Assembly (NCBI GenBank): GCA_964604995.1
Contig: CAZSAD010000005.1
Coordinates: 3,221 to 67,220 of the forward strand
From: an uncultured Methanosarcinales archaeon
Lineage (GTDB): Archaea; Nanobdellota; Nanobdellia; Woesearchaeales; JABMPP01
Direction of reading: 5' to 3'
Length of the DNA: 64,000 nt
Shown piece by piece: positions 1 to 64,000 of this stretch. The notes below the pieces were generated by a model, which was given only the letters and a program-made list of their open reading frames with translations, did not search any database and was not told the origin of the DNA. Both the position numbers and the translations under genes were made by a program. Numbering within the stretch: the stretch's first letter is position 1; each line of letters opens with the position of its first letter.

Positions 1-639
1 AAAGGTCAAGCAGCTTTGGAGTTCTTAATGACTTATGGCTGGGCTATTCTCGTTGTTTTAATTGTTATTGGTGCACTCGCATATTTTGGAATATTAAATC
101 CAAGTATCTTGCTACCAGAAAAATGTACACTTCAAATGGGTCTTTATTGTAAAGACCACAGAATAGATGGTACTAAAGGTCAAATCACATTCAATTTTGA
201 AAATGGTATGGGCAAAGATATCATCCTTTATCATGTCAATGTAACTGGCGATGTAATTCCTGGCGGATGTTATGCGGGAGTATATGGAAATGTTACTTCT
301 GGTGATACTGCAATGGTGCCATACACTTCAATTACAGGTTATGCTCTATGTGGTGTATCAGATGATTGCAGTGGTTGTACAGCAGTTGGTGGAGAAGGAA
401 AATACAGTTGTAACCCAGATCAAACAAACAAATTCAATACAGCATTTAATTCAAATGTAGGGTATAGAGTTGCACAAGGAACACAAGCAACAGTTGTAAC
501 AAACTGCACAGTAGCTCCACTTTCATGGACTGGAAAAGCAAAAACCAATTTGAATATACAATGGTATTATGCTGATTCATCTGTAGCATATTTGCACACA
601 ATGGAAGGAGAACTACTCGCAAAAGTCGAGGGTAAGTAA
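1..639 (+). CDS. Archaeal type IV pilin-like protein with class III signal peptide, 5'-partial; frame is open to nt 1
   Basis: Translation from nt 1 gives KGQAALEFLMTYGWAILVVLIVIGALAYFG, an archaeal prepilin N-terminus (KRGQ.A.E motif plus a hydrophobic helix). Cys-rich variable core. C-terminal HTMEGELLAK is shared with the downstream paralog. Confidence 0.7.
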   Translation, partial: KGQAALEFLMTYGWAILVVLIVIGALAYFGILNPSILLPEKCTLQMGLYCKDHRIDGTKGQITFNFENGMGKDIILYHVNVTGDVIPGGCYAGVYGNVTSGDTAMVPYTSITGYALCGVSDDCSGCTAVGGEGKYSCNPDQTNKFNTAFNSNVGYRVAQGTQATVVTNCTVAPLSWTGKAKTNLNIQWYYADSSVAYLHTMEGELLAKVEGK

Positions 640-720
640 ACCCTTAATTATTTTATTTTAATTTTTTATTTTTACTTATTTTTTATATTGTTTATTTATT
701 ATCAACTTCAAATATTATCG
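640..720 (+). terminator. T-rich tract after the stop codon; possible archaeal oligo-T terminator
   Basis: Several runs of 5-7 T within 80 nt downstream of the stop. In a genome this AT-rich that is weak evidence. Confidence 0.25.
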
Positions 721-725
721 CAATG

Positions 726-750
726 TTTTTATACTAATTGTAATATATTA
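726..750 (+). promoter_or_regulatory. TATA-like elements (tttttatac, taatatatta) upstream of the second pilin gene
   Basis: Two TATA-like boxes 24-46 nt upstream of the ATGs at 765 and 774. AT-rich background makes specificity low. Confidence 0.2.
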
Positions 751-764
751 AATTTTAACCAACG

Positions 765-1451
765 ATGATTAAAATGAATAAAAAAAGAGGACAAGCAGCT
801 TTAGAATTTTTAATGACTTATGGCTGGGCGGTTCTTGTTGTTTTAGTTGTTATTGGAACTCTTGCTTATTTTGGAATTTTAAATCCATCATTCCTACTTC
901 CAGAAAAATGTACACTTCAAATGGGCCTTTACTGTAAAGATCACAGAATAGATTCAGACCAAGGTACAATCAGTTTAAAACTTGATAATGGGATGGGTAA
1001 AGGTATTATCATAACTAGAATAAAAATTGCAGATCAAGCCCAAACAATTCTTTGTGATGTTGGAATTGGACCATATACTAGCAAGACTGATAAAAATGCA
1101 ACTTGTCAAACATCTCCACTTGATTGTTCAGGTTGTGGTAATTTTACTTATGATATTATGGATCAATTTTATGGTTATAGTCAACTACCTTACGATACAC
1201 AATATGATGGTAGCGTGATTGCATGCAATCCTCACGAAAACTTTAGAACTTCATTTAATGACAATCCAGGCTGGCGCATTGAAAATACACAAGATGGTGT
1301 AATTAAAATATATTGTCAAAGAATGTCTCAACAAGAAGGCAAAGTAAAAGTTGGAATCAGTCTTTTGTATTTTTATGACGATAGTTCCCCTGAATTTATA
1401 CACACAATGGAAGGAGAATTATTAGCTAAAATAGAATCAGTAAATATTTAA
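765..1451 (+). CDS. Archaeal type IV pilin-like protein, tandem paralog of 1..639
   Basis: MIKMNKKRGQAALEFLMTYGWAVLVVLVVIGTLAYFGILNPSFLLPEKCTLQMGLYCKDHRID; the N-terminal 60 aa are nearly identical to the upstream gene. Core differs. C-terminus HTMEGELLAKIES is conserved. Start could be ATG 774 (MNKKRGQ). Confidence 0.75.
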   Translation: MIKMNKKRGQAALEFLMTYGWAVLVVLVVIGTLAYFGILNPSFLLPEKCTLQMGLYCKDHRIDSDQGTISLKLDNGMGKGIIITRIKIADQAQTILCDVGIGPYTSKTDKNATCQTSPLDCSGCGNFTYDIMDQFYGYSQLPYDTQYDGSVIACNPHENFRTSFNDNPGWRIENTQDGVIKIYCQRMSQQEGKVKVGISLLYFYDDSSPEFIHTMEGELLAKIESVNI

Positions 1452-1544
1452 TTCTTTTAAAATTAATAACACAGATAATTATTTATAGTATCAATTCTAA
1501 TCCTTCTTATCTAATAATAACCCATAATACAATAAATTATTTTA

Positions 1545-1552
1545 AAAGAGGT
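1545..1552 (+). promoter_or_regulatory. Shine-Dalgarno-like aaagaggt, 5 nt upstream of ATG 1557
   Basis: GAGG core with ~5 nt spacing to the start. The same motif recurs before other starts in the window. Confidence 0.4.
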
Positions 1553-1556
1553 TTAT

Positions 1557-2033
1557 ATGGCATCAAAAAAAATTAGATACAAAACCATTACAAATTTTTC
1601 TCCAAAAAATATTCAAGGTCAAGTATCAATGGAATACATAATGATGGTTGCAGTTGCACTTTTAACTATTGTTCCTGTTGTCTATATTTTTTATTCATAT
1701 TCTAAATCCTCAACTAATGATATTATGTTTAATAGAGTAACTAGCATTGGTCGAAATATTGTTTACCAATCAGAATCGATATATTACTTAGGTGAACCTT
1801 CTAGAGTAACATTAGAAGAGACAATGCCCGAAGGCGTAGAAACCCTGGATATTCTAACTAGCTCAGAAGATAATATCTACGAGCTAGTATTTACACTTGT
1901 AAACAATAATACAATTGTAATTAGTTCAAAAGTGCCAATAGATGGTAATTTTGACAACAGCTCATACTCAGCAGGAATTAAAAATATTTTAATTGAATCA
2001 AAAGGAAGCTATGTTAATATTTCAATAAACTAA
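1557..2033 (+). CDS. Putative pilin-like protein with a class III-like signal peptide
   Basis: N-terminus ...KNIQGQVSMEYIMMVAVALLTIVPVVYIFY resembles the prepilin G/Q cleavage site followed by a hydrophobic helix. The leader is longer than usual. Confidence 0.5.
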   Translation: MASKKIRYKTITNFSPKNIQGQVSMEYIMMVAVALLTIVPVVYIFYSYSKSSTNDIMFNRVTSIGRNIVYQSESIYYLGEPSRVTLEETMPEGVETLDILTSSEDNIYELVFTLVNNNTIVISSKVPIDGNFDNSSYSAGIKNILIESKGSYVNISIN

Positions 2034-2080
2034 TTAACCTAATTAACTAATCATTTTAATTAATCATTTTTCCAATTTTA

Positions 2081-2086
2081 AGGTAA
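2081..2086 (+). promoter_or_regulatory. Shine-Dalgarno-like aggtaa, 6 nt upstream of ATG 2092
   Basis: AGGT core and spacing. Confidence 0.35.
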
Positions 2087-2091
2087 TCTTA

Positions 2092-2544
2092 ATGCAAATA
2101 TTATCATTTAATAAAAAAAGAGGACAATCAGCATTTGAAGCTGTGATGATAACAGGAGTTATGCTTTTAATCTTCTCGGTATTTTTTATTGTAATAAGCA
2201 ACAAATCCATTGATTCTAAAAAACAGCAAGATTTAGCTTTGTTAGATGATACTGCAAAAATAATTGTTGGTGAGCTTGATTTGGCTGTTGCAGCTGAAGA
2301 TGGTTATCAAAGAACATTTGAAATACCTTTATCACTAGGGCAAATTTATTTTAATATAACTTTATTGTCTGATTCTTTGCAATCAGCACATAGTGAAGTA
2401 ATCTTACAATCAATAAATACCACTTATGATCTTATAGCAATAGGAACCGTATCAGGAATAGTTAATGGTACTTTACAAAAAGGGGATAATATAGTTCAAA
2501 AAAAACAAAATATAGTTTGCGTAAACAAAGTAACTTGTCCATAA
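2092..2544 (+). CDS. Archaeal type IV pilin-like protein
   Basis: MQILSFNKKRGQSAFEAVMITGVMLLIFSVFFIV: KRGQ.A.E motif followed by a TM helix. Confidence 0.65.
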   Translation: MQILSFNKKRGQSAFEAVMITGVMLLIFSVFFIVISNKSIDSKKQQDLALLDDTAKIIVGELDLAVAAEDGYQRTFEIPLSLGQIYFNITLLSDSLQSAHSEVILQSINTTYDLIAIGTVSGIVNGTLQKGDNIVQKKQNIVCVNKVTCP

Positions 2545-2667
2545 ATAAATACCTTATAACAAGCCATAACTTACCAAATATTTAATCTAATAATCAAAAT
2601 CACTTAAATAAACAATAAAAATATTAAGAGGTTATCCTTAAATTACATAAGTTACAATAAATAAGGT

Positions 2668-3189
2668 ATGCAAATGGTTAAGTTTTCAAAATCAAAAATG
2701 TCGAAAAAAAGAGCTCAAGGTTGGGCAACTGATGTTTTAATAGGTGCAGGTATATTCATTGTAGGGGTAATGCTATTTTTTTATATAGTGGATAAAAAAT
2801 CAAAAACTGATAATGCAGGTGAAATTTTAAGTGAAGCTAACAATCTTGCAATTACAGTTGCAACCTCTCAATCTGATCCAAACAATCCATGTGCATTTAT
2901 TGTTGGCAATAAAGTTGACAAAAATAAATTGCAGCAATGCGCACAAGATTATCCACAAAGCAAATCTTTACTTGGTATGAAAAAAGATTTTTGTATTTAT
3001 TTTGTTGACCCTCAAGGAAATTTACTAAATATTTCAAGTCTTACAAATAACGAAGGAATAGGCCTTGGAAGTTCAGACATTAATTACACTTTAATTGATG
3101 ACAATGGGGACCCAGTTCAAGTAATGCCATGTAGGACAATACCTGTTCAACCTCCAACTTCTCCTCCAGATTTACCACCAATAAATTAA
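2668..3189 (+). CDS. Pilin-like membrane-anchored protein with a conserved C-terminal domain, paralogous to 3242..3793
   Basis: ...MSKKRAQGWATDVLIGAGIFIVGVMLFFYIV. C-terminal LGMKKDFCIYFVDPQGNLLNISSLTNNEGIGLGSSDINYTLIDDNGDPVQVMPC. The more likely start is ATG 2674, which has aaggt 6 nt upstream. Confidence 0.6.
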   Translation: MQMVKFSKSKMSKKRAQGWATDVLIGAGIFIVGVMLFFYIVDKKSKTDNAGEILSEANNLAITVATSQSDPNNPCAFIVGNKVDKNKLQQCAQDYPQSKSLLGMKKDFCIYFVDPQGNLLNISSLTNNEGIGLGSSDINYTLIDDNGDPVQVMPCRTIPVQPPTSPPDLPPIN

Positions 3190-3230
3190 ATTCATAAAAT
3201 TCAATTTTTTCAATAAATAATAAATTTAAC

Positions 3231-3236
3231 AAAGAG
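3231..3236 (+). promoter_or_regulatory. Shine-Dalgarno-like aagagg upstream of ATG 3242
   Basis: GAGG core 5-6 nt from the start. Confidence 0.35.
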
Positions 3237-3241
3237 GCAAA

Positions 3242-3793
3242 ATGATAGTTAATAATCTCCAAAAGACACAGAAGAATGCTAAAAAAATAAAAATTGTAAA
3301 TTCTAATAAAAAAATTAATCAAAAAATTAATCCACTTTACAATCCAATAATAATTGGTTTAATATTACTTTATCTTTTAATTATTGGAATTTATCTATTC
3401 GATTCATCTAAGAATTTTAATTTTTACAGCAATTTTTTCAATAAAAACTTATCTAGTAATTTTACAGATAATTCCAAATTAAAAATAAAAACTATAGAAA
3501 CTACCCTAGAGAATGAAGGGCAATTAATTGCTAAAAAAACAGATGTGACTTTTGTAGTCGATGGTAATATTGATAAAGCTAAACTCGAAGATTTCGCTTC
3601 AGAAAATTATTTACAAATAAAAGAACAATTGGGCTTAAAAAATGATTTTTGCATTCATTTTGAAGATAAAGATGGTAATGTAATTGATATTTCCCAAATA
3701 ACTCAAAGAAAAGGTATTGGAATTGGTAGTCCAGAAATGGAATATAAATTGATTGACAAAACTGGAGCTGCAATAGGGGTAGTTAACTGTTAA
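3242..3793 (+). CDS. Membrane-anchored protein sharing its C-terminal domain with 2668..3189
   Basis: TM helix IIIGLILLYLLIIGIYLF. C-terminus LGLKNDFCIHFEDKDGNVIDISQITQRKGIGIGSPEMEYKLIDKTGAAIGVVNC aligns with the upstream gene (DFCI.F.D..GN...IS..T...GIG.GS....Y.LID..G...V..C). Confidence 0.55.
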   Translation: MIVNNLQKTQKNAKKIKIVNSNKKINQKINPLYNPIIIGLILLYLLIIGIYLFDSSKNFNFYSNFFNKNLSSNFTDNSKLKIKTIETTLENEGQLIAKKTDVTFVVDGNIDKAKLEDFASENYLQIKEQLGLKNDFCIHFEDKDGNVIDISQITQRKGIGIGSPEMEYKLIDKTGAAIGVVNC

Positions 3794-3943
3794 CCTATTT
3801 TTTGTTAAACAATTTTTTAATTATCTTTATTTTCTCAATTTCTTTTTTCCAATATTATTCCCACTATTATTCCCAATTTTTTTATTATCATTACCTACCA
3901 ATTAAAACAAAGCTATAAAAACAGGCACTCAATTAAAAAATAC

Positions 3944-4534
3944 ATGTTCAAAAAAATAATGGGAATGGCATCTATCGATGATAAACTATCTGAAATTCTA
4001 TCCACTTTAAAAGAGCAATCAAAACAAATATCAACAATAAAAAAAGAAGTATCTGATATAAAAATTAAAATATCCAAATCTGAAGAGAATCTTTCAAATA
4101 TTGGTGAGAATGTTGATACTCTTAAAAATTCTTTAGGCAAGAGCATGGATAAATTTGATAACATGAATGAAGAACTTAAAGATGAACTGCAAGATTTCAA
4201 AGTTGTAAAAAGTCAGCTATCAAATAAATTATCTGAAAAGCTAACCCAAGAAATGAATGATATTTTTGCTCCAAATTTAGAAAGGTTAAAAGTCGATGTT
4301 AAACAATATAATGAACTAAAACTCGAATTAACAAAAATTTCATCTTCTCTTAATACATTACAAATTGAAATGGATAAATTTAATAAAATTTCAAAAAATA
4401 TAAGAGAAGCAGACTTTGAACTTGTTAAGCATGCTCGTCAGCTTCAAAATCTTGACAGAGAAAAATTAGAGCTCATGAAAAAAATCGATACTTTAGAAAG
4501 ATTAATCTCGCATGAAAGGCGTTATAAAAAGTAA
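3944..4534 (+). CDS. Coiled-coil protein, hypothetical
   Basis: K/E/L-rich heptad-like sequence throughout with no recognisable catalytic motif. SD-less. Confidence 0.45.
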   Translation: MFKKIMGMASIDDKLSEILSTLKEQSKQISTIKKEVSDIKIKISKSEENLSNIGENVDTLKNSLGKSMDKFDNMNEELKDELQDFKVVKSQLSNKLSEKLTQEMNDIFAPNLERLKVDVKQYNELKLELTKISSSLNTLQIEMDKFNKISKNIREADFELVKHARQLQNLDREKLELMKKIDTLERLISHERRYKK

Positions 4535-4613
4535 TTAAAAGTGTTCAATTCAATCCAGAAGCGAAAAGTATTTTAACTAACTGATATCATAAATCAATAA
4601 AAAAGGTGAAAAA

Positions 4614-4868
4614 GTGCCATTTATTAGTAAATATGTAACCAATGATGCAAAAATAGCAATGCCTATCGACTATGCAGCTCTTGCAATTCTATATAACATC
4701 ATTGGACTTGCAGCATTATTTGCAAGAAAAAATGAACAATCTTCTCTTTTAGTTGTATATATGCTTATGCTTGGCAATTTGCTCATGTTTATTGGCTATT
4801 TTTATATATTAAGTAAAGCAAGACAGCTCGAAGATAGAAAAGGTAAGGATCACAATAAATTAATCTAA
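4614..4868 (+). CDS. Small membrane protein, GTG start
   Basis: Two predicted TM segments. aaaaggtga SD-like motif 5 nt upstream of GTG 4614. Confidence 0.4.
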   Translation: MPFISKYVTNDAKIAMPIDYAALAILYNIIGLAALFARKNEQSSLLVVYMLMLGNLLMFIGYFYILSKARQLEDRKGKDHNKLI

Positions 4869-5121
4869 TTAATCCAATCAATCAAATCTAAGTTTTATCA
4901 TTTATATTTTTATCATTTATTAGTTTTTCTTCAATTTTCCCTCCCCTCTATCTTTCTCGAAAAACTATAGAAAAATATATAAACTCATTAGGCAATACTC
5001 GACTTTAGTTGGGTATAAAATGGTATTTTGGCATTTATTGTTTAAAATAATGCTTTTATGATTTTTGTCGTTAGAAATATGGCACATTTCAAATAAAATA
5101 CCTATATAGCGTGGGTTTACT

Positions 5122-6195
5122 TTGAATACAACTTTTTACAGAAAAAAAGTAGGGGTTAGTGTAATCTTTTCTAAGCGCAAGCTTTCTAAAAATAATTTAA
5201 TTTCTTATATCCAAAATAGTTTAAAGTTAATTGGAAAAAAAGCACAAATCACACTTTTTATGATTTTAGGTTTTGTAATACTATTTTCTTTTGGGATTTT
5301 TTACATGATGAGAAATACTACTCCTGCAAATAATTTAGATGCGCAAAATAATAAGATTATTGCAAGCAAAGATGATTTATCCAATGTTAAATTATTTGTA
5401 CAAACATGCTTAAAAAAAGCTGCAGATAAAAATACAGATGCAGAACTTGGTTATTTATGGATATTTGGTGAAAATGGTGGCACAGTAAAATTTGAATATG
5501 ATACCACAATTTCAAAAAAATTTGACACAGTGACTTTATTTGATAATGCAATAAAAAATGTTTCAATATCCTATGATATTAATGCTATTACGCAGGTAGG
5601 TAATAAAATTATAAGGAACCAAACAGATATGGAAAAAGAATTGGGAGAATATATCTTGAATGATTTTTTAAATTGCTTTAATGAAGAATCAATAAAAAAT
5701 AGAACTGGCTATTTGGTTTTTTCTCCTAAAAATTCTGCAGCTGAAGCTAAAATAAATGTCACATTCAATTATAATAATGTAAATATCGCATTGCAATATC
5801 CAATGAATCTAACAAAGGGGGATAATTTTATCGAAATAAAAAACTTTGAAGTTGATATCCCATTAAGAATTAATCAAACTTTACAGATAAGGAATAATCT
5901 GTTAGATCAAATTTCTTCTTCTTCTTCTTCTTTTGACATTTCAAATACTGATAATTGCAATATCATTTGCGATAAAGCCTTTCCCAATTATGCAAAACAT
6001 GATTTTATAATAAAAGCAGAAAATTCAGTGTCTTCCATTACCTCTGCCTCAAACACTTATACTATAATACAAATAAATGATTATTTTTCAAATATAAATT
6101 ATTATAAAAAAACCTACAAATTTTCTTTTGCATTAAATGAAACAAGTTTATCATCATCTGATCATTTAGTAACTGGTATTTGCACATGCAATTAA
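5122..6195 (+). CDS. Hypothetical N-terminally anchored, pilin-like protein, Ser-rich; start uncertain
   Basis: IGKKAQITLFMILGFVILFSFGIFYMM resembles a class III signal peptide. The ORF track starts at TTG 5122; there is no in-frame ATG before the TM segment, so a non-ATG start is implied. Contains a (TCT)6 SSSSSS tract. Confidence 0.45.
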   Translation: MNTTFYRKKVGVSVIFSKRKLSKNNLISYIQNSLKLIGKKAQITLFMILGFVILFSFGIFYMMRNTTPANNLDAQNNKIIASKDDLSNVKLFVQTCLKKAADKNTDAELGYLWIFGENGGTVKFEYDTTISKKFDTVTLFDNAIKNVSISYDINAITQVGNKIIRNQTDMEKELGEYILNDFLNCFNEESIKNRTGYLVFSPKNSAAEAKINVTFNYNNVNIALQYPMNLTKGDNFIEIKNFEVDIPLRINQTLQIRNNLLDQISSSSSSFDISNTDNCNIICDKAFPNYAKHDFIIKAENSVSSITSASNTYTIIQINDYFSNINYYKKTYKFSFALNETSLSSSDHLVTGICTCN

Positions 6196-6218
6196 TTAAC
6201 AAACTCGAAAAAAAGAAA

Positions 6219-9200
6219 ATGAAACTTAAACAAATCTTAATAATTGTAATTCTAATACTATTTTCATCAATTATCCTTTTATCAAATACTAAAAATTCAT
6301 CTGCACGTATTTTAGATTCTGACTCTGATGGTGTTTTAGATGAAGATGATTTATGTCCAGATACTTCTTTTTTCGCACCAGTTGATTTTAACGGTTGCTC
6401 ATGTGATCAAAAAAGTGTAAATAATACTTGCGTACCTGACAATAATGAATGTACTGGTTATTGCGGTGGTCCTAAGGCACAGTGCAATTATCCTTTAACT
6501 GGAGATTTGCTAAACCAGGGATTAATTTCTTGCAATGCAACTTATTGTGAAAATAATATTGTTCATACTTTCCCACAAACAATGTCTTCAAAATATTGTG
6601 TAGATGGTAATTTATTTAATAGAACTTCTTGTCAAGAAACACTTTCTTATCTCAAAGATTGCGGTAAAATACCCCTACCCATAAATCAAACAATAAATTT
6701 AACAAATCAAACCAATCAAACTATTCAACTTGGTTATTTAATTATTGAATCAAATCCTAGTAGTGCAGATATTTATCTAAACAATATTTATCAAAATAAA
6801 ACTCCAAGAAATTTTGAACTTAAATCAGGAACTTATAGACTAAATTTAATCAAAGAAGATTATATCCCTTATTCTTCGAATATCAAAATAAATTCTGGTC
6901 AACTTACTGATTTATTTATCAATCTAAATCCAGAAATTATCAATCCTTCAACATTTACATGCAATGACACTGACGGTGGAATATATTTTGAAACATTTGG
7001 AAAAGTTGCTTTGTGTAAATATTCAAATTCAACAATTGATTACTGCTTAAATTATTCTGATACTTGTGGATTGGCAGAAAATGGAAAAACATTAACTGAA
7101 TTTTATTGTCAAAATTCACAAGTAAAAAATATGACAACTGTTTGTTCAGGCCCATGTAAATATGGTGCATGTTCGCAGCAAAGCAATTTGCTACCAGTTG
7201 CAGTAATTTCAAGACCAATGCTTGGAGATTTAACTTATGTTAATGAACCTATTTACTTTAGTGGTATAAAAAGCTATGATCCTGAAGGAATGCCTTTAAC
7301 TTATACTTGGTTAATAGAAAATACTAAATCGTTTAATGTAACTACAACGCATACATTTTTAACAACTGGTATTAAATTTGCAACTTTAATTGTTTCAGAT
7401 GGAACCTATGTTGTAAATACTTCTATTAGTTTAAACATTCAAGAAAAAATAAATGGAACTAATCAAACAAATGAAACTAATACTTCCCTTTGTACTCTTA
7501 AAACAGCATTATGGTCAACTTTAGCAGCATACGAAGGGGATAATATTTCTTTATTTGTTTATGGTCCAAATTGTCAAAATAAACAACTTAATATTACAAT
7601 TTGGAGAAGAGATTTTTGGTTAGATGAATACATAGATTCAATTCCTTACCAATCATCTAATTCATTAGGTTTATTTAATGCAAGTTGGAAAGTAATTTGG
7701 AAAAATAGTGGTTGGAATTTATTTGATAACACTAAATATTATTTTGTTGCTCAAATAAAAAATTCTGAAGAAAAAATAATTTCTCCTGAAAATTTAGATG
7801 TTAAAAAATCTTCTTCTAATAATATTTTAATAACTGAACCTGGAAATTACAAATTGCAAATGAATTGGTATGATACTTCTGGAAGAACTTGGTTATCAGT
7901 AGGAGATGGTGTTTTTGGTAAATTGTTGCAAGCAGCAAAAAATGGTGATCTTTACGTAGATGTTATAATAGAAAAAAATTTTGCTATTAATGATAAATTA
8001 CTTTTAACTGATGGAACAAATAACATTGAAGTTTTAAATTATTCTCGAATTAAACTTCTTAGACCTACAACAGCAAAAAATCCACTTCTTAATGATTCAC
8101 TTAACGATTCATTTCAAACTATTGTTCGAATATACCTAAACACTCCTATTCAAAACAACTATTTATTAAATGCAATAGTAAGGCAATATTCTTTAGATTA
8201 TTCTGGAAATCTTCAAAATCTTAATGATACCATTGATTTAGGATATTTACAATATGGTGCAACTCCCATAACAAGCCATTTAACACAATGGATAAGCATT
8301 TTCAATGGTTATAATAGAACAATATTCCCTGTTGTATATTCAAATGATTCTAATTATTATTATGTTAATCAATTAAATTCAAGTAAATGGGATTTAACTT
8401 TTGACGACGGAGTAAGATTTGATTTCCCTTATAATGATGGTAATTTTCAAATTGTAAAATCCAATACGATACCTTCTTCTCCAAGTTTTGATGTTGAATT
8501 ATATGGGGCATCCATCCATTATGTTGATTTTCTTAATCCTAGCAGAAATTTTACTTTTTGGCTCAAAAACAATATACAAGAAAATAATTCCCCTTATCTT
8601 GGATTTGTTTATGGTTTAACAAATACATCTGATGAATGGATAAGCGGTGAATTTGGTGTTATTTATTATAAAGGAATCCCATACAATATAACAATTAAGC
8701 GTAGTGATGATTATACTCTACCTGTAAACCTAACAATTTCAAAAGGAACAACAAGTGTAAGTTACTTACTTTATCAAAAACAATTAACTTTCCCCTTATT
8801 CGATGGTTTAGCATTTTATATTCAAAGTTGGCCAGTTGGTTACAATTTGACAATTCTTAGTGTTGGAAAACTAGTTTACAATTTGAATTTTACAGTGCCT
8901 GTAATACAATATGGTGAAACAAAAAAAATTAATGGAACACTGCCTGCAGTAGCACCAGGCTTCTACTTGGTTATGTTTGATGCTTCACATCAAAATGATA
9001 TTGCACCATGGAACAATTTCCAAAATCCAACATATTATGTGCAAAAACAATATATTGACCTTGCAGTAAATATTCCTCCATACGATTATCTTATTGAAAC
9101 CAATACAACAACAAAATTCAATTTTACAATATCTAATTTAGGAACTATTGATGCAAAGAATAGCACTATAACAATAAATAAAACTAGTAATAATTATAAT

Positions 9201-12200
9201 TTTGGAAACAACACTCAAATAATTAAAATACCTTTGCCAATTATTCACCCTCTTGAAACATTAAATTTTTCATTTAATTATACATCAGAAAATCCTGAAG
9301 AGTTCTATTTTAAAATAAAGGTTCAAACAGAAAATGATACAGATAATGGGAATAATTATGTATATAGTTATGTAAATTCAGTTTTAGCAGGATTTAATTT
9401 ATATGTCATGTCTGCAGAAAGAAAATATCCTACGCCTTCAGAAGAAGGTTTTGTAACACTTCATACAGAAAATCTTGGTAGTAGGCCTTCTTCACAGTTT
9501 ACAGCTTACCATACAAATATAAAAGCTCTTCAATCATTTACAACTTGGATAAATCAAAATTATTCAACAGAAATCGAAGGTGTGATTTATAATATTACAC
9601 TTCTTGAAGTAGTAAAAACACAAGAATATAGTACATTAGGAAAAGCAAAGTTCAAACTTAATTATAATAATGGAACAGAAATATTTGAACTTTTTGCAGG
9701 AGAAACTATTGAATTATCAACTGGCAAATTCTTTGGTTTGATATCTACTCCAAATACTTTTTATGCATATTCTCTTATTGGAAATCTTCGCTATGTGAAT
9801 TCATTTACAGTGCCACCAATACCAATAAAATCTAATTGGGTTAAAATTAATATTACTCTTAAAAATGATACTCTTGGAAACTATTATTCATTCATAAGTT
9901 TTTATCATGCAAACGATACTTCTTTAGAAGATAATTTTGCTGTTGTTTCTTATACAATAAATCCAGATGGTCCAAATATAAGAACATTTAGTGATTGGTA
10001 TTATTACACTACAACAATAAATGAAACAATTCCAATACCTTTTACTCTTGAAAATATTGGCAATAGATATTCAGGTGATGTAAATTTCAGAATAAATATA
10101 TCTGACAAATCGCAGTTTGATCCAAATTTTAACTCTACTTTGCTCTCAGAATTTACATTGCCAGGTCTTTACCCTGGAGAAACTTCTAGTTATTCCTATA
10201 ATTTTACCTGGCAAAAAAGTGGAAAATATTTCTTATTCATGCAAGCGAACATATCAAATGACACTAACCCTTACAATAATCTTCATTATGTTACAATAAT
10301 GGTTGTTAAAAACACAACTAATGTTTCAGCAGAATTAACACTTTCAACATTAAAAGATAATTATGAAATTGGGGAAATAATTAATTTAACTGATCCGCCT
10401 GCAATAATTAATTCAAAAGCAACGCTTTCTCCAATACAATTTTCAAATTCAATAACTGGCAATGCCATTAATTTACCAACTGAACAATTTACTAATTTTG
10501 ATGATACATCTATGTTTTATCAAACCAGAAAAAATTATCCAACTAATTATACAAATAAAACTTTAGAATACAATGGTTATATTGTAAAATTCAAAAAAGA
10601 GCCAATAACAAAACAAAAAGTAAATTTAGAAAATGAAATAATAAAGCAAAAACAAATCACTCAAACATTATCTTTAACAAATAACAATCAAATAGCTGCA
10701 AGTAAACCAAATCAACAAAATTCTTTATTATTAACTGCATCAGATAAATTACAAGTTAATACTAAATTAATAGCTTACCAAGCAGAAATACAATCAGAAC
10801 ACTCTTTAGCAAAAATAGATATTTCTCAAAAATTAAGCAAATCATTAACTAGTAAGATAACAGGGGAATTTACAAAAACATTCAATGGAATTGCACTAGA
10901 TATAACTGATGCAGAAGCCCAACAGTTAAAATCAAGTTTTTATGTTGAAGAAGTTTATCCTAATTACAAAGTCTATGCAACATTAATGGACTCTGTTCCA
11001 TTAATTGGTGCAGATAAAGTTTGGCAAATAAATTCTTATGGAACACCTTGCATCAAATATGGTGGAACTGAAGAATGCTTAACTGGCAAAGGTGTAACAA
11101 TTGCAGTAATTGATACTGGTGTTGATTATACTCATCCTGATTTAGGTGGCTGTTTTGGATCGGGCTGCAAAGTTGCAGGAGGATATGATTTTGTTAGCAA
11201 TGATAATAACCCAATGGATGATAATGGACATGGAACACATGTAGCTGCAACAGCAGCAGGCAATGGAACATTAAAAGGAGTTGCACCTGGTGCAACTATT
11301 TATGCTTACAAAGTTCTTAATAGTGGCGGCTCAGGTTCCACCAATAACATTATTGCAGCAATAGAACGTTCTGTTGATCCGAATAATGATAATGATTTTA
11401 CAGATCATTTAGATATTATTTCCATGAGTCTTGGAGGCTCTGGAACTCCTGATGATCCCTTAAGTCAGGCGGTAGACAATGCAGTTGACAATGGTGTTAT
11501 TGCAGTTATTGCAGCAGGAAATTCAGGTCAGTTCAATACACCATCTATTGGTAGCCCCGGTAATTCTCGAAAAGCAATTACAGTAGGTGCAACATATAAT
11601 AAACATTCTTATAATTATTATTCTGAAATAAAACTCAACGCCACAGTTGGCGGCAGTATGGGTGACACTGATTATTTTGAAAGTATACCTGTTCTTGGTT
11701 CAATGCCTACCAATGCAAATTATCAATTGCATGATTGGATATATGCCGGAACAGGAACCATATCTAATTTTACTTCTAAAAATTTCACAAATAAAATAGC
11801 TTTGATATATTTAGATGGTGTAGAATATCCAGAAATATTATTGGAAAGAGCAATAGCATCAAATGCATATGCTGTAATATTTTATTTCAATCCTTATCCA
11901 AATAAAATTACTGATTATTATTTTCCATTAGCATATGATATTGAAATTCCATCAGCAGTCATTGCTACTAATGATATTACTACTCTTTTTGAATATACTC
12001 AAATAAATCAACCAATAAGTCTTTATTTGAATATTTCATTGGTGACTAATATTACAGATGCAGATAAAGTGCCTTATTTTAGTTCACAAGGTCCATCATT
12101 CGATGAATTTTATGCAATTGGAATCAAACCAGAAATAGTTGCCCCAGGATATGATATTTGTGCTGCTTTGACTTACAATGGTGTTTTTCCAAAATATGAA

Positions 12201-15200
12201 AGAGCATGCGGCCAAGGACATACTCCTCTTTCAGGAACAAGCATGGCAACTCCTCATGTTTCAGGAGCATCAGCACTGCTAAAACAAGCACATCCTGATT
12301 GGGGAAACAAAGAAATAAAATCTGCTTTGATGGTATCTTCAACATCTCTTGGAGAAAATCCAAATATCTTTGGTACCGGAAGAATAAATGTTACATCAGC
12401 ATTACATCCAAGAATTTATTTAAGTGAACCCACTTTGAATTTTGGGCATATTAAATTTAACGACGAAAAAACAATAACATTTACTATAAAAAATTTATTC
12501 CCTGACCAAACTATAATAAATTTAAATTTTTCATCAGTTGATTCCAATGTTCAATTGATTGTCAGTCCAAATGTTGTCAATCTTAATCCTAACGAAGAAA
12601 AACAAGTTACAGTACACTTGAAATATTTGCACGATGAACCCTCTTACTTAACACCTCTTACAAATTATCTTACAATCCAAGGTGATACCAATGCAAAAAT
12701 ACCTTTATTATATTATAAAACTACAAACAGATCAATAGTTGGATTCACTCAAGACCCTGGAGAAATTTCTTCATCATTAATACCACGTTTCTATACATTA
12801 AAACTTAACGATATTAATAACGATGGATATGTTGAGATGTTAGGGGGCAGTAGTGCACTTTTTAGTTTTAACAATTTTGAAAATAATATTTCAGATTATA
12901 ATATTTTATATGCTCCCCCTTGTATTTATGATATGTATAGTGAAGGTTGTTATCCAGATACAGTTGAATCAATAGCTGTTGAAGATTTTAACCATGATGG
13001 AAATAAAGAAATTCTTGTTGGAGGGGTACAAGGATATCTTAGGCTTCTGGAAAAAAATTATAATCCTAAAAATTTGACAAAAACAATAGTTAGTTCAGAA
13101 AACTTTACTTTTGGAAATTATAATTTTACGACATCTATAAATCCATATGGTCAATTAATAGTATCTGCTAAAAATGTTGACAATCCCTTATTTATTACTT
13201 TTTTTAATCTTAGAATTAGTGAAAGTGAATATGATAGTGAATATGGATACATTGAGAATATTATTTTTCATTTGGTAAGTTTGCAAAATGGCATTGCAAT
13301 AGTTGAATTACAAGAAAATGAATATAAACCAACTATGCTAAATAAGTTTAGAGAACAATTATGGGCAATGGACTCAGCAGATTTTAACAATGATGGTTGG
13401 CAGGATGTTGTTTTCTCTTATTCTCCTTTGCCTTTTGTTTATAATGTTTCCATTCTTTTTAATGATGGGAACGGAAATCTAAACAACCTTTATACAATAT
13501 ATAACCTATATGGTAATCAAATTTCTGGTTTAACTGTCGGAGATGTTGATAATAATGGATTTAAAGATGTAATAATAGGATATTCTATTTCTCCTAATAG
13601 CATCTATAAAACCTATGGGGTAACAAAATTACTTAAAAATAATGGCAACAACAAGTTTTATGATAGTGGAGTTATATCTACATATGGCACAGGAATCTCA
13701 GGTCATCCAGAAAATGATATTAATCCAAGAGTTGTACTAGCTGACTTTGACAATGATGGCAATCTTGAACTTGTGATTGGAGATAACAGTGGAAAAATTA
13801 GGATATTAAAGAAAGACAATACTGGCAGATATAATGAAGATTTATTAATAAATAAAGGCCTGCTTTTTGACTTTGGTCAATTATCATGGGGAGTTGCAGC
13901 AAGCGATATTAATAATGATGGTAAAATTGATTTGGTGGTTGCTTCTGCTTCAAGAAATGATTTTTATAGATTTTCACTTTATACTAAATTGAATAATGGT
14001 AATTTTACTAATTTTGCACCAGTTCGTCCAAAATCACAAATAATAAACAATGGAACAATAAATATAACTGGATATTTGTTTATGGATGTTGAACAATTCT
14101 TAGGCAATTCTTGGCAAGGATACCAAATGGTTTATGAAGATACTTTACCAAGAACAATTCCTGCAAATAATGTCCAAGCATTAGATACTATTTGGAACAA
14201 TTATAATATTTCAATTAATAATCCTGGAAAATACAGAGTTCATGCAGAGTTTAGAGATGCATATAGTGGAGAGCCAATTCAAACAACAACTGGCTATCTA
14301 AATAATTATTGGGAGTTTAATGTTAGTGGAACAATTCCAACTTTGCCTTCAGCACAACTAACTTTATCAACATTAAAAGATAATTATGAAACTGGAGAAA
14401 TAATTAATTTAACTGATCCACCAACTGGAGAAATAAACACTGCAAATGTGAATAGACTCGTAAAAAACAATGAAGATTCAATTGCTTTGCTAAATATTTT
14501 AGAAGATGCTGCTGCAAAAAGCAAACAGGAAAATAAATTTTCAGAAGGAATTATTGAACAAACCCCTACCTTTTCAAATCTTCCAAAATATGTTAAAGGA
14601 GAGTTAATAGTAAAACTAAAAAATGATATTTCAAATAAGATTAGTGCCAATGTTGTCAAAACAGATATCAGTACCTTAGACAGTTTAAACAGCAAATATG
14701 GCGTTAAGAATATTGAGAATGTTTTCCCTGCTAAACATGAAAGCTTTTTTGAAAGTTTGGCAAATAATGTAAAACAAACATTCAACATAGAAGTTCCTTC
14801 AAGAGAGTTAAATAAAGTATACAAAATTAAAATTAATCAAAATACAGATGTTGAAAAAGTTGTAAAGGAATACAGTGCAGTTTCTGAAGTTGAATATGCT
14901 GAGCCTAATTATATTTATTATACTAATTTTGTTCCAAATGACAAGCTTTATTCACAGCAATGGTCTCATCAAATAACAAGTGCTGAGATTGCATGGGATA
15001 CTGAAAAAGGAAGCTCTTCTACAATCATTGCAATTATAGATACGGGAGTAGATTATAATCATGAAGATCTTAAAACTAATATATGGCACAACCCCAAAGA
15101 AATTCCAAATAATGGAATCGATGATGATAATAATGGATATGTAGACGATACAATTGGATATGATTTTGTTGATTATCAAGAACTAGTTGATTATTGCAAT

Positions 15201-18200
15201 GCAAATCCCAATATCTGCAGGATATCTCCAAGAGAAGATTATCTCAAATTAGACAATGATCCAATGGATGTTGTTGGGCATGGAACACATTGTTCAGGGA
15301 TTGCTGCTGGAGTTGGCAACAATAATTTGGGGATAATAGGAATATGTCCTTCATGTAGCATAATGCCAGTTAGGGCAGGAATGTTAATTGAAATAAATTC
15401 AAATGGCCAATATTATCAAAGTGGTGGCCTTAGTGATGATGCAATTGTAAATGGGATTAAATATGCTACAGATAACGGAGCTAGAGTAATAAGTATGAGC
15501 TTTGGAGGAAGGGAATATTCACAACTTCAGAAAGATATGATTGATTACGCATACAGCAAAGGTGTTGTTCTTATTGCTGCTGCAGGAAATGAGAATACCG
15601 CTGAAAAACCATACCCTGCAGGTTATGATAATGTGCTTTCAGTTGGTGCAACAGATGAATTAGATAATAAAGCATCTTACTCAAATTATGGGGATTGGGT
15701 TGATGTAGCAGCGCCTGGAAGCAACATACTTAGTACAGTACCAACAAAAATAAGTTACAGTTCAGAGCTTAAACTTGGATATAGTTTATTTGATTCCTAT
15801 CCTTTTGAATATTCTGCAATAGTGGAAGATGAAAGTGTTCATGGCATGTTGGCTAATGCAGGTAATGGAACAATAGAAGAACTAAATAATGTTAACCTTA
15901 CTGGAAAAATAGTTCTTATTAAAAGAGGAGATATTTCATTTCATGATAAAGTTGAAAATGTTTATAATAAAGGTGCAATTGGTGTTATAATCTATAATAA
16001 TGCACCTGGTAGTTTTATAGGCACGTTAGTTAATCAATCAAAAATACCTGCAGTAAGTGTAAGTGAGGTAGTTGGAAATTCTTTGCTTTATTATGTTAAT
16101 AGCTCTTTGATAAATATTTCAATAAAAGTAAATAAGATAACAGAAAATTATGAACTTGAAAGCGGAACTTCTATGGCAACACCTTATGTTGCAGGAATTG
16201 CAGGATTGTTGCTATCGAAAGAACCTAGCCTAAAAAATAGTGAAGTTTATGCTAAAATTATTACCGGAATAGATTTGATTCCTGATAAAACTATAGGTCA
16301 AGGTAGGGTCAATGTTACAAAAGCATTACAAGAAAATCCTAATTCTATTATAACTCTGGAAAATGTGAATATTAATGCTAACACTGAATATAATGAGATA
16401 AATCCCGGAGCAGCAGTTGATATTTATTTTACATTAAAAAATATCGGCGCAAATGCGGGAGATGTTCAAGGAAGTATTATAATTGATAATTCTTATGCAA
16501 CTGTATCTGAAGGGAATATTGATTTTGGAACAATGGATACACTTGCAATAAGAAAAAACACTGCTCCATTTATAATAAAAATAAATAATAATACTCCTAA
16601 AGGAACTAAAATAAATGTTAAGTTAAAATTGACTTCTGCTAATTCTAACTATTCACCTGAATTTGATGTACCAATATATACTTCAAAAACAATAGTTGTT
16701 GGCAAGGATAATCAAAGTGATTATAAAAACATAGGTGATGCTGTAAAAAATGCAAATAGTGGCGATATAATTTTTATCAAAAATGGAATTTATAATGAAA
16801 CTATTACAATAGACAAAAATAATCTAAAGATTATTGGAGAGTCAAGAGATAATACTATCCTTAGTACTAATAATTCATTTGGTGTAGCATTATATATTGC
16901 AGCTGCAAAAAATGTTATTATTGAAAGTATTACATTTGAGCCAAACTCACAATTAAATATTTATAGGGGATTCTCACAAGAGGGGATATTAATATCTGGA
17001 CAAAGCAGTATTTTACCTTCAAGCAACATAAAAATCAGAAATTCTTCATTTAAAAATCTGGACTATGCAATAGATTTGAATGGTCCAGGTTACATAGAAA
17101 ATGTTACTATTTCAAATTCTACATTTATTGATAATTATGAACCTTTGATAAGAAGTATTAGTATGGGTAATAAGATTATAGATGTTTCTTTTGAGAATAA
17201 TTATGTAATAATCAACAATCTTTCAAAATGGATACCTGATGATAGCGGAGGAAATGCTTATGCTTTTTTCAATGATGGTTTGTCCAGCATAGATAATTTT
17301 AGAATAATGGGGAATCATATAATTGATAATGTTAGCAGGGAGCCTAAAAATGCAGTTTCTTTTTTGCATGTATTTATGTTAAACTTTGATGTGGATACTA
17401 AAGATTTAAATAAAAATATTTCAAATAATATATTTGAAAAAACTTATCCTGGAAATTCAAGTACTGCTTTCATACTTGGCGGAAAAAATAATTATTACAT
17501 GTCAAACAACAAATTTGTCGGAAATTATCAACATCTAATTTATAGTCTCGGTTCAAATGTAATAATTGATGGAACAAAACTACAGGACAATATTGGCTCT
17601 GAAGGGGATTATACATATTCTTGTTATTATTTTGGACCAGGCAGTCTTTTAGTTTCGCATAGTGAAATAATAAACGGTACCTTGGAAATTGATTCATGTT
17701 CTGTAAATGATAAAATAAATTATTCAGTTAATTCAAATAGGTATTCTGAGTATACTGGTGAAGATATTAATGGGGATGGAATAGGTGATACTCCTCAGAA
17801 GATTTATGACCAAAATGGAAATTTTATAACACAGGACAATACACCATTAATTTTATTTTCAGGTATAAAATTAACTCGTCCAAAATCACAAATAATAAAC
17901 AATGGAACAATAAATATAACTGGATATTTGTTTATGGATGTTGAACAATTCTTAGGCAATTCTTGGCAAGGATACCAAATGGTTTATGAAGATACTTTAC
18001 CAAGAACAATTCCTGCAAATAATGTCCAAGCATTAGATACAATTTGGAACAATTATAATATTTCAATTAATGATCCTGGAAAATACAGAGTGCATGCGGA
18101 ATTTAGAGATGCATATGGTGGAGAGCCAATTCAAACAACAACTGGCCTTCTAAATAATTATTGGGAGTTTAATGTTAGTGGAACAATTCCAATAATTCCA

Positions 18201-21200
18201 TCAGGAGAATTAAATTTATTCACATCAAAAAATAATTATCTACAACAAGAGTCAATAATACTAACTAGTAATTCAAAAATAGAAAATACTGGTTTAATCC
18301 CAATTACCGGCTATTTATCTGCTAATATCGAGCAATTTAACATTTATTATCAAATAAACGAAGAAACTGATAAAAAGAAAATTGGGAATGAATACAATTT
18401 CTTAGAACTTGGAGAGGCAATTAATGCAACTGGTCAGACAATATTCTCATCAAATGATTTAAATGCACTTTCAAATGAAACTTTCCAAAATTCTCTTGGA
18501 ACATTTACATATACTCAAAAATTAGAATTACCTTCTGCAAAAGTTGTTTTTGAAGAAGATACTGATCAATCAAATGATCCAAGCTTATACTTAAAATTCG
18601 ATGCAAATAAACCAGCATACACCTACACTTTGCAATTTACTCCTCCAATTGAAAGCGGAATCATAAATCAAACTCTTAAAGATCTACAAGGACATAATTT
18701 GCAATTATTTGACAAAACTTTTCAAATAATTTCTGCAAAAAATGAAAGTAACAAATTATCCTTAAATTTATTACAAACAGAATTAGTTGATATCTTACAA
18801 GAAGGCTCAACAAAAACTTATACTCACAATGGAAAAGACTACCAAGTAACAGCAAGTTACATCTCAAGTAGCGAAGCAAGGTTTACAATAAATGGTGAGA
18901 CAACTGATAAATTATCGGAAGGAGAAACTTACACTTTAGTCGATGGAACAAGAATTGGTGTTTTTGATATAATAACTAATTTTATTGGGGAAAATTTATC
19001 AAATAATTTTGTTCAATTTGGTTTAGGAGTAAATAACTTAAAAATAACTGATTACAATCCTTCAACAGCTAATTGGGATGCAAAAGTAGCTGATGGCAAT
19101 GAAGATTTAATGAATTTAAAAGCAGATATTATAGTTACAAGTTTTTCAAATGGTATTACTAAAATAAAAGAATTAAAATTTAAATATCTTCCTTCAACAG
19201 ATCTGCATGTACCAATTAGTGGAAAATTAAGCACAATAGCAGAGTATGAAGAAAGTGAACTAGGAAATGTTCTTGTCAATGGTTTTGATGTTCAATTAAA
19301 AGGATTTAATGAAACTCAATTAAATTGGGAAGCAATAAAAATCTTTAGCAGTTCAAGTCTTAGTTATAATTTAATATTTAGAAATAGAAATGGACAAACA
19401 TATAACATTCCTGTTTGGGGATACGATAATTCATCTAGAAAAATTAAACTAGGTTATAGGGATGATTATTCATTTAAAAATTTAATAATAAATGAAGCAA
19501 TACCTATCTTAACTAATGAATATTTTATATTAAGCCCATCCTCAACACAAAAAACACACATCTTCCAATTCAATAGTGTAAACACAAATGATAACACTTT
19601 CAAAATAAAAGATTTAATGGAAGGTGGTTCAACAATAGAAGTAACTAATGCAACATCTTTTGTTGTTGATGGAACAGCATATTATGCTTATTATAATGGT
19701 TCAGGAAGTGATGCAAAGATTTATGTTGATTTAAATGGCGATGGAATAATTCAACAAGGTCAAAAAGTAGACAAAATATATACCTTTTATTCTGGAAGCG
19801 ATGGATATTTGCAGCTTATTCAAAATAATATTTCAACAAATGCCTCAGGAATTTTTGTAACACAAAAAACTCAAAACCTGCCTCAAAATAATTTCCAAGA
19901 AAAAATAAAATGGAAATTTTATTTTAATTACACTTCAAATAAAATAATGCTTGATAGTCCCATCAATGATTTTGGATCTTATGATTCAATGAAAAAATTA
20001 GATTCACTAGACAAATATGTTGGTCTAACTTACTATGGCGCTTATGGCGACTATGATTATGGAAATGCACAAAGTCCATTATTAGAATTCCAATATCCCA
20101 ATCAACAATTAGAAATACTTGTTTATGTTATGGGTAATAATTATCCTACACCTCAAGCAATTTCAAGTTGGCAACATTATAGCACTATTATAGATGAAAA
20201 CTTTTCAAGAACAGTTCCTGCAAATAATGTCCAAGCATTAGATACTATTTGGAACAATTATAATGTTTCAATTAATGATCCTGGAAAATACAGAGTTCAT
20301 GCAGAGTTTAGATATGAATATGGTGGAGAGCCAATTCAAACAACAACTGGCCTTCTAGAAAATGTTTGGGAGTTTAATGTTAGTGGAACATCATCACAAT
20401 ATCAAATGCAAATAACCTATCCACAAAATAATTCCATAATACTTAGTAGTTCTACTCAAGTATTAGTAACTACAAATACTCCTTCTTCTTGCGATTATTC
20501 ATACATGGTAGTTTCTTCAAATGGTGTAGGTGTGGGCTCACCAACTATATTTATGTCAACAACAGATGCATATCATTTTTCTGCAACAATTAATAATTTA
20601 CTCTATGGTGATAATGTTACAGTTCATGCATATTGCTATTCTAATGAGGGTAATGTTTATGCAACCTCTTCAGTATTTTTTAGAGTTCAAATTTCTTCGC
20701 AATGTGGAAATAATTTATGTGAAGGCAATGAAACAGTGCAAAGCTGTCCAATTGATTGTAGGGAAGTAAACTATCCAGAATACTGCCCACAATATAACAA
20801 AGCAAATAATGATAATAGTAACCATGGACCAGGGGGAAACTTGGGAAATTCTTTATCACTTTCTACAAAAACAAATTTTGATACATTAAGTGAAGAAACT
20901 TTAAAGAAAATTATTATTCAAGGTGATATTCAAAAATTTAAATCATTAAAACTTTCAGTGCAAATGATAAGTCCTGGAATTTTTAGTGTAACTTCTAAAA
21001 ATCAAAGAATCGATGTAATGCAGCAAAAACTGCCTGAAATAGCAACACTAATGGATAGCAATGGAAATAAATTTGTTGTAAATCTTGCTGTAGTTTTTAA
21101 TGAGCAATATGCAAATGGTTACATTGTTGAGTTTGAAGGATTGTCATTAGTTGAATACAAAAAACAACTTGAATTAAATATCAAAGATATGCAAACCAAA

Positions 21201-23366
21201 GCAAATTCTCTAAAACAAAAAATTGATTCTAGAACTGGAATATCTAAAATACTAAATTTAGTAGATAGCCCAAGATTATCAATAGCTAAAAATTCAATAA
21301 ACACTGCAGAATTACAATTACCAAAAGAAATTTCTAAACATAAAGGGGAATTAAATACTAATGTCAATTCATTTAGAAAATCAGTTAGTAAAATAGATAA
21401 TTCTCTTGATGAAACAACAAAAATAAAAAAACAATATCAAACAGTATTTAATGGGGCATTCTTAGAAACTGATGCTAAAACTGCAATGAAAATTGCAGAA
21501 TTAAAAGGTGTTAAATCAATCAAAGCAAATAAAAAAGTTAATGTTGTATTAAATGAAAGTTCAAAAGTTATCAATGCAGATGATGTATGGCAAACAATTG
21601 ATGACAATGGTTATAACATAACAGGATTTGGTGTTAAAGTTGCAGTTATTGATACAGGTGTTGATTACACTCATCCTGATTTAGGCGGATGCTTTGGACA
21701 AGGTTGCAAAGTTGAAGTAGGATATGATTTTATCAATAATGACAATGACCCAATGGATGATCAGGGTCATGGCACACACGTTGCAGCAACAATAGCTGGA
21801 ATTAACACAATTCTAAAAGGCATTGCTCCTGATGCAAAAATATATGCTTACAAAGTTCTTGATAGCAGTGGTTCAGGCGGATCAGACGGTATAATTTCTG
21901 CAATGGAATACTGCGCTGATCCAAATCAAGATGGTAATTTTTCTGATCATGTTGATATTGCATCTTTAAGTTTAGGAGGCAATGGAGATCCTGATGACCC
22001 CATGTCTCAAGCAGTAGACGGTGCAACAGATGCAGGTGTATTATTGGTAATTGCAGCTGGAAATTCAGGACCAGATGTAGGAAGTGTTGAAAGTCCAGGA
22101 ACTGCAAGAAAGGCTTTAACAGTTGCTGCATCAAATAAATGCGATGAACTTGCAGGATTTAGTTCAAGAGGTCCAGTTGTTTGGAATAATGGCACGCTTC
22201 TAAAACCAGATATAATGGCACCAGGTGTTTCAATTTGCGCAGCGCAGTATGATTCTTGGTTTAGTGATAGAAGATGTTTAGATAATGAACATATTGCAAT
22301 CTCGGGCACAAGTATGGCAACTCCGCATGTTTCAGGTGTTGCAGCATTATTAAAACAAAAATATCCTAATTTATCTCCTACAGAATTAAAATCTTTATTG
22401 AAGCAAACTAGCTATAATCTTGGTTACACACTATTCGAGCAAGGAAATGGAAGGTTAGATGCAAAAAGAGCAATAGAAGCAAAATTAATTGTTACACCCA
22501 ATTCATTCTCTGATGATTTTACTGAAAAAACACAAGCAACCTGGACTTTAAATATTAAAAATATTTTTAATAATTCTGTATTAGTAACTATAAAATATCC
22601 AAATCCAAAAATCCTAAATTTAGCTGATGTTACTCCAACAACTTCAATCAATATTACAATTATTGGTCCAACATCTTTAAATTTAGATGCTAATTCAATA
22701 CAAAGCTTTGATGTAAATATTACCTCCTTGCCAAGTGATTTTGAAGGATATCTTTTAGGTGAAATCCAAATTTCAGATGGCAGCAATATTTATTCAGTGC
22801 CTTATCTAATCTCTAGTTTTTCTAAATTGGTAGTGTATGTTAATAAAAATGAGATAATGAAACAGTATTCAATTTTTGCTTATCGTGATGATTTTGGCTG
22901 GGCTAGCAGTATTTCTAGTAGTGATGAAATAGCGAATGGTGTTCACAAATTCAATAGGATGCTTTCTGGAAATTATTCAGTTGCAATTGCAGGCGATTTA
23001 GAAGATTGGAATAATGAATATCTTTTGTTTGGAAGAGCACATGTTCCAATGAAAGGAACTGGTGAGACCTTAATTAGTTTTGATGATGCAAGACCCTTTA
23101 CAATCAAAGCAAGATCTCTAAATAATACTCCTTTATTTTTAGTGCAGTCTGAAAAAAGATTTGAGTATAGGCTTGCAGACGGACAAGGCGTTACTTACAC
23201 AATGTCTGATCCAATTATTGGTGATAGAAAAGTTTACATCACTAATAAACCTGAATCCGGGCCAGATTTAAACATTATATTGGATTATATTGGTGTACCT
23301 TATTTGGAATCAGAAATTTCCAATAACTATCAAAAATTATTGAATGAAAATTCATTAGCAAAATAA
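6219..23366 (+). CDS. Giant (about 5716 aa) secreted multi-domain protein with three complete subtilisin-like (S8) serine protease modules
   Basis: Signal peptide MKLKQILIIVILILFSSIILLS at ATG 6219 (the track's 6180 start is TTG). TSP3-like DSDSDGVLDEDDLCPD; PEGA-like domain (~6720-6930); PKD-like domain (YDPEGMPLTYTWLIE..., ~7190-7440). S8 #1 ~10830-12420: I9-like propeptide FNGIALDITDAEAQQLK; VIDTGVDYTHPDLGG; HGTHVAAT; GTSMATPHVSGASALL; PA-like insert. FG-GAP-like repeats (DFNHDGNKEILVGG, DFDNDGNLELVIGD, DINNDGKIDLVVAS) ~12780-13960. S8 #2 ~14590-16330: IIDTGVDYNHEDL; GHGTHCSGIAAG; GTSMATPYVAGIAGLL; PA insert GKIVLIKRGDISFHDKVENVYNKGAIGVIIYNN. Parallel beta-helix region ~16700-17600. S8 #3 ~21430-22470: VAVIDTGVDYTHPDLGGCFGQGC; GHGTHVAAT; GTSMATPHVSGVAALL. 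Confidence 0.85.
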   Translation: MKLKQILIIVILILFSSIILLSNTKNSSARILDSDSDGVLDEDDLCPDTSFFAPVDFNGCSCDQKSVNNTCVPDNNECTGYCGGPKAQCNYPLTGDLLNQGLISCNATYCENNIVHTFPQTMSSKYCVDGNLFNRTSCQETLSYLKDCGKIPLPINQTINLTNQTNQTIQLGYLIIESNPSSADIYLNNIYQNKTPRNFELKSGTYRLNLIKEDYIPYSSNIKINSGQLTDLFINLNPEIINPSTFTCNDTDGGIYFETFGKVALCKYSNSTIDYCLNYSDTCGLAENGKTLTEFYCQNSQVKNMTTVCSGPCKYGACSQQSNLLPVAVISRPMLGDLTYVNEPIYFSGIKSYDPEGMPLTYTWLIENTKSFNVTTTHTFLTTGIKFATLIVSDGTYVVNTSISLNIQEKINGTNQTNETNTSLCTLKTALWSTLAAYEGDNISLFVYGPNCQNKQLNITIWRRDFWLDEYIDSIPYQSSNSLGLFNASWKVIWKNSGWNLFDNTKYYFVAQIKNSEEKIISPENLDVKKSSSNNILITEPGNYKLQMNWYDTSGRTWLSVGDGVFGKLLQAAKNGDLYVDVIIEKNFAINDKLLLTDGTNNIEVLNYSRIKLLRPTTAKNPLLNDSLNDSFQTIVRIYLNTPIQNNYLLNAIVRQYSLDYSGNLQNLNDTIDLGYLQYGATPITSHLTQWISIFNGYNRTIFPVVYSNDSNYYYVNQLNSSKWDLTFDDGVRFDFPYNDGNFQIVKSNTIPSSPSFDVELYGASIHYVDFLNPSRNFTFWLKNNIQENNSPYLGFVYGLTNTSDEWISGEFGVIYYKGIPYNITIKRSDDYTLPVNLTISKGTTSVSYLLYQKQLTFPLFDGLAFYIQSWPVGYNLTILSVGKLVYNLNFTVPVIQYGETKKINGTLPAVAPGFYLVMFDASHQNDIAPWNNFQNPTYYVQKQYIDLAVNIPPYDYLIETNTTTKFNFTISNLGTIDAKNSTITINKTSNNYNFGNNTQIIKIPLPIIHPLETLNFSFNYTSENPEEFYFKIKVQTENDTDNGNNYVYSYVNSVLAGFNLYVMSAERKYPTPSEEGFVTLHTENLGSRPSSQFTAYHTNIKALQSFTTWINQNYSTEIEGVIYNITLLEVVKTQEYSTLGKAKFKLNYNNGTEIFELFAGETIELSTGKFFGLISTPNTFYAYSLIGNLRYVNSFTVPPIPIKSNWVKINITLKNDTLGNYYSFISFYHANDTSLEDNFAVVSYTINPDGPNIRTFSDWYYYTTTINETIPIPFTLENIGNRYSGDVNFRINISDKSQFDPNFNSTLLSEFTLPGLYPGETSSYSYNFTWQKSGKYFLFMQANISNDTNPYNNLHYVTIMVVKNTTNVSAELTLSTLKDNYEIGEIINLTDPPAIINSKATLSPIQFSNSITGNAINLPTEQFTNFDDTSMFYQTRKNYPTNYTNKTLEYNGYIVKFKKEPITKQKVNLENEIIKQKQITQTLSLTNNNQIAASKPNQQNSLLLTASDKLQVNTKLIAYQAEIQSEHSLAKIDISQKLSKSLTSKITGEFTKTFNGIALDITDAEAQQLKSSFYVEEVYPNYKVYATLMDSVPLIGADKVWQINSYGTPCIKYGGTEECLTGKGVTIAVIDTGVDYTHPDLGGCFGSGCKVAGGYDFVSNDNNPMDDNGHGTHVAATAAGNGTLKGVAPGATIYAYKVLNSGGSGSTNNIIAAIERSVDPNNDNDFTDHLDIISMSLGGSGTPDDPLSQAVDNAVDNGVIAVIAAGNSGQFNTPSIGSPGNSRKAITVGATYNKHSYNYYSEIKLNATVGGSMGDTDYFESIPVLGSMPTNANYQLHDWIYAGTGTISNFTSKNFTNKIALIYLDGVEYPEILLERAIASNAYAVIFYFNPYPNKITDYYFPLAYDIEIPSAVIATNDITTLFEYTQINQPISLYLNISLVTNITDADKVPYFSSQGPSFDEFYAIGIKPEIVAPGYDICAALTYNGVFPKYERACGQGHTPLSGTSMATPHVSGASALLKQAHPDWGNKEIKSALMVSSTSLGENPNIFGTGRINVTSALHPRIYLSEPTLNFGHIKFNDEKTITFTIKNLFPDQTIINLNFSSVDSNVQLIVSPNVVNLNPNEEKQVTVHLKYLHDEPSYLTPLTNYLTIQGDTNAKIPLLYYKTTNRSIVGFTQDPGEISSSLIPRFYTLKLNDINNDGYVEMLGGSSALFSFNNFENNISDYNILYAPPCIYDMYSEGCYPDTVESIAVEDFNHDGNKEILVGGVQGYLRLLEKNYNPKNLTKTIVSSENFTFGNYNFTTSINPYGQLIVSAKNVDNPLFITFFNLRISESEYDSEYGYIENIIFHLVSLQNGIAIVELQENEYKPTMLNKFREQLWAMDSADFNNDGWQDVVFSYSPLPFVYNVSILFNDGNGNLNNLYTIYNLYGNQISGLTVGDVDNNGFKDVIIGYSISPNSIYKTYGVTKLLKNNGNNKFYDSGVISTYGTGISGHPENDINPRVVLADFDNDGNLELVIGDNSGKIRILKKDNTGRYNEDLLINKGLLFDFGQLSWGVAASDINNDGKIDLVVASASRNDFYRFSLYTKLNNGNFTNFAPVRPKSQIINNGTINITGYLFMDVEQFLGNSWQGYQMVYEDTLPRTIPANNVQALDTIWNNYNISINNPGKYRVHAEFRDAYSGEPIQTTTGYLNNYWEFNVSGTIPTLPSAQLTLSTLKDNYETGEIINLTDPPTGEINTANVNRLVKNNEDSIALLNILEDAAAKSKQENKFSEGIIEQTPTFSNLPKYVKGELIVKLKNDISNKISANVVKTDISTLDSLNSKYGVKNIENVFPAKHESFFESLANNVKQTFNIEVPSRELNKVYKIKINQNTDVEKVVKEYSAVSEVEYAEPNYIYYTNFVPNDKLYSQQWSHQITSAEIAWDTEKGSSSTIIAIIDTGVDYNHEDLKTNIWHNPKEIPNNGIDDDNNGYVDDTIGYDFVDYQELVDYCNANPNICRISPREDYLKLDNDPMDVVGHGTHCSGIAAGVGNNNLGIIGICPSCSIMPVRAGMLIEINSNGQYYQSGGLSDDAIVNGIKYATDNGARVISMSFGGREYSQLQKDMIDYAYSKGVVLIAAAGNENTAEKPYPAGYDNVLSVGATDELDNKASYSNYGDWVDVAAPGSNILSTVPTKISYSSELKLGYSLFDSYPFEYSAIVEDESVHGMLANAGNGTIEELNNVNLTGKIVLIKRGDISFHDKVENVYNKGAIGVIIYNNAPGSFIGTLVNQSKIPAVSVSEVVGNSLLYYVNSSLINISIKVNKITENYELESGTSMATPYVAGIAGLLLSKEPSLKNSEVYAKIITGIDLIPDKTIGQGRVNVTKALQENPNSIITLENVNINANTEYNEINPGAAVDIYFTLKNIGANAGDVQGSIIIDNSYATVSEGNIDFGTMDTLAIRKNTAPFIIKINNNTPKGTKINVKLKLTSANSNYSPEFDVPIYTSKTIVVGKDNQSDYKNIGDAVKNANSGDIIFIKNGIYNETITIDKNNLKIIGESRDNTILSTNNSFGVALYIAAAKNVIIESITFEPNSQLNIYRGFSQEGILISGQSSILPSSNIKIRNSSFKNLDYAIDLNGPGYIENVTISNSTFIDNYEPLIRSISMGNKIIDVSFENNYVIINNLSKWIPDDSGGNAYAFFNDGLSSIDNFRIMGNHIIDNVSREPKNAVSFLHVFMLNFDVDTKDLNKNISNNIFEKTYPGNSSTAFILGGKNNYYMSNNKFVGNYQHLIYSLGSNVIIDGTKLQDNIGSEGDYTYSCYYFGPGSLLVSHSEIINGTLEIDSCSVNDKINYSVNSNRYSEYTGEDINGDGIGDTPQKIYDQNGNFITQDNTPLILFSGIKLTRPKSQIINNGTINITGYLFMDVEQFLGNSWQGYQMVYEDTLPRTIPANNVQALDTIWNNYNISINDPGKYRVHAEFRDAYGGEPIQTTTGLLNNYWEFNVSGTIPIIPSGELNLFTSKNNYLQQESIILTSNSKIENTGLIPITGYLSANIEQFNIYYQINEETDKKKIGNEYNFLELGEAINATGQTIFSSNDLNALSNETFQNSLGTFTYTQKLELPSAKVVFEEDTDQSNDPSLYLKFDANKPAYTYTLQFTPPIESGIINQTLKDLQGHNLQLFDKTFQIISAKNESNKLSLNLLQTELVDILQEGSTKTYTHNGKDYQVTASYISSSEARFTINGETTDKLSEGETYTLVDGTRIGVFDIITNFIGENLSNNFVQFGLGVNNLKITDYNPSTANWDAKVADGNEDLMNLKADIIVTSFSNGITKIKELKFKYLPSTDLHVPISGKLSTIAEYEESELGNVLVNGFDVQLKGFNETQLNWEAIKIFSSSSLSYNLIFRNRNGQTYNIPVWGYDNSSRKIKLGYRDDYSFKNLIINEAIPILTNEYFILSPSSTQKTHIFQFNSVNTNDNTFKIKDLMEGGSTIEVTNATSFVVDGTAYYAYYNGSGSDAKIYVDLNGDGIIQQGQKVDKIYTFYSGSDGYLQLIQNNISTNASGIFVTQKTQNLPQNNFQEKIKWKFYFNYTSNKIMLDSPINDFGSYDSMKKLDSLDKYVGLTYYGAYGDYDYGNAQSPLLEFQYPNQQLEILVYVMGNNYPTPQAISSWQHYSTIIDENFSRTVPANNVQALDTIWNNYNVSINDPGKYRVHAEFRYEYGGEPIQTTTGLLENVWEFNVSGTSSQYQMQITYPQNNSIILSSSTQVLVTTNTPSSCDYSYMVVSSNGVGVGSPTIFMSTTDAYHFSATINNLLYGDNVTVHAYCYSNEGNVYATSSVFFRVQISSQCGNNLCEGNETVQSCPIDCREVNYPEYCPQYNKANNDNSNHGPGGNLGNSLSLSTKTNFDTLSEETLKKIIIQGDIQKFKSLKLSVQMISPGIFSVTSKNQRIDVMQQKLPEIATLMDSNGNKFVVNLAVVFNEQYANGYIVEFEGLSLVEYKKQLELNIKDMQTKANSLKQKIDSRTGISKILNLVDSPRLSIAKNSINTAELQLPKEISKHKGELNTNVNSFRKSVSKIDNSLDETTKIKKQYQTVFNGAFLETDAKTAMKIAELKGVKSIKANKKVNVVLNESSKVINADDVWQTIDDNGYNITGFGVKVAVIDTGVDYTHPDLGGCFGQGCKVEVGYDFINNDNDPMDDQGHGTHVAATIAGINTILKGIAPDAKIYAYKVLDSSGSGGSDGIISAMEYCADPNQDGNFSDHVDIASLSLGGNGDPDDPMSQAVDGATDAGVLLVIAAGNSGPDVGSVESPGTARKALTVAASNKCDELAGFSSRGPVVWNNGTLLKPDIMAPGVSICAAQYDSWFSDRRCLDNEHIAISGTSMATPHVSGVAALLKQKYPNLSPTELKSLLKQTSYNLGYTLFEQGNGRLDAKRAIEAKLIVTPNSFSDDFTEKTQATWTLNIKNIFNNSVLVTIKYPNPKILNLADVTPTTSINITIIGPTSLNLDANSIQSFDVNITSLPSDFEGYLLGEIQISDGSNIYSVPYLISSFSKLVVYVNKNEIMKQYSIFAYRDDFGWASSISSSDEIANGVHKFNRMLSGNYSVAIAGDLEDWNNEYLLFGRAHVPMKGTGETLISFDDARPFTIKARSLNNTPLFLVQSEKRFEYRLADGQGVTYTMSDPIIGDRKVYITNKPESGPDLNIILDYIGVPYLESEISNNYQKLLNENSLAK
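14025..14340 (+). repeat. Intragenic repeat R1 (~315 nt, ~95% identical to R2)
   Basis: cgtccaaaatcacaaataataaacaatggaacaataaatataactgg... through ...gttagtggaacaattcca; encodes RPKSQIINNGTINITGYLFMDVEQFLGNSWQGYQMVYEDTLPRTIPANNVQALDTIWNNYNISIN.PGKYRVHAEFRDAY.GEPIQTTTG.LNNYWEFNVSGTIP. Confidence 0.85.
17878..18193 (+). repeat. Intragenic repeat R2, copy of R1 with about 8 substitutions
   Basis: Direct read-by-eye alignment with 14025-14340. Identity is lost on both sides (ttaact|cgtcca upstream, ccaataattcca downstream). Confidence 0.85.
20204..20390 (+). repeat. Intragenic repeat R3, partial third copy (~190 nt) mosaic between R1 and R2
   Basis: agaacagttcctgcaaataatgtccaagcattagatac...gttagtggaaca. 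At the variable positions it carries R1-type and R2-type bases alternately. Confidence 0.8.
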
Positions 23367-23396
23367 ATAATAAAAAATTGTAAACTAAATAATAAA

Positions 23397-26300
23397 ATGA
23401 AACAAAGCAAAACAAAAATCAGTAGCAAAAATAACAAACTGAAAATAATTAATAATCAAATTTTCATTTTATTATTCATATCTTTATCACTTATTTTCTT
23501 AACTGGTTGCCCATCAGGCGAGGGGATTTATGAAACATCAACAGAAGAATATAATGCAGGCTGGGTTTTGCATAATATTAATGATTCAACATCAACAACT
23601 CTTGAATATAATTCTTCAGAATTAATGATTTATAATGCTTCATTTAATTTTCCAGCAGATAGCCCATTAGATTATGCACATTCTTCATTTTGGATGTACC
23701 CTTATAACGCTAAAGATGATCCAATATTTCTTACTTCAATAGTTTCATTTCCAGTACCCTCAAAAAGAACATATTATTATTACGGTTCAACAGGTGGAGT
23801 CAATTATGATTCTACTTGGGGTACTTTAGAAGATACTTACATAACTTATGAGTATTCTTTTGAACAAGATGAAACACCTTGGGAATTTAAACAAACAGAA
23901 CAAATATTTGGTTATAATTATTATTATACTGCAAGAAAAGTTGTAGAAAAGCAATATGGTATTGCACCATATAAAATTGCAAATTTTGCAGGAAATAGCT
24001 ATAGTTTTTGGGTAGAAGGAAAACTTATTAAAAATCAATTATTGGAAAATCCAGCATATTTAAACAAAGCTTCGCAAGTAGGATTTCCTATTCCTACTCT
24101 AAAAATATCACACAACGGTAATATTACATTAGAGCGAAATTTAGCACAGTATTATCCTCCACCTGACAATGTTTATTCGTGGAATTATTACAATGGCTAT
24201 TTTTATTTTTGGGGGATAAATAATTCGGGTATATATCAAGCAGATATGATTATCCCTACATATTATCCAATTTGGAGCAATGTTGAGCAAACTGTTCAAT
24301 TTTTACTCGAGCAAGATTCAAATAATAATGACCAACTGGCACTTATGTCAAAAATTCCAAAACTTGAATTTTTTTATGTTTCTCCTTATTTTACTTCAGG
24401 TGAAACAATTTTTGTAGTAATCAATTTTTCAAATGAAGTAAATATATCCGCTGTGCAACTTCAATTTTCAACAGATGATATAAATTATGAAACTGTTGTT
24501 TTATCTGGAAACAATAATTATTATTACGCAAATTATACAGCTCCATTTTATGCAGAAAAACTTGATTCATATATTTTCGCAACAACCTATCAAGGATATA
24601 ATTATACTTTAAAAATTGAAAATGTGGCACTTAAAAAAGTGCAGCCAATTATAACAATAACTGGTCCAGATTCTGTTAGCTTATTAGATGAAACAAATTA
24701 TTATGTAGACTGCGAATACACTTTTAAAAATGAACAAAAAAAATGTAATTATGCATTGTTAAATTTAAATCTAAATAATGTGCCAATAAAAAAATATTTC
24801 CCATCTTACAATAATCTAACTACTTTTTCTTTGAAAATTCCAATTAACGCTACTAATAATTTTACACTTTCTTCTTGGTTCGAAGGTAGTGGGAATTTAC
24901 TTGGTGCACAAAGTCAAAATTACCCTGTATCTATTCAAAGGTATGATCATGATTTAAAAATGATTAATTATAAAGTACATTCAAAAATTGTAAACCAAAA
25001 CAATACAATTACTGCAACTATTGCAAATATTGGTATAAATCCAGAATATAATGTTCCAGTAATTTTAGCACCTGAATCAAAATACGGACCAAATGGATTT
25101 TATAGTATATCACATATCCCAGTTATTAATCCTAGAGAAATTGTTGAAGTAAACCTTACATTCATTCCAACTTATAGTGATACTATTTATTTAAATTTAA
25201 CTGTTAATGCATTACTTGATACTAATATTTTCAACAATAACATTTCACTCGAAATCAACCCCAAATTCAATGGGAGCAATATCTATCCGAGAATTAACTA
25301 TCTTGTAAATCCTTTAATTATAAATGTCCCTAATCAAATAAGATTAGATATCCCAAATTCAGGATTGAAAACAGCAACAAATGTTTCATACAAATTTTAC
25401 ATATTTGATTTTATTTCTCCTGATGTTATGTTTGAAGGAACTACTAATTGGAATTATAATAATGTAAATTACTTAATTAATTTATCTTCACCTACACTTA
25501 ATACACATCATGTCACTATAAAATACAATAATCTTATTATTTCAAAACAATTATTTGATAAGGAAGTTCTTGAACTAGACAATAATATTTGCTTTGTAAT
25601 ATATGAAATGTTCAATGATTCAACTATTAACTTTTACCATATTCAATTTAAAGAGTGTATAGTAACTAATTCAAATTTACAGGATATTATTCCAACCTTG
25701 GACAGACAGCCTGTTTATTCTACACTAGTTAATTATACCCCTACTAAAGTTGGATTTTACACATCTTATGTCTCTTTAATTAATAATGAAGAATATTTAT
25801 TGGATAATTTCGATGCTACCTCTTTCCAAGTTACAAAGTCAGGTTATGATTTAAATATTCATTCTTACTTTCAAATACCTCCAACTATCCAATCTAACAG
25901 TAATTTAACTGTTAGGGTTCGGAATGATGGAAATTTAAAATCTCCCCCTAATACTACTACAAAAATCAGGGACGTAATAAATATTAATTCTTGGGATATA
26001 ATAACAAGTACTACTAAAACTATTTTTTATGAGGGGATTACTTATCAAATTACAATCATCCCCCATGTAGAAATTCCATATTTCTTTTCAATCAACATCT
26101 CTTATCTTAATATCACTGAAAATTTTGATTTATACATATCACAAAGTTATAAACTTAACAATTCAGTTATTTTCGCAATTAGTTACTCTTTTAATAGTTC
26201 TTGGTTTGAAATTATATTTGGTAAAGAACATTTCTCTAAAGAGTTTTTAGTTCCTGAAATAAAACCTGGGGGTTATATTGAAACGCAAATTGAAATTCCA

Positions 26301-29300
26301 AACAATACTTATTTTGAACATAGGTTGTTTTCTGAAGTTTTTTCTGATGGAGATAGGGATTTATATAACAACTTTAAATCAAATTGGTATCTAATGGATC
26401 TTCACAATCCTGATATTGCAATTGAGTTAAATTCAAATTTCCCAAATAATTTGCTTGTCAATGAAATAGCATATCTTAATTTTTCTATTAAAAATTATAA
26501 ACAATACAATGCAACAGATATATGGATTACTGTAAATCTAACAAATTCTAATAATATGGGAGAAAAAACAACAACTCTATTTCAAACACATTTAAATTCT
26601 TTAGAAGGATATAGTTCTATTCATTATTTATTTAATTTTACACCAACAGATGTTGGGTATTATCAACTTGATATATTTGCTGAATTAGAAAATGATGATC
26701 ATTTTTATAACAATTATATAAACCTTAATTTCGAAAGCAAAAGAAATGAATCTTACTTACGGTCATATCTTAATATTGAACCATTCTATGATTTATTCCT
26801 TTTAGATACTAATAATTCTATTGATGTGAAACTGAATAATTATGGATTTTTAGAAGTTAAAAATGTTTCAATGGTTCTTTACTTAGATAATAATTTAATA
26901 ATTAATGAGTCAAACATTTACATTGCATCATTTGGTTCCTATTTTTATAATTCTAATTTTATACCAACGCAAAAAAAAGAATATCACTTAAGCTTGCAAA
27001 TTTTTGACAATACTAATAACAGTAATTTGATATATGATTATTGGCAATTTGTTCCAGCAGTTAGACAAATTTCGACTCAAATGCAAATAACTGATATGCA
27101 AGAAAATCCTCAAACAAGATATATTGCAACAAGGCAAGGGGAACTCGGATTTTTCAATGGAACTGCAAATATAAACGTATTAGATGAAATGGAGCATTTT
27201 TCATCTTATTTTGTTGATGAAGAAAGTGAAGAATATTTTGGATTTATGACTCGTTATTCCTATTTTAATGAAACTGAAGAATTAAAAACTCAACTACTTT
27301 GGAATATTGAATCTAATAATTTACATGCTGATTTAATATATTTAAATTACCCAAGCTGGCAATATAGTCAATCTGAAATTAAGTTGATTATCAATCTAAT
27401 TAAACATCCAATAAATACTAATTACTTAAGACTTTTTGGATGCACATTATACAATTTTGAAAATAATTCTTGTTTATCAAATTGGGAAGAAATCAATGGT
27501 GACAATATCAATTTAGATAATAATAACCTTTATGTTAATTCTTGGTTTAACAATTATAAAGCAATAGCTCTTGGTAAAAAGATAACTGGTTCTAGTTATG
27601 ACTTAAATATCAATTCTCATTTTTCAATAATCCCAACTATTCAATCTAATAGTAATTTAACTATTGGAATTTGGAATAATGGTGGTCTAAACTCTCCAGA
27701 TACTACTGCAAAAATTAGAGACGTAATGGATATTAATTCTTGGAGTATAATGGTAAATATCACCCAAGAGTTTTTTTATGATGGAATTACTTATCAATTT
27801 ACAATTACTCCTAACGCAGAAAATTCGAATTTATTTTCAATTAACATTTCTTATCTTAATATCACTGAAACTTTTAGTTTATATCCGCTACAAAATTATA
27901 AACTTAACAATTCAGTTATTTTTGCAATTAAATATTATTTTGGTTACTCTTGGCTTGAAATTATGTTAGGTAAAGAACATTTTTACAAAGAATTTTTATT
28001 ACCTGAAATAAATCCGCAAAGCTACTTTGAAACACAAATTGAAGTTCCAAGTAGCAATAAAATTGAACACATGTTATTTTCTGATGTCTTTTTGGAAGGA
28101 GATGTATATGCTCCTGATAATTTTAATATAAATACTTATCAAGTAGAAACCTTTTATCCAGATGTTGCAATTGAACCAGATCAAAGTTTCCCAAATAATT
28201 TGCTTGTCAATGAAACTGCATATCTTAATTTTTCTGTTAAAAATTATAGAAGTTACAATGCATTTGATATTAAAATTATTGTAAACTTAACAAATTTTGG
28301 GAAGATGGAACAAGAAACAACAACTATATTTAGTGCATACTTAAATTCTTTAGAGGGGTATGGTACTATTCCTTACTTAATCAATTTTACTCCACAAAAT
28401 CTAGGATATTATCAACTTGACATATTTGCTGAATTAGAAAATGATACCTATTTTTACAATAACCACGCAAACCTTTATTTTAGAAGCATGGAAAATGAAT
28501 CTAATTTAAATGTAAATTTTAACATTGAACCTTACTATGATTTATTCATTTTAGATAATAACAACCGTATCAATATAATTCTAGATAATTACGCATTTTT
28601 AGAATTAAAAAATGTTTCAATGATTCTTTATTTAGATAATAATCCAATACTTAATGAGTCAAATATTTACATTACATCATTTGGTTCTTTATTTTATAAT
28701 TACAATTTCACCCCAACGCAAAAAAAAGAATATAATTTAAGTTTACAAATTTTTGACAACACTAATCAGAGTAATTTAATATATAATTATAATCAACTTG
28801 TTCCTGCAGCTAAACAAATTTCAACACAAATACAAATAAGTGATATGCAAGAAAATCCACAAAAAAGATATATTGTAACAAGGCAAGGGGAATTAGGATT
28901 TTTCAATGGAACTGCAAATATAAATATATTAGATGAATACGAGCATTTTTCATCTTATCTTGTTAATGAAGAAGATGAAGAATACTTTGGATTCATGACT
29001 CGTTATTCTTATTTTAATGAAACTGAAAAGTTAACAACACAACTTCTTTGGAATGTTGATTCTGACAATTTACATGCTGATTTAATATACTTAAATTCTC
29101 CAAGTTGGCAATATGAACAATCTGAAATTAAATTTGTTATCAATCTAAATCAACATTCTATTAACACGAATAACGTAACTGTTTTTGGATGTAATAATTA
29201 TATTTATCAAAACAATTCTTGTCTATCAAATTGGGAAGAGATTAATAATGGAGGTGTTATTTTAGATAATAATAACCTTTATGTTAATGCTTGGTTTAAC

Positions 29301-32300
29301 AATTATAAAGCAATAGCTCTTGGTAAAATCATATCTATTGTCCCTACTTCTTCAAATACAAAATTACAAAGCAAATATTCACCAAAAGAAGCATTTTTAA
29401 TCTCAGATAAGAATTGGCAAGATGTTTTAAGTTTAGTTCCACTAACAACCTGGACTGGAAATGAACAAGATACAAATTGGTGCCAAAAAGGAACAGGAAC
29501 ACCAGAAAGCGTTTGTGTTTATCCAACACTTATTTATCATGAAGAAGAATCAAAACCAATCCCACTTATCCCTTATCAGCATTTCAGCTTTGATGTTCAA
29601 GGAGAAGGGAACATGACGCAGTACCTTGCTAATGATTCAGGTATTTTGGTACCTGTAAACACTTCTATACCTGATTGGGTATTTAACCTTGTATTTCCAA
29701 GAACTATCCTTAGTCAAAATATCAACATAACACCAAATGCAACTTATACTATTAATTTTTCATTATCTTCTCCTTCAATGGTTTATGCAAATATACATAA
29801 TTTTACAATATATTATCCTTCATTCCTTATTCCAGAAAACGATACTTTTTTTGTTGTTAATCAAACTTTTTATCCTGGGCAAAAACTTATTTACCAAGTT
29901 ACTTTCAAATCAAATGTTGGGATACCTTTTGATGCAGATTCTTTAATTCATTTTTTGCAGGATTATCAGCCATCCGAAATCAAGTTGATAGGGGATTCTC
30001 CTCCATCTCTGGATGATCTTTTAATCACTCCAGCACCAATCGGTGCAGGACTAAGCTCTTCACAGATTACAAGAATAAATATTTCAGATATTTTTTCTGC
30101 ATGGCAGAATTTTAAAGAATTGGTTTATGTTGAAGACAATTATGGGACAGCAATGGTTGCTTCAACTTATGCTTCACTTATCAATGCACCTCTAGTTGTA
30201 AAAAATTCACAGTTGGATTTTCCAAATATTTTTGTAAACAAAGATGTAATTTGTATTGGTAATGTTACCCCTCTAATTGGGATATGTACTGAATTATATA
30301 ATTCAACACAACTTAATTTTAAGATAGCTCAAATAACACAATCAGATAAATTGATGGTTACTAATCCAAATGATATCAATAAAAAAGTTAATAATTTTTT
30401 CACCCCCGATAAGTCATCGACACCAATAAATGAATTATATTCAAAAAATTCTTTGGCTGCACCAATACTTGCTAGTGCAAAGCACGAAATCTTGGTTCCT
30501 GTGACTTCAGAAAAAGTGAACGAAATAAAAAATATCGTCAAAAATAGTGTTGTGCAGTTCATGCCCGAAATAATCAATAACCCCTCTGGAATTTTAGACA
30601 ACAATTTTGACAATCCAATTTGGCAGATAATAAAAGAAAATATTGGTGATGGAAACAAAGAGATTATTAATAAAAATACTATGGCTTATACCCCCGATTT
30701 TATACCTTCTGACGACAAAATTGCTTGGAGGAGAGATAGTAACCACCTTTTTGTTTATGATCTTTCTAATACAAATCTGAAAACAGTTAGTTTTGCGTCT
30801 TTTCCAGGATATTTAAGCAGCTTCAATATTAAAGGAGATAAACTGGTTTCAAGTATAATTGATTTTGGGAATAATCTTGTTTATTGTAGATTAATATTAA
30901 CAGATTTGGGTAATCCAGGTTCATCAACACTTGTTTTTTCAGGAAATAAAGATTCATGCACTTATTATGATAATTCATTTGATATCACTGAAGATTATAT
31001 TTATTTTACTAAGATGACAACAGTTGATTATTCCAAAGACAGTGTAATTATGAGATATTCTATAAACACCTATTCCACACAAGAAGTATTCAAAGCATCA
31101 TCCCACAATATTTACAGCATCAGGACATTATTTGCAGATGATAATCTCTTGTTTATTTTGGCTTATACTAATTCAGGCAGTGAAATTTTTATGTTTAATA
31201 TGACAGATAACACTACGAGAACTATTACAACGACTTTTTATGATATCCTGGATATGTTTTATGTATCAGGAAAGATTGTGTGGTCTCAAGGTTATGATTA
31301 TAATACTCCTTTATATTCCTTGCGTGTTTATAATATCTTAACAAACCAAACAACTTTGATTACGGATTCATTGAGGATGAATGGTGGCAATGGTGTTGTA
31401 TCATCCCCAAAAAGCTTGAATAATATTGTAACTTATGTAGTTGATAATGAAACTGCAAATAAGCAATGTGAAATGACTAAATTATCCTGCTCAACTTTAT
31501 CTCCTTGTAATAATTATTGCACTAATGATCATTCTTATTGCAGTAGCAATTTGGATTGTGATGGTAATGATTGCATGACTGACCAGTGCATACCAACAGA
31601 TTATTACGCTTATAACATTTCAAGTGCACAATCTAAATTAATATCTTCAGGAAAAATCATGGCTTCTCCATTGTTTGACGGGGATTACCTTTATTATGGC
31701 AATAAGTTAATGGGCACATACACTATTGACGGCTACTTTACAGTAATAGGTTCAAATATATCGATCCCTTACAAAGAAGATATGGATCCTGGTGCAATGT
31801 ATGATAATTTTAAATATCTTGATGCATCTGATTATGCAGATATTTATAATGAAGATATGCATCCGGACATGGCAGTTGGCAGAATACAAGGTATAACTTC
31901 AACTGATGTTGCTTCATACATTGCAAGGGATATTTTCTTATCTCACAGTTTAAGACTCGCCTCTGCTAAAATGCTTGCATCTTCTTTTGATTATGAAATA
32001 CATACTGCAGAAAACTGGACTCAAACATTTAATTATTCCAGATACAATGCAACATGCAATATTTTACCAACAGCAACTTCAGGAACAGATTTCAACTGTA
32101 AGATTGAAGAAAATACTACCCTTTGGCCAAATGAATACAAAAATAAAGGTTTGGTGCAATATTTGGATCATGGTGCACCAAATTGGGCAGGAATTAATTC
32201 CAATCAAATCCCTTATTTATCAAACACATTACTATTCAATGATGCATGTTCAACATGTTCAACTTATGATGACCAATCATTTTGTAGTAATGCAATTCGC

Positions 32301-32528
32301 AGAGGAGCATTATTACATGCTGGTGCAGCTTCTATTGCATGGACAGGGAATAATGTTTATATGAACATGGTAAATGGTATTTATTACGACAATCTTACTT
32401 TAGGCCAGGCATTTTCAAAAAGCTTTGAATATAATTATTATAGGTATATGACTATGATTTTAGGAGACCCGACATTAAATATAAACGCACAGCCTGAAAT
32501 AATCAGCCCGCTAGAGCAACAATGGTAA
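23397..32528 (+). CDS. Giant (3043 aa) secreted protein with a tandem ~584-aa module duplication and a C-terminal gingipain-like (C25, clan CD) cysteine-peptidase domain
   Basis: Signal peptide with a lipobox-like LTGC. Modules at 25838-27590 and 27591-29343 (SGYDLNIHSYFQIPPTIQSNSNL... vs SSYDLNINSHFSIIPTIQSNSNL...). C-terminal YLDHGAPNWAGINSNQIPYLSNTLLFNDACSTCS resembles the gingipain His/Cys dyad region GHGSETAWG...NSNQLPFIFDVACVNG. Putative His codon at 32169-32171, Cys codon at 32247-32249. Confidence 0.8.
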   Translation: MKQSKTKISSKNNKLKIINNQIFILLFISLSLIFLTGCPSGEGIYETSTEEYNAGWVLHNINDSTSTTLEYNSSELMIYNASFNFPADSPLDYAHSSFWMYPYNAKDDPIFLTSIVSFPVPSKRTYYYYGSTGGVNYDSTWGTLEDTYITYEYSFEQDETPWEFKQTEQIFGYNYYYTARKVVEKQYGIAPYKIANFAGNSYSFWVEGKLIKNQLLENPAYLNKASQVGFPIPTLKISHNGNITLERNLAQYYPPPDNVYSWNYYNGYFYFWGINNSGIYQADMIIPTYYPIWSNVEQTVQFLLEQDSNNNDQLALMSKIPKLEFFYVSPYFTSGETIFVVINFSNEVNISAVQLQFSTDDINYETVVLSGNNNYYYANYTAPFYAEKLDSYIFATTYQGYNYTLKIENVALKKVQPIITITGPDSVSLLDETNYYVDCEYTFKNEQKKCNYALLNLNLNNVPIKKYFPSYNNLTTFSLKIPINATNNFTLSSWFEGSGNLLGAQSQNYPVSIQRYDHDLKMINYKVHSKIVNQNNTITATIANIGINPEYNVPVILAPESKYGPNGFYSISHIPVINPREIVEVNLTFIPTYSDTIYLNLTVNALLDTNIFNNNISLEINPKFNGSNIYPRINYLVNPLIINVPNQIRLDIPNSGLKTATNVSYKFYIFDFISPDVMFEGTTNWNYNNVNYLINLSSPTLNTHHVTIKYNNLIISKQLFDKEVLELDNNICFVIYEMFNDSTINFYHIQFKECIVTNSNLQDIIPTLDRQPVYSTLVNYTPTKVGFYTSYVSLINNEEYLLDNFDATSFQVTKSGYDLNIHSYFQIPPTIQSNSNLTVRVRNDGNLKSPPNTTTKIRDVININSWDIITSTTKTIFYEGITYQITIIPHVEIPYFFSINISYLNITENFDLYISQSYKLNNSVIFAISYSFNSSWFEIIFGKEHFSKEFLVPEIKPGGYIETQIEIPNNTYFEHRLFSEVFSDGDRDLYNNFKSNWYLMDLHNPDIAIELNSNFPNNLLVNEIAYLNFSIKNYKQYNATDIWITVNLTNSNNMGEKTTTLFQTHLNSLEGYSSIHYLFNFTPTDVGYYQLDIFAELENDDHFYNNYINLNFESKRNESYLRSYLNIEPFYDLFLLDTNNSIDVKLNNYGFLEVKNVSMVLYLDNNLIINESNIYIASFGSYFYNSNFIPTQKKEYHLSLQIFDNTNNSNLIYDYWQFVPAVRQISTQMQITDMQENPQTRYIATRQGELGFFNGTANINVLDEMEHFSSYFVDEESEEYFGFMTRYSYFNETEELKTQLLWNIESNNLHADLIYLNYPSWQYSQSEIKLIINLIKHPINTNYLRLFGCTLYNFENNSCLSNWEEINGDNINLDNNNLYVNSWFNNYKAIALGKKITGSSYDLNINSHFSIIPTIQSNSNLTIGIWNNGGLNSPDTTAKIRDVMDINSWSIMVNITQEFFYDGITYQFTITPNAENSNLFSINISYLNITETFSLYPLQNYKLNNSVIFAIKYYFGYSWLEIMLGKEHFYKEFLLPEINPQSYFETQIEVPSSNKIEHMLFSDVFLEGDVYAPDNFNINTYQVETFYPDVAIEPDQSFPNNLLVNETAYLNFSVKNYRSYNAFDIKIIVNLTNFGKMEQETTTIFSAYLNSLEGYGTIPYLINFTPQNLGYYQLDIFAELENDTYFYNNHANLYFRSMENESNLNVNFNIEPYYDLFILDNNNRINIILDNYAFLELKNVSMILYLDNNPILNESNIYITSFGSLFYNYNFTPTQKKEYNLSLQIFDNTNQSNLIYNYNQLVPAAKQISTQIQISDMQENPQKRYIVTRQGELGFFNGTANINILDEYEHFSSYLVNEEDEEYFGFMTRYSYFNETEKLTTQLLWNVDSDNLHADLIYLNSPSWQYEQSEIKFVINLNQHSINTNNVTVFGCNNYIYQNNSCLSNWEEINNGGVILDNNNLYVNAWFNNYKAIALGKIISIVPTSSNTKLQSKYSPKEAFLISDKNWQDVLSLVPLTTWTGNEQDTNWCQKGTGTPESVCVYPTLIYHEEESKPIPLIPYQHFSFDVQGEGNMTQYLANDSGILVPVNTSIPDWVFNLVFPRTILSQNINITPNATYTINFSLSSPSMVYANIHNFTIYYPSFLIPENDTFFVVNQTFYPGQKLIYQVTFKSNVGIPFDADSLIHFLQDYQPSEIKLIGDSPPSLDDLLITPAPIGAGLSSSQITRINISDIFSAWQNFKELVYVEDNYGTAMVASTYASLINAPLVVKNSQLDFPNIFVNKDVICIGNVTPLIGICTELYNSTQLNFKIAQITQSDKLMVTNPNDINKKVNNFFTPDKSSTPINELYSKNSLAAPILASAKHEILVPVTSEKVNEIKNIVKNSVVQFMPEIINNPSGILDNNFDNPIWQIIKENIGDGNKEIINKNTMAYTPDFIPSDDKIAWRRDSNHLFVYDLSNTNLKTVSFASFPGYLSSFNIKGDKLVSSIIDFGNNLVYCRLILTDLGNPGSSTLVFSGNKDSCTYYDNSFDITEDYIYFTKMTTVDYSKDSVIMRYSINTYSTQEVFKASSHNIYSIRTLFADDNLLFILAYTNSGSEIFMFNMTDNTTRTITTTFYDILDMFYVSGKIVWSQGYDYNTPLYSLRVYNILTNQTTLITDSLRMNGGNGVVSSPKSLNNIVTYVVDNETANKQCEMTKLSCSTLSPCNNYCTNDHSYCSSNLDCDGNDCMTDQCIPTDYYAYNISSAQSKLISSGKIMASPLFDGDYLYYGNKLMGTYTIDGYFTVIGSNISIPYKEDMDPGAMYDNFKYLDASDYADIYNEDMHPDMAVGRIQGITSTDVASYIARDIFLSHSLRLASAKMLASSFDYEIHTAENWTQTFNYSRYNATCNILPTATSGTDFNCKIEENTTLWPNEYKNKGLVQYLDHGAPNWAGINSNQIPYLSNTLLFNDACSTCSTYDDQSFCSNAIRRGALLHAGAASIAWTGNNVYMNMVNGIYYDNLTLGQAFSKSFEYNYYRYMTMILGDPTLNINAQPEIISPLEQQW
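25838..29343 (+). repeat. Tandem duplication of a ~1750-nt (~584 aa) coding module in two diverged copies
   Basis: Protein-level collinearity across the whole module. Identical DNA islands include ttggtttaacaattataaagcaatagctcttggtaaaa at 27543-27580 and 29291-29328, aaacttaacaattcagttatttt, and ccaacgcaaaaaaaagaatat. Confidence 0.8.
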
Positions 32529-32564
32529 ACTTCAATTAATAAAAAACAAAATAAAAACAAAAAT

Positions 32565-33803
32565 ATGCCAGCGAAAACAAAAATCCGGAAAGTGAAAAAT
32601 CTGAATTATTTAAAAATTTCAATATTTTTAGTGCTATTTCTTTTCTCATTACTTGAAACAAAAAGCATTGAAATTCCAAAGATTGCATTAAATATTCAGG
32701 ACTCTTTTGTAAAAAATGACATTATAAATTTTAATTACACAATTTCTTTAGTTGGTAATAACAAGGAACCTTTACAGATTGCATATTTTACTTCGGTGAA
32801 GTGTCCAAATGCACCCCAAGGGCTTATAGAATTGAAAAATGCAATATTAACAAACAACAATAGTGTTACAGGAACTCATTTGGATTTCAAAGTCAGTAGT
32901 AGTATTACACAGCAAGCATGTAACGCATCAGTTACAATAATGCAGCCATTTTCCTTTAGCCAATATAAATCGTTTGATATAATTACAGACCCATTGATTT
33001 TTTTATACATTTCAACTGATAAAAAAGTATATTTTATGACCGAAGAAATAATTATAAAATCAACGATAAATGTGTTTCCAGATGATGTTCGTTCTTCAAT
33101 TATATTTCCCGATGGTACAAAAAAAGATATAACTTTACCATATAAATTTAAGCCAGATCAAGCAGGAACTTATACAGTTTTTGTTTCTGCATCCAAATCT
33201 AGTTATGAATCTTCAGAGGCCCATTATTCATTTGCAGTAATTGCCAAGCAAGCACAGTTCAAATCAGCATCACAATGTAATTCAAACAACATTTGCGACC
33301 AAGGTGAAACAACTCAAAATTGTCCGCAAGATTGCGCATCAAAATCAATTGTAACAAAATCAACTACTACAATTTCAACTACAACAAATACTAAAGATGC
33401 AACTGAAAAACCATCACCCTTACTTATTACACCTAAAGAAAACAAACCAAGTGAAATTAAATCAATTAATCCTCAATCAAATGGAATAATTTATGCATTA
33501 TTTATTGGAATTGCTGTTTTCATTTTACTTTTCTTAATTGTTGAAACTAAAAGAAAATCACTTTCTTTTGATAGATTGCATGAACTCGCAAAAGAAAATA
33601 AAGTTCATACAGTTCATATTGAATTAGATAAATTAGTTAATTATATTTTTGCAGCAAGAAAATATGGTTTTCCAGATACGGAAATACAAAAAAAATTAAC
33701 TGATTTAGGTTGGATTGGAAAAGATATTGATAATGCTTTTATTGAAGCAGACAGTCAAAAAGAAGAAGCAGAAGAAATTGATGCTAATAAACAAATGCCT
33801 TAA
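32565..33803 (+). CDS. Type-I membrane protein (412 aa) carrying a 4-Cys mini-module shared with the upstream giant
   Basis: Signal peptide, then an ectodomain with QCNSNNICDQGETTQNCPQDC, a Thr/Ser-rich stalk, TM helix IIYALFIGIAVFILLFLIV and a short cytoplasmic tail. 37 nt downstream of giant 2 on the same strand. Confidence 0.6.
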   Translation: MPAKTKIRKVKNLNYLKISIFLVLFLFSLLETKSIEIPKIALNIQDSFVKNDIINFNYTISLVGNNKEPLQIAYFTSVKCPNAPQGLIELKNAILTNNNSVTGTHLDFKVSSSITQQACNASVTIMQPFSFSQYKSFDIITDPLIFLYISTDKKVYFMTEEIIIKSTINVFPDDVRSSIIFPDGTKKDITLPYKFKPDQAGTYTVFVSASKSSYESSEAHYSFAVIAKQAQFKSASQCNSNNICDQGETTQNCPQDCASKSIVTKSTTTISTTTNTKDATEKPSPLLITPKENKPSEIKSINPQSNGIIYALFIGIAVFILLFLIVETKRKSLSFDRLHELAKENKVHTVHIELDKLVNYIFAARKYGFPDTEIQKKLTDLGWIGKDIDNAFIEADSQKEEAEEIDANKQMP

Positions 33804-33812
33804 AAATAAAAT

Positions 33813-34841
33813 TTATTTAAGTAATTCTTTCAAAACTTTTTCTTTCAATTCATCTGGACTTGTTATTGCACCTTTATGCTTTTGTAAAAATTCATCAACT
33901 TTTTCTTTTGGCAAAATATCGCATTTAGAAAGATAAATAAATATCTTTTTTTCAAATCCATGCACAACTTTGTATAATTTATCCTGATCTTTTAATGGGT
34001 ATGGCTCAGTTAAATCAAAAACATAAACAAAAATATCAGCGCAGTATTTCATTGCTAAATATGCTTGCTGCTCAATGTTATTCATTTTATTGAATCTATT
34101 TAATGTGCCAGGTGTATCAATCACTTGTATTTTCTCCTCTTTTTTAACCCCTTCTTCGCCTTCTTCAGTACTTTCAATCATTCTTTTTGTTTTAAAATAA
34201 GATACATTAATTCCTCTTGTTGTAAATGCATAATCTGAAATTTCAGGCATTGAGCCTGTTAATTTGTAAAGAAGAGTTGTTTTTCCAACATTTGGAAAAC
34301 CCGCAATTACAATTGTTTTTGTTTCAGTTTTTACTGAAGGGAATTCTTTCATAGTTTTTCTTGCATATTCCAAGAATTTTAGTGCCTTATCTGCTTGGTA
34401 TACAAATGAACTTAATCTTCCAAAAAATTCTCTTCTGTGTTTATTTAAATCATCAAAATCTCTGCTTCCTTTAATTTTAGGAACATAAAAATTATGGATT
34501 CTATCAAATCTTTCAGATGCCCATCCAATTGTACCTAATGATTTTTTTAGCTGATAATAATCTATTGTTGTTCTAACAAGCTCATTGTAAAATGGTGGCA
34601 GCTCAGAAATACTTGGAAAACCCTTAACTATATTAAAAAAAGAAGTTACTAAGGAGCTTTTCACTGTTTGCATTCTAGCTAGTTCAACATATTTTAATTT
34701 ATCAAATCTGCTTATATGTTTGCTGCCAAGTTTTCTTTTTCCTGCATTTTTGGCAACTAATGCCATTTTTTGCCCATTTCTAAATGCTTGATCTAAATAT
34801 TCCTTAGCAGTTTCGACATTTGTTAGGTTCTGAAAGTTCAT
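33813..34841 (-). CDS. NOG1-family GTP-binding protein (archaeal Nog1/GTPBP4 homolog)
   Basis: N-terminal NOG1-type domain; G1 motif FPNVGKTTLLYKLTGS; G3 motif DTPG. Confidence 0.75.
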   Translation of the reverse strand: MNFQNLTNVETAKEYLDQAFRNGQKMALVAKNAGKRKLGSKHISRFDKLKYVELARMQTVKSSLVTSFFNIVKGFPSISELPPFYNELVRTTIDYYQLKKSLGTIGWASERFDRIHNFYVPKIKGSRDFDDLNKHRREFFGRLSSFVYQADKALKFLEYARKTMKEFPSVKTETKTIVIAGFPNVGKTTLLYKLTGSMPEISDYAFTTRGINVSYFKTKRMIESTEEGEEGVKKEEKIQVIDTPGTLNRFNKMNNIEQQAYLAMKYCADIFVYVFDLTEPYPLKDQDKLYKVVHGFEKKIFIYLSKCDILPKEKVDEFLQKHKGAITSPDELKEKVLKELLK

Positions 34842-34931
34842 TTGTACCAGTATATAGAAAAAGAGTTACCTTTTTAAATGCCCCTCTTTTCTATAAGTTT
34901 GCTGAGGCTACTCTATTTGAGGTAAGTTCTC

Positions 34932-34937
34932 GGGAGG
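34932..34937 (+). promoter_or_regulatory. Shine-Dalgarno gggagg, 9 nt upstream of the rps6e ATG
   Basis: Canonical GGAGG. Confidence 0.45.
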
Positions 34938-34946
34938 ATTGAGAAT

Positions 34947-35354
34947 ATGGTAGATTTTAAATTGGTTATAGCAGACCCTAAGTCTGGTAAATGTTATCAA
35001 AAAGAACTCAAAGATCCTGATTCTAAAAAGCTCTTTGGTCACAAAATTGGAGATACCATTAAAGGAGAACTCGTTAATCTAGCTGGATATGAATTTGAAA
35101 TAACTGGCGGTAGTGATTATTGCGGATTTCCAATGAGAAGAGATGTTTTAGGAGTTGCAAGAAAAAGAATACTTTCAACCAGGGGAATTGGTGTTAAAAA
35201 TGTCGAAGGCGGCGATAGAAAAAGAAAAACAGTTGCTGGAAATGCAATTTATGACCAAACTTCACAGGTTAATCTTAAAACATTAAAAGTTGGTAAAGAG
35301 CCTTTAGCTCCAGTAGAAGAAGCTGTAAAAACTGATGCAGCAAAAAAGGAGTAG
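34947..35354 (+). CDS. rps6e: 30S ribosomal protein S6e
   Basis: ITGGSDYCGFPMRRDVLG and GDRKRKTVAGNAI match the eS6 family; length 135 aa. Confidence 0.85.
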   Translation: MVDFKLVIADPKSGKCYQKELKDPDSKKLFGHKIGDTIKGELVNLAGYEFEITGGSDYCGFPMRRDVLGVARKRILSTRGIGVKNVEGGDRKRKTVAGNAIYDQTSQVNLKTLKVGKEPLAPVEEAVKTDAAKKE

Positions 35355-35454
35355 TTTTAATTAATTAAATTAACCAAATAAATAATATTTTATTTTAATT
35401 ATTTTTATTATATTGTTTTAAACAATTAAACCACAAGGGGTGGTTTTTTAACTC

Positions 35455-37035
35455 ATGGCAAAAAAGAAAAAAATCGATTCAAAAACTGACTCAAAAACTG
35501 ATTTAAAATCACAAGCAGTACCTGTTTCTGATGAATTAGTAGAAGATGCATTGCATTCTAACACAACAATTACTTCTGATGAAGAATTCTCTGATGAAAC
35601 AGTATCTCAAGAATCAAAAGAGCACACTTCAAAAGAACATGTTTCAAAAGAGCACAAGAAAAAAGAAAGCAAAAAATCAAAATCAACACATACCGATTCA
35701 AATTCTGAAAACTCTGAATTGGATGATTCAAAAGATTCTACTAAAGAACCTACTAAAGAATCAAAACCTCACAAAAATAAAGTTCACACTTCCAATAAAG
35801 ATGTAGAAAAATCTCAGCCAGAAGTTAATATTGGCCTAGTTGGTCATGTTGATCATGGTAAAACAACAATTACTGAAAGACTTTCTGGTAAATGGACAGA
35901 TACTCATTCAGAAGAAGTTAAAAGAGGCATTACAATTAGATTAGGTTATGCAGATTCTATTTTTAGAGAGTGTCCAAATTGTGAAGATGCAAATGCTTAC
36001 ACAATAAATCCAAAATGCGAAAAATGTGGCAGTGAAACAATCACATTAAGAAAAGTTAGTTTTGTCGATGCTCCAGGTCACGAAAGCTTAATGGCAACAA
36101 TGCTTGCAGGAACAACAATCATGGACGGTGCACTTTTGGTTATTGCAGCAAATGAAGAATGCCCTCAACCTCAAACACAAGAACATTTAATGGCACTTGA
36201 TATAATTGGCGTTGAAAATGTAGTAATCATTCAAAATAAAATTGATTTAGTAGGTAAAGAAGATGCAATGAGAAATTATAAGCAAGTTAAAACTTTCTTA
36301 AAAGGCACAAGATATGAAAATTCTCCAATTGTTCCAATAGCAGCTCAGCATAATGTTAATATTGGTTATTTAATACAAGCAATTGAAGAAACAATCAAAA
36401 CACCTAAGCGTGATATGGATAAAGAACCAATAATGCTAATTGCAAGAAGTTTTGATATTAATAGGCCAGGAGCAACTCCTGAAAGTATGACTGGTGGAGT
36501 TCTTGGTGGTACATTAAAACAAGGAAAATTTCATGTAGGCGATGAAATTGAAATAAAACCTGGTAGAATGGTCGAAGAGAAAAACCAAAAAGTTTGGTAT
36601 CCTTTAACAACAAAAATAACAGGCATCATTACAGGTGGAAATCATGTTGATGAAGTAATTCCTGGTGGATCAATTGGTGTTCAAACTAATCTTGACCCAT
36701 CAATAGTTAAATCAGACAAATTAACTGGAAATGTAGTTGGTCACCCTGGAAAATTACCTGAAGTGTGGTATGAATTTACATTGTCTGTAAAATTACTTGA
36801 AAGAGTAGTTGGTTCAGACAAAGAGCTTCAAGTTGAACCTATAAAATTGGGTGAAGTTTTAATGTTAAATGTAAATTCAGCAGCAACAGTTGGTATTGTT
36901 GATAAACTTGGAAAAAATCAGTTTCACTGCAAACTAAAATTGCCAGTTTGCTCTGAAAGAACTAGTAGAATTACAATTTCAAGAAAAATTGGTACGAGAT
37001 TTAGATTAATTGGCTTTGGTATGATTCTAAATTAA
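35455..37035 (+). CDS. eif2g: Translation initiation factor 2 gamma subunit (aIF2-gamma) with an ~113-aa low-complexity N-terminal extension
   Basis: QPEVNIGLVGHVDHGKTT (G1); zinc ribbon CPNCEDANAYTINPKCEKCGSE; DAPGHE; NKIDLV. K/S/E/D-rich extension before the G domain; aggggtgg SD-like motif upstream of ATG 35455. Confidence 0.9.
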   Translation: MAKKKKIDSKTDSKTDLKSQAVPVSDELVEDALHSNTTITSDEEFSDETVSQESKEHTSKEHVSKEHKKKESKKSKSTHTDSNSENSELDDSKDSTKEPTKESKPHKNKVHTSNKDVEKSQPEVNIGLVGHVDHGKTTITERLSGKWTDTHSEEVKRGITIRLGYADSIFRECPNCEDANAYTINPKCEKCGSETITLRKVSFVDAPGHESLMATMLAGTTIMDGALLVIAANEECPQPQTQEHLMALDIIGVENVVIIQNKIDLVGKEDAMRNYKQVKTFLKGTRYENSPIVPIAAQHNVNIGYLIQAIEETIKTPKRDMDKEPIMLIARSFDINRPGATPESMTGGVLGGTLKQGKFHVGDEIEIKPGRMVEEKNQKVWYPLTTKITGIITGGNHVDEVIPGGSIGVQTNLDPSIVKSDKLTGNVVGHPGKLPEVWYEFTLSVKLLERVVGSDKELQVEPIKLGEVLMLNVNSAATVGIVDKLGKNQFHCKLKLPVCSERTSRITISRKIGTRFRLIGFGMILN

Positions 37036-37079
37036 TTTTTAATCAATTCTTAATTTTTATTTTAAACTCTGTTTAACAT

Positions 37080-37871
37080 TTACAAATCAACTATTTTTTT
37101 ATGTAAAATCATCTTCTCCACCATTTTTTCAATTAATAGTTCATGCTTTTCAATAACTCCAAAAAACCCATCTTTAATTGCATAATTAAATTCCTTTATA
37201 TGGTAATTATCCTCCATTTGAACTTTTAAATCATTAGCAATAAAAATTTCTCTCTCACAATAATTCTCATACTCCTTTCTTATTTCTTTAAAATATTCTG
37301 AGTCTTCATCTTCAATTATTCTTTTTATTTTTTCATTAACATTATTTTCAAATTCATCCCAGTAAGGTTTTTTTGTTGGAAACTTTGGGCCAGATGGTTT
37401 TGGTGATTGATATTCAATTTGTCCATTTAACAATTGTTTTTTCAAATTTTCTTCATCATGCAAAAAAAGATATTTTGGTACAATTTCAAAATTATAAAAA
37501 TTATCTAATGCTTGCTTTTCTTGTTCTAAATATTTATCAAATGCCTCTTCTCTTAGTTCAAAACAAATTTTTTTATTTCTAAAATGGTCTACTCCTTGCA
37601 TCAATAAATAATGAACAAATCTTTCATACTCTTCCATTTCTCCAGCTGAATGGGGAGTAGTGAATTTATCTATTAATTCTGATTGCATAAATACCATATC
37701 ATATTTAGTGGTATCAGAAAATGATTTTTTAAACCTATTAATAAGATTATTTCCATTTGTTTCAATATCAACTTCTAATTTAGTTGTTTCAAAACAAAAT
37801 AATATTGTTTCAAGCTCAGATACTATTTTATTTCCAAATTCTTTATCTGCTGTACCTATTAATATTTTCAT
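37080..37871 (-). CDS. Hypothetical cytoplasmic protein (263 aa)
   Basis: Protein-like composition and size; no recognised motif. Antisense ORFs 37373..37582 and 37660..37911 judged spurious. Confidence 0.45.
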   Translation of the reverse strand: MKILIGTADKEFGNKIVSELETILFCFETTKLEVDIETNGNNLINRFKKSFSDTTKYDMVFMQSELIDKFTTPHSAGEMEEYERFVHYLLMQGVDHFRNKKICFELREEAFDKYLEQEKQALDNFYNFEIVPKYLFLHDEENLKKQLLNGQIEYQSPKPSGPKFPTKKPYWDEFENNVNEKIKRIIEDEDSEYFKEIRKEYENYCEREIFIANDLKVQMEDNYHIKEFNYAIKDGFFGVIEKHELLIEKMVEKMILHKKIVDL

Positions 37872-38032
37872 TTGGATTTATCCTTCCTTTGTATTTTTAT
37901 TCCTTCTTTGATGTTTTTATTTAATTAATTGAATTACTTCTAAAATATAGTACTACTTACAAGTAGCTATTTATAAATCTACCCAATCTTATTAAAAATC
38001 TTCTCCAAAAGAGGTCACACTTTAATCAATCT

Positions 38033-38293
38033 TTGCAGAAAATTATTTATACCATTAAATCATTTTTATTTATTATGACAATAAAAAAGCAAGTTGCAAA
38101 TTATTTTGTTGAGGTAATAGGACTTGCAATATTTATTCTTGCAATTTACAGAATTGTGATAATCCTCTTTTCAGAGCCACTAACTGAACTTTGGTATTAT
38201 ATTTTCATTGCAATTTTTTCATTATTTCTTATGAATTACATGAATCTACCGCATCACATAGGTCAAAAATGGAAAAATGCACTTTCTAGATAA
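38033..38293 (+). CDS. Small 2-TM membrane protein, hypothetical
   Basis: Two hydrophobic helices; weak. Confidence 0.3.
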   Translation: MQKIIYTIKSFLFIMTIKKQVANYFVEVIGLAIFILAIYRIVIILFSEPLTELWYYIFIAIFSLFLMNYMNLPHHIGQKWKNALSR

Positions 38294-38330
38294 TTCAAAA
38301 GCATTATAAAAAATTAATAATATAATATCT

Positions 38331-39428
38331 TTACTTCTTTTTAGTTTTCTTTCTATTTTTATTATCCTCAGAAATTGCTTTTTTCATGAAAAGTGTTCTA
38401 GTTGGGAAGGGTATTCCAATTTTAGCTTTTTTAAGGGCATACCATACAGCCATTGTTGCTTTATCTTCCATCTCAAATTTTTGCATGTAATCATCTACCC
38501 AAAAATAAATTTTAAATTCCAAATAATAATCCCCCATTTTATTGAATCTAACAATTGGCGATGGATTTTCCATTTTTCCTGGAAGATTATCTATAGTTTC
38601 TTTTAAAACACTTTTTACTTGATTAGGATCGCTCTTATAATCAACACCAATACTTAAAACAAGCCTAGCAGTTGGGTCTGGCTTTGCTAAATTTATAATT
38701 TTTATATTGGATAACAAAGTGTTTGGTACAATCAAAACTTCATTATCAAAAGATTTTATTTTTGTGCTTCTAATTCCTATGTTAACTACTTGGCCAGCTT
38801 CTCCAGTCTCAAGTCTTATAACATCTCCAACATTAAAATTTTTATCGAGGATAAGTGATATGCCACCAAAAATATTTGATAAACTATCTTTCAAAGCAAA
38901 GCTTAGAGCAAGACCTAAAATTCCAAGACTTGCAAGAAATGGTCCGACTTCAACGCCCCATTCAATCATCAAAAATAAGAATCCTAATATTCCAACAAAA
39001 ATATTAATGAATCTTTGCATTAATGGGAACACTGTTTTCATTTGCAGTGTTTGCAAATGTTTCATTTTTTTCCCAGCTTCATTAACTAGAATCATGGATA
39101 ATCGCATGATTATGTAAGTTGCAACAATGATAATTAGGCTATTTACAAAATGATTCATAACTGCATTTATTTCCACTCCAAAATCAAGTGGCATAAGTGC
39201 AAATTTTAATCCTAAAACAGCAATAAAAAATGTGGTTGGAGCTTCCAATCTTTCAATCATAGCATCGTCGATAGTTGTCTTTGTTTTTTTTGCCCATGCT
39301 GATAAAATTGTTTTTACTAAACTTAAAAACACATATGCAATTACTACAAAAAAGAAGAATATTATAGTGGATGTAACATAATCATTTTTAATCATATTTA
39401 CAAGTGTATCTGTAAAATTCCCAACCAT
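38331..39428 (-). CDS. Small-conductance mechanosensitive channel (MscS family)
   Basis: Three N-terminal TM helices; conserved pore helix LGLALSFALKDSLSNIFGGISLIL; MscS beta-domain NVGDVIRLETGEAGQVVNIGIRSTKIKSFDNEVLIVPN. Confidence 0.8.
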   Translation of the reverse strand: MVGNFTDTLVNMIKNDYVTSTIIFFFFVVIAYVFLSLVKTILSAWAKKTKTTIDDAMIERLEAPTTFFIAVLGLKFALMPLDFGVEINAVMNHFVNSLIIIVATYIIMRLSMILVNEAGKKMKHLQTLQMKTVFPLMQRFINIFVGILGFLFLMIEWGVEVGPFLASLGILGLALSFALKDSLSNIFGGISLILDKNFNVGDVIRLETGEAGQVVNIGIRSTKIKSFDNEVLIVPNTLLSNIKIINLAKPDPTARLVLSIGVDYKSDPNQVKSVLKETIDNLPGKMENPSPIVRFNKMGDYYLEFKIYFWVDDYMQKFEMEDKATMAVWYALKKAKIGIPFPTRTLFMKKAISEDNKNRKKTKKK

Positions 39429-39575
39429 TAGCTATTTTATCTAACCGACCTATATATACTTTTTTACCTATGGGACAATAGTGAATAAATAAAATGGGAT
39501 TATTATTAACATTCAGTAAATTTTTTAATAAATGTTAAAAATGTAAAAACATAGAATAATATTAAAAATAAAAAA

Positions 39576-40115
39576 TTAAATTTTGTTTTGTACAATATTT
39601 TGCACAATAATTACTCTTGTTTGGCATCCAATTTTTTGGTTGAATCTAGCTAGTGCTAATTTTGCAGTATCTAAATGCTGTTTATCAACACTAAGTGATA
39701 AAATTGTTTTGCCTTCTTTAACTTGCGCTGCAAAACCCATTGGTTTTCCAAATGATTTCTGCATTCCTGTGCTCATTCTGTCTGCACCAGCGCCTGAAGC
39801 AAGTGGATTTTCTCTTAGAACGTGATGTGGGTACATTCTGATTTTCATGAAATATCCTGTTTTACCAAGAACTTTTTCAAGTAATCTATTGCTGCTTTGT
39901 CTTGCTGATTCAATTGAATTGTGCCTGATTTGAATGCTTGATTTTGGGATTAAGTTTAAAGTATATTCAAACTTTTTATTAGCATCTCCCATATCAAATC
40001 TTACAACTCTGATATTTCTTGCAGTCCTGATATAAGACTTCTCTCTGTACTTGGAAATTCTAGTATAAGGTCTTTCAATTTTCCTATACGCTACACCTTT
40101 TCTAAGTTTTGCCAT
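39576..40115 (-). CDS. rpl10e: 50S ribosomal protein L10e (uL16)
   Basis: FDMG, IRHNSIESARQSSNR, KIRMYPHHVLRENPLASGAGADRMSTGMQKSFGKP; matches the archaeal L10e consensus. Confidence 0.85.
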   Translation of the reverse strand: MAKLRKGVAYRKIERPYTRISKYREKSYIRTARNIRVVRFDMGDANKKFEYTLNLIPKSSIQIRHNSIESARQSSNRLLEKVLGKTGYFMKIRMYPHHVLRENPLASGAGADRMSTGMQKSFGKPMGFAAQVKEGKTILSLSVDKQHLDTAKLALARFNQKIGCQTRVIIVQNIVQNKI

Positions 40116-40174
40116 GTATACTAGGGAAAAAGTGGGTCTTTAAAAATCTATCGCTTCAAAACTTTTCTGTTGCA

Positions 40175-40753
40175 TTATTTGCCCGTCTCTAAAAATCCTT
40201 TAAGAACCATACCATTTGCAATATTTATGAATACTTCATTATTAGTATTTTTCAAAGAGAAAGTATAAACATTAACTGCAATATTCTCTCTTAAACCAAA
40301 TTTTGGAATTATCCCCATATTTTCAATTTTTAAATTTGAGTTTCCAGGGATTTTAACAGCAATATCAATACTGCTATTTTCATTATCTTCTCCTTTAAGA
40401 TAACTTCCAAATAATACTATTGCTTGGTAATTATGAATAAACCTTGGAATTAAATCCAAAATATCAGAACTAAGTACCATATCTAAATTAAAAACAATCT
40501 TTTTATTTTTATAATTATTATTTTCTTTGTTAACTGTTATAACCCAAGTTCTACCATATACTTTTTTATTTATTATCCCTTCTTGCAATAATTTATTTAC
40601 AACTCTATTTGCAGTAATTTTAGATATTGAAATTTTGTTTGCTATAACAGATAGTGACCACTCACCATTTGGAAAAGAAAATAAAAATGCCATTAATTTA
40701 TTGTAAGCTTCATTTGTTTGCGGTAATTTAACATTCTCAATATTTCTTACCAT
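40175..40753 (-). CDS. Winged-helix plus minimal nucleotidyltransferase (Pol-beta superfamily) protein
   Basis: N-terminal wHTH-like region (ISKITANRVVNKLLQEGII) then LFGSYLKGEDNENSSIDIAV (GS...DxD NTase motif). Confidence 0.5.
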   Translation of the reverse strand: MVRNIENVKLPQTNEAYNKLMAFLFSFPNGEWSLSVIANKISISKITANRVVNKLLQEGIINKKVYGRTWVITVNKENNNYKNKKIVFNLDMVLSSDILDLIPRFIHNYQAIVLFGSYLKGEDNENSSIDIAVKIPGNSNLKIENMGIIPKFGLRENIAVNVYTFSLKNTNNEVFINIANGMVLKGFLETGK

Positions 40754-40921
40754 AATTTTATTAATACTATATTTAGAATATAAATTTTTCTATTGGTTAC
40801 ATAAAGATGCATTTAGTTACATATGTTACCATTAAATATAACCACTTAATTCCTCTGAATTAATAGAAAGTTATATATAGTAAATACCTATAAAATCATA
40901 TAAATTAACTTAAATTAATCA

Positions 40922-40929
40922 AGAGGTGA
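40922..40929 (+). promoter_or_regulatory. Shine-Dalgarno agaggtga, 5 nt upstream of ATG 40935
   Basis: GGTGA core complementary to the 16S 3' end. Confidence 0.4.
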
Positions 40930-40934
40930 ATTGA

Positions 40935-41447
40935 ATGAAAAAGAAGGGCGACCTTAGTTTATCTGTAAACGCAATAGTTGTTCTTATTTTAGCCATTACT
41001 ATGTTAGGACTTGGCTTAGGTTTTATGAAAGGAATGTTTGGTAAAGTATCCGGTAATATTGACAAAGCAATATCTTCCGGTGAATTGGAAACTCCAGCAA
41101 CAGCAAATACTCCTTTCACAGTCTCTACAAAAGATTTTGAATTAAAAAGAGGAACCTCCACAAGACTTGATTTTGGATATTTCAATGATCAAAATGCAAA
41201 AGCAACAATAGCTTACACTGACATCACTTGTAAATCAGGCGCAGACGATACCGAAACAGATTTCGATTTTACTTATCCGAGTGAAAAAGATGTTGAAGTT
41301 AATCAAGCAATTGCATTTTCAATTTTAATGGCTGCAAAGACAACGGCTACTTCACGAACAAGTGTATGTACCATTGAACTTACAACTACACTAAGTACAG
41401 GTGTAGGTAAGAGTTATACCAAAGACATATTTGTCAAAGTTCCATAA
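40935..41447 (+). CDS. Archaeal pilin-like protein with a class III signal peptide
   Basis: MKKKGDLSLSVNAIVVLILAITMLGLGLGF. Confidence 0.6.
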   Translation: MKKKGDLSLSVNAIVVLILAITMLGLGLGFMKGMFGKVSGNIDKAISSGELETPATANTPFTVSTKDFELKRGTSTRLDFGYFNDQNAKATIAYTDITCKSGADDTETDFDFTYPSEKDVEVNQAIAFSILMAAKTTATSRTSVCTIELTTTLSTGVGKSYTKDIFVKVP

Positions 41448-41465
41448 ACTTAAAGGTGAATCACA

Positions 41466-41687
41466 ATGAAAAAAAGACTAACACAATCCGAAGAATTTGA
41501 AATAATGAAACTTGTTTTGGACAAATTTTTATGGCTTGGTTTTATCATCATGGGTTATGGAATGTATGTAATGGTAGCACTTCAAGGCGATACTATTGCA
41601 AGAGGCTTAAGTATTATGATTGCAGGAGCAATCTTACTTGTGCTATTCTTAATGATGATAATTAAAGAATACGAAGTCATTAAGTAA
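41466..41687 (+). CDS. Small 2-TM membrane protein
   Basis: aaggtga SD 6 nt upstream; two hydrophobic helices. Confidence 0.4.
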   Translation: MKKRLTQSEEFEIMKLVLDKFLWLGFIIMGYGMYVMVALQGDTIARGLSIMIAGAILLVLFLMMIIKEYEVIK

Positions 41688-41759
41688 TTTTATTTTTTTA
41701 TCTTATTTTTTCTTTATACAATCAAAATTTATTTATACTTGTTCATATAACTTTAAACT

Positions 41760-42335
41760 ATGAAAAGCAAAAAAGGAATTGAATTGTCAGTTAATTTCTT
41801 AGTAATAATAATTCTTTCAATTGCAATGTTTGGCTTTGGCATTTATTTCACAAAGCAAATCTTCACAAAAAGCAATGAAATGTCTCTTAAAATTGACCAA
41901 GACACTAACCAGAAGATGGAAGAGCTACTAAATGACGGCAGCAGGGTTGTTATTGCATTTCAAACAAAAACAATAAGGCGGGGCAGTTTAGGTGTGTTTG
42001 GTATTGGTGTTTTGAATATGAATACAACAGATGTTTATTTTAAAATTGGAAATCCTTCATCATCATACACAAATACTCTAACTATCCAAGGATTTAGCAA
42101 AGAGGGAACTCCTATTGCAGATCCAGAAAATTTTTTAGATGTCAATTTCAACAATGAAGCAATTTTATTAACACCTTTACAAACAACTAAGTTTGCAATA
42201 GGTGTAGCAGTTAAAAATGGTGCACCGTCTGGCACTTATGTTTTAGATGTTGGAGTAGGTTATGGTATATCAGTAGGGGACACATTCACCAATTACCAAG
42301 ATGAAGTATACAAACTTTATGTAGTTGTTCCATAA
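41760..42335 (+). CDS. Archaeal pilin-like protein with a class III signal peptide
   Basis: MKSKKGIELSVNFLVIIILSIAMFGFGIYF parallels the N-terminus of 40935..41447. Confidence 0.6.
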   Translation: MKSKKGIELSVNFLVIIILSIAMFGFGIYFTKQIFTKSNEMSLKIDQDTNQKMEELLNDGSRVVIAFQTKTIRRGSLGVFGIGVLNMNTTDVYFKIGNPSSSYTNTLTIQGFSKEGTPIADPENFLDVNFNNEAILLTPLQTTKFAIGVAVKNGAPSGTYVLDVGVGYGISVGDTFTNYQDEVYKLYVVVP

Positions 42336-42337
42336 AT

Positions 42338-42943
42338 TTATTTTTTCTTTAGAAATAGCTCAATCATTCTATTCCCACTCGAAGTTACGATATTATCAGA
42401 ACTTAAAAGTATAAATCCTCTTTCTTCAAACAATTGTTCAATTTCATGTTGTTCATAATAAGCATAGAATCTTTTAAGGCCAGGAAGGCTTTTACTTTCA
42501 TCAAATTTTTCCCCTCTTCCTTCTTTTACGCTAATATACAAAGCTCCATTTTTTTTAAGTATTCTATAAAATTCTAAAATCACTTTGGAAATCTCATTTT
42601 TTGGAATATGCAAAAGTGCAGCGCAGCTCCAAATCCCATCAAAACTTTCATTTTTAAATCCAATTTTGCAAATATCCATTTGACAATATGTTCCTTTGCC
42701 TCGCATTTTAGCTTCTTCTAAAAGTCCTATTGAAAGATCAATCCCTACTGCTTTTAATTTTTCGTCTAGAAAATATCTTACATCTCTACCTGATCCGCAG
42801 CCAGCATCCAAAACTTTTTTGCCATCAAGTAATGTTATGAATTTATTTAATTCATATTGTGGCAATCTTATTTCAGTATATTCTGCAAACTGAAAGGGAT
42901 TCTTGTTATAAACTTCTATTGTTTTTTTTGTTTCTTTTCTCAA
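42338..42943 (-). CDS. Class I SAM-dependent methyltransferase
   Basis: Motif I VLDAGCGSGRD; Methyltransf_11-like spacing; 201 aa. Confidence 0.75.
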   Translation of the reverse strand: MRKETKKTIEVYNKNPFQFAEYTEIRLPQYELNKFITLLDGKKVLDAGCGSGRDVRYFLDEKLKAVGIDLSIGLLEEAKMRGKGTYCQMDICKIGFKNESFDGIWSCAALLHIPKNEISKVILEFYRILKKNGALYISVKEGRGEKFDESKSLPGLKRFYAYYEQHEIEQLFEERGFILLSSDNIVTSSGNRMIELFLKKK

Positions 42944-42973
42944 TTTAAACGCACCTAATTTTATAAGAACAAC

Positions 42974-43741
42974 TTATCCAATTCTTATTATCTGTGCAAA
43001 ATGATTTGGATCTAAACTTGCTCCACCAACAAGATAACCATTTATATTTGGCATTTTAGATAATGATTCAACATTATCTTTATTTACACTTCCGCCATAT
43101 AAAATAAACATTTTTCTTGCAGCTTGTCCAGAATATAATTTAATTATTGCATTTCTAATAAATTTATGCATCTCTTCTGCTTGCTTAGGCGTTGCACTAA
43201 TACTCTTTCCATCGCCTTTACTAATGGCCCAGATAGGTTCATATGCAATTAGTACTTTAGTTACTTTATCTTCTCCAATTCCATCAAAGCACTCTTTAAG
43301 CTGCAATCCTACAACCTTTTCAGATAAACCTTGTTCTCTTTGCTCTAATGTTTCTCCAACGCATAAAATTGGAAACATTTTATTATCGAGCATTGCCTTA
43401 ACTTTCTTGTTTATTAATTGATTATTCTCGCCAAAAATCTCTCTTCTTTCAGAATGACCAATTATTGAAAACTGCACATTAAACTCTTGAAGCATTTCAA
43501 TTGATACTTCGCCTGTAAATGTGCCTTTTGGCAAAAAATGTACATTCTGCGTTCCAACTATTATTCTACTGCCAGATATTGCTCTAGCAGCCGCAGGTAT
43601 TGATAAAAATGAAGGGCAAACTATCACTCTTTTATCTGAAGAAATATCTACCAAAAGTGGCTTTAATTTTCTGAAAAATTCAAAAGTCTCTTTAGAAGTT
43701 TTATTCATTTTCCAATTGGCAATTATTATTTTTTCAGTCAT
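42974..43741 (-). CDS. tpiA: Triosephosphate isomerase, bacterial/eukaryotic-type (255 aa)
   Basis: IANWKMN (catalytic Lys), IGHSERR (His), IAYEPIWAI (Glu), YGGSV, LVGGASL. These are all bacterial-type signatures, in contrast to the archaeal NFK../NHSE/EPPELIG type. Confidence 0.9.
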   Translation of the reverse strand: MTEKIIIANWKMNKTSKETFEFFRKLKPLLVDISSDKRVIVCPSFLSIPAAARAISGSRIIVGTQNVHFLPKGTFTGEVSIEMLQEFNVQFSIIGHSERREIFGENNQLINKKVKAMLDNKMFPILCVGETLEQREQGLSEKVVGLQLKECFDGIGEDKVTKVLIAYEPIWAISKGDGKSISATPKQAEEMHKFIRNAIIKLYSGQAARKMFILYGGSVNKDNVESLSKMPNINGYLVGGASLDPNHFAQIIRIG

Positions 43742-43792
43742 ATCTAAACCACATCACTAATCAAAAATTGAATTATTCTAAATATTTTGAAT

Positions 43793-45097
43793 TTAATATT
43801 TTTCTTTTCTACTTTTTCTAATTATTGGAAAAATAATTGCAAATACTATTAAAAGAAGTGTAACTAAAATAATCACTTGATTTTCAATATTATTATTGCT
43901 TAGAACTTTTGGTGGGAACACAACACTTGTTGTAAAAGATTCAACTTTAAGCGGTTTTTGTCCATCACTAATTTCAACACTAAATGTTTTTGAACTATTT
44001 TCCAATCCTTTAATGGGATAAATATTTACATAAGCAATTTGTATTTGTCCAGATTCCAAAAAAAGAACAGGATTTGGTGTTATTTCATATTCGGCCCAAG
44101 AATCCACATCTTTAACATCTATAAAATATCTATTGGCAACACTTCCACTATTTCTAACAGTTACTTTAATTCTATTATTTGTTCCTTCAATATTATCAAA
44201 TAATTTTTCAATTGTAAATGACTCTGTTTGGGCTAAATTTGCATTTATAAGGTTAAATTTTCCTTGCAAAATTTTAGTTTCATCTCCTTTTACAACAATT
44301 TCAAAATCATATTTAGCTTCTTTTGCATCTTTATCAGTTAGTAAACTTATATAAATAGTTTCATTGCTTTTTGGTTTTATTGTAAATTTACCTGGGTTAT
44401 TTACACCCATTCCTTCAACTTGGTATGCCATAAGTGTTCCAACAGGTGACATACTAACTTCAAATTGCCTACTCTCAGTTCCAAGATTGCTTATTTTAAT
44501 AGGTATTAACAATGTTTTTCCAGCAATTACACTTTCTTTGTAAGATCCTAGTGAAACAACATCAAATTGTTTTCCTGCTATCTCAAAAAGATAAAATCCA
44601 TCAGTTTGTGCACTATAATAAGTATAATTATTGTCCTCAGAAGTTTGCAATGTTCTAATCATTTGCCAATTATCATCAAATTTAGCAAGATAAATTGAAC
44701 TTCTTTTAAGATTATGTTCAACAATATAATCATTCAATACCCTAAATGTTATTTTGGTCACATTTATTTCACTATTTGGTATTGTGCATCCAACTTCAAA
44801 GAAAGCTATTGGATTGTCAGCAACACCGCTAACATCTTCTTTATCTGTCACATTCAATAATATATTTGTAAAATAACTATAAGGGTATGCTTTAATTGAA
44901 GTAATGGCTATTTCAGGATTATTTATTTCCATAAAAATAGGATTGTCTTTGCTTGCACTTGTATAAATTTGAGTTCTTTCAAAAGCAAACGCAGTTTTTA
45001 TGCAAGTTAAACTTAATAAAAATATAAAAAAGAAACAAAATGCTAAAAAAAACATGTTTATTCTATTTATTTTGCTGTTTTTTATCTTCATCACCAA
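43793..45097 (-). CDS. Surface protein with signal peptide and C-terminal TM anchor; possibly S-layer or CARDB-like
   Basis: N-terminal signal FLAFCFFFIFLLSLTCIKTAFA; C-terminal IILVTLLLIVFAIIFPIIRKSRKEKY. Confidence 0.5.
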   Translation of the reverse strand: MVMKIKNSKINRINMFFLAFCFFFIFLLSLTCIKTAFAFERTQIYTSASKDNPIFMEINNPEIAITSIKAYPYSYFTNILLNVTDKEDVSGVADNPIAFFEVGCTIPNSEINVTKITFRVLNDYIVEHNLKRSSIYLAKFDDNWQMIRTLQTSEDNNYTYYSAQTDGFYLFEIAGKQFDVVSLGSYKESVIAGKTLLIPIKISNLGTESRQFEVSMSPVGTLMAYQVEGMGVNNPGKFTIKPKSNETIYISLLTDKDAKEAKYDFEIVVKGDETKILQGKFNLINANLAQTESFTIEKLFDNIEGTNNRIKVTVRNSGSVANRYFIDVKDVDSWAEYEITPNPVLFLESGQIQIAYVNIYPIKGLENSSKTFSVEISDGQKPLKVESFTTSVVFPPKVLSNNNIENQVIILVTLLLIVFAIIFPIIRKSRKEKY

Positions 45098-45182
45098 TTC
45101 TAATCAAACCAACCTTTTAAATTACCTCTATTTGAGGTTATATCTAAACTGCTCTAAGTTATATTTAAGTTATTATTTTAGC

Positions 45183-45908
45183 CTATTTATGTTTTTCTTT
45201 TTTAAACCCTATTTGCCATCCTAAATAAGTAAATACACTGCCTAAAAATGCAATTGTAAGAAATACTCTAAAAGCCATTTTTGCAAAGAATTCTTGCGGA
45301 TACATCTTAATAAGCAAAGTTTCGCTTCCAAGCAGCCATGTATCTGACTTAAATATTAATTCATGAAAATTTGTCCAAAAAATTTCAAATTTTAAAGCAA
45401 ATAATGCTAAAATAATAACAATTCCTATAACAAAAATCCCACTAAAAAATAAGATTCTTGCAATTGCTTCTCTAAAACTAAACTCTAATTTTCTTTGAGT
45501 CAATAAATACAATAATCCAACTACTATTAAAATTGCAAATAACATTATTTTTAAAATAAAAAATCCATAAGAAACAACTTCTTTTACTTCAACCATGTGA
45601 TTAATTTCTCTTGCAGATAACCCCTCTAAAACCAAAAATTCATTTTTTTCATTTTTTAGATAATCAAGAATAACTAAAGTATTATTATAATATTTATTTG
45701 ATAAATCTTTTGTTAGCAATCTTTCATTTGTTCTTTGCTCAAAATCTACTCTGTAAAAATTATTGTTATACATATTTATAAAAATTGAACCTAAAAAAAC
45801 AGTTGTCACACATAAGAAAAAGCATATAACCACTAAAACCAATACAATTGGTCTTCTAAAATCTTTTCTAAAATGTTTAGTATTTTTAGCTAATGTTTGC
45901 TTTGCCAT
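45183..45908 (-). CDS. Polytopic membrane protein, hypothetical
   Basis: At least four hydrophobic helices. Confidence 0.5.
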   Translation of the reverse strand: MAKQTLAKNTKHFRKDFRRPIVLVLVVICFFLCVTTVFLGSIFINMYNNNFYRVDFEQRTNERLLTKDLSNKYYNNTLVILDYLKNEKNEFLVLEGLSAREINHMVEVKEVVSYGFFILKIMLFAILIVVGLLYLLTQRKLEFSFREAIARILFFSGIFVIGIVIILALFALKFEIFWTNFHELIFKSDTWLLGSETLLIKMYPQEFFAKMAFRVFLTIAFLGSVFTYLGWQIGFKKEKHK

Positions 45909-46534
45909 GGCAAATCTCCAATTATATCTTCAACAGTCTTGTTTTCAGGCTTATTTTTCTTTTTACTGTGCCTTTTTTCAACTTCTTTAGCAACATTTGT
46001 TTCTTGGTCTTCTTCAATTGAATCTTCATTTGAACTTTCTTCTTCATTTATCTTTTCATCTTCTTCTGCTTCATCATCTTCATTAGCTTCTTTATTTTCT
46101 GCATGTTTCTTCGTTTTATTTTTCTTTTTTTTGACATTCAATTCATTATCAGAAAATAAATTATCACTTATATCTTCACCAAAAGATTGCATATTTGTTT
46201 TACTAAAAAGTACCTGAGCAATTTCATCATTTGAATTAGGTTTGTATTTTTCAGGAGAATTATCCATTATTTTTTCTTCAAAACCGCTAGGTTTTATGTC
46301 TTTTTTTCTGCCAAATTCATCTTGTTCGTCTTTTTTATGGTAATCTTTGCTAAACGGGTTATCTTCATCCTCTTTTGTGCCATAAAGTTTTTCTTGCCTG
46401 TAAACCATATCCTGGTCTTCATGTCCTTCTTCACTTTGGTGCCCAGAATATTTGAACAATTCTTTTACAGCTCCAACTACAGCATATTTTTTAGGAGAAA
46501 ACTCATCTTCTTGTGCAGGATGGTAATTTGCCAT
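45890..46534 (-). CDS. Highly acidic, low-complexity protein; overlaps the downstream gene start by 19 nt
   Basis: E/D/K-rich (DEAEEDEKINEEESSNEDSIEEDQE). Could be disordered. Confidence 0.4.
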   Translation of the reverse strand: MANYHPAQEDEFSPKKYAVVGAVKELFKYSGHQSEEGHEDQDMVYRQEKLYGTKEDEDNPFSKDYHKKDEQDEFGRKKDIKPSGFEEKIMDNSPEKYKPNSNDEIAQVLFSKTNMQSFGEDISDNLFSDNELNVKKKKNKTKKHAENKEANEDDEAEEDEKINEEESSNEDSIEEDQETNVAKEVEKRHSKKKNKPENKTVEDIIGDLPWQSKH

Positions 46535-46599
46535 ATCAATTAGCTTAATTAGCTTGTTTTTTAACTTTTCTATACTATTCCTAAAATACTTTTCTAAAT

Positions 46600-47979
46600 C
46601 TAAGGTTCATTTTTTAATTTGTACCCAAGTTTATGTAATAAATTGGTCACTTCGTTATAGTATGGGTTATCTGGTCCAAAATTTTTATTATACATTAATA
46701 AAGTATTTATATCTTTCACTGCATCTTCTTTCCTGCCTTCTTGGTATGCAATTTGTGCTAATTTAAGCTCATTTTTTGCAATAACATATCCTGGTTCAAA
46801 GTAATCGGGGTTATTGAGTGCATAATACCCTATATATCCCATAATCCCAATACCTGCAACTATTATTCCAATACCTTGTATTTTTTCTTTTATGCTTTTA
46901 CTAACTTCTTTTTTTATCTTATTAATAGTATAATCAATGTTGGATGTAATATAATTATCAGTAACTTTTTCACTCAACACCTCTTTAAACTTTTTTATAT
47001 ACTCTACTAATTTTTTACACATCTTATATTCTTTTTTTATATAATTTAAATTTAATACATTATCTCCCTTTCTGTATAATATCATCTCTTCTTTTAGATA
47101 ATTATAACCCTCAACAATAGAATCCAATTTCCTTTGTTCTTTTTCCTTCTCTTTTTGCTCAAATTTAATCTCTTCTTCTGCCCAATAATTTTTACAGTTT
47201 AAATCCATATTTTCAATTTTCTTTTTATATAATATTGAAAGCAGTGGACTATTAACATGGTAACTTTTCTTGTCATCACTATTTTTCACATCATCATAAT
47301 CATTTAAAATAGATTTAATTTTATATTCGATATTTCTATAAGTGACATTCTTATCCAAATCTTTTTTCTTGATTATTGTAACAAACTCTTTGCCTTTCCC
47401 TACATCAACTGCATATATTTTTGCATTTCCAGGATTAATTACTTCATCAATATATTCCGCTACAATATATCCTAATTTTGGCGAGTTTATTTGCGAAATA
47501 TTTTCGCAATAGCATAGCAGATTATTTGCACCCTCAAATGCGCCTTTGCTATTTACACTCTTTCCAATTACAATTGAATTATTTGAATCTTTAAGCAGAT
47601 AATTTCCAGAAACATCACAATCAACTACTAATGCATAATTAGTATTATACATCGCATAACTTGAATCAAATGTGCACTCAACAGCTTTTATTTTATTTGC
47701 AAGTGCAAATGCATAATCTCCGTGAAACTTTGCACCTTTTGCAATAACATTTTCTGCTCTCCAACCAAAATCTTTTCCAGAATATTCCCCCCATTCAATA
47801 ATTAAATCTTTGGCTTCTCGAAGTGAAGAGTCCCCTTTAAGAGTTGAATTTATAACATGCCATGCTTCAACTTTTTTCAAATAATCTTTTTCTATTTGAA
47901 AATCATTGTAAATGCTTTGCACTTTATATCCCTCTTTTATATATTTTTTAAAATTAAAAATTAAGAATAAAAAAATCAA
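46600..47979 (-). CDS. Membrane protein with a C-terminal TM helix and a TPR-like tail; N-terminal domain of unknown function
   Basis: IQGIGIIVAGIGIMGYIGYYAL TM helix; C-terminal LKLAQIAYQEGRKEDAVKDINTLL. Confidence 0.45.
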   Translation of the reverse strand: MIFLFLIFNFKKYIKEGYKVQSIYNDFQIEKDYLKKVEAWHVINSTLKGDSSLREAKDLIIEWGEYSGKDFGWRAENVIAKGAKFHGDYAFALANKIKAVECTFDSSYAMYNTNYALVVDCDVSGNYLLKDSNNSIVIGKSVNSKGAFEGANNLLCYCENISQINSPKLGYIVAEYIDEVINPGNAKIYAVDVGKGKEFVTIIKKKDLDKNVTYRNIEYKIKSILNDYDDVKNSDDKKSYHVNSPLLSILYKKKIENMDLNCKNYWAEEEIKFEQKEKEKEQRKLDSIVEGYNYLKEEMILYRKGDNVLNLNYIKKEYKMCKKLVEYIKKFKEVLSEKVTDNYITSNIDYTINKIKKEVSKSIKEKIQGIGIIVAGIGIMGYIGYYALNNPDYFEPGYVIAKNELKLAQIAYQEGRKEDAVKDINTLLMYNKNFGPDNPYYNEVTNLLHKLGYKLKNEP

Positions 47980-48018
47980 AAAATAATTTGTATAAAATTA
48001 TTAGTACCTATTTTTGAA

Positions 48019-49140
48019 TTATTTTTGTGCACTACCATACATAATATTTATTACTTGTTCGCGTCTTTTATCTAAAGTTTTATTGAGCAAATTTGCAGCA
48101 TCTGCTAAATTTGTTGCTGCTGTTTGTACAATTTCTCCATCAAAAAAGCTACTAGTCACGCTTTCAACCATAAGTGCATCAAGTTTAGCAAATTCACTTT
48201 TTGCTAAAAGTGCTTCATTTGCAGCAAGAGATAATGTATCATAACTGCTATTTACATTAGCAATATCTTCAAGACCTTTTTTTGTTTCAGTTATATTCAA
48301 ATTCATGTCTTTTAAATTTGAAACATTAAAACTTTGGTTGTTATAAAGTGACGAGTTGCTTCTGATAAGATTACTAATTGCTTTTACATCTGTCATATAA
48401 GCAGCAATCATATCACTTGAATTTTTTATCACACTCTCAACTTTTATAACATCAGTTGAAAGATCTTGCATCTTTTGATGGTAATTTAATAATCTTGTTT
48501 CAAGTTCAATACCATCTTTACTCAATCTTTCTCTAGGTGTCAATTTTACATATTGTTCTTGTAGGGATATTACTTCATTGGTGTATTCATCTTCTTTATT
48601 TCTGTATTTTTCCCATTCTTCTGCTGCACTTTTTTTCATCTCGGTTAATTTTCCTATTTTCTTTTTGGATGCTTCATAATCTTGGTTTAATTTATACAAA
48701 AAATTTTCAACTCTTTTGAGTTTTTGTTCAGTTGACAAAGTTAATCTTTGCACAACATTTCCACTTTTTTCATTTCTTTTGTTTTTGAAATAATTACCAA
48801 TTATTGGGACTTTTGATAGATTTTTGTATAAGTTATCAGAACTCGAATCATCGTATCTTTGTAGGTTATTAGTATGTTCTAAAAATAATTTTTTTATTTC
48901 GTATGCATCTGATTCTCTATCTTTTTGTTTTATTTCCAAATTTCCCTTCATACTTTTTAAAGTTTCAAGGCTTTTTTCAGTCGATAAAACTATTTCAAGC
49001 CCACTACTCTGCGAGCTTATTGAGCCTAGTTTTATTTTACCATTCATAAAAATTTCTGATGTACCTTCCCTCTTATCTCCTTTATTTTTCCCATCATATT
49101 CCATTTTATTCACCTCTCCACAACTTTTGCAATTTATCAT
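48019..49140 (-). CDS. Coiled-coil protein, hypothetical
   Basis: Long heptad-like regions. Start may be the internal Met (MEYDGKNK), which would avoid overlap with the upstream gene. Confidence 0.45.
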   Translation of the reverse strand: MINCKSCGEVNKMEYDGKNKGDKREGTSEIFMNGKIKLGSISSQSSGLEIVLSTEKSLETLKSMKGNLEIKQKDRESDAYEIKKLFLEHTNNLQRYDDSSSDNLYKNLSKVPIIGNYFKNKRNEKSGNVVQRLTLSTEQKLKRVENFLYKLNQDYEASKKKIGKLTEMKKSAAEEWEKYRNKEDEYTNEVISLQEQYVKLTPRERLSKDGIELETRLLNYHQKMQDLSTDVIKVESVIKNSSDMIAAYMTDVKAISNLIRSNSSLYNNQSFNVSNLKDMNLNITETKKGLEDIANVNSSYDTLSLAANEALLAKSEFAKLDALMVESVTSSFFDGEIVQTAATNLADAANLLNKTLDKRREQVINIMYGSAQK

Positions 49141-49942
49141 AACCTAATTTTGCTCCATCCTCTATTTGCTGTAAAATTCCTTTTTGATTTTGGATGGCAT
49201 GTTTTTTAGAAGAAAAAGAATTGTTGTCAGAAAATTGCCATTTATCATCTTTAAATTTATATTCTAAAGTTATTTCATTTGTTCTTTCATCTTTTTTATT
49301 TCCAAATTTATCTACAATATAATATTCAATTTCAACTAATGCATCATTTCTATTAACATCAATTGATTTTTTGTCGTAAACAAATTTTTCGCTTTGGTTA
49401 TTTTTCTCATGCTTTACTTTTTTAGAATCCCAATCTCTTATAATTTCATCATAAAGATGGATTATTTTAATGCCATCTTCCATTGAATATCCTTTTCCTT
49501 TGATATCTATCCAAGAATTTCCTTTGCTTGTTATTTTATCTATTGAATTATTATTTTTATTTAAGGAGAATTCATAGTTTTGCGCAAAAGCAATATCATC
49601 TAAATCATATCTAAAGTACACTTTTGCAGCAACTTTATCTTTTGATTTATTTGTAATGTAAGCAGTTTTTCCTTGTTTTAATCCAAGATAACTAACAAGA
49701 TTTGCAGCTTTATTATCTGGAATAGTGTATGATATTTTTTGTTCAATTTCATTTTCCAAAGTTGCATTTTTAATTTTATCATCAGCATAGTCAAATCCTT
49801 GCTTTACAACTTCTTCTAGAACTCTTACTGTTTTTTTACCTAAATTTTCAAGATAACTTTCGCTTTGCTTTGATAAATTTTCTTGAGCATTTACTGATGT
49901 ATAAATCAATAATGCAATTCCTAATGCAGTTGTTGTTTTCAT
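49106..49942 (-). CDS. Secreted protein, hypothetical
   Basis: Signal peptide MKTTTALGIALLIYTSVNAQ. Confidence 0.5.
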   Translation of the reverse strand: MKTTTALGIALLIYTSVNAQENLSKQSESYLENLGKKTVRVLEEVVKQGFDYADDKIKNATLENEIEQKISYTIPDNKAANLVSYLGLKQGKTAYITNKSKDKVAAKVYFRYDLDDIAFAQNYEFSLNKNNNSIDKITSKGNSWIDIKGKGYSMEDGIKIIHLYDEIIRDWDSKKVKHEKNNQSEKFVYDKKSIDVNRNDALVEIEYYIVDKFGNKKDERTNEITLEYKFKDDKWQFSDNNSFSSKKHAIQNQKGILQQIEDGAKLGYDKLQKLWRGE

Positions 49943-50130
49943 AAAGAATAAGCAGTGTTTGTTTTTAAAGTGCGTTTTTATAAAAAAACCGGAATAAATT
50001 ATCGAAAACCAACTAAATTGGGAGCATAGTCGAAGAAATCACGGTTTACTTAGAATGTATTGGAAAAATTCCGCTTTTTGTTAATAATTTACGGCTAAAA
50101 TTATATTATTGGACAATATCAAACAAAAAT

Positions 50131-51213
50131 TTAAAAAAATGTGGAGTGATATGGTGCATGAGAAATTCCTTTTTTACCTATATAACTTAAGATTTTTAGG
50201 TCATCAATGGTGTTTGTTGCACAGTGTATACTTCCACCCCTCATTTGCAATGCTTCAATTTCCATTGTTTTATGGACAATTACCTTTTTTTCATCTAGAA
50301 AATTGGCAGTTTCAGAGGCAAAAACATGACTTTTGCCATCTTTTTTAACTTCTAAAAAATTATTTGGATAATAATGTAATTTTAATAATTCTTCAGTATT
50401 GCTAAAATCCAAGTTAAAGTTATGTTCTTTTGCAGCTTTATCAATAACCTCTTTGTTCGAATTGTAAAAATTTTCATCCATACATAAAGTGTTTGTTGCA
50501 GAAACATAATTCATAAACAAATCAACATGGCTTGGCAAAAAAAAGATACCATCTCTATTAGGAATATAAATTTCAGATGGATTAACATAATAAATATCTC
50601 CTGCAAATAATTCTTTGACTTTATCTTTTTCAAGAAGTTCATCAATATTTTTCTTTAATGTACTATTAGCAAAAATTGCATTTGGAGTAAATACGTAATT
50701 GCCTCCTTCACCAACTGCTCTAAAACTTTCCTTTGGAATAATTATATTATTTCTTTCAATATAAGCATCTCTTGGCCAAAGAAGATCAGTCATATATGTT
50801 TCAAATCCAGCACCTTTGATTGTATTTGCAATATCTTTTCTTTCAGTTAAAGAGCTTCCTATATTTTTATTTTGCATAATATCAATAATATCTATTTTAT
50901 ATTCCTTCATTTTAGGATGCACATTTAACCATTCAACAAACTCAACATAATCTTTTACATATTTTTCAGTTCCTGTGGCGTCATCTTTTTTAGTATCAAT
51001 CATTGCAGAATATATGGAATTTTCAAAAATGCCATTATCTTTAATATTTTCAAAAATGCAATTTGCTAAAATGTCCCATTTTTCTTTGATTAAAGGTTTT
51101 TTTGGAACAAAACTAAAACCTACAAGAACTTTAGGAGTATGGGGTTTATCATAACCTATCTCTAATTCTTTTACTCTTTCATTTACCAAGTTCAATACTG
51201 TTTTAATAGGCAT
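50131..51213 (-). CDS. Guanidino-group modifying enzyme superfamily; agmatine deiminase / PAD-like family
   Basis: C-terminal RGGSIHCATN matches the GGNIHCIT catalytic-Cys motif of agmatine deiminases; 360 aa. Confidence 0.55.
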   Translation of the reverse strand: MPIKTVLNLVNERVKELEIGYDKPHTPKVLVGFSFVPKKPLIKEKWDILANCIFENIKDNGIFENSIYSAMIDTKKDDATGTEKYVKDYVEFVEWLNVHPKMKEYKIDIIDIMQNKNIGSSLTERKDIANTIKGAGFETYMTDLLWPRDAYIERNNIIIPKESFRAVGEGGNYVFTPNAIFANSTLKKNIDELLEKDKVKELFAGDIYYVNPSEIYIPNRDGIFFLPSHVDLFMNYVSATNTLCMDENFYNSNKEVIDKAAKEHNFNLDFSNTEELLKLHYYPNNFLEVKKDGKSHVFASETANFLDEKKVIVHKTMEIEALQMRGGSIHCATNTIDDLKILSYIGKKGISHAPYHSTFF

Positions 51214-51358
51214 GGTATACTAAATTAAGAAGGGATATATAAACTTTTGTATTGTAATCACTATTAAGTAGCTAAAACAGTAAATTAAGAATTTAAATGT
51301 TTTATTTTATTCATAACCTTTCGAAAATAATATATACCTGCTTAAAGTATTTAATCAC

Positions 51359-51829
51359 ATGGCAAAGCAATTAGTAAGCAAAGATACTCCACTAGCTGAA
51401 TTAACTCTAAGAAGATATGAAAAGCCATATGATCTAAGTAAAAGAGAACTTGTGAAAAAACTTTGCTTAAGTTTGGGCCTTTTGAATCCTGGAGATTCAA
51501 GAGATGTAATTGTTGATGTCTTCTTTGTATTATTAGACGCAAAAAAACAATCAAAACAATTATCTTCAGTTGAAATAACACAAAAAGTAATTGACAAAAG
51601 AAAACAAGAAAAATTAAAGCTTCATGGCATTGCACATTCAAATATAAGGCGACAAGTTGCAAGATTAAGGCAATTATTCTTAGTTGAAAAAATAAAAAAT
51701 AAATATCGCATTTCTGAAAATGGTTTATTGCAAGAAGCTTTTGCACAAAAAATTCAAAATTTTGTTTTGCCAACTATAATTGGCAGAATAAATGACTATC
51801 TAAAAAGAATAGATGATGAATTCTCTTAA
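51359..51829 (+). CDS. Hypothetical protein; possible winged-helix DNA-binding protein
   Basis: Balanced composition. The antisense ORFs 51351..51773 and 51355..51597 are L/F-rich, as expected for shadow ORFs, so the + strand was chosen. Confidence 0.45.
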   Translation: MAKQLVSKDTPLAELTLRRYEKPYDLSKRELVKKLCLSLGLLNPGDSRDVIVDVFFVLLDAKKQSKQLSSVEITQKVIDKRKQEKLKLHGIAHSNIRRQVARLRQLFLVEKIKNKYRISENGLLQEAFAQKIQNFVLPTIIGRINDYLKRIDDEFS

Positions 51830-51840
51830 ACTTTCAATTG

Positions 51841-52644
51841 TTATTTTTGTGCAATGATTTTAGAGCAAACTAAGAACATATAATATCTTGCCCAATTGAA
51901 GAAAAGAAATGATACAATTAGTGAAGATATAATAAACATGTAAGGATTTATTGAATTTAAAGGATTTACTATCAATACTAAGGGAATAGCAAATACTATA
52001 TAAGCGTAAAATATTGATAATGCTAATTTATGTGGATTTTTCAGCAATTTAAAAACTGCTAAAAATCCTTTCCCTATTTTAGAATTTGAAGATAAACCAT
52101 AAATAAATGCATTATAAAAATACAAAAAGCAAAGTACTATAATTGGTCCAATAAATTTTAATGCTGTAGCATTTATGTTTTTAATTGAAAACAGTATAAA
52201 AGCATATAGCATCATTACAATCATTATTTTAAAAACACAAGTAATTATAGCATTCAATAAAAATTGCCACCATCTTTCTTTTCTTTCAAAATAATTTTTT
52301 AATATAAATCCTCTCCAAAACATATTATTAGCAATTAAAAGTATAATAGTGCTAAAAAAATACAATCTGAAATTTTTAACAGCACTTGCAACTACTGTTA
52401 ATTTATTAAAAGAAAATAACTGTGCCATGTTCATGGAATTAAGTAGTGGCCAGGCATCTTTTGTTAAAAGTACAAATCCTCCCAAGATAAACAAAAATAT
52501 TGAATAATGTGCTACATCAAAATAAAACATTTTTAAAAATGGCTTTTCAAACTTAAAACTTTTAGCAAAAGAACTATTAAGAAAATAATCTAATAACTTA
52601 TTTTTTCTTTTTTTAGAATTTTTTATATTATTTTGTTTTTTCAT
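51841..52644 (-). CDS. Polytopic membrane protein
   Basis: At least six hydrophobic helices. Confidence 0.5.
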   Translation of the reverse strand: MKKQNNIKNSKKRKNKLLDYFLNSSFAKSFKFEKPFLKMFYFDVAHYSIFLFILGGFVLLTKDAWPLLNSMNMAQLFSFNKLTVVASAVKNFRLYFFSTIILLIANNMFWRGFILKNYFERKERWWQFLLNAIITCVFKIMIVMMLYAFILFSIKNINATALKFIGPIIVLCFLYFYNAFIYGLSSNSKIGKGFLAVFKLLKNPHKLALSIFYAYIVFAIPLVLIVNPLNSINPYMFIISSLIVSFLFFNWARYYMFLVCSKIIAQK

Positions 52645-52657
52645 GGTGTTATTATTT

Positions 52658-54826
52658 TTAACTTATTCTTGGTTGAAGTAATGTTCCTGGGCAGATTTGC
52701 AAATGTTTCAATGGTGCATTTAAATCCATTATTCCTTTAGGTTCCCCTTCATTTGTTGATTGGAACATAATCTTACTTTTTTGCATATAATCCTCTTTAA
52801 CTGTAAAATTTACAAGAGCTCCACCAACAAAAGTTGATCTTATTTCCATATCTTTATTTGGTAAGGTAATTCCACCAATACTCTCTGAAAATGCAGGTAT
52901 TACTCTTGGAGCATTCTCGGGATAATTATAACTTAACATTATTTGCGCTGTATAATTTCCAGGTCCCAATGCAACTTGTGTCTTATCGTTGCCATTAAAT
53001 GTGGGAACATAAGCTAATATAAAATTTCCATCTTTTGCAATTCTTGATATTTGTATTGAAACTTTATGACTTTCATTTAAAGACGCAATTTCAGATGTTA
53101 TTTCACAATATTCTGTATTGTCCGGGTAGGTTGTTATTTTAGTTACATAACTAATTAATCCAACTTCAAGTGTTTTAAGAGGTACAATATCAAAAGTTGG
53201 AACATATCCTGGTATAAATCCTTCATCTGTACTAAATCCCCTATAAGCATCCATATATTTTGGATTTGTTATTCTAAGCATACCTCCATGACAAATTGGA
53301 AAATTAGAGGTAAGCAAAACATTACCGCTCTCATTTTTTTTTGCAATACCAACGCTACAAAATAATCCTATTGGGGTACATTGGTAATCTACAATTGCAC
53401 CATCTAATAAATTACTATTTGCTTCAATTTTCGCATCTTTAAATTCAATTGTTATTGGATCACTTTGTGCTTGATTAGAATCGCAATCTAAATCATTTAG
53501 ATGTGCAGTAATATTATTATCAGAATAATTATTTATTGCAGGTGGGTTCATTAATGAATATCTTGGTGCATTGTCCCTTACAACAATTAGCATTGGAAAT
53601 TGAAAATTATATTCATGTCCTAATTTTTTATCTTCTATATTAATTAACACAGGATATTCAAAACTATATTTGTAATTGTAACCATTTTTGCATTGATTAG
53701 GCGTGAACATGCTGCTAATATCAATACTTGAAGTTGGCATTAATATTCCGCCTGGTCCAATTTGACCATTTATTAAAAATATATTTGTTGGATAAGGTGT
53801 TACAGTAACCACAAAATCACTATAATTTTCCCTTGTCGCATCAATAATTAACCCATCAAAGAAATTTCGAAGTGAAAGTGCTTCAATTGGGTCAGGATAC
53901 TCTGTTTTTGAAACTTTAATTTTTGTAAATCTAGTGTTGTTGTATCTGACTAATGGGATATTATCATTTAACATCTGATTAAACAAAGTTTCAGCATCTC
54001 CAACATTCCACATCTGTTTATCAGAACAACTTTCATCTTTGTCTCCTCCTTCTCTAGGTGGCAAATAATCATCTCTTATTGCTTCATAAGAAGGCATTAT
54101 ATTATTCAAAGTAAGTGTTTCAAAACTATTAAGTGCAATTTCATGTATCATTATATCTGACGCAAGTCCATATATTTTTGCAAGCCTAATTGGGGAACTT
54201 GCAGAAAAAGAACTAATTTCCAAATCTTTTCCACTTTTGCTTATTTTTAATGGATATTCAATTTCTGCTGTAATATCTTCATCATTAAAACTTAAATAAA
54301 CTCCTAAATCTCCTTGCTCTTCAAAAGAATAGCCCATACCTACAAAATTTTGAAAATCATTAAAGCAATCAGATATATTTGTTGCAATATAATCTGCAAG
54401 TTGTCTTTGCATAGAATAATCATCAGGTATGTAATTTTGTATCAGTAAACTTGGTGCATTATCTATATAATTAATCCCATTTTTTTGGTTATACCAATAA
54501 GGAATATAAAAATTTGGAACAACTTCGAGCAAATCTCCACTTCTAAAACCTTGAATTGGTTTTTCAAATCTTGAGTCTATATCAACCCATCCAGCTTGCA
54601 TTCCTATTTTTGTTAATCCATCTTCCAATGTGGTTTCAACACAGTTATCAATAAATGTTTTGATTGGTTTTATTTCATCGGGAACAACAATAACTTGACT
54701 TACTTCAGTATTCATCTTTTGCTCTGTTTGATTATTTCTAAAATAAAAAAATAATGCAGAAGCGAAAAGTAAAACTATCGCTATGATAATAAACAAAGTA
54801 ATTTGACCTCTTTTTTTCATTCTCAT
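52658..54826 (-). CDS. Large (722 aa) pilin-like or surface protein with a class III signal peptide
   Basis: MRMKKRGQITLFIIIAIVLLFASALFFYF. Confidence 0.6.
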   Translation of the reverse strand: MRMKKRGQITLFIIIAIVLLFASALFFYFRNNQTEQKMNTEVSQVIVVPDEIKPIKTFIDNCVETTLEDGLTKIGMQAGWVDIDSRFEKPIQGFRSGDLLEVVPNFYIPYWYNQKNGINYIDNAPSLLIQNYIPDDYSMQRQLADYIATNISDCFNDFQNFVGMGYSFEEQGDLGVYLSFNDEDITAEIEYPLKISKSGKDLEISSFSASSPIRLAKIYGLASDIMIHEIALNSFETLTLNNIMPSYEAIRDDYLPPREGGDKDESCSDKQMWNVGDAETLFNQMLNDNIPLVRYNNTRFTKIKVSKTEYPDPIEALSLRNFFDGLIIDATRENYSDFVVTVTPYPTNIFLINGQIGPGGILMPTSSIDISSMFTPNQCKNGYNYKYSFEYPVLINIEDKKLGHEYNFQFPMLIVVRDNAPRYSLMNPPAINNYSDNNITAHLNDLDCDSNQAQSDPITIEFKDAKIEANSNLLDGAIVDYQCTPIGLFCSVGIAKKNESGNVLLTSNFPICHGGMLRITNPKYMDAYRGFSTDEGFIPGYVPTFDIVPLKTLEVGLISYVTKITTYPDNTEYCEITSEIASLNESHKVSIQISRIAKDGNFILAYVPTFNGNDKTQVALGPGNYTAQIMLSYNYPENAPRVIPAFSESIGGITLPNKDMEIRSTFVGGALVNFTVKEDYMQKSKIMFQSTNEGEPKGIMDLNAPLKHLQICPGTLLQPRIS

Positions 54827-54845
54827 GTTAATACCTTATTATATT

Positions 54846-56612
54846 TTAACAAGTTTTATCGCTAGATGATAATGCTGAATAATAGCTGGTAGTTGTAGTT
54901 ATTGGATAGCAATATTCTTCTTTATTGTTAAAATCGCTTCCAGTTAAAGCTTGCACACAAACTTGATTAAATCTACAACTGTTTTGTCCACCAGGGCAAT
55001 CTACTCCATCTTTTAGTGGTCCAGTTTTTCCACCACTATAAAAATGCCTATTAATCACAAAAGATTGAATTGCAAGATTATCTGCAATAACATAATCCGG
55101 AATGTTTATTCCATTTTCACCACTGCAAGTATTTTTCAACCATATTTTCCATGTCGAATCAACTGTTGGAAATATTTTTACAGTTACAAGATATAAATAA
55201 TTATCATCGCTTATTTGGCTAGCTTCACCATTCAAACTTACAGAATTCGCATTCATATTCGCATAAATTGTTTGAAGATCAGTATCTGGCATTCTAGTCC
55301 ACATAGTATTTGAATAAAAACCTTGATTATATGGTGAATTGTATATCTGACTTGTCGTTATAGCTTTACATGCATCTTTTGCACCAATTATTGCAGGATC
55401 AATCCATCCAGTTACTGCACTCCACAAATAATCAAACACTAACATTTCAAGTGCTTGTCCAACACTTGTTGTTATTTTTCCAAGTCTTCTATCTTTATTG
55501 TCAGCTTTAAATTTATCATATTGTTTAATTGCATCATCATTTTTAAGTTTACCATCAGCATCAAAGCAGGCTTTAGGGCAATACCAATAAGCAAAATCTG
55601 CTCTTGCATTTTCACCCATCTCTACCCATCCAAGACCTTTTAACATTAGTGGAATAAATGTTCTACCAGATTTACTCAAATCTTTTGCAGTTTCTTTAGT
55701 CATTGTAAATGGAGTTTTACTATATTTGAATATAAGGTTTCCATTAGTTAGGGTGGTTGTAACATAATAAGGTGTTTTACTAAACGTAACTTCTCCCTTA
55801 TCATTTGCACCAACATAAATTTTTTCCTCATTTGAATTAGTATAATATTTTAATCCAGTTCCACTTTCTTCGTATGGTGTAAGGCTACTAGTATAATCAG
55901 TAGGTAAACCAAAATCAGCTGGATTAGTATCTTTTGAAGCAGGTGGTGGGAATGGGTCATTGCTAAATATTTGTTGATTATTGGAATTAGTACCTAAATA
56001 AACTTTGCCACCATTTTTATCTAAAGTGTATGTTCCTTTACCATCATTGTCATTTTTTATTACCCATTTATTTCTATCTGGATCTAAATTCCATTGTGTT
56101 GGATCCAATTCTTTACTTGGTGGAGTAAACGCTGCATTGCTAAATATTTGTTGATTATTGGAATTAGTACCTAAATAAACTTTGCCACCATTTTTATCTA
56201 AAGTGTATGTTCCTTTACCATCATTGTCATTTTTTATTACCCATTTATTTCTATCTGGATCTAAATTCCATTGTGTTGGATCCAATTCTTTACTTGGTGG
56301 AGTAATAGAGGGGGGGGTAATAGGTGACACAACAACTTTAGGTTTAGTAATTGTTTTTTTTACTGTTGTAATTGTTTTCTTAACATTATCTTTTGGTTTA
56401 TCTTTATTTATATTTTTACCAATATTATTAATTGGAAAATATTGCGCTTCAACAAATGCAGATAATATAACACTACCTAACAAAATTATTGCAACCATAA
56501 TTGCAAAAGTCCATTTAATTTTTTTAGCAGTTATTCCCATAATCATCACAAGTATCATAACATTCATCTGGATTTGTCGTGCAATCCACATTTTGATTAT
56601 TGTTATTTCCAC
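54846..56612 (-). CDS. Secreted/anchored repeat protein with a perfect 59-aa tandem duplication
   Basis: TM/signal WTFAIMVAIILLGSVILSAFVEAQ; 2x FTPPSKELDPTQWNLDPDRNKWVIKNDNDGKGTYTLDKNGGKVYLGTNSNNQQIFSN. Start uncertain; overlaps the end of the upstream gene by up to 89 nt. Confidence 0.55.
   Translation of the reverse strand: MEITIIKMWIARQIQMNVMILVMIMGITAKKIKWTFAIMVAIILLGSVILSAFVEAQYFPINNIGKNINKDKPKDNVKKTITTVKKTITKPKVVVSPITPPSITPPSKELDPTQWNLDPDRNKWVIKNDNDGKGTYTLDKNGGKVYLGTNSNNQQIFSNAAFTPPSKELDPTQWNLDPDRNKWVIKNDNDGKGTYTLDKNGGKVYLGTNSNNQQIFSNDPFPPPASKDTNPADFGLPTDYTSSLTPYEESGTGLKYYTNSNEEKIYVGANDKGEVTFSKTPYYVTTTLTNGNLIFKYSKTPFTMTKETAKDLSKSGRTFIPLMLKGLGWVEMGENARADFAYWYCPKACFDADGKLKNDDAIKQYDKFKADNKDRRLGKITTSVGQALEMLVFDYLWSAVTGWIDPAIIGAKDACKAITTSQIYNSPYNQGFYSNTMWTRMPDTDLQTIYANMNANSVSLNGEASQISDDNYLYLVTVKIFPTVDSTWKIWLKNTCSGENGINIPDYVIADNLAIQSFVINRHFYSGGKTGPLKDGVDCPGGQNSCRFNQVCVQALTGSDFNNKEEYCYPITTTTSYYSALSSSDKTC
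55961..56314 (-). repeat. Perfect tandem duplication, 2 x 177 nt, in coding sequence
   Basis: 55961-56137 and 56138-56314 are identical by direct reading. Confidence 0.85.
56310..56317. repeat. G8 (C8 on the coding strand) homopolymeric tract inside a surface-protein gene
   Basis: agagggggggggtaa; encodes TPP. Rare in a ~30% GC genome. Confidence 0.7.
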
Positions 56613-59600
56613 CCAAATCCGGACTTGTACTATCCATTGCTTTATGTTGTTCTACTAATTTTTTAGTTTCTTGGATTTTTCCAATATATAAACCAGTTGT
56701 TGCAGCAGCATATGCATAACATTGTGGTTCCCATGCAAGTCCGCCTGTTGGGCAAATTTGCCAAGTCATACCTAAATCTCCAATCAATTCCAATGCCCAT
56801 TTCATAGCATAACTTTTTACATAGTTTAATACTATATTTACCATATATCTTGCAATAACATTTCCCCCACCAGAATACACACATTCAAATTGTTGTTCAT
56901 ATTGATTGCACATTATTGAATTACTATTACCCATAATCGTTTTTTCTTTATTGCATGCTTCAGTAGTTGTTTTAACTACTTTTTTCATTTGGTAATAATT
57001 ATATAATCCAGTAACGCAAGGTGGCAATTGGAACCACGCAAGCCATATATTTGTCCTTGGATCCATATTACTATCCATATAAGATGACCATTTTATTCCA
57101 TCACTAGTTTCATCTTGAGCAGTAGCAGCTTTGGTTAAATCATCCATTGTTCCATCTGCCAGGGCACTAAATCCACTAGCCCATGTACCTCCAGAATCAC
57201 AAGTAAAAGCTGAACACCAATATTTTACAGATGTAACATCCCATGGACTTTTTATTTGCCAATATCCCCACATTGTAGCAAATGCTGAGGTAACAGTTGA
57301 TCCAAATCCAGGAACCCATCCTAATCCTGCTGCAGCAATGGATACTATTTCTAAACTATAAGCGTAATATTTACATCCATCCAATCCAAAATTAACTATC
57401 GGATATAATTCATCAGACCATTTTTTAGCATTTTCAATTTCTTTTTTAATATCTTCAGACATGGGCGAAGTCCTATCTTCTCTAAATCTATTGAACTTAG
57501 AAGTAAGGTCAAAATTAATTGTCGCACTTACATATTCATAATCATTGTAAACATAATTCTTATCTGTGTTTTTTATTGCAACTGTACAAGTTACTTTTAT
57601 TTCATCATTTGTACTTTTTTTCAAGAAATCATCTTTTAATGTTGGCAATTGCACAACAAAATATTTTTGTGTTCTATCTCCATTAATATAAAAATTAGAA
57701 TTATCTACTCCTAATTCTAGTACATCAGGATACTGGGGAGATGTACAATTGATTATATCGGCTAAAGCAATTTTTAAATCAGAAGAAACTCCACTTTTTT
57801 TAGTTAGTGTTAGGGTGTTTCTAATATATAACCCCCCAGTTGCAGAACTTATTGAACTAGACTTAAGAAAATTTCTATTTATAGATGATATTTGAGGGGT
57901 CACTGTAGCAGTCCAATGAGTGCCACTTTGACTAGTTCCACTATCTTTATATTTTAATACACCACAACCCTCAGGTACATTAGCTACATTATTATGAACT
58001 GTGCTTTTTATCATATTTCCTGCTTTATCAGTAACATTAATGGAAAATGTTCCGTACATAGATGAGCCATTTTCACACTCTGTAATCTGTGTTGTCCAAG
58101 GGTTGTATGCTCCAAATTCCCATTGACAAACCCATTTGTTATTTTCTGTTGATTTGCAACCACAATCTGAACACATTGAAATAGAAGGAGATGAAATTTC
58201 ATTCAATCCTCTTGAATTCATAATTGCTTTAAGTGGTAAAAATGTATTTGTTTCATCAATTCCAAATCCTGTTGCACTAGATTCATCAATATATATAATT
58301 ACATCTACTGCTTGAAATCTAATTGGATCAATAAGTGAAGGGTCTTTATTAACAACTTCAATTTTAGTTACTTTTGGATAAGTAATATCTACAGAAAATG
58401 TTTTTGGTAGGGTTATGGGAGTTACTGCAAAATCATCTTGTACACTTAATTCTATATTAACATTCTCTCCAGTTGAATCGCTAATTCCCAATTCTGATGC
58501 ACTAAATCCAACTGGTTTAGAAACAGTTCCTTCTCTATAAAACATTAAATTATATTTTCCATTTGATGTGCTAGGGAATACATAAATTAATGCATTTGCG
58601 GGAATAGATGTGATCCCTACTTTCAATTTAATTTTATCACCATTATAATTTCCAATAGGTGTTAATTTAACAGCACTAATTGTTGCGAAAAATACATTGT
58701 CTTTATCTTTTATCCAATTGCCATTTTTTGTTTTAATTTCATCTATTGTTGAAGTTTTTGTTGTTTCTACTTTCAATTCTTTACTTTGATTATTTCCTGC
58801 ATTATCAACAAAATTAACATAAACATCTTTTCCAAAACAATTTGATGATGTAGCTCCAGCATTTGTCCAAGTGCATTTAACTTTGGTATTTGTTTCATCT
58901 ACATAAGCGCATTCAGTAGCTTGTACTCCACTTGCAGAAAGTTCACATTCACTTGGTCCATTCAAATAAACATTCCACCCATATCCTCCGCTTGTTTTAT
59001 TGTATAAAATACCTGAACCAGCAGTAGAATCCTGTGCTATTGCTTCAACATCCATTCCGGAGCCAATTCCTAATGAATCTTTATTTGTTAAAAGAACCGA
59101 ATCTTGTTCAATTGTAGGAACATTAATGTCAATTTTTATTTTGCAGTTATTATTGGTATCATCGCATCCTAAATGAGATGTTTTTGAAAATGTATTTCCT
59201 GCATCATCTTTACTATCAGATGTAACATCAAAAGAAAAGAGTTGTCCATCACTCCCTCCAGAAATATTAACTCCATTAAATGTACATTTGTAAAGACCAG
59301 CACTATTATCAATACAATTTCCACTAATATCCCCATTAGCACTACTAATTCTTACATTATTGTTATTAAATCCACTGCTCCCTTCTTTTGTTAAATCATT
59401 TGGAGTATCATTAATATAAAAATCAAGTTTGTTATTATCTTGTTTAACCCACCCAACAACTGAACTATTTACTCTAACAAGTGTTGGTGCAGTATTATCT
59501 GGCAATGCCTTAGGTAATTCATTTATTGCAAATAATGTTGTATCTAAAACATTTCCTGCAATATCACTTATTTTAACAGTAACTGGATTTGTTTTTATTC

Positions 59601-60747
59601 CAGTATTACTTGTAGTAATATTCCATGTAGCTGTCCACTTATTTTGTACATCTGATACTACAGTTACTACACCATTAACACTCTGTTGAGTTTTACTAAA
59701 ATATGATGCATTCAAAATTGCACTTGGTGGATTGCTTTGTTCTTTAGTAAAATTTGCAATTATTGCTAATACTTCTCCATCTTTAATATAATCTGTAGAA
59801 GTAATAATTGTTCCAGTTGAATCTGTAATTATTTTTTCTGCAGGCTCCATTAATTCTGGAGCTTTAAGATCTAATGTATAAACAGTTTCATCACAAGCAT
59901 CCGAAGTTGTTGCCAAGTCTAATTTATCTTTTGCATTGCCACATATTTTTACATTCCCTTTAAACTCTGTTCCAAAAATATTAACAATGTCTGATTTTGG
60001 AAAAGTAACTGAACTGTTGTTTGGAGGTATACTTGTTATTAAATTACATCCAGAATTTATACTGCTAAGATCTTTTTGCACTTGGATTAATCTAGGAGTT
60101 GTAAGAGAAGTAACACCTTGTTCTATAATATAAATATTAACTTCTTTTATTCCTGCACATTGCATTCCATTAGCACCAGAAAAAGCTTGATCATTTGCAT
60201 TAAAAGGAATCGATAATTTACCATTACTAAACATCAAATAATTATTTGGTGCGACAATTGTTCCAATGCTAAACATAGGAGGCATATCATCAACATAAAA
60301 AGTAAATGGTCTTTGTTTTACAAACCAATTATTTGGAGGAGTTGTATTTGTTAATGGATAGCGATACAATGCGACAAGTTCATTAACATATTGTCCTGCT
60401 GTAAAATAAGGGGATAAAGTATATTCTTTAGAACATGTAAAATAACCTGAATTAATGTTTGACTGAACGCATGGTCCACTTCCAAATAACATCCATTGAC
60501 TTGGCAAATAAAACATTAAATTGTCTTTTGTTACTGTCGTAGCAGATAATTGTGCATCAGCTTTGATAATAAGAGTATCTTGTTTTCCAAGTACATTTCC
60601 TTCTCTTTCAACACCATTTCTTTTGCTGCTTATTGCAATATTATCATATAAATCATCAGCCATAACTTTAGAAATATAAATTGGCATACTAATAACTAAT
60701 AAACTTATAAATATAGCAATTCCTTTTAACCCACGCATTCTACTCAC
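56524..60747 (-). CDS. Large (1407 aa) secreted protein, Cys-rich C-terminus, probable Ig-like/beta-rich domains
   Basis: Signal peptide MSRMRGLKGIAIFISLLVISMPIYISKVMA. Confidence 0.6.
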   Translation of the reverse strand: MSRMRGLKGIAIFISLLVISMPIYISKVMADDLYDNIAISSKRNGVEREGNVLGKQDTLIIKADAQLSATTVTKDNLMFYLPSQWMLFGSGPCVQSNINSGYFTCSKEYTLSPYFTAGQYVNELVALYRYPLTNTTPPNNWFVKQRPFTFYVDDMPPMFSIGTIVAPNNYLMFSNGKLSIPFNANDQAFSGANGMQCAGIKEVNIYIIEQGVTSLTTPRLIQVQKDLSSINSGCNLITSIPPNNSSVTFPKSDIVNIFGTEFKGNVKICGNAKDKLDLATTSDACDETVYTLDLKAPELMEPAEKIITDSTGTIITSTDYIKDGEVLAIIANFTKEQSNPPSAILNASYFSKTQQSVNGVVTVVSDVQNKWTATWNITTSNTGIKTNPVTVKISDIAGNVLDTTLFAINELPKALPDNTAPTLVRVNSSVVGWVKQDNNKLDFYINDTPNDLTKEGSSGFNNNNVRISSANGDISGNCIDNSAGLYKCTFNGVNISGGSDGQLFSFDVTSDSKDDAGNTFSKTSHLGCDDTNNNCKIKIDINVPTIEQDSVLLTNKDSLGIGSGMDVEAIAQDSTAGSGILYNKTSGGYGWNVYLNGPSECELSASGVQATECAYVDETNTKVKCTWTNAGATSSNCFGKDVYVNFVDNAGNNQSKELKVETTKTSTIDEIKTKNGNWIKDKDNVFFATISAVKLTPIGNYNGDKIKLKVGITSIPANALIYVFPSTSNGKYNLMFYREGTVSKPVGFSASELGISDSTGENVNIELSVQDDFAVTPITLPKTFSVDITYPKVTKIEVVNKDPSLIDPIRFQAVDVIIYIDESSATGFGIDETNTFLPLKAIMNSRGLNEISSPSISMCSDCGCKSTENNKWVCQWEFGAYNPWTTQITECENGSSMYGTFSINVTDKAGNMIKSTVHNNVANVPEGCGVLKYKDSGTSQSGTHWTATVTPQISSINRNFLKSSSISSATGGLYIRNTLTLTKKSGVSSDLKIALADIINCTSPQYPDVLELGVDNSNFYINGDRTQKYFVVQLPTLKDDFLKKSTNDEIKVTCTVAIKNTDKNYVYNDYEYVSATINFDLTSKFNRFREDRTSPMSEDIKKEIENAKKWSDELYPIVNFGLDGCKYYAYSLEIVSIAAAGLGWVPGFGSTVTSAFATMWGYWQIKSPWDVTSVKYWCSAFTCDSGGTWASGFSALADGTMDDLTKAATAQDETSDGIKWSSYMDSNMDPRTNIWLAWFQLPPCVTGLYNYYQMKKVVKTTTEACNKEKTIMGNSNSIMCNQYEQQFECVYSGGGNVIARYMVNIVLNYVKSYAMKWALELIGDLGMTWQICPTGGLAWEPQCYAYAAATTGLYIGKIQETKKLVEQHKAMDSTSPDLGGNNNNQNVDCTTNPDECYDTCDDYGNNC

Positions 60748-60847
60748 ATCTGTTCTCTACAACTATATATATTTTTTCATATATGGTCATAGTAACTAAA
60801 TATTTCCGTTATCCCTTTTTTAATTGGTGAACTTGAAATAAAACTAA

Positions 60848-63800
60848 TTATGTAGATACAATTACACAGTCATTAGTCACACCATTCAATGTACAAAACA
60901 CATTTGTTTGTAAATTTTCATAAACTTGCACATCTTGTTTAGTTGCCACGTTTATATTGCATTGAACTTTAACTGTGTATTGTTCAGTATTAAGTAGATA
61001 ATTATGTGCAGTAAAAGCACTTGGTGTTTCTTCATTATTAATATAAATCGCACAATTTTGCGGTGTCGAATCAATATACAAATATCCTTGGGAAATTGGT
61101 GTTAATTGCACTTCAATTGATGTTGTTTGACCATTCGAAATAGTAAAAATTTCAAGTGGAGCAATATATCCTGTCTTATTAACAGTTACATTATGTTCTC
61201 CAATATCTAAAACAAAAGAATGAGGCGTAGGTGTATTCTGGTTTATATCATCTAAAATAATATTAGCATCAGTTGGGGTTGTTCCTACTATTGCAGTTAC
61301 TTCTAGTGTCCCAGTGTTGGTTGGAAGCAAATTAGTCTCAAAAGTAGTTGTCTCTCCTTTTGTGATTGATGCAATTCCGCTATAAGGTATATAACCCTCT
61401 TTAGTAACTTTTATTTCATAATTTCCGGGAGGCATATTATTTAAAATAAAAGAATCTCCTATTGATGCATCTCCCCTATAAACATTACCAACATAAACTT
61501 TAGAATCATCTACATTAGATGTTATTTCTAAAACAGTTGAAACATCAGGATTCATAACAAGTCTTAATCTAGATGTTATTTGTGGATAAATTGCATTCAT
61601 TTTATCAAAACTAAGACTTGATAATGTATAATTCCCAACTGTTCCTGTGCAGTTTAATGTTTGATTATTATATCTATAAATAGAATCGCATATGTAAGTT
61701 GTTAAATTATCATAACTAACAATTACATATTTATCTCCAGTAGCACTTGCATCTTTAAATCTAACTGCGCCAGTAATTGTTTTATTCATTACATGCACTG
61801 TGTAATATCTATCATATTCAAATATTTCAGTTGGAACATCTCTTCTTTGTGTAAAAAGTGATTGAATAAATCCCATTATACTTTTAACAGGATTTGATAA
61901 GAATTGTACAAATGCTCCCCATCTTGAAGCTTTTAATAATTCCATTCCATCTTTATTGTAAACTACAATTTTTGTGTAATTGTCATACCATAATTTATTT
62001 TCAGATGTGCAAGCTTCAAATCCATCTGTTCCTTTTCCCTCGCAAATATGCTCATAACTTGGTCCCAATGTCATTTTTAGATATTCATTAATATTGGTAT
62101 TGTTATTAAGTGAAGTGCCAACAGCAACTCTTCTTTCATAATTATTATTTGGAGAATAATATTGCAGTACACAGAATTTATTTACTGGAATGCCTGGTTT
62201 GTCACTCACACCTTCTTTAAAATATTGTGCAATTGTTTGTTCACCACTTGGATTATTATCTAAATAATTTAAAGTTAAATTATAATTATCACAATGCAAG
62301 CTAAAGTTTTTGATGCTTCCACCTTCAGCACTGTATGAAAAATTCATTAATTCGCTTGCAAGAAGTGCAGTTCTTGTTGTCCAGTTTCCATTCAAGCAAT
62401 ATTTATCTTGGACAAATCTAAAATTATTTGTTGTACAATTTCTTGGATCAAGATACATTTGTTTAAAAACACCCCAACTCTCAACATTTACTGGGGGAGT
62501 TGATCCAAAATAAGATTTATATGATTCTTCTGAAACATAGCATTGCCAATCATAAGAGCAATAAGCATATGATTTATCAGTCCAATCATATCTTCTTGAT
62601 GCATTTGTCCAGTTTCCAGCAGTGCAGATAAACAAATAACTATCTGGATTTGTATTAACATTATTGTTGTAAGGCGGGAATGAATAATTTAACATTGTAT
62701 AATTGCCTTGGCAAGATTGTCCATTCCAACACGAATTAGTGTCATAACAACAGCTGCTAATTGATGGCTGGTTATATAATGCATACTCATTTTGTCTGAA
62801 GAATGGCTGCAATGTGCTAGGCACATAAGAATCAGTATAATCACTAAATACGCAACTAGAATAATTTACAAATCTATAAGTTAAATCTTTCCATAAGAAC
62901 TCATCAACTTTATGGTTATTGTATAAAAGTGATTGATAATGTGTTACAAATATACCATAACCTTTACCAGATAATGATGTTAAATTTGTACAATTTAAAA
63001 CTCTTCCAATTTCACTATTTGGAATTCCTAAATTATTAACACTAACATTACCATATACTGCACTGCAAACTTCTTGTGTGGGGAGTATATCATATAAAAT
63101 TGAAGTATAATTTGTTGTTGCATTAATTCTTTCCCTTATTCCTTCAACTTTGGTTTTAAAGTTTTTGCTTAATCTATTATCTTGTCTATAAAATATTGTC
63201 TCAAAATTCTTTGTTTTATTTATCATATATTTTAAGCCAGTTTTATTGTCAAATGTTTGCGGGAGTAAACTATTATTATTTCTAAATCCTAAAAGTCTTA
63301 AGAACCAATCCCATAATCTTTGGATAAAGTTCAACCCAGTTGGAACTTGCATAGTTTCATCATTTGTAACAATCATGATTTGATAATTTTCATTCCAAAA
63401 TACTTTTTTAATTGTTCCAGTGTAATTAAATACTAATGGTTCATTTGGTGGTAAAATACACTCTTCTATTGGGGTGGGTGGAATATTGTTATCATCATAA
63501 CAATTTGCCCAAAGTCCAAGTGCAATAAAAGTAAATCTTCCAGGTAAATTATTATAATAATTTAATTCAGGATTTGGTGTACTTGTAAAATTATTTGGTG
63601 TCAAACCAATAAGATATTTTTTAGTGTCTAAATTATAAAGCGTACAAATTGGACCAACTGTTAATTTAGAAAGTTCAGATGAATTTTCACATTCAATTGT
63701 ATAATTGGAGTTTGCAGTATATTTATTATCATTAAATTGTAAAAGTGTAAGTGCAATCAAATGTGTTTTTGTTGTCCAGTTTCCTTCAAGACAATAATAA

Positions 63801-63964
63801 TTTCCAGTTACGAAATTATTATCTTGGCAAACATTTCCATCCCAGCAAGATGTTTGATTAATGCAATAGCCATAATTTGTAAAATCATATTTTTCTTTTT
63901 TGTAAACTCTATCCCAATCTGAATAATTCATAACAAAATCATTTGCACCTGTGCCATACTTCAT
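60848..63964 (-). CDS. Large surface protein (at least 1038 aa) with repeated C..GNWT modules and a PEGA-like domain; probably continues upstream beyond the window
   Basis: YYCLEGNWTTKTHL, KYCLNGNWTTRTALL and FICTAGNWTNASRRY recur. PEGA-like NVYRGDASIGDSFILNNMPPGNYEIKVTKEGYIPYS. Frame is open from 63965 to 64000 and there is no signal peptide at MKYGTG. Confidence 0.55.
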   Translation of the reverse strand: MKYGTGANDFVMNYSDWDRVYKKEKYDFTNYGYCINQTSCWDGNVCQDNNFVTGNYYCLEGNWTTKTHLIALTLLQFNDNKYTANSNYTIECENSSELSKLTVGPICTLYNLDTKKYLIGLTPNNFTSTPNPELNYYNNLPGRFTFIALGLWANCYDDNNIPPTPIEECILPPNEPLVFNYTGTIKKVFWNENYQIMIVTNDETMQVPTGLNFIQRLWDWFLRLLGFRNNNSLLPQTFDNKTGLKYMINKTKNFETIFYRQDNRLSKNFKTKVEGIRERINATTNYTSILYDILPTQEVCSAVYGNVSVNNLGIPNSEIGRVLNCTNLTSLSGKGYGIFVTHYQSLLYNNHKVDEFLWKDLTYRFVNYSSCVFSDYTDSYVPSTLQPFFRQNEYALYNQPSISSCCYDTNSCWNGQSCQGNYTMLNYSFPPYNNNVNTNPDSYLFICTAGNWTNASRRYDWTDKSYAYCSYDWQCYVSEESYKSYFGSTPPVNVESWGVFKQMYLDPRNCTTNNFRFVQDKYCLNGNWTTRTALLASELMNFSYSAEGGSIKNFSLHCDNYNLTLNYLDNNPSGEQTIAQYFKEGVSDKPGIPVNKFCVLQYYSPNNNYERRVAVGTSLNNNTNINEYLKMTLGPSYEHICEGKGTDGFEACTSENKLWYDNYTKIVVYNKDGMELLKASRWGAFVQFLSNPVKSIMGFIQSLFTQRRDVPTEIFEYDRYYTVHVMNKTITGAVRFKDASATGDKYVIVSYDNLTTYICDSIYRYNNQTLNCTGTVGNYTLSSLSFDKMNAIYPQITSRLRLVMNPDVSTVLEITSNVDDSKVYVGNVYRGDASIGDSFILNNMPPGNYEIKVTKEGYIPYSGIASITKGETTTFETNLLPTNTGTLEVTAIVGTTPTDANIILDDINQNTPTPHSFVLDIGEHNVTVNKTGYIAPLEIFTISNGQTTSIEVQLTPISQGYLYIDSTPQNCAIYINNEETPSAFTAHNYLLNTEQYTVKVQCNINVATKQDVQVYENLQTNVFCTLNGVTNDCVIVST

Positions 63965-64000
63965 TTTTTTGCTTTGTCTACAAATATAACTTTGTTCCGG

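Follow-up and report, generated by a model that had tools for sequence, protein, structure and literature searches.

What do the small genes at the start of this DNA encode, and do they belong with the giant genes that follow them? DPANN archaea are believed to live in attachment to host cells. Pili are leading candidates for the structures that make this contact, yet the pilin genes of these organisms are annotated only as hypothetical proteins. In the window (the whole stretch of 64,000 nucleotides that was analysed) the first 3.8 kb comprise the genes for the subunits of an archaeal type IV pilus; the organism is Woesearchaeota-like (DPANN). Five genes (g1 to g5), probably together with a sixth (g6), very likely make up this subunit module. 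The type of pilus system is not new, and the protein families that constitute it are so far unnamed in any database. The cluster g1 to g5 resembles the archaeal "system 1" (Epd-like) pili.

The five genes occupy positions 1 to 3189 on the + strand and begin directly after purA; their ORF positions agree with those of the initial annotation. All five proteins start with a short basic leader ending in [K/R/Q][G/A], followed by Gln at +1 and a hydrophobic helix of 20-30 residues, which bears out the pilin-like leaders that had been proposed at 1, 765, 1557, 2092 and 2668. An acidic residue is present at +5 or +6 after the G/A-Q site. A class III leader in the strict form ([KR][GA], a small residue or Gln, and a helix of about 20 residues) is found in g1, g2, g4 and g5; g3 has Gln at -2 and not Lys or Arg, which counts against a class III reading. 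In a FlaFind-like scan, the six frames yielded two spurious matches only, both internal. Furthermore, the cleavage site is kept in homologs, in the forms K[KR][GAS]/QAA[LM]EF, K[GA]/QASMEY (homologs of g3), KKA/QSSIE and KKA/QTWSxD, where the slash marks the predicted cut. The Gln at +1 is near-invariant across the families of g1 to g5, and the leader types of g3, g4 and g5 reappear in 22-28 homologs of each. When g1 to g5 were compared with Pfam and NCBIfam, no model scored above its threshold. The Pfam model PF04021 (Class_IIIsignal), which has 27 positions and was built from QxSxExxxL proteins, did not match g1, g2, g4, g5 or g9 (see below); g3 reached 19.6 bits (E 9e-4), under the cut-off of 23.7 bits, and nine of the 29 members of the g3 family match the model at E<=0.01.

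The first two genes encode candidate major pilins. Gene g1 (1..639, +; paralog A) belongs to the family of g2 (P0014), and its 5' end is cut by the window. Another assembly of the same locus gives a full length of 216 aa and the start MGKKKG/QAALEFLMTYGW. A hairpin with a T-run at 628..645 overlaps the g1 stop codon. Gene g2 (765..1451, +; paralog B) encodes 228 aa with the leader MIKMNKKRG/Q and the start MIKMNKKRG/QAALEFLMTYGW. The two genes are tandem paralogs whose products are 46% identical (E 9e-64). The initial annotation had described near-identical N-termini, a common HTMEGELLAK and unrelated cores. The first two points hold, since 53 of the first 66 residues are identical and both proteins contain HTMEGELLAK. 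To call the cores unrelated is an overstatement: in a pairwise alignment all eight Cys, including those of the DCSGC and CNP motifs, stand at matching positions, and the middles of the two proteins differ through indels. Within the first 66 codons, 16 show a synonymous difference only, which indicates purifying selection and not a recent gene conversion.

The g1/g2 family is large and unnamed and occurs in Woesearchaeota and Nanoarchaeota; at least 583 stretches in species-representative genomes match the g2 family. Its members have an almost invariant N-terminus (EFLMTYGWA...PEKC), which is followed by a variable insert. Compared with 29 divergent homologs, residues 13-36 of g2 are the column majority at 93-96%. 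Conservation of this degree points to a filament-core helix, not to a disposable Sec signal. Residues ~109-160 of g2 form a lineage-specific, Cys-containing insert, which is present in 13-43% of the family members and has low pLDDT; this agrees with the earlier proposal that the termini are constrained and the exposed part varies. The AF2 model of g2 consists of a helix (residues 10-35) and a subsequent beta-sandwich. The predicted fold of the family, with its N-terminal alpha-helix and beta-rich globular domain, has the architecture of a pilin and matches that of solved archaeal pilins. Searches with profiles of the g2 and g3 families detected no solved structure by sequence. With respect to the solved crenarchaeal pilins (Pyrobaculum 8fk7 and 6w8u, Saccharolobus 8fjs, Aap 8q30, Ignicoccus Iho670 5kyh) the identity is only 9-13% and profile searches find no sequence relation; unlike them, g2 has an extra Cys-containing insert of ~50 residues.

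The next three genes are minor pilin-like. Gene g3 (1557..2033, +) encodes 158 aa with the leader NIQG/QVSMEY, and in 38 of 83 related loci a homolog of it is located downstream of the g2 homolog. Gene g4 (2092..2544, +; 150 aa, KKRG/QSAFEAV) belongs to a family whose alignment of 23 members shows no variation at +1 (Q) and +5 (E); 12 of these members match Pfam DUF7266, and the gene is syntenic in 26 of the 83 loci. Gene g5 (2668..3189, +; 173 aa, KKRA/QGWATDV) is syntenic in 25 of them. Its product has a conserved C-terminal DFCIxFxD...GIG domain and only weak Pfam matches, to DUF7287 and DUF7262. No mention of DUF7266, DUF7287 or DUF7262 was found in the literature. Gene g6 (3242..3793, +) is a paralog of the globular domain of g5 (44% identity over 81 aa, E 2e-22); its N-terminus is a membrane anchor that lacks the [GA]Q cleavage motif. 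Similar motif-less paralogs are also present in the related loci L003, L008 and L062.

A pilus also needs a motor and a platform, and the initial annotation had noted that neither is encoded in the window. This was confirmed in two ways: Pfam detected no T2SSE, T2SSF or A24 gene in the window, and a tblastn search with a relative's ATPase and platform proteins as queries gave no match there. The 3.5 kb upstream of the window also contain no genes for an ATPase, a platform protein or a prepilin peptidase. In relatives the connection is direct. Among the 51 species-level related loci whose upstream sequence extends over at least 4 kb, 17 have a T2SSE ATPase gene and two T2SSF genes directly upstream of the g2 homolog, and in relatives the order g2-g3-g4-g5 recurs after the ATPase and platform genes. 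Loci L004 and L010 show this T2SSE-T2SSF-T2SSF arrangement; they and 29 further loci have two platform genes beside the ATPase gene, and in 31 of 83 loci ATPase and platform genes are present somewhere in the locus. About half of the loci (27 of 51) have no ATPase gene within 10 kb, as is the case here. The best reading is the one already offered, namely that these are pilins of a pilus whose other parts are encoded elsewhere. In the related loci, a crude motif search for A24 peptidases gave no match. The system is not an archaellum: the cluster proteins have no archaellin domain match in Pfam, no gene for a KaiC-like FlaH was called in L004 or L010, and the L004 ATPase scores 278 bits against the NCBIfam FlaI model, with a cut-off of 550 bits. 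This score indicates an ATPase of the FlaI/TadA family that is not an archaellum motor.

From these data we infer the following mode of assembly. The N-terminal hydrophobic helix would insert each precursor into the membrane, where a class III (prepilin) signal peptidase, whose gene would lie elsewhere, would cut after the Gly or Ala at -1 and leave Gln at +1. Polymerisation of the subunits would then fall to an ATPase of the FlaI/TadA family and two TadC/FlaJ-like platform proteins, with genes that would likewise lie elsewhere in the genome. The invariant helices would pack into the filament core, with g1 and g2 as alternative or mixed major subunits whose beta-sandwich domain and variable Cys-containing insert point outward. 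Products of g3, g4 and g5 may be low-abundance minor pilins, which prime assembly or cap the filament. Such a pilus would probably serve to attach the organism to a host cell or to a surface.

The closest parallel in arrangement is offered by the Epd pili of Methanococcus maripaludis, which represent archaeal TFF "system 1" (clade 1 of Makarova et al. 2016). System 1 comprises an ATPase, two platform genes and many pilins and is reported from methanogens, Thermococcales and DPANN (10.64898/2026.04.22.720090). The present system shares with it the ATPase and two platform (TadC-like) genes, here in relatives only, as well as the many pilin-like genes with [KR]G/Q leaders. Two platform genes are not exclusive to system 1, as they also occur in some DPANN 4A-type systems. 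In EpdE the exchange of the +1 Gln for Ala abolished processing, from which the authors infer that the prepilin peptidase EppA requires this residue (PMC4390842). Also as in system 1, the major pilin can be encoded apart from the machinery; the genes of major pilins often stand alone or in tandem, away from the operon for the machinery (PMC4858521). The proteins themselves are different: EpdE has ~70 aa and no globular domain, whereas g1 and g2 have 216-228 aa, a predicted beta-sandwich and a variable insert. No EpdE-type pilin of ~70 aa was seen in the cluster, and an EppA-type peptidase was found in no locus. The likeness to Epd is one of gene arrangement and leaders, and NCBIfam places the L004 ATPase in the FlaI/TadA family only. 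For one ATPase clade, which nanoarchaea also have, Makarova et al. (2016) could not assign the cognate pilins (PMC4858521). A second parallel is PilA1-6 of Haloferax volcanii (PilB3/PilC3), where paralogous major pilins also have a conserved hydrophobic N-terminus and divergent globular parts, and where the pilin genes also lie apart from the ATPase/TadC operon. Weak Pfam links of the families of g4 and g5, to the archaeal families DUF7266, DUF7287 and DUF7262, point to the same euryarchaeal PilA-type pili; unlike these, the proteins here have the N-terminal motif QAALEFLMTYGWA and no Pilin_N match.

The locus and its relatives define a widespread candidate major-pilin family and three syntenic minor-pilin families, from which profile models for annotation could be built. 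That the paralogs lie in tandem and diverge, and that strains differ in gene content, suggests that the exposed surface varies, which bears on host range.

The genes between this block and the giants are of another kind. Neither g7 (3944..4534, +), a coiled-coil protein without signal or transmembrane segment and with coiled-coil-type matches only, nor g8 (4614..4868, +), a membrane protein of 84 aa, is pilin-like. No homolog of g7 was found in the 83 related loci and none of g8 in related loci, and the membership of both in the system is uncertain. Gene g9 (5122..6195, +; 357 aa) overlaps the start of giant 1. It was the sixth entry in the earlier list of class III leaders, on which g1 to g5 stand. 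The motif GKKA/QITLF is indeed present in g9, but it lies 41 codons past the sole upstream start codon (TTG), and the next ATG is inside the hydrophobic segment. The AF2 model of g9 is poor (pLDDT 55), and no relation was found to the KRG/IFFT family of relatives. Gene g9 is a short paralog (E 2e-17) of the gene for a 722-aa protein at 52658..54826 on the - strand, which has the leader MRMKKRG/QITLF and occupies the fourth place in a conserved operon of five genes for large surface proteins. Both belong to a family with K[KR][GA]/QIT leaders, distinct from g1 to g5, and g9 is probably a unit separate from g1 to g6. The two proteins are like the Sulfolobus bindosome and other substrate-binding proteins with class III signal peptides in having a class III-type leader without being classical pilins. 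They differ from these in that they have no substrate-binding or ABC-transporter domains and have giant surface proteins, not transporters, as neighbours.

In Woesearchaeota and Pacearchaeota the separate family of large proteins defined by g9 and its 722-aa paralog shares operons with giant surface proteins. A further reading is that the prepilin peptidase cleaves members of this family, which are then incorporated into the g1/g2 filament or attached to it. We consider this unlikely. If true, giant adhesins or subtilases would sit at the end of the pilus and attack or grip the host cell, and the structure would be a protease-bearing "functionalised" archaeal type IV filament.

It is rather improbable that g1 to g5 form a short pseudopilus, similar to a type II secretion piston or a bindosome, which would aid the export or anchoring of surface proteins without an extended fibre. 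Bacterial pseudopili are driven by the same class of machinery (T2SSE/T2SSF), several minor-pilin-like genes occur here in a fixed order, and DPANN genomes encode many very large surface proteins. However, no particular cargo genes are tied to the loci across relatives, and the diverging tandem copies g1 and g2 with their exposed variable inserts fit a surface-exposed fibre better.

A direct link between the cluster and the giants is very unlikely. According to the initial annotation the pilin-like proteins could be display stalks for downstream giant proteases; more generally, the cluster would form a stalk, or a type IV filament of the functionalised kind, on which the giant subtilase and surface proteins encoded next to it are carried or displayed. 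The cluster is contiguous with the giants on the same strand, g9 with its class III-like QITLF motif overlaps giant 1, the 722-aa paralog lies in a conserved operon of large surface proteins, and functionalised archaeal filaments have already been proposed in the literature. Yet a subtilase gene is present within 10 kb in only two of the 83 g2-family loci, and the clusters in L003, L004, L008 and L010 precede housekeeping or unrelated genes. The N-termini of the giants are Sec-type or lipobox-like and not class III, and an AT-rich gap of 253 nt separates g8 from g9 and the giants. Furthermore, protease domains (three Peptidase_S8 domains) are present in giant 1 only, so that the plural "giant protease genes" does not apply to giant 2. 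The position of the pilin genes beside a giant protease gene looks incidental.

Finally, that the N-termini are ordinary Sec signal peptides or anchors of unrelated, non-polymerising membrane or secreted proteins is most improbable: the sub-threshold Class_IIIsignal score and the motif-less anchor of g6 inside the cluster would agree with it, but the invariant G/A-Q directly before the hydrophobic stretch with its acidic residue at +5 or +6, the transmembrane length and >90% conservation of this stretch across the family, the T2SSE/T2SSF genes directly adjoining in relatives and the pilin-like predicted fold all speak against it.

The window contains two further pilin-like genes outside the cluster, both on the + strand. 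One (40935..41447) starts with MKKKG/DLSLSVNAIVVLIL; the other (41760..42335), which is its paralog (E 9e-9), starts with MKSKKG/IELSVNFLVIIIL.

The first five genes of the window, g1 to g5 (1..639, 765..1451, 1557..2033, 2092..2544 and 2668..3189, all on the + strand), each begin with a pilin-like leader, as the initial annotation had stated, for g3 as probable. The leaders are KKG↓QAALEFLMTYGW in g1, KRG↓QAALEFLMTYGW in g2, IQG↓QVSMEY in g3, KRG↓QSAFEAV in g4 and KRA↓QGWATDV in g5 (arrows mark the predicted cleavage point; the next residue is +1). A hydrophobic stretch of transmembrane length follows each of them. The complete g1, taken from a second assembly of the same locus (L001), encodes 216 aa with the N-terminus MGKKKGQAALEF. 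In this assembly purA and a PHP-domain gene lie directly upstream of g1 and no pilus machinery is found there; the closest relative for which a long contig exists shows the order purA-pilin-pilin as well. A hairpin followed by T-runs (628..645, + strand) overlaps the g1 stop codon and may serve as a terminator or attenuator after this first pilin gene. TATA-like AT-rich boxes are located about 40 nt upstream of the start codons of both g1 and g2. A promoter scan was uninformative, with 42 sites versus 43.3 expected, and used a bacterial model that does not apply to an archaeon.

The proteins g1 and g2 share 46% identity (E 9e-64). Of the first 66 codons, 53 specify the same residue in both genes, and 16 show synonymous differences only. 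These 16 codons rule out recent gene conversion as the origin of the common 5' ends and indicate that the shared N-terminus is kept by selection on the protein. The two genes had been described as tandem paralogs with near-identical N-termini, a common C-terminal HTMEGELLAK and unrelated Cys-rich cores. The termini are as described; the cores, however, are not unrelated, since all eight Cys, including those of DCSGC and CNP, align with one another between the two proteins. The divergence between the cores consists mostly of indels.

Next we compared the five proteins with curated models and with their own families. The Pfam model Class_IIIsignal scored 19.6 bits on g3, versus a cut-off of 23.7 bits; it did not match g1, g2, g4 or g5, and NCBIfam gave nothing useful. 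All 414 database relatives of g2 are named hypothetical; JGI labels one of them UPF0333. An alignment of 29 members of the g2 family has the leader consensus K[KR][GAS]↓QAA[LM]EF and invariant positions at E14-A22 (EFLMTYGWA), P46-C49 (PEKC), C57, N75, G78 and C97. Residues 13-36 of g2 agree with the column majority in 93-96% of cases, while residues 109-160 are found in just 13-43% of the members. The families of g3, g4 and g5 have the canonical leaders K[GA]↓QASMEY, KKA↓QSSIE and KKA↓QTWSxD, respectively; all three have a (nearly) invariant Q at +1, and those of g3 and g4 also an invariant E at +5. Class_IIIsignal is matched by 9 of 29 members of the g3 family, and the archaeal DUF7266 by 12 of 23 members of the g4 family. 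Profile searches of the PDB with the g2 and g3 families matched no solved structure by sequence, and a literature search on the EFLMTYGW motif, DUF7266, DUF7287 and DUF7262 found nothing. The curated models leave the pilin identity unsettled, and it is the comparison among relatives that argues strongly for pilins.

This comparison includes linkage to pilus machinery. Two contigs, one from Nanoarchaeota (L004) and one from a metagenome (L010), have a gene for a pilus ATPase (T2SSE) and two platform genes (T2SSF) immediately 5' of the g2 homolog. A scan of species-representative genomes located at least 583 stretches that encode g2 relatives, 80 of which were retrieved; the locus counts refer to 83 loci and the upstream counts to those 51 loci in which 4 kb or more of sequence precedes the pilin gene. 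The ATPase is present in 28 of the 83 loci and the platform pair in 31. A platform gene is directly upstream on the same strand in 17 of the 51 loci, elsewhere in the locus in seven and absent from 27, so that a stand-alone pilin block like that in the window is common. Homologs of g3, g4 and g5 follow the g2 homolog in conserved order in many loci (38/83, 26/83 and 25/83, respectively), including L004 and a further relative, L003. The ATPase of L004 belongs to the FlaI/TadA family; its score far below the FlaI equivalog cut-off, together with the lack of a FlaH gene or archaellin domain, indicates a pilus and not an archaellum. A search for an A24 prepilin peptidase near the related loci, by motif and transmembrane count, gave spurious matches only. 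Together, the leaders, the family conservation and the linkage to ATPase and platform genes support the interpretation of g1-g5 as pilins. We infer that these proteins would be cleaved and assembled, with g1 and g2 as major and g3-g5 as minor pilins, and that the pilus would be adhesive.

The relatives also encode two further conserved pilin-like families (L003:13674-15421, L004:1906-3404, L008:12770-14343, L010:1643-3762). One has about 165-205 aa and the leader K[KR]G↓Y(F/L)FT(L/I)DA, the other ('Z') about 335-500 aa and the leader K[KR]G↓IFFT; homologs of either were not detectable in the window.

Archaeal 'system 1' consists of an ATPase, two platform genes and many pilins and is known from methanogens, Thermococcales and DPANN; two platform genes also occur in some DPANN 4A-type loci (10.64898/2026.04.22.720090). 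In the M. maripaludis pilin EpdE, replacement of the +1 Gln by Ala abolished processing, which its authors took to mean that the pilin-specific peptidase EppA requires this residue (PMC4390842). The Q at +1 in g1-g5 matches this Gln. Unlike the Epd major pilin, a helix of about 70 aa, the candidate major pilins g1 and g2 have 216-228 aa and a globular domain. Makarova et al. noted that genes for major pilins usually lie apart from the machinery operon, singly or in tandem, and that cognate pilins were not identifiable for one ATPase clade, which is also present in nanoarchaea (PMC4858521). This kind of system is already known and the g1-g5 cluster is a further example of it. We file it as working like a system 1 (Epd-like) adhesion pilus, an assignment of mode of action and not of subtype.

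The window has a G+C content of about 29% and encodes the archaeal markers ribosomal protein S6e, eIF2-gamma, a NOG1-type GTPase and L10e. Homologs of its genes carry the names Woesearchaeota, Nanoarchaeota or Pacearchaeota, which identifies the source as a DPANN archaeon from groundwater metagenomes. Contigs carrying the DPANN pilin family (L012, L064 and many scanned loci) also turn up in MAGs with the label Omnitrophica, Saccharibacteria, PVC group or 'uncultured Methanosarcinales', probably as DPANN contigs that were mis-binned or mislabelled.

The pilin genes vary within the population. In two other assemblies of the g1 locus (L006:3255-3395, L007:3255-3365) g1 is followed by a different, short intergenic region of about 40 nt with its own GGAGG and then by a third gene that has the same 5' end as g1; g2 with its long AT-rich spacer is missing from this position. 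In several assemblies the contigs end inside the pilin tandem. Both observations indicate a variable pilin gene content, which answers the check for strain-level variation proposed in the initial annotation.

Three other genes follow on the + strand. The gene g6 (3242..3793), absent from that annotation, encodes a membrane-anchored paralog of the globular region of g5 (44% identity, E 2e-22) that has no [GA]Q site. The gene g7 (3944..4534) encodes a coiled-coil protein that lacks a signal, and g8 (4614..4868) a small membrane protein.

The cluster is followed by two giant genes (giant 1, 5,728 aa, 6180..23366; giant 2, 3,043 aa, 23397..32528; both +), and one of the options raised by the initial annotation was that the pilin-like proteins may be display stalks for the downstream proteases. 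The term protease holds for giant 1, which contains three Peptidase_S8 domains together with FG-GAP, PEGA, CARDB, PKD and PA domains, but not for giant 2, in which no protease domain was found. A subtilase is located within 10 kb in only 2 of the 83 g2-family loci, the giants have Sec-type or lipobox-like N-termini (...LTGC in giant 2), and an AT-rich gap of 253 nt precedes g9. These results speak against g1-g5 as display stalks and suggest that g1-g6 lie next to the giants probably by coincidence. The window also encodes a protein homologous to the lipoprotein intramolecular transacylase Lit (45183..45908, - strand; PF07314, E 2e-23). Lit is known as a bacterial (Firmicutes) enzyme family, here found in an archaeal genome, and there may be a connection between the homolog and the lipobox-like N-terminus of giant 2.

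The gene g9 (5122..6195, +) contains the motif GKKA↓QITLF. The only start codon upstream of this motif is a TTG at a distance of 41 codons, and the ATG that follows falls within the hydrophobic segment; in a variant contig the motif is kept and the sequence further upstream differs. The protein is a short paralog of a 722-aa protein (52658..54826, -; E 2e-17) with the leader KRG↓QITLF. Among 12 other database homologs of the latter, all eight whose sequence was read start with K[KR]G↓QIT (QLT in one). An AF2 model of g9 (pLDDT 55) was too poor for a fold search, and homology of g9 to the 'Z' family was rejected (hhalign probability 0.5%). The 722-aa gene is the fourth in a five-gene operon of large surface or membrane proteins (51841..63964, -; product lengths 1038, 1407, 588, 722 and 267 aa, the first truncated at the window edge). 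Each of the five has an ortholog in a Woesearchaeota contig (L092; 2043+, 1363, 407, 719 and 265 aa), and only the first has a Pfam match (PEGA). The polytopic 267-aa protein was considered as an A24 peptidase and rejected; it is without the GxGD motif and has one conserved Asp only. The QIT family may have a functional tie to giant surface proteins.

Two more pilin-like genes are located on the + strand at 40935..41447 (MKKKG↓DLSLSVNAIVVLIL) and 41760..42335 (MKSKKG↓IELSVNFLVIIIL). They are paralogs (E 9e-9), and because their +1 residue is not Gln they may be prepilin-peptidase substrates of a second class or belong to a second filament.

Follow-up and report, generated by a model that had tools for sequence, protein, structure and literature searches.

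The window, the whole 64,000-nucleotide stretch of DNA analysed here, contains three consecutive genes on the forward strand that together span 27,585 nt. Gene A (6219-23366) encodes a giant secreted tri-subtilase/adhesin-like protein of 5715 amino acids, gene B (23397-32528) a secreted modular surface protein of 3043 amino acids and gene C (32565-33803) a type I membrane protein of 412 amino acids. The ORF coordinates agreed with the initial annotation in placing three consecutive genes on one strand over 27.6 kb and in the sizes of B and C; A had been given as about 5716 amino acids, and the spacers, claimed to be 31 and 37 nt, measured 30 nt (A to B) and 36 nt (B to C). Both spacers were A-rich and had no oligo-T run. 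The gene A ORF starts at either 6180 or 6219, and the ATG at 6219 gives a signal-peptide-like N-terminus. At a GC content of 29%, ORFs as long as 17 and 9 kb cannot arise by chance. The earlier view that a small-genome archaeon encodes these as secreted or surface proteins was supported, the organism being of the DPANN type: the housekeeping neighbours (NOG1, S6e, eIF2-gamma and L10e) are archaeal, and most homologues are labelled DPANN.

Upstream of gene A, between 16 and 6195, is a same-strand cluster of archaeal type-IV-pilin-like ORFs that includes a coiled-coil ORF (3944-4534). Reading the sequence by eye, six ORFs (16-639, 765-1451, 1557-2033, 2092-2544, 2668-3189 and 5122-6195) had class-III signal-peptide-like N-termini, for example KRGQ followed by AALEFLMTYGWA. 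The Pfam Class_IIIsignal model gave a weak match to ORF 1557-2033 only, which was below threshold (19.6 against 23.7 bits), and neither a pilus ATPase nor a platform gene could be identified within the window. The last pilin-like ORF stops 23 nt before gene A.

Analysis of gene A with Pfam recovered Peptidase_S8 three times above threshold (amino acids 1623-2054, 2934-~3400 with a PA insert, and 5138-5411), with E-values of 7e-69 to 2e-113 for whole pieces and scores of 125-216 bits for the modules. Two Inhibitor_I9 domains, a fervidolysin-type N-prodomain, PEGA, PKD and two CARDB domains were also matched, as were an FG-GAP propeller and a pectinesterase-like beta-helix. Module 1 (10578-12380) comprises an I9 prodomain (amino acids 1454-1586) and an S8 domain (1623-2054) that has the triad D1632/H1671/S2008 and a PA-like insert of ~155 amino acids. 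Downstream of it is the FG-GAP (integrin-alpha-type) beta-propeller (12810-13958, amino acids 2198-2580; FG-GAP_3, E 7e-22, four stretches). Module 2 (14598-16418) joins a fervidolysin-type N-prodomain/S8_N (2794-2907) to an S8 domain (2934-~3400) with the triad D2941/H3021/S3318 and the PA insert at amino acids 3214-3289. Module 3 (21366-22451), an I9 prodomain (5050-5107) and an S8 domain (5138-5411) with the triad D5145/H5184/S5365, shared 67.6% identity with module 1 over its own N-terminal half. DTG, HGTH and GTSMA motifs were present in every module. The claim of three complete subtilase modules held, each module having all the Asp/His/Ser motifs and a prodomain of its own. Hydropathy showed a single N-terminal hydrophobic segment and no C-terminal transmembrane (TM) helix in this protein.

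The C25-like unit of gene B

The N-terminus of B has a hydrophobic segment (amino acids 17-41) containing a lipobox-like LTGC (35-38), and hydropathy indicated no other TM segment. This is followed by CARDB-like arrays, which gave Pfam CARDB matches, and then by a C-terminal C25-like unit. Ahead of the unit is a tandem duplication of ~590 amino acids (807-1397 and 1391-1980; 25815-29336), the two copies of which are 68.5% identical to each other at the amino acid level and 79% at the nucleotide level. In relatives of B, the variable N-terminal region contains discoidin, dockerin, LamG, FG-GAP or CBM-type domains.

The C25-like unit itself (29346-32525, amino acids ~1984-3043) has alpha/beta domains and an inserted beta-propeller, together with a Cys-rich loop and a catalytic subdomain of gingipain fold. 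The propeller, placed at 30618-31445 (amino acids ~2408-2683) from the secondary structure of the model, matched Kelch, TolB and S9-peptidase propellers; it is absent from most family members, and the units of most homologues are only ~520-650 amino acids long. The catalytic subdomain (31734-32462, amino acids 2780-3022) contains the motif VGRIQG (31872-31892) and the codons for the catalytic residues His2925 (32169-32171) and Cys2951 (32247-32249), and the motif GDPT lies at 32463-32474.

That B ends in a gingipain-like cysteine peptidase, as initially proposed, was borne out by homologues, family profile and fold and not by direct Pfam search. Even at a cutoff of E<=10, PF01364 gave no direct match to B or to C-terminal pieces of it, and a PDB sequence search with B returned no match. 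Taken formally, this is the HMM failure that the initial annotation had named as refuting its proposal; it was overturned by the profile and the fold. A precomputed Pfam C25 match is on record for a 383-amino acid truncated copy of B (L003), and homologues of B with E-values down to 1e-185 carry PF01364. Homologues that were rescanned scored 32-60 bits against the 23-bit PF01364 cutoff, the one exception being P0002 at 19.7, and 38 of the 48 aligned family members matched the model (best E 1.4e-16). A search of PDB with the family profile returned gingipains only (Kgp and RgpB, E 3e-5 to 1.4e-4), and in this alignment the DHG (H2925) and DACS (C2951) motifs of B coincided with the catalytic His and Cys of both enzymes. 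The dyad was conserved across the family, with His in 194 of 197 members and Cys in 192 of 194, and the unit has the caspase-like alpha/beta catalytic fold of gingipains. As the gingipain fold (MEROPS C25, clan CD) is combined with an intact His-Cys dyad, the core of B is most likely an active cysteine endopeptidase, an activity that we infer from sequence for a protein that itself falls under every Pfam C25 threshold.

RgpB and Kgp, the gingipains of Porphyromonas gingivalis (MEROPS C25, clan CD; PDB 4IEF, 1CVR and 4RBM), share only ~14-17% identity with the B unit, and B itself fails the Pfam model. The B unit also differs from gingipains in lying at the extreme C-terminus with neither an IgSF domain nor a type IX secretion (T9SS) C-terminal domain (CTD) and in having extra alpha/beta domains and the inserted beta-propeller. 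Furthermore, it is archaeal and has as its partner a type I membrane protein encoded downstream, whereas gingipains have no such partner. PorU is a C25-family surface enzyme with membrane-bound partners and may offer a non-degradative model; however, it is a single dedicated enzyme, whereas the C25-like unit occurs in multiple copies, joined to passengers that vary, with no T9SS genes or CTD signals. As no T9SS CTD (Por_Secre_tail-type) was matched by Pfam in A, B or C and the organism is archaeal, a type IX secretion cargo or PorU-type system was rejected.

B and C belong to a conserved two-gene cassette

The product of gene C starts with a signal peptide, followed by an ectodomain, a single TM helix and a cytoplasmic tail, and is therefore a type I membrane protein; hydropathy and the structure model bore out this part of the initial annotation. 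The ectodomain consists of two beta-sandwich (Ig/MG-like) domains (amino acids 37-139 and 147-226; 32673-33242), in which C80, C119, P182 and G201 are invariant, and fold comparison gave generic beta-sandwich matches only. Next is a 4-Cys mini-module (CNSNNICDQGETTQNCPQDC; amino acids 238-257, 33276-33335) and a Thr/Ser/Pro-rich stalk that extends to ~33473 and is disordered in the model (pLDDT below 50). The TM helix (amino acids 304-330, 33474-33554) was found by hydropathy and was helical in the model. The cytoplasmic three-helix domain (amino acids 354-409) is encoded between 33624 and 33791, and its motif GFxxxxIxxxLxxxGWxxxxIDxAF is common to a subset of the C family. A profile search at E<=1e-3 placed 906 clusters (50% identity) in this family, for which there is no Pfam or NCBIfam model. 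A 4-Cys module is indeed present in both C and A (CGNNLCEGNETVQSCPIDC; amino acids 4829-4847 of A, 20703-20759), as the initial annotation had it, but it is not distinctive as claimed there: the same promiscuous mini-module was found in 70 of 146 C-family representatives and in many unrelated ORFs of these organisms.

The synteny sample comprised 82 C25-unit genes in 80 genome loci, of which 8 could not be assessed. Among the 74 that could, 69 were linked to a C-family gene: 65 had it directly downstream on the same strand, two were fused to it and two had it 0.7-2.1 kb away, inside a limit of 2.2 kb. The remaining five had no C-family partner. The window shows the common arrangement, with the C-family gene directly downstream on the same strand after the 36-nt spacer, and the two top-scoring homologues of B are each followed by a gene for a distant C homologue. 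Starting from the C side (C-family proteins P0129 and P0162), a C25-unit ORF was directly upstream in all three assessable contigs. Natural B-C fusions exist with the domains in either order (P0119, L074 and L088). The linkage, the fusions and its confirmation from the C side support B and C as a true functional unit.

B and C are thus a copy of a conserved, widespread two-gene surface cassette of DPANN archaea. It is often multi-copy, with several per genome, tandem copies (L018 and L087) and paired loci from one MAG. It was present in MAGs labelled Nanohalarchaeota and in a few labelled Patescibacteria or Omnitrophota. No name for the pair was found in Pfam, NCBIfam or the literature searched.

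Proposed role of the B-C pair

DPANN archaea and CPR bacteria account for a large share of microbial diversity and are apparently attached to other cells. The B-C pair turns a single striking locus into a general, testable two-gene cassette with a conserved peptidase site, variable binding domains and a partner family of more than 900 clusters, which is a new family for annotators to name and a defined pair for experimentalists.

The reading that we favour, at a probability of roughly 55%, is that B and C together make up a cysteine peptidase/adhesin tethered to the membrane at the cell surface, and that A is an independent neighbour. B would be exported via its N-terminal signal or lipobox-like segment and would display its variable N-terminal binding region, here the CARDB-like arrays with their recent 590-amino acid duplication. 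C, built from two Ig-like ectodomains, a Cys knob, a flexible and presumably glycosylated stalk, the TM helix and the small cytoplasmic domain, would bind the C25-like unit and so hold an otherwise anchorless B at the cell surface. The tethered protease-adhesin would then cleave proteins bound by the variable region of B; the most plausible targets are proteins on the surface of a host or adjacent cell, or proteins from the environment that would supply peptides. The tether is supported by the single TM helix and stalk of C and by the lack of a C-terminal TM helix in B-type proteins (0 of 120 homologues), 81 of the 92 complete ones having an N-terminal hydrophobic segment only. However, the N-terminal hydrophobic, lipobox-like segment of B could itself anchor the protein without C. 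The natural fusions suggest, indirectly, that B and C may bind each other.

In the Sulfolobales, adjacent genes encode SlaA, a large anchorless outer protein, and SlaB, a small type I membrane protein whose beta-sandwich domains, stalk and C-terminal TM helix hold the outer protein on the cell. B and C may be arranged in the same way, as a large outer protein on a small membrane stalk. This likeness is an analogy of architecture, and B-C differs from SlaA/SlaB in being multi-copy and variable and in having a protease unit.

It is also possible, although clearly less probable, that B-C is an extracellular nutritional protease that scavenges peptides, has no cell-cell role and uses its variable domains to bind detrital polymers. 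DPANN archaea are generally known to lack amino-acid biosynthesis, and the dockerin, discoidin or CBM-type domains of some relatives point in the same direction. Such a role is also the usual interpretation of extracellular C25 and S8 peptidases, which in sediment archaea and MAGs are routinely read as nutritional (PMC8359207; PMC9563170). Against it, the homologues retrieved, by search patterns biased toward close relatives, were concentrated in ultra-small, presumed episymbiotic lineages. The biochemistry would be that of the tethered peptidase/adhesin, with a difference in target only.

We consider it unlikely that C, instead of being a tether, regulates the C25 unit in trans or serves as its substrate, either as a prodomain-like inhibitor or chaperone or as an Ig-like domain supplied in trans. 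Gingipains have an N-terminal prodomain, and an IgSF domain after the catalytic domain. Both positions recur in the fusions: the C-like domain of P0119 immediately precedes the C25 unit, in the place of a prodomain, and those of L074 and L088 come after it, as the IgSF domain does in gingipains. Approximately half of the B-type proteins end ~20 amino acids past GDPT with no Ig domain in cis, and tight translational coupling (an overlap or less than 40 nt) would suit a stoichiometric partner.

A still more doubtful proposal is that the C25 unit is a processing enzyme or transpeptidase, which would cut B to release its passenger or couple proteins covalently to the C stalk or the envelope. Clan CD (C25, C13 and C80) includes transpeptidases and autoprocessing domains; the CPD domains of MARTX and large clostridial toxins would be the parallel for autoprocessing, and PorU in type IX secretion and the GPI8 transamidase those for coupling. 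The constant position of the unit C-terminal to highly variable passengers, its pairing with a membrane protein and the strict conservation of the dyad are in keeping with such a role. However, a dedicated sortase would be expected in single copy, whereas the unit occurs several times per genome, in tandem and with many passengers, and Pfam found no T9SS components and no CTD. We likewise give little credence to the broader proposal that the C25 unit and C are a previously unrecognised surface display/processing system, sortase-like or autoprocessing in the manner of PorU, GPI8 or the MARTX CPD, that covalently attaches interchangeable adhesin/enzyme passengers to the membrane stalk protein, or frees them when triggered, and thereby serves host-surface attachment and remodelling; if true, it would be common to ultra-small episymbiotic archaea and would have reached some CPR/Omnitrophota bacteria via horizontal transfer.

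Gene A and its position beside the pair

S8 ORFs were found within 10 kb of the pair at 6 of the 80 loci, directly after it at L019, L025 and L032 and at a greater distance at L034, L068 and L070; the other 74 had none. Conversely, in a set of 80 loci chosen for encoding the closest relatives of the third S8 module of A, the B-C pair was present at none. Beside the best B homologues the flanking gene is instead SMC or a helicase. The three-gene unit put forward in the initial annotation was therefore not supported: B and C are kept together across genomes, A is only an occasional neighbour that is not conserved in the cassette, and its place beside B-C is lineage-specific.

That A, B and C nevertheless work as a single system of three components for surface proteolysis or host interaction, perhaps with a link to the pilus genes upstream, is very improbable and largely refuted by this synteny, for although all genes from 16 to 33803 share a strand with spacers of 23, 30 and 36 nt that lack an oligo-T terminator, large S8 proteins accompany the pair at the six loci above and A and B have a weak CARDB-like similarity in common, the S8 neighbours elsewhere are single-module and on the other side of the pair, and the 4-Cys link rests on a promiscuous module. 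This removes the tempting idea of the adjacent giant tri-subtilase as a member of the B-C system. The three genes may be co-transcribed here. A loose functional link of the pair with subtilases may exist, given the three loci with an S8 gene directly after it, a number estimated to be somewhat above chance.

SPEARE proteins are giant surface proteins of Nanohaloarchaeota with predicted serine-protease and adhesion domains and a proposed function in host interaction (PMC6642349; reinterpreted in PMC10266531), although the protease assignment is disputed (PMC10266531). Their most conserved part is a C-terminal TM segment with a cytoplasmic ATPase (ResIII/VirB4-like) (PMC6642349; PMC10266531). 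A resembles them as a giant (>5000 amino acids) DPANN surface protein with predicted serine-protease and adhesion domains. However, it has no TM segment beyond the signal peptide, its S8 modules are strong Pfam matches with complete triads, and no ResIII, helicase or VirB4 Pfam match was found anywhere in it. Lacking the C-terminal TM segment and the cytoplasmic ATPase/restriction-helicase-like domain, A was ruled out as a SPEARE protein.

A also resembles subtilases of the pyrolysin, fervidolysin and C5a-peptidase type, with which it shares the S8 triad, I9/fervidolysin-type prodomains and PA-domain inserts, but it differs from them in having three complete prodomain-plus-catalytic modules in one chain. 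More than one Ser motif was present in at most 4 of 82 related S8 ORFs. Subtilase prodomains are normally cleaved autocatalytically, so A probably cuts itself; as a separate secreted protein with three prodomain-bearing subtilases set among adhesion domains, it would probably yield about four pieces, and it remains an unusual candidate self-processing polyprotein.

Gene arrangement and genomic surroundings

An open reading frame listing of the window gave three consecutive genes on the forward strand, as the initial annotation had described. Gene A, encoding a giant protein with three subtilase (S8) modules (5715 aa), ended at 23366; its ORF opened at 6180 and a plausible ATG was found at 6219 (start MKLKQILIIVILILFSS). 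It was followed by gene B (23397–32528, 3043 aa), the C-terminal part of which (aa ~1984–3043) is referred to here as the C25-like unit, and by gene C (32565–33803, 412 aa), which encodes a type I membrane protein. The genes were closely spaced, although the intervals were 30 nt and 36 nt rather than the 31 nt and 37 nt first reported. Both spacers were A-rich and, when checked by eye, contained no oligo-T run. As the organism is archaeal, a scan for bacterial sigma-70 promoters and intrinsic terminators was left unused.

Downstream of C was a convergent NOG1 GTPase gene, followed by genes for ribosomal protein S6e, eIF2-gamma and, later, L10e, which identifies the genome as archaeal. Ordinary housekeeping genes encoding an MscS-type mechanosensitive channel (38331–39428) and triosephosphate isomerase (42974–43741) were present on the reverse strand. 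The GC content was ~29% across the whole window, without a shift in composition at the locus, and no tRNA or Rfam element was found in the window. The locus is chromosomal and not part of a mobile element. Identical copies of C were present on short contigs from groundwater metagenomes. Additionally, a Logan contig (L174, SRR22387759, 144–7142) encoded a C-family gene (a homologue of C) followed by L10e, NOG1, S6e and eIF2-gamma; as these are the neighbours found between 33813 and 40115 of the window, L174 represents a relative of the source genome with shared synteny. This contig ended just upstream of the C-family gene, so that a B gene would lie beyond its end.

Class-III-signal-like N-termini, such as KRGQ/AALEFLMTYGWA, were found upstream of A in five ORFs (16–3189) and in the ORF at 5122–6195, which ended 23 nt before A; one of these ORFs had a Pfam match, and that was weak. 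The 587 nt between a coiled-coil ORF (3944–4534) and the pilin-like ORF at 5122–6195 contained no ORF of ≥100 aa and had no Rfam match. A promoter might lie in this section (4535–5121), as might a small gene or RNA that escaped annotation. Further large ORFs (722, 588, 1407 and 1038 aa) formed a second block on the reverse strand between 52658 and 63964. Pfam searches of these returned two PEGA domains in the last ORF and no other match; they may be further surface proteins.

The C25-like unit of B

It had been proposed that B ends in a gingipain-like cysteine peptidase. A direct Pfam match did not bear this out: PF01364 matched neither full-length B nor any piece of it at E ≤ 10, and phmmer against the PDB with the C-terminus of B returned noise. 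The assignment therefore needed homologues, a family profile and fold comparison. A search with aa 1971–3043 of B identified 190 homologous proteins (E down to 1e-185), labelled as Nanoarchaeota, Woese-, Pace-, Aenigm-, Micr- and Diapherotrites-type archaea, with a few Parcubacteria/Patescibacteria. Nearly all 190 carried a precomputed PF01364 match. Six that were re-scanned had this match in the last ~250 aa, five at 32–60 bits and P0002 at 19.7 (cutoff 23 bits), and 38 of the 48 aligned members of the C25-unit family matched at E ≤ 1e-3. The family profile, searched against all PDB sequences, gave exactly four matches, all of them gingipains: Kgp (4tkx/4rbm, E 3e-5) and RgpB (4ief/1cvr, E 5e-5 to 1.4e-4). 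In these alignments the DHG of the family coincided with the gingipain catalytic His and D-A-C-S with the catalytic Cys. The corresponding residues of B are His2925 (codon 32169–32171, forward strand), kept in 194/197 family members, and Cys2951 (32247–32249, forward strand), kept in 192/194; VGR and GDP motifs were likewise conserved. The C-terminal unit of B thus has a gingipain fold and a conserved dyad, and profile, fold and dyad place it in C25/clan CD. It represents a divergent subfamily that does not reach the Pfam model, with its own architecture and a dedicated partner.

The unit extended beyond the C25 domain itself. Its N-terminal part consisted of alpha/beta domains, with a CW_binding_2 match in 2 of the 48 members, and in B and its closest relatives a beta-propeller (~275 aa) and a Cys-rich loop preceded the catalytic subdomain. 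N-terminal to the unit, B encoded CARDB-like arrays. These included a tandem duplication of ~590 aa (25815–27587 and 27567–29336, forward strand; aa 807–1397 and 1391–1980) with 68.5% amino acid and 79% nucleotide identity, which suggests recent expansion of a CARDB-like display region. An N-terminal export segment was present in 81 of 92 complete B-type proteins, whereas none of 120 had a C-terminal TM helix; about half stopped ~20 aa past GDPT. The lack of a CTD and the archaeal origin rule out that the unit is T9SS cargo. The N-terminal hydrophobic segment of B ended in a lipobox-like LTGC (aa 35–38, 23499–23510). A Lit-like ORF (PF07314, lipoprotein intramolecular transacylase, E 2e-23) was also observed in this archaeal genome, at 45183–45908 on the reverse strand, and together with the LTGC it may point to lipoprotein-type anchoring.

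The C family and its pairing with the C25 unit

A word-index search with C returned C itself and a single 58%-identical protein, which suggested an orphan, and an alignment query added four further relatives. The ORFs directly 3′ of the two best B homologues (L006, 13651–14637; L010, starting at 13975) were distant homologues of C, that of L006 scoring 61 bits by phmmer. An exhaustive search of 1.84 billion representatives with a profile of C and five relatives revealed 906 clusters at E ≤ 1e-3, including 314 at E ≤ 1e-30, and ruled out that C is an orphan. Members were typically 255–340 aa; the family is covered by neither Pfam nor NCBIfam, and sequence searches of the PDB found no relative. 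The family alignment and a structure model of C (pLDDT 84.3) showed a signal peptide, two beta-sandwich domains (aa 37–139 and 147–226; invariant C80, C119, P182 and G201), a usually present 4-Cys knob, a disordered Thr/Ser/Pro-rich stalk and a TM helix (aa 304–330). C thus provides ectodomains, stalk and membrane anchor. Its short tail contained a cytoplasmic three-helix domain (33624–33791, aa 354–409; GFxxxxIxxxLxxxGWxxxxIDxAF) that has no Pfam match and is common to a subset of the family only, for example P0127, P0130, P0143, P0146 and P0194.

An alignment scan with the C25 unit, using one genome per species (GTDB), gave 139 relatives, from which 80 loci were retained; HMMs of the C family, of the C25 unit and of the S8 modules of A were then run on these. 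Most loci were labelled as DPANN lineages. The few labelled Methanosarcinales had 28–36% GC and the label is doubtful. Five had bacterial labels (three Patescibacteria/Parcubacteria, one Omnitrophota and one 'uncultured bacterium'); Pfam matches of the genes flanking three of these (L034, L051 and L089) were not domain-diagnostic. A C-family gene lay directly downstream on the same strand for 65 of the 82 C25-unit genes, was fused in the same ORF for two and was 0.7–2.1 kb away for two. It was absent despite room in five cases, and the remaining eight C25-unit genes were at contig ends and could not be assessed. Among the 74 assessable cases, the two were therefore linked in 69 (93%). By their called coordinates, the two genes overlapped or were <40 nt apart. 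In the fusions of L074 and L088 the C25 unit preceded the C-like domain, which is the opposite order to P0119, where a C-like domain (aa 18–232) is followed by the C25 unit and a dockerin-like tail. Starting from the C side, a C25-unit ORF was directly upstream in all three assessable contigs (two proteins, P0129 and P0162). The linkage, the fusions and the C-side check exclude chance adjacency of B and C.

Tandem cassettes, each a C25-unit gene with its C-family gene, were found in L018 and L087, and six MAGs encoded two loci (L078/L079, L044/L061, L039/L082, L027/L054, L048/L049 and L052/L053). The N-terminal domains differed between the copies, which gives the cassette the look of a surface family of diversifying paralogues. 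Literature searches on DPANN with C25/gingipain and on giant surface proteins returned no account of the pair. The pair combines a C25 peptidase subfamily with an almost obligate partner from an unnamed family of membrane proteins, and the cassette is relevant to DPANN/CPR biology.

Proposed working of the pair and the place of A

In the mechanism proposed here, C holds B at the cell surface by binding its C25 unit. This would produce a cysteine peptidase kept at the membrane, with the variable N-terminal binding region of B directing it to its targets. The S-layer proteins SlaA and SlaB comprise a large outer protein and a small stalk protein, and B and C may work similarly. Its substrates could be proteins on the surface of hosts or neighbours, in line with the concentration of the family in presumed episymbionts, or environmental protein taken as a source of peptides. 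Alternatively, C could be a trans prodomain or IgSF-like regulator of the C25 unit, which we consider less likely. An autoprocessing or sortase-like role for the C25 unit, which has the conserved dyad, is less probable again. The proposed cell-surface system is supported in part, as a conserved surface cassette of two genes rather than three.

Pfam searches of overlapping pieces of A gave, in order, a signal peptide, PEGA (aa 172–239), PKD (aa 341–404), two CARDB domains (aa ~955–1045 and 1261–1347) and module 1, comprising Inhibitor_I9 (aa 1454–1586) and S8 (aa 1623–2054). After an Ig-like domain and FG-GAP propeller (aa 2198–2580), module 2 had a fervidolysin-type N-prodomain/S8_N (aa 2794–2907) and an S8 domain with PA insert (aa 2934–~3400). 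A pectinesterase/NosD-like beta-helix started at aa ~3492, and a stretch of ~1450 aa with no Pfam match held a 4-Cys module (aa 4829–4847). Module 3 (I9, aa 5050–5107; S8, aa 5138–5411) was followed by a tail of 300 aa. DTG, HGTH and GTSMA occurred in order in all three modules, giving the triads D1632/H1671/S2008, D2941/H3021/S3318 and D5145/H5184/S5365. Modules 1 and 3 shared 67.6% identity over their N-terminal half and are recent paralogues, whereas module 2 was only 25–27% identical to either; module 1 also had a PA-like insert of ~155 aa. Subtilase prodomains are normally removed autocatalytically and each module has its own, so A is probably a self-cleaving polyprotein that yields about four pieces. 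Three complete prodomain-plus-S8 modules per chain are rare: among 82 related metagenomic S8 ORFs at most 4 had more than one catalytic Ser motif, and the S8 ORFs that neighbour the pair in other loci never did. A is similar to the giant SPEARE-type proteins of Nanohaloarchaeota, both in size and in its predicted protease and adhesin domains, but its one hydrophobic segment is N-terminal and it does not have their defining TM and cytoplasmic ATPase tail, and it was rejected as a member.

That A, B and C form one three-gene system, as the initial annotation held, is the least probable reading, since an S8 ORF lay within 10 kb of the pair in only 6 of the 80 loci (three directly after the C-family gene, each a single S8 module) and none of 80 metagenome loci with A-like S8 ORFs (encoding the closest relatives of module 3, 33–59% identity) contained a C25-unit or C-family ORF. 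The 4-Cys module thought to tie A to C was not distinctive; it occurred in 70 of 146 C-family representatives and, within the loci compared, in 12 ORFs with a C25 unit, in 3 with S8 and in 9 others, and this promiscuity led us to reject it as a specific link. Secreted proteases were clustered in L034, from the MAG with the Omnitrophota label: a C25 peptidase that is canonical and full-length by Pfam (8207–10972, 208 bits), with TIG and dockerin domains, separated the C25-unit/C pair from an S8 ORF.

Follow-up and report, generated by a model that had tools for sequence, protein, structure and literature searches.

Within the 64,000-nucleotide stretch of DNA analysed here (the window), which is free of N throughout, a single uninterrupted open reading frame on the forward strand encodes a giant protein (Table 1). 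The frame as listed starts at a TTG, and an ATG at 6186 or 6219 is the likelier true start. A hydropathy scan of the full chain revealed one strongly hydrophobic segment, near the N-terminus; only one further stretch exceeded the threshold (aa 3052, score 1.63), inside the catalytic domain of module 2, and the internal cassettes showed no hydrophobic signal of their own. The N-terminal part comprises a Cys-rich and Asp-rich head, also found in the homologue P0138, followed by PEGA, PKD and two CARDB domains, and is dense in N-X-S/T sequons. Behind this signal or anchor and the adhesin-like domains, the first cassette consists of an I9 propeptide, an S8 domain with a PA-like insert, an FG-GAP region and a connector. 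A fervidolysin-type prodomain, an S8 domain with a PA insert, a pectinesterase-like region and a second connector form the next one, after which come an S-layer-like segment with a further connector and, as the third cassette, I9, S8 and the C-terminal domains at the chain end. The gene is neighboured by a pilin cluster and by another giant protein, which contains a gingipain-like domain. A 3,043-aa protein encoded downstream gave no match in an exact look-up, and tRNA and Rfam scans of the window had no matches.

Table 1. Features of the giant open reading frame and its product (nucleotide positions are those of the window)
Feature	Position (nt)	Strand	Residues (aa)	Basis and remarks
Giant ORF	6180..23366	+	5,728 in total	No stop codon, no N
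Sole strongly hydrophobic segment	6219..6284	+	14-35	Signal peptide or N-terminal membrane anchor; hydropathy scan
N-terminal adhesin-like region	6270..10316	+		Pfam, P0138 homology of the head, sequon count
Propeptide 1	10572..10979	+	1465-1600	Inhibitor_I9 with long helical-hairpin insert; Pfam and AF2
Subtilisin module 1	11052..12419	+	~1625-2080	D1645, H1684, N1781, S2021
Diverged PA-like insert, module 1	11592..12059	+	~1805-1960	Alignment to P0261 and Vpr 8jmw
FG-GAP/VCBS beta-propeller region after module 1	12927..13979	+		Pfam
Connector copy 1	14004..14414	+	2609-2745	Chunked BLAST; DNA 94-97% identical to copy 2
Prodomain 2	14547..14924	+	~2790-2915	Fervidolysin-type N-prodomain; Pfam
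Subtilisin module 2	14925..16349	+	2916-3390	Thermitase-like; D2954, H3034, N3137, S3331
PA domain, module 2	15858..16085	+	3227-3302	Just ahead of catalytic Ser; Pfam PA E 9.6e-18
Pectinesterase-like region	16692..17849	+	3505-3570 (match at its start)	Pfam Pectinesterase, N-terminal match
Connector copy 2	17856..18266	+	3893-4029	Spanned by independent contig L003
S-layer-protein-like segment	18354..20129	+	4059-4650	~600 aa, between modules 2 and 3
Connector copy 3	20166..20462	+	4663-4761	Diverged
Propeptide 3	21111..21554	+	4978-5125	Inhibitor_I9 with helical hairpin; Pfam and AF2
Subtilisin module 3	21555..22514	+	5126-5445	Tk-SP/Vpr-like, without PA insert; D5158, H5197, N5295, S5378
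C-terminal beta-sandwich domains of cassette 3	22515..23363	+	5446-5728	AF2; collinear with C-termini of standalone enzymes

The presence of three complete subtilisin modules in one polypeptide, as proposed in the initial annotation, was confirmed by the single frame, by three Pfam Peptidase_S8 (PF00082) domains and by intact catalytic residues. The three sets of D(TG), HGTH and GTSMATP motifs were found where that annotation had located them, with DTG at nt 11112, 15039 and 21651, HGTH at 11229, 15279 and 21768, and GTSMA at 12234, 16164 and 22305. Profile matches were far beyond chance: a slice limited to the first three quarters of module 1 gave an E-value of 1.8e-44, modules 1 and 2 taken jointly gave 1.5e-115, and module 3 gave 8.1e-63. 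Residues were mapped by alignment to D32/H64/N155/S221 of subtilisin BPN'. Against PDB chains (Vpr 8jmw, Tk-SP, thermitase 1thm), modules 1 and 2 aligned at all four motifs; in module 3, Asp, His and Asn aligned with those of Tk-SP 3afg, and the Ser stood opposite the Ala of an S->A crystallisation mutant. Membership of family S8 is indicated for all three modules by the Asp-His-Ser order and the oxyanion Asn in their DTG, HGTH, AAGN and GTSMATP contexts, by profile matches ranging from E 1e-44 to 1e-115, and, for modules 1 and 3, by AF2 models that superpose on subtilisins. No catalytic residue was replaced in any module on alignment and no frameshift was visible between the modules, which share one reading frame. 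All three subtilisins are thus apparently active, as judged from their conserved residues. That at least one S8 module is catalytically dead and serves only in binding or structure is extremely improbable: we found nothing pointing that way, the only precedent being the inactive catalytic domains of animal polyserases and carboxypeptidase D (PMC1435904; PMC5683605), whereas the Asp, His, oxyanion Asn and Ser with their conserved contexts are intact in each of the three modules.

PA-like inserts had been noted in both modules 1 and 2. This holds well for module 2, which fits the PA-bearing subtilases (Vpr, pyrolysin, C5a peptidase, plant SBT type) with its PA domain between oxyanion Asn and Ser. 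The module 1 insert is strongly diverged, with no Pfam PA match even at E<=1, and aligned weakly to the PA regions of the homologue P0261 (E 6e-5) and of Vpr 8jmw; AF2 confidence was low across most of it. The two inserts lie at different points of the S8 fold.

A prodomain precedes each of the three modules, although the earlier view that each has its own I9-like propeptide applies in the Pfam sense to modules 1 and 3 only. When the prodomains were scanned alone, Inhibitor_I9 scored 34.1 bits for module 1 and 24.8 bits for module 3 (cut-off 21.2), and prodomain 2 gave no Inhibitor_I9 match against Pfam, matching instead Fervidolysin_NPro-like (42.6 bits, cut-off 21) and Peptidase_S8_N (38.9 bits, cut-off 30.5). 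The latter two are prodomain families related to I9.

The AF2 model of cassette 3 (pLDDT 90, pTM 0.87) fell below pLDDT 50 only at VNVVLNE, the pro/mature junction, apart from the last six residues. Its top fold matches by Foldseek were Vpr, ProN-Tk-SP, unautoprocessed pro-subtilisin E (TM-score 0.82, normalised to target) and pro-Tk-subtilisin; prodomain and catalytic domain superposed on them as one unit. The model of module 1 was similar, with low confidence at ATLMD. For both modules the matches to 3whi, 2e1p, 2z2z and 3afg spanned prodomain and catalytic domain alike, and the prodomain was docked as in pro-subtilisin crystal structures. Modelling with the propeptide, by which the initial annotation had proposed to judge whether the prodomain boundaries are cleavable, returned the fold of an unprocessed pro-subtilisin for modules 1 and 3. 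PDB chain 1thm is mature thermitase, and its N-terminus lined up with the module 2 junction position by position. Cleavage junctions are predicted near aa 1600 (KVYA|TLMD), 2915 (YYTN|FVPND) and 5122 (NVV|LNE). The junction sequences align to known junctions and appear in the models as low-confidence linkers.

Modules 1 and 3 had been called close paralogs, which overstates their relationship. They belong to one subfamily, with 50-67% identity (67% over the core), but S8 domains from other organisms come closer to each of them (79% and 75% identity), and they were not sisters in a neighbour-joining tree. As each is closer to enzymes of other genomes, they are not the outcome of a recent internal duplication. 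The stretch they were said to share, VIDTGVDYTHPDLGGCFG.GCKV..GYDF, is real, but is at the same time the consensus of the whole subfamily.

The repeats outside the protease modules were found by chunked BLAST of the protein against itself, and the connector emerged as a repeated domain of ~135 aa that closes three cassettes. The ~600-aa segment between modules 2 and 3 showed 47% identity to the centre of standalone archaeal proteins of ~800 aa, one of which is named as a Woesearchaeota S-layer protein. It matched only residues 87-681 of the 843-aa P0002, and full-length homology to S-layer proteins of the PF05124-carrying Woesearchaeota type was not found, the N-terminal ~86 and C-terminal ~160 residues of P0002 having no counterpart. 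Connector, S-layer-like segment and a Cys-rich linker matched no Pfam family. Going by the Pfam match at its start, the pectinesterase-type region may form a right-handed beta-helix. The S-layer-like segment, the cassette-ending repeat and the recurrence of the layout in other giant archaeal proteins had escaped the initial annotation.

Near-identical connectors raise the question of whether modules from at least two large genes were joined in frame by the assembly. The join between cassettes 1 and 2 crosses a 364-nt repeat whose two copies are 94-97% identical, with 21 diagnostic mismatches between them, so that such repeats flank cassette 2; connector 1 is spanned by no independent contig, and metagenome contigs scanned by exact pattern did not yield the connector-1 junction, leaving this join without independent assembly support. 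Contig L003 moreover begins 100 nt downstream of connector 1, and module 2 is called there as a 1,506-aa 'gene'. The same contig, however, confirms positions 14494-18987 of the window at 99.98% identity and so spans connector 2, and we judged it to be chimeric because its flanks are GC-rich foreign DNA at 2x coverage. Both L003 and a contig bearing P0010 were considered as evidence for separate genes and rejected, their non-matching ends being foreign, GC-rich or compositionally different; as the ends of these short independent contigs are chimeric, they neither confirm nor refute the connector 1 join. Homologues run collinear over the L003 breakpoints (P0138 and P0035 at aa 2770, P0002 at aa 4270), the cassettes lack signal peptides of their own, and giants with several S8 modules, one of them with three, occur in other assemblies, the P0138 locus being syntenic. 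Furthermore, a mis-join at connector 1 would still leave modules 2 and 3 in one chain. An assembly artefact is therefore quite improbable.

Each cassette matches a whole standalone secreted protein of relatives. The standalone P0011 and P0044, which have their own signal peptides, are collinear with cassette 3 (P0011 as far as aa 5706 of the giant chain) and, over prodomain and S8 domain, with cassette 1. Chains with several S8 modules also recur: P0132 (6,948 aa; JGI/IMG) contains three full catalytic triads with a thermitase-type module first, and two full triads each were found in P0130, P0131, P0133-P0138, P0162 and P0223, amounting to at least 10 such giants in public data. All named multi-S8 giants are from Woesearchaeota. 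Most of their extra modules are preceded by an I9-like segment, none being detected in P0136 or P0162, and in those relatives that were examined by motif all modules keep the catalytic residues. P0138 (NQV09388.1) is collinear with the giant described here and lacks the module-1 cassette; the two have in common the head, the connector, the S-layer-like segment, the C-terminal cassette and the gene neighbourhood, in which a pilin-like ORF precedes the gene and an orthologous CARDB giant follows it. The multi-S8 giants differ from the present protein in cassette number and order. In a scan of GTDB genomes the best match reached 49% identity. Among 79 related loci, L045 alone encodes two S8 modules in a single ORF, as far as the flanks examined extend. 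The complete giant protein is absent from protein collections, where module 1 had no 100% match. We found no paper describing multi-S8 giants, the reports found on three or multiple subtilisins being concerned with separate genes; the layout is rare and undescribed, and a set of entries annotated only as 'S8 family serine peptidase', among them NQV09388.1, MBI3027625.1 (P0136) and MFH1850682.1 (P0135), turn out to have two or three S8 modules apiece.

We consider the ORF product to be, with a probability of roughly 0.6 for the reading as a whole, a genuine giant cell-surface protein of a tiny, low-GC, Woesearchaeota/Nanoarchaeota-like DPANN archaeon from groundwater, which arose by concatenation of cassettes and would act as a self-cleaving polyprotein, each module folding with the aid of its propeptide and cutting where pro and mature parts meet. 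Cassettes that are separate secreted proteins in relatives would have been joined in frame, and the entire chain would be exported via its single N-terminal signal. Each subtilisin would then fold on its own upstream propeptide as an intramolecular chaperone and cut its own pro/mature junction in cis, as canonical pro-subtilisins do, yielding an anchored adhesin fragment and three proteases that differ in the binding modules attached to them, with the propeptide that remains on the preceding fragment inhibiting each protease for a time. Surface proteolysis for peptide acquisition or attack on a host envelope would be a likely role. An autoprocessing precursor is favoured because relatives have the counterpart of every cassette as a complete standalone secreted enzyme and because modules 1 and 3, as modelled by AF2, match pro-subtilisins crystallised in unprocessed form. 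Homology suggests both autoprocessing and proteolytic activity.

Alternatively, the chain may stay uncleaved, or its pieces may remain bound through propeptide-enzyme complexes, so that three proteases and several binding modules are presented together on the cell surface and the prodomains act as latency switches instead of release sites. PCSK9, for instance, keeps its prodomain bound. Such an arrangement would suit a chain with one membrane or signal segment, since released fragments would lose the anchor, and one in which adhesion-type modules (FG-GAP, pectinesterase-like, S-layer-like, CARDB, PKD) are interleaved with the proteases. We nevertheless regard it as rather unlikely, as an active subtilisin needs the C-terminus of its propeptide clear of the substrate cleft, a state that the characterised I9 enzymes attain only through cleavage. 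In the models, flexible, low-confidence segments form the junction linkers, and the retention of catalytic residues in every motif-examined module of the relatives argues that activity matters. In favour of display, a giant surface protein of nanohaloarchaea was detected largely intact at >315 kDa (PMC6642349).

Modules 1 and 3 of the proposed self-cleaving chain share prodomain and catalytic fold as well as active-site motifs with Tk-SP (3afg, Thermococcus kodakarensis) and Vpr (8jmw, Bacillus), and the insert of module 1 lies at the PA site of Vpr. Those enzymes are single-module proteins of ~600-800 aa with their own signal peptide, whereas here two such units and a third of another subfamily are internal to one chain of 5,728 aa. 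The catalytic core of module 2 found its best sequence match in thermitase (1thm, E 3.6e-51), from which it differs in its fervidolysin-type prodomain, an Asp-rich insert between the catalytic Asp and His, and a PA domain ahead of the Ser. Polyserases (human TMPRSS9 and relatives) likewise combine several serine-protease domains per translation product, against three S8 domains here, and polyserase-1 is described as membrane-bound and as being processed to independent protease units (PMC1435904). As animal enzymes of the chymotrypsin fold (S1) without I9-type chaperone prodomains, they offer an analogy in architecture and not a homology.

Multi-thousand-residue extracellular proteins with adhesion domains, from ultra-small and presumably host-dependent cells, are also known as the nanohaloarchaeal SPEARE proteins and the giants of Omnitrophota, and the S8 domains of the latter have been proposed to cut the giant protein (PMC6642349; bioRxiv 10.1101/2023.11.21.568195). 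SPEARE proteins have their anchor close to the C-terminus as well as a cytoplasmic ATPase-like domain, and their protease domain is disputed (PMC10266531). Membership of this group was considered and rejected, as the only strongly hydrophobic segment is aa 14-35 and no Pfam domain of the SPEARE kind was found; unlike SPEARE, the present chain has an N-terminal hydrophobic segment only and three unambiguous S8 modules. In Staphylothermus marinus, the STABLE protease is associated with the S-layer protein tetrabrachion, and the S-layer precursor is itself cleaved (PMC5744192). This too ties an archaeal subtilisin-family protease to an S-layer component, but as separate gene products held non-covalently, whereas the S-layer-like segment and the proteases reside here in one chain.

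A more far-reaching and still tentative possibility is a polyprotein programmed to dismantle itself, in which the propeptides would serve both as folding catalysts and as sites of cleavage and latency. It would deliver an anchored adhesin and three differently targeted subtilisins at 1:1:1, one fused to the S-layer-like segment, each held inactive by the propeptide tethered upstream until this is degraded. If so, the S-layer-like fusion could insert into or bind an S-layer, latency would end upon propeptide degradation, for instance at host-cell contact, and the protein would be what viral polyproteins and animal polyserases are elsewhere, built in a prokaryote from subtilisins, and would embody a strategy conserved in Woesearchaeota.

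To our knowledge, subtilisin propeptides, the textbook intramolecular chaperones, have been investigated almost exclusively in single-module enzymes, where they form the N-terminus. Three internal pro-subtilisin units raise the question of what follows when canonical autoprocessing has to cut the backbone of a larger protein. Because the gene adjoins the pilin cluster and the giant with a gingipain-like domain, the locus is a candidate island for cell-surface or host-interaction functions, and the chain provides a testable model of how genome-reduced, host-dependent archaea may deploy several hydrolases from one exported precursor.

The window is AT-rich (GC about 0.25-0.32) and carries archaeal housekeeping genes (eIF2-gamma and a NOG1-type GTPase), and neither tRNAs nor Rfam families were detected in it by the respective scans. 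One uninterrupted ORF, with no stop and no N across its 5,728 codons, encodes a giant protein whose sole strongly hydrophobic segment in a hydropathy scan lies at aa 14-35. As it contains 134 N-X-S/T sequons, the giant protein is extracellular. Pfam recognized three Peptidase_S8 domains in it (modules 1, 2 and 3; E 1e-44 to 1e-115), and the three subtilisin modules in one polypeptide described in the initial annotation were thus confirmed with minor corrections, the catalytic motifs being found in triplicate where it had placed them.

Coordinates of the giant gene, its domains and neighbouring genes
Feature	Window (nt)	Strand	Residues of the giant protein (aa)	Remark
Giant gene	6180-23366	+		5,728 codons
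DTG motif (Asp)	11112, 15039, 21651	+		modules 1, 2, 3
HGTH motif	11229, 15279, 21768	+		modules 1, 2, 3
GTSMA motif (Ser)	12234, 16164, 22305	+		modules 1, 2, 3
Module 1 active site			D1645, H1684, N1781, S2021	BPN' alignment
Module 2 active site			D2954, H3034, N3137, S3331	BPN' alignment
Module 3 active site			D5158, H5197, N5295, S5378	BPN' alignment
I9 propeptides	10572-10979, 21111-21554			prodomains 1, 3
PA domain			3227-3302	module 2
25-aa motif	10325-10399, 14348-14422			just upstream of prodomains 1 and 2
Connector copies 1, 2, 3	14004-14414, 17856-18266, 20166-20462	+	2609-2745, 3893-4029, 4663-4761	
S-layer-like segment	18354-20129		4059-4650	
Upstream small ORFs	16-639, 765-1451, 1557-2033, 2092-2544, 2668-3189, 5122-6195			
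Downstream CARDB protein	23397-32528			3,043 aa
Peptidase_C25-like end	31377-32525			last 383 aa of the CARDB protein

Active sites were mapped by alignment to Asp32, His64, Asn155 and Ser221 of subtilisin BPN', and all four residues are kept in three of three modules. HMMER comparison with solved structures aligned the four motifs of module 1 with Vpr (8jmw, E 1.6e-65) and those of module 2 with thermitase (1thm, E 3.6e-51), while in the match of module 3 to Tk-SP (3afg, E 4e-52) the catalytic Ser stands opposite the Ala of the crystal's S-to-A mutant; the motifs in these alignments support the placement based on BPN'. With the catalytic residues intact by sequence, a pseudo-protease reading was rejected for all three modules.

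Of the I9-like propeptides initially assigned to every module, those of modules 1 and 3 were upheld by Inhibitor_I9 matches of 34.1 and 24.8 bits (gathering score, 21.2 bits) when the segments were scanned alone with Pfam, whereas the segment upstream of module 2, scanned likewise, gave no Inhibitor_I9 match and instead hit Fervidolysin_NPro-like (42.6 bits) and Peptidase_S8_N (38.9 bits). Both I9 propeptides contain, after the first beta-strand, a helical hairpin of ~75-85 residues, modelled with high confidence, that has no counterpart in the 82-position Pfam profile. The PA-like inserts also noted before are represented in module 2 by a Pfam PA domain (E 9.6e-18); the 155-aa insert of module 1 had no Pfam match and aligns, with low model confidence in that region, to the PA region of the homologue P0261 and of Vpr. 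As the inserts lie at different points of the fold, their acquisition was independent.

An AF2 model of cassette 3, i.e. module 3 with its prodomain and appended domains (aa 4978-5728, 79-sequence alignment), reached a pLDDT of 90 and a pTM of 0.87, and its only stretch at pLDDT <50, the last six residues aside, was VNVVLNE at the pro/mature junction. The top Foldseek matches were Vpr, ProN-Tk-SP, unautoprocessed pro-subtilisin E (TM-score 0.82, normalised to target) and pro-Tk-subtilisin, and from these precursor matches prodomain 3 is predicted to sit on its enzyme as in known precursors. The module 1 model (pLDDT 81) agrees with that of module 3; its confidence is low at ATLMD, and its matches also include PA-bearing subtilases such as SBT3, cucumisin and C5a peptidase. 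For module 2, the thermitase PDB chain, a mature enzyme, begins at the residue that aligns with the junction YYTN|FVPNDKLY.

Modules 1 and 3, previously regarded as close paralogs, share 50% of residues across 284 aa and 67% within the core, compared with 25-28% between module 2 and either of them. Over the N-terminal half of the catalytic domain, identity is 79% between module 1 and a Nanoarchaeota enzyme (P0025) and 75% between module 3 and the standalone S8 enzyme P0035, as against 67% between the two modules, which were not sisters in a neighbour-joining tree. Given these closer outside relatives and the non-sister placement, modules 1 and 3 belong to one subfamily and do not stem from a recent internal duplication; the near-identical stretch reported for them is present, but is the consensus of the entire subfamily and not special to the pair.

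The domain order by Pfam is PEGA, PKD and two CARDB in the N-terminal part, then I9, S8 (with the PA-like insert) and FG-GAP in cassette 1, and a prodomain, S8 (PA) and a pectinesterase-type match, probably a beta-helix, in cassette 2, followed by an unassigned stretch; I9, S8 and beta-sandwich domains occupy the C-terminal end. A ~135-aa connector domain that matches no Pfam family occurs three times, each copy closing a cassette, and also forms the C-terminus of P0035; between copies 1 and 2, identity is 84-91% at the protein level and 94-97% at the DNA level. The two copies of the 25-aa motif LTLSTLKDNYExGEIINLTDPP share 92% protein and 89% DNA identity, and a degenerate version was seen after connector 2. 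The S-layer-like segment is 47% identical over 606 residues to the middle of standalone ~800-aa archaeal proteins, one of them named 'S-layer protein [Candidatus Woesearchaeota archaeon]', and lacks the N- and C-terminal regions conserved in them. Cassette 3 is collinear with standalone enzymes of ~970-1,300 aa that are organised as I9-S8(-FG-GAP) and bear signal peptides of their own (residues 206-951 of one, P0011, align to aa 4937-5706), and the alignment of standalone I9-S8 enzymes to cassette 1 spans prodomain and S8 domain. Since the cassettes occur elsewhere as standalone secreted proteins, the giant protein is an in-frame concatenation of units that are secreted separately in other cases.

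An independent contig, L003, is 99.98% identical to window positions 14494-18987 and crosses connector 2. Its non-matching ends (1-794 and 5289-5450) consist of foreign, GC-rich DNA covered 2x, which makes the 1,506-aa 'gene' on L003 a chimera; it was rejected as proof of a separate gene. The contig carrying P0010, another short public contig with a piece of the source population, is likewise chimeric beyond aa 5542, residues 615-826 of P0010 coming from an end of foreign composition, and homologues run collinear with the window version at this breakpoint and at both L003 breakpoints. Such ends mark the L003 and P0010 contigs as chimeric assemblies of low coverage. The non-matching end of contig L002 (positions 1-537), which has a Radical_SAM_N gene in place of those found in the window, could reflect strain variation or another chimera. 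Outside the window assembly the source population is known from contigs of 2-5 kb, and exact-pattern scans of metagenome contigs gave no match for the connector 1 join (14024-14387). This join is the main residual uncertainty in the three-module chain, and a mis-join there still leaves modules 2 and 3 in one chain.

When 1.84 billion representative proteins were searched in full by HMMER with module 3 as query, the match list was headed by giant proteins, each matched in several stretches. By motif and phmmer analysis, all three catalytic triads of P0132 (6,948 aa) are complete, the first in a thermitase-type module with a module-2-like prodomain and the others in module-1/3-type modules with I9-like segments, and two triads each were found in P0130, P0131, P0133-P0138, P0162 and P0223; two S8 and two I9 stretches of P0130 were confirmed by Pfam. 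The multi-S8 entries that carry names are annotated 'S8 family serine peptidase' and come from Candidatus Woesearchaeota or 'archaeon'. In several of P0131 and P0133-P0137 the catalytic Asp and His are ~150-800 residues apart (D278/H711 in P0134), pointing to large domains inserted inside the catalytic domain.

P0138 (NQV09388.1, 3,373 aa) is collinear with the giant protein, in the order head, PKD, module-2-type S8, connector, S-layer-like segment and module-3 cassette to the C-terminus. The upstream small ORFs of the window, the last of which overlaps the start of the giant gene, have N-termini resembling the class-III (type IV pilin) signal peptides of archaea, e.g. KKRGQAALEFLMTYGWAVLVVLVVIG and GKKAQITLFMILGFVILF. 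The P0138 locus is syntenic: a small ORF with the same pilin-like N-terminus as its window counterpart overlaps the P0138 start, and the gene following P0138 is orthologous (E 2e-40) to that for the 3,043-aa CARDB protein. The latter begins with a lipobox-like LTGCPSGEG and its end matches Peptidase_C25, the gingipain family (E 1.9e-8; 34.4 bits, cut-off 23; the match vanishes when longer slices are scanned), which makes it the second giant protein of the locus to carry a protease-like domain. Among 79 loci of species-representative genomes, one (L045) had an ORF with two S8 modules within the fetched flanks; considered with the recurrence in giant proteins and the P0138 synteny, the layout is rare but recurrent and conserved.

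The literature search found no paper on several subtilisin domains within one chain. The nearest published concepts are the polyserases, S1-family proteases that have three catalytic domains and are processed to give separate units (PMC1435904), giant Omnitrophota proteins with S8 domains proposed to cut those same proteins (bioRxiv 10.1101/2023.11.21.568195), the nanohaloarchaeal SPEARE proteins, which differ in topology from the giant protein and have a contested protease domain (PMC6642349, PMC10266531), and STABLE, a subtilisin that binds the tetrabrachion S-layer (PMC5744192). Both pro-subtilisins and giant surface proteins of archaea are known already; a precursor that concatenates several pro-subtilisins and includes an S-layer-like segment has not been described, though it is present in databases.

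In I9-type subtilases folding depends on the propeptide, which undergoes autocatalytic cleavage in cis and then acts as an inhibitor of the enzyme until its own degradation. The initial interpretation, autoprocessing or a scaffold, is supported in part: the three intact pro-subtilisins in one ORF stand, and autoprocessing is what we infer. A scaffold, in which the chain is left in one piece or its fragments remain associated, would agree with the single anchor of the giant protein, yet an active site filled by an uncut propeptide cannot work, and the relatives keep catalytic residues in all modules. Cleavage of the giant chain at the three pro/mature junctions, predicted near aa 1600, 2915 and 5122, would yield an adhesin fragment that keeps the anchor, together with three proteases differing in what is appended to them: the first would bear FG-GAP, the second the pectinesterase-like region and the S-layer-like segment, and the third the C-terminal beta-sandwiches.

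Follow-up and report, generated by a model that had tools for sequence, protein, structure and literature searches.

Duplicated bacterial genes and repeated domains of surface proteins are known to undergo concerted evolution through ectopic (intrachromosomal) gene conversion. Persi et al. (2016; PMC5120217) analyze the horizontal evolution of protein repeats. Periscope Proteins are bacterial surface proteins that carry tandem domain arrays with high DNA identity and varying copy number (Whelan et al., 2021; PMC8201768); this DNA identity is proposed to allow recombination within the gene and changes in its length (PMC8201768). At the locus described here, three modules of a single giant gene are nearly identical, and this near-identity is likely the product of non-reciprocal homologous recombination (ectopic intragenic gene conversion) between three old copies. 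The case appears to be real but ordinary, one of repeats kept alike by within-gene recombination: a known process in a little-studied setting.

The gene lies on the plus strand of the window (the whole 64-kb stretch of DNA that was analyzed) at positions 6186–23366 (mechanical start 6180), as delimited by ORF list, translation, and Pfam. Its product is 5,726 aa long if translation starts at the ATG at 6186 and 5,728 aa if it starts at the mechanical TTG (6180), from which residues are numbered throughout; protein P0155, from an NCBI record on a 67,557-bp contig, is identical to the 5,726-aa product. The protein is a secreted giant archaeal surface protease with three intact subtilase units and 134 N-X-S/T sequons. 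A signal-peptide-like N-terminus is followed by PEGA, PKD, and CARDB domains, an I9 propeptide with the first subtilase (S8#1), FG-GAP repeats, and the first module (M1); next come a propeptide with S8#2 and PA, a pectinesterase-like beta-helix, and the second module (M2); a third module (M3), split by a 605-aa insert, precedes S8#3 and the C-terminal domain. Three regions match Peptidase_S8 (PF00082; E 1e-62 and 2e-113). The catalytic cores, all on the plus strand, were located by PF00082 and triad motifs at 11112–12248 (S8#1, Asp motif to Ser motif; E 1e-62), 15039–16178 (S8#2, with PA insert, between the first two repeats), and 21651–22319 (S8#3, 3′ of the third). The Asp/His/Ser triad is intact in 3/3 units, each with D[TS]G, HGTH, and GTSMA motifs. 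The host is an uncultivated groundwater archaeon of low GC. No second full-length copy of the giant gene was found, and exact-protein look-ups of the two neighboring genes matched nothing.

Repeat search, MAFFT alignment, in-register comparison, and blastn self-comparison recovered the same three copies, all on the plus strand. R1 (14024–14342; aa 2615–2721) is module M1, a complete Ig-like domain of ~106 aa; R2 (17876–18194; aa 3899–4005) is M2, likewise a complete Ig-like domain; and R3 (20206–20390) is the putative conversion tract within the C-terminal part of M3 (M3-C), running from beta4 to beta7. R1 and R2 share 97% nucleotide identity over 319 nt and 95% amino acid identity at an offset of 3852, while R3 is about 93.5% identical in nucleotides to each of them, with high identity limited to R1 positions 14149/14150–14333. 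Self-comparison E values were 2.5e-160 for R1/R2 and 1.2e-75 for both R1/R3 and R2/R3, and the exact runs shared among copies measure 165, 50, and 40 nt. The offsets of 3852, 2205, and 6057 (the last between R1 and R3) are all multiples of 3, which places the three copies in the same frame of a single unbroken ORF. A six-frame HMM search of the 64-kb window found no further copies of the module. The sequence-only reading had described R3 as a partial copy; it is more than that, forming the C-terminal part of a third module, the N-terminal strands of which lie 1.9 kb upstream (18270–18338).

In the AlphaFold2 model of the M2 copy (pLDDT 89.2), the module is a real domain, an un-named Ig-like beta-sandwich and not a C-type lectin. 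Its profile matches 740 representative proteins, and M1 scores 76 bits against an HMM trained exclusively on sequences that do not come from the window. The family has a signature of its own (NxG.TNI.GYL.M.V...W...PGxYRVxA), conserved positions at Y18, W31, G69, Y71, R72, and F99, and a tolerance for large insertions in the beta2–beta3 hairpin. These features, together with the lack of any Pfam match (only chance-level hits even at E ≤10), distinguish it from other Ig-like beta-sandwich domains found in surface proteins of archaea and bacteria, such as the CARDB domain (PDB 3idu, Pyrococcus PF1109) and the Ig-like domains of GH2 enzymes. An assignment to CARDB itself (PF07705) was rejected, the gathering score of the model not being reached, and a PDB sequence-profile search returned nothing significant. 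Across about 37 multi-copy proteins of the family, copies within a protein are typically 30–50% identical, and the best match of a copy usually lies in another protein; at 95%, the window protein is one of about five exceptions. The best matches of M1 and M2 outside the window protein reach 39–40%.

The sites at which the copies differ do not carry the argument that had been drawn from them. R1 and R2 were said to differ at about 8 positions, and exactly 8 were confirmed, to the base, within 14024–14340 (14189, 14220, 14240, 14246, 14249, 14265, 14295, and 14296), with two more at the 3′ edge (14341–2); the substitutions among copies are of the types T/A, A/G, T/G, G/A, TA/CT, G/T, and C/A. 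The base pattern claimed for R3 is also correct: it has the R1 base at 14189, 14240, 14246, and 14249, and the R2 base at 14220, 14265, and 14295–6. However, as an argument for conversion the mosaic pattern fails, because with three sequences only, each R1/R2 difference must match R3 on one side, and a 4:4 split is the expectation for three branches mutating independently. The order of sites (A B A A A B B B) is unclustered (runs test, p 0.37–0.54), and an exact 3SEQ-type maximum-descent test for mosaicism in the 185-nt three-copy tract gave p values of 0.57, 0.35, and 1.0 for the three choices of "child," with little power at 8–12 informative sites.

Evidence of recombination comes instead from synonymous divergence, which is 0–0.11 inside the tracts and 0.5 to saturated directly outside them, with the tracts ending inside homologous sequence. 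One such step lies in M3. Its N-terminal strands, beta1–beta2 (M3-N, 'NSKIENTGLIPITGYLSANIEQF'; 18270–18338, plus strand), match family HMM positions 2–26 at aa 4031–4055, and M3-C takes up the model at position 27 and continues to 104, so that the two matches are exactly complementary; the hairpin turn lies at model residues 28–29. Between them, at 18339–20162 (plus strand), is the ~605-aa beta2–beta3 insert, delimited by these matches and without a Pfam match of its own. M3-N retains 62% nucleotide and 57% amino acid identity to M2, against a control of 31% ± 6% for random in-frame pairs (maximum 51% in 2,000 draws); its pS is 0.80. The head of M3-C ('SSWQHYSTIIDENF'; 20163–20205, plus strand), an old, diverged part of M3 directly 5′ of the conversion tract, was aligned from the conserved Trp onward with the outside-only HMM; over the 15-codon head together with its boundary codon (20163–20207), nucleotide identity to M2 is 47%, amino acid identity 27%, and dS about 1.2. 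Across the boundary, the R3 tract has dS of 0.00 to R1 and 0.11 to R2. Synonymous differences number about 16/22 sites in the old part versus 4/39 in the tract (Fisher p 1e-6). These comparisons support a reading of M3 as an old module of mosaic ancestry, with a sharp internal boundary between a saturated part and a young tract.

The surroundings of M1 and M2 bear on the alternative of recent domain duplication and insertion, under which one or two copies of a piece the size of a module were inserted at new sites in the gene (domain shuffling) and then changed by point mutation only, with no conversion. This alternative is unlikely, though several features are in keeping with it: the 5′ edge of R1/R2 falls exactly at the domain start seen in distant homologs, the upstream flanks are unrelated (FG-GAP vs. 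beta-helix), the 4:4 pattern fits plain divergence, and the family does include large duplications within a gene that are very recent, as in the exact 950-aa repeat of P0008. Against it, the sequence 3′ of the two repeats is homologous but old: the 'LSTLKDNY' motifs directly 3′ of M1 and M2 share 62% nucleotide identity with dS of 0.52, compared with 0–0.11 inside the modules, and the near-identity therefore stops inside a pre-existing paralogous unit. The motif 'LSTLKDNYETGEIINLTDPP' 3′ of M1 (14348–14422, plus strand), which opens the S8#2 propeptide unit, is an old paralog both of the motif after M2 and of a copy upstream of the S8#1 propeptide unit (10325–10399, plus strand; repeat search and blastn). 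The 14348–14422 and 10325–10399 copies are 89% identical in nucleotides, but their dS of 0.42 marks them as conserved and not recently copied. The strong divergence claimed for other paralogous parts of the gene is borne out as well: S8#1 and S8#3 share 71% nucleotide identity with dS of 0.99 (0.9–1.0 with their propeptides included), S8#2 is 28–44% identical to either in amino acids, and the CARDB copies are about 30% identical.

Duplication is further opposed by R3, which lies within an old, split module that is otherwise saturated for synonymous change, and by the closest full-length architectural homolog found, P0019 (6,948 aa, from a JGI metagenome). P0019 resembles the window protein in its three subtilase units, in the 'ATLKD.Y..GE.IELTDPP' motif that precedes the propeptides, in Cys-rich linkers of the form 'CGNGIC...CP.DC', in its C-terminal domain, and in its three modules, of which two are interrupted, as M3 is, at the beta2–beta3 loop; unlike the window protein, P0019 has a partly different domain order, and it is 23–58% identical to the window protein. 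The first ~165 aa of the M3 insert are homologous to P0019 residues 4106–4276. Downstream flanks are collinear at both complete modules (window residues 2600–2850 with P0019 2627–2879, and 3927–4189 with 3962–4240), so that P0019 already carries modules at corresponding positions and the modules at the M1 and M2 positions probably predate the split of the two lineages; this correspondence rests on the downstream flanks, the upstream contexts being different and overall identity 23–29%. The two comparable full-length modules of P0019 share only about 40% identity and have therefore not been homogenized. M1 and M2, at 97% (nucleotide) and 95% (amino acid) identity, are much more alike than the corresponding copies at about 40% in this distant relative with collinear downstream flanks. 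The term "recent duplication" used in the sequence-only reading is thus not the best description, as the three module positions look old and their sequence young; its broader proposal of recombination between copies is well supported, on the M3 synonymous step, the contrast of M1/M2 with their flanks, P0019, and the distribution of R1/R2 differences, but not for the mosaic reason it gave.

The last of these lines also bears on duplication, since uniform mutation does not yield the uneven pattern observed. The first 165 nt of R1 (14024–14188, plus strand) are identical to R2 17876–18040, whereas the next 154 nt hold 10 differences (best-split Fisher p 0.0006; permutation-corrected p 0.0055), and 8/8 interior differences fall inside the region of the third near-identical copy (p 0.012–0.021). 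The 14024–14188 stretch is probably the youngest homogenized segment. This argument for two ages within R1/R2 is built on 10 differences, and it weakens when synonymous changes alone are counted (4 versus 0, p about 0.06–0.1); additionally, conservation in the family is highest in the N-terminal strands, and this alone would lower non-synonymous change in the 5′ stretch. Private changes are distributed unevenly in kind: the 4 in R2 are all synonymous, while the 9 changed codons of M1 and M3 are all non-synonymous (Fisher p 0.0014).

Under gene conversion, sequence would have been copied from one module into another by non-reciprocal homologous recombination, probably in at least two events differing in age and extent. 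The older may have been a three-way homogenization of the C-terminal half, beta4–beta7, over about 185 nt; a very recent M1/M2 event would then have covered at least the first 165 nt. Following homogenization, M2 appears to have been under purifying selection, accumulating silent changes only, and M1 and M3 appear to have accumulated only amino-acid changes.

An assembly artefact, whether from mis-joins, from collapsed or expanded repeats, or from a short-read metagenome consensus that blends different copies or strains, is very unlikely. The sequence is a metagenome-assembled contig, its 165-nt exact repeat exceeds usual k-mers, and the organism is found in several groundwater data sets, where strain mixtures are possible. 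However, an ORF of 5,728 codons runs uninterrupted through three copies and six junctions with domain boundaries intact; the copies differ from each other and are therefore not collapsed; and wrongly paired repeat exits would delete or circularize a 3.85-kb segment, while the observed order is collinear and matches P0019. The one independent assembly found, contig L002 (ENA ERZ5996431), overlaps the gene in part and matches window positions 14494–18987 with one SNP. It reproduces R2 in context, with both junctions exact, every R2-specific base, 3.4 kb upstream, and 0.8 kb downstream; L002 itself has 2x coverage and is chimeric at both ends, and among the three copies its support covers R2 only.

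It is extremely unlikely that strong purifying selection, acting on the protein itself or on some overlapping signal in the DNA or RNA, maintains the similarity with no recombination. Family-conserved positions do exist, and the silent private changes of R2 would be expected under constraint, but synonymous sites are nearly unchanged in the tracts and saturated in neighboring segments of that domain. In distant homologs, conservation is strongest in the N-terminal strands and not in the C-terminal half that was converted; the exclusively non-synonymous private changes of M1 and M3 are the opposite of strong constraint; and the window contains no Rfam family and no tRNA. Diversity-generating retroelements are common in uncultivated groundwater archaea, and near-identical repeats with few substitutions in a surface protein of such an organism might suggest their template and variable repeats or silent-cassette antigenic variation. 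The probability of such programmed diversification is extremely low, given that Pfam scans of window ORFs of at least 150 residues revealed no reverse transcriptase, integrase, or transposase, that differences involve all four bases in both directions and are not confined to adenines of one copy, that all copies are translated within one ORF and are not silent cassettes, and that the fold is Ig-like.

The exact runs and in-frame offsets make the suggested role of the repeats as deletion or expansion hotspots a reasonable inference; the in-frame repeats could support deletions of 1,284, 735, or 2,019 codons. A stronger version, in which the near-identical modules are kept as recombination sites for deleting and restoring protease cassettes, with adaptive diversification of M1 and M3 after each homogenization, is quite unlikely. 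If true, recombination between R1 and R2 would cut out 1,284 codons with S8#2, PA, and the beta-helix, recombination between R2 and R3 would excise 735 codons with the 605-aa insert and restore an uninterrupted module, and the gene would be an archaeal, cassette-level analog of Periscope Protein length variation. Like those proteins, it repeats a folded Ig-like domain in a large surface protein with high DNA identity (97% for R1/R2, 93.5% for R3); unlike them, it belongs to an archaeon, has repeats that form no stalk, and holds three non-tandem copies (start-to-start 3,852 and 2,205 nt) with protease, PA, beta-helix, and other domains between them. The resemblance to ectopic gene conversion extends to within-genome paralogs far more alike than the copies of a relative, sharp tract ends in homologous sequence, and homogenized synonymous sites. 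The present case differs in that it is known from sequence alone, that it involves three dispersed domains within one 17-kb archaeal gene, and that one partner is a split domain of which only the C-terminal half has been overwritten.

Four independent methods confirmed the three near-identical repeats recognized in the sequence-only reading, R1 (14024-14342), R2 (17876-18194), and R3 (20206-20390). Every offset between them is divisible by three, and no further copy was found in the window. All three lie within a single unbroken ORF (6180-23366), whose protein is also present in NCBI as record P0155 (5,726 aa, with the start placed at an ATG at 6186; residue numbers used here begin at 6180). 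This giant protein has a signal-peptide-like N-terminus, 134 N-glycosylation sequons, and PEGA, PKD, CARDB, FG-GAP, PA, and pectinesterase-like beta-helix domains, together with three subtilase units (S8#1, S8#2, and S8#3, in order) in which the Asp, His, and Ser motifs are intact in each case. The strong divergence previously claimed for its other paralogous parts was borne out: S8#1 and S8#3 share 71% nucleotide identity at a dS of ~1.0, S8#2 is 28-44% identical to the other subtilases at the amino acid level, and the CARDB copies are ~30% identical. R1 and R2, reported to differ at about eight positions, differ at exactly eight interior positions and at two more on the 3′ edge.

The repeat unit corresponds to a genuine protein domain. 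When 1.84 billion representative proteins were searched exhaustively with HMMER, 740 members were recovered at E ≤1e-3 and 450 at ≤1e-10; many are proteins of 4,000-7,000 aa with two to five copies, and many others are proteins of 1,500-2,100 aa with a single C-terminal copy. AlphaFold2, supplied with a 43-sequence alignment, confidently predicts a seven-stranded beta-sandwich (pLDDT 89.2, pTM 0.79). No Pfam model fits this Ig-like module, matches at E ≤10 being at chance level, and a PDB sequence-profile search with the module returned nothing significant. Word-indexed protein searches gave no match with a single module as query and six fragments only with a seven-sequence profile; a scan of contigs from GTDB genomes, again using the module, yielded no relative. 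The sole locus recovered by a metagenome scan with the module (L001, 35% identity) codes for a protein of 3,994 aa in which four diverged copies, 27-34% identical to those of the window, are present; no near-identical DNA repeats were found among these four copies. The alignment with this protein begins at the R-x-K-S-x-I-x-N-x-G residues with which R1 and R2 also begin, so the 5′ edge of the repeats corresponds to the start of the domain.

The giant gene contains three such modules: M1 (R1), M2 (R2), and a split M3. By sequence comparison, R3 is the tail of this third module, which is divided in two. A profile derived solely from sequences beyond the window matches aa 4030-4055 ('SNSKIENTGLIPITGYLSANIEQFN'; the M3 N-part, 18270-18338), ~25 residues past the end of R2, and again aa 4662-4736 (the M3 C-part, 20163-20390); the two matches cover profile positions 2-26 and 27-104 and are exactly complementary. 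In the AlphaFold2 model, the break point falls in the beta2-beta3 hairpin turn, at residues 28-29. The two parts are separated by an insert of ~605 aa, in which no Pfam match was found. The N-part shows 62% nucleotide identity, as compared with 31% ± 6% for random in-frame pairs, and its homology to M1 and M2 is clear on this measure, though it is old. P0019, the closest full-length architectural homologue (6,948 aa, from a JGI metagenome), contains one unsplit module and two that are interrupted at this loop, the inserts being about 300 and 165 residues long. Nested beta2-beta3 insertions of ~165 to 605 residues are seen once in the window protein (18270-20390) and twice in P0019 (residues 2350-2735 and 3770-4033). 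The segment 'LLEFQYPNQQLEILVYV' upstream of R3 was considered as a diverged N-terminal module half and rejected, the true N-part being 18270-18338; by eye it looks like 'TIAWYYPDNQKEANVYL' of P0019, and BLASTP gave no alignment between these stretches.

Intragenic gene conversion is the best explanation for the near-identity of the copies. The synonymous divergence of M3 changes abruptly along its length: relative to M2, pS is 0.80 (saturated) in the N-part and dS is ~1.2 over the opening 15 codons of the C-part, and the last 61 codons have a dS of 0.11 against M2 and 0.00 against M1. Of 22 sites in the old part, ~16 show synonymous differences, against 4 of 39 within the tract (p 1e-6 by Fisher test), a step that protein-level selection cannot have caused. 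The flanks of M1 and M2 point the same way. The two modules are 97% identical, and the homologous motifs on their 3′ sides ('TLPSAQLTLSTLKDNYETGEIINLTDPP' after M1, 'IIPSGELNLFTSKNNYLQQESIILTSNS' after M2) are 62% identical with a dS of 0.52; near-identity therefore stops within an older paralogous unit. Downstream of M1, residues 2600-2850 are collinear with P0019 residues 2627-2879, followed by an S8#2-type unit, and downstream of M2, residues 3927-4189 are collinear with P0019 residues 3962-4240. On this collinearity, the modules at the M1 and M2 positions probably predate the split between the window and P0019 lineages.

Comparison across the family is consistent with this reading. Module copies within one protein are ~40% identical in P0019 versus 95% in the window protein. 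Among ~37 multi-copy family members, copies within a protein are typically 30-50% identical, and the best match of a copy is usually a copy in another protein; identity within a protein exceeds that between proteins in only ~5 of the ~37, the window protein included. Others with such an excess are P0146 (81%), P0016 (74%), and P0011 (67%). A further giant family member, P0008, contains an exact 950-residue internal repeat (residues 1517-2466 and 3204-4153) that includes one module, and which arose either by intragenic duplication very recently or as an artefact of assembly.

Differences between R1 and R2 are unevenly placed, with none in the first 165 nt and ten in the next 154 (permutation-corrected p 0.0055), and all eight interior differences fall where the third copy is near-identical (p 0.012-0.021). 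Though few sites are involved, this pattern suggests either a newer M1/M2 event confined to the 5′ part or an exchange with M3 in the 3′ part; either scenario would imply conversion. An 89% identical patch (10325-10399 and 14348-14422) was also considered as an additional conversion tract and rejected on its dS of ~0.4-0.5; with a dS of 0.42 between its two copies, it is an old conserved motif under constraint.

The sequence-only reading had likewise proposed conversion, on the grounds of a mosaic of R1-type and R2-type bases in R3. Its conclusion stands on the synonymous steps, the flanks, and the comparison with P0019; the reason given for it does not, as tests of the mosaic were non-significant. 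Of the eight variable positions, R3 does match R1 at four and R2 at the remainder. However, the order of the two types is not clustered (runs p 0.37-0.54), and exact 3SEQ-style tests gave p values of 0.57, 0.35, and 1.0. With only three sequences, any R1/R2 difference must match R3 on one side; three branches, each with its own mutations (private changes in the shared tract number 4 nt in R1, 4 in R2, and 8-9 in R3), would produce the same picture, so the mosaic argument fails.

The proposal that the repeats are an assembly artefact is unlikely. The ORF is unbroken across every repeat junction, R1, R2, and R3 are not identical to one another, and a distant homologue has the same domain order. 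Moreover, an independent low-coverage contig, the sole other assembly available for this region (L002; ENA ERZ5996431, NODE_14253, 2x coverage), equals window positions 14494-18987 except for one SNP at 15035, and holds R2 with every specific base and both flanks. As its span excludes R1 and R3, this independent support extends to R2 only; exact-protein look-ups for two neighboring genes, seeking other assemblies of R1 and R3, returned no match. L002 is itself chimeric at both ends, with positions 1-794 and 5289-5450 unmatched in the window. Its first 640 bases have a GC content of 44%, and its first ~794 bases encode fragments resembling bacterial gltX (glutamyl-tRNA synthetase) and cdd (cytidine deaminase); the protein P0020 is a gene-caller fusion of this chimeric start with the archaeal protease. 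A DGR or cassette system behind the repeats is excluded, as Pfam scans of the window's larger ORFs revealed neither a reverse transcriptase nor an integrase or transposase, the substitutions are not confined to adenines, and every copy is translated.

Within the tract shared by all three copies (14150-14333, 18002-18185, and 20207-20390), the types of substitution differ among branches (Fisher p 0.0014). Private changes in M2 are four synonymous and no non-synonymous; M1 has no synonymous changes and three changed codons (D to N, G to S, L to Y), and M3 has no synonymous changes and six changed codons, all non-synonymous. M1 and M3 are identical at all ~39 synonymous sites and have 12-13 non-synonymous differences. 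Such a pattern would fit purifying selection acting on M2 after homogenization, with selection on M1 and M3 being either relaxed or positive, but so few changes do not permit a firm claim.

The window has the ~29% GC content of a low-GC archaeal chromosome and carries genes for eIF2-gamma, a NOG1-type GTPase, ribosomal protein L10e, and triose-phosphate isomerase; tRNA and Rfam scans of the window gave no match. Its eIF2-gamma protein is also present in two groundwater metagenome assemblies, and the closest eIF2-gamma sequences among GTDB representative genomes are 60-69% identical. We describe the source as an archaeon of groundwater metagenomes and claim no finer lineage. A JGI contig (L008; 3300009296, Ga0103681_1037129) carries a gene identical to the window's eIF2-gamma (compared over 34947-37035) with another upstream neighbor: a radical-SAM N-terminal fragment occupies the position held by a 135-aa ORF in the window and by a ribosomal protein S6e gene in locus L007. 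This reflects either a rearrangement or another chimeric contig.

Repeats or paralogs also occur elsewhere in the window. The next ORF after the giant gene (23397-32528, 3,043 aa, with a Pfam match to CARDB only) contains an in-frame tandem duplication (25843-27587 and 27595-29336; period 1,752 nt, 79% nucleotide identity), which is an older intragenic duplication in an adjoining surface-protein gene. Directly upstream of these giant surface-protein genes lies a row of six small same-strand ORFs (16-3793; 150-228 aa). One of the six encodes a class III (archaeal pilin-type) signal peptide, and the two at the start of the row are paralogs of each other (3-225 and 788-1010, 81% identical). A minus-strand ORF (54846-56612), whose protein has no Pfam match and which shares 89 nt with the next ORF (56524-60747), contains a 100% identical 171-nt tandem repeat (55958-56128 and 56135-56305; period 177 nt) encoding the same ~57 residues twice ('TPPSKELDPTQWNLDPDRNKWVIKNDNDGKGTYTLDKNGGKVYLGTNSNNQQIFSN'), produced either by duplication very recently or by the assembly.

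The giant gene offers a clean sequence-level case of gene conversion within a single gene, from an uncultivated archaeon; to our knowledge, dispersed-repeat recombination is hardly documented in such organisms. It also shows how a giant surface protein with several protease units can be remodeled module by module: the repeats offer in-frame substrates for recombination, which would delete or fuse whole protease cassettes. For annotation and assembly, short-read contigs can break or turn chimeric at such repeats; the chimeric ends of L002 are not at the repeats. A by-product perhaps more useful than the conversion is an Ig-like family without a Pfam model, which numbers at least 740 representative proteins and is frequent in giant surface proteins of archaeal type; a second is the tolerance of this domain for inserts hundreds of residues long in one of its hairpins.

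Set against known systems, this is concerted evolution of an ordinary kind, brought about by ectopic gene conversion. The conversion is real, well delimited, and mechanistically unsurprising; some value is added by a domain family that has no name and by its split-domain architecture. Among named protein classes, the bacterial Periscope Proteins come closest; in them, length variation is driven by high DNA identity between tandem domains (PMC8201768). The window protein has this high DNA identity in common with them, but lacks the tandem array by which they are defined.
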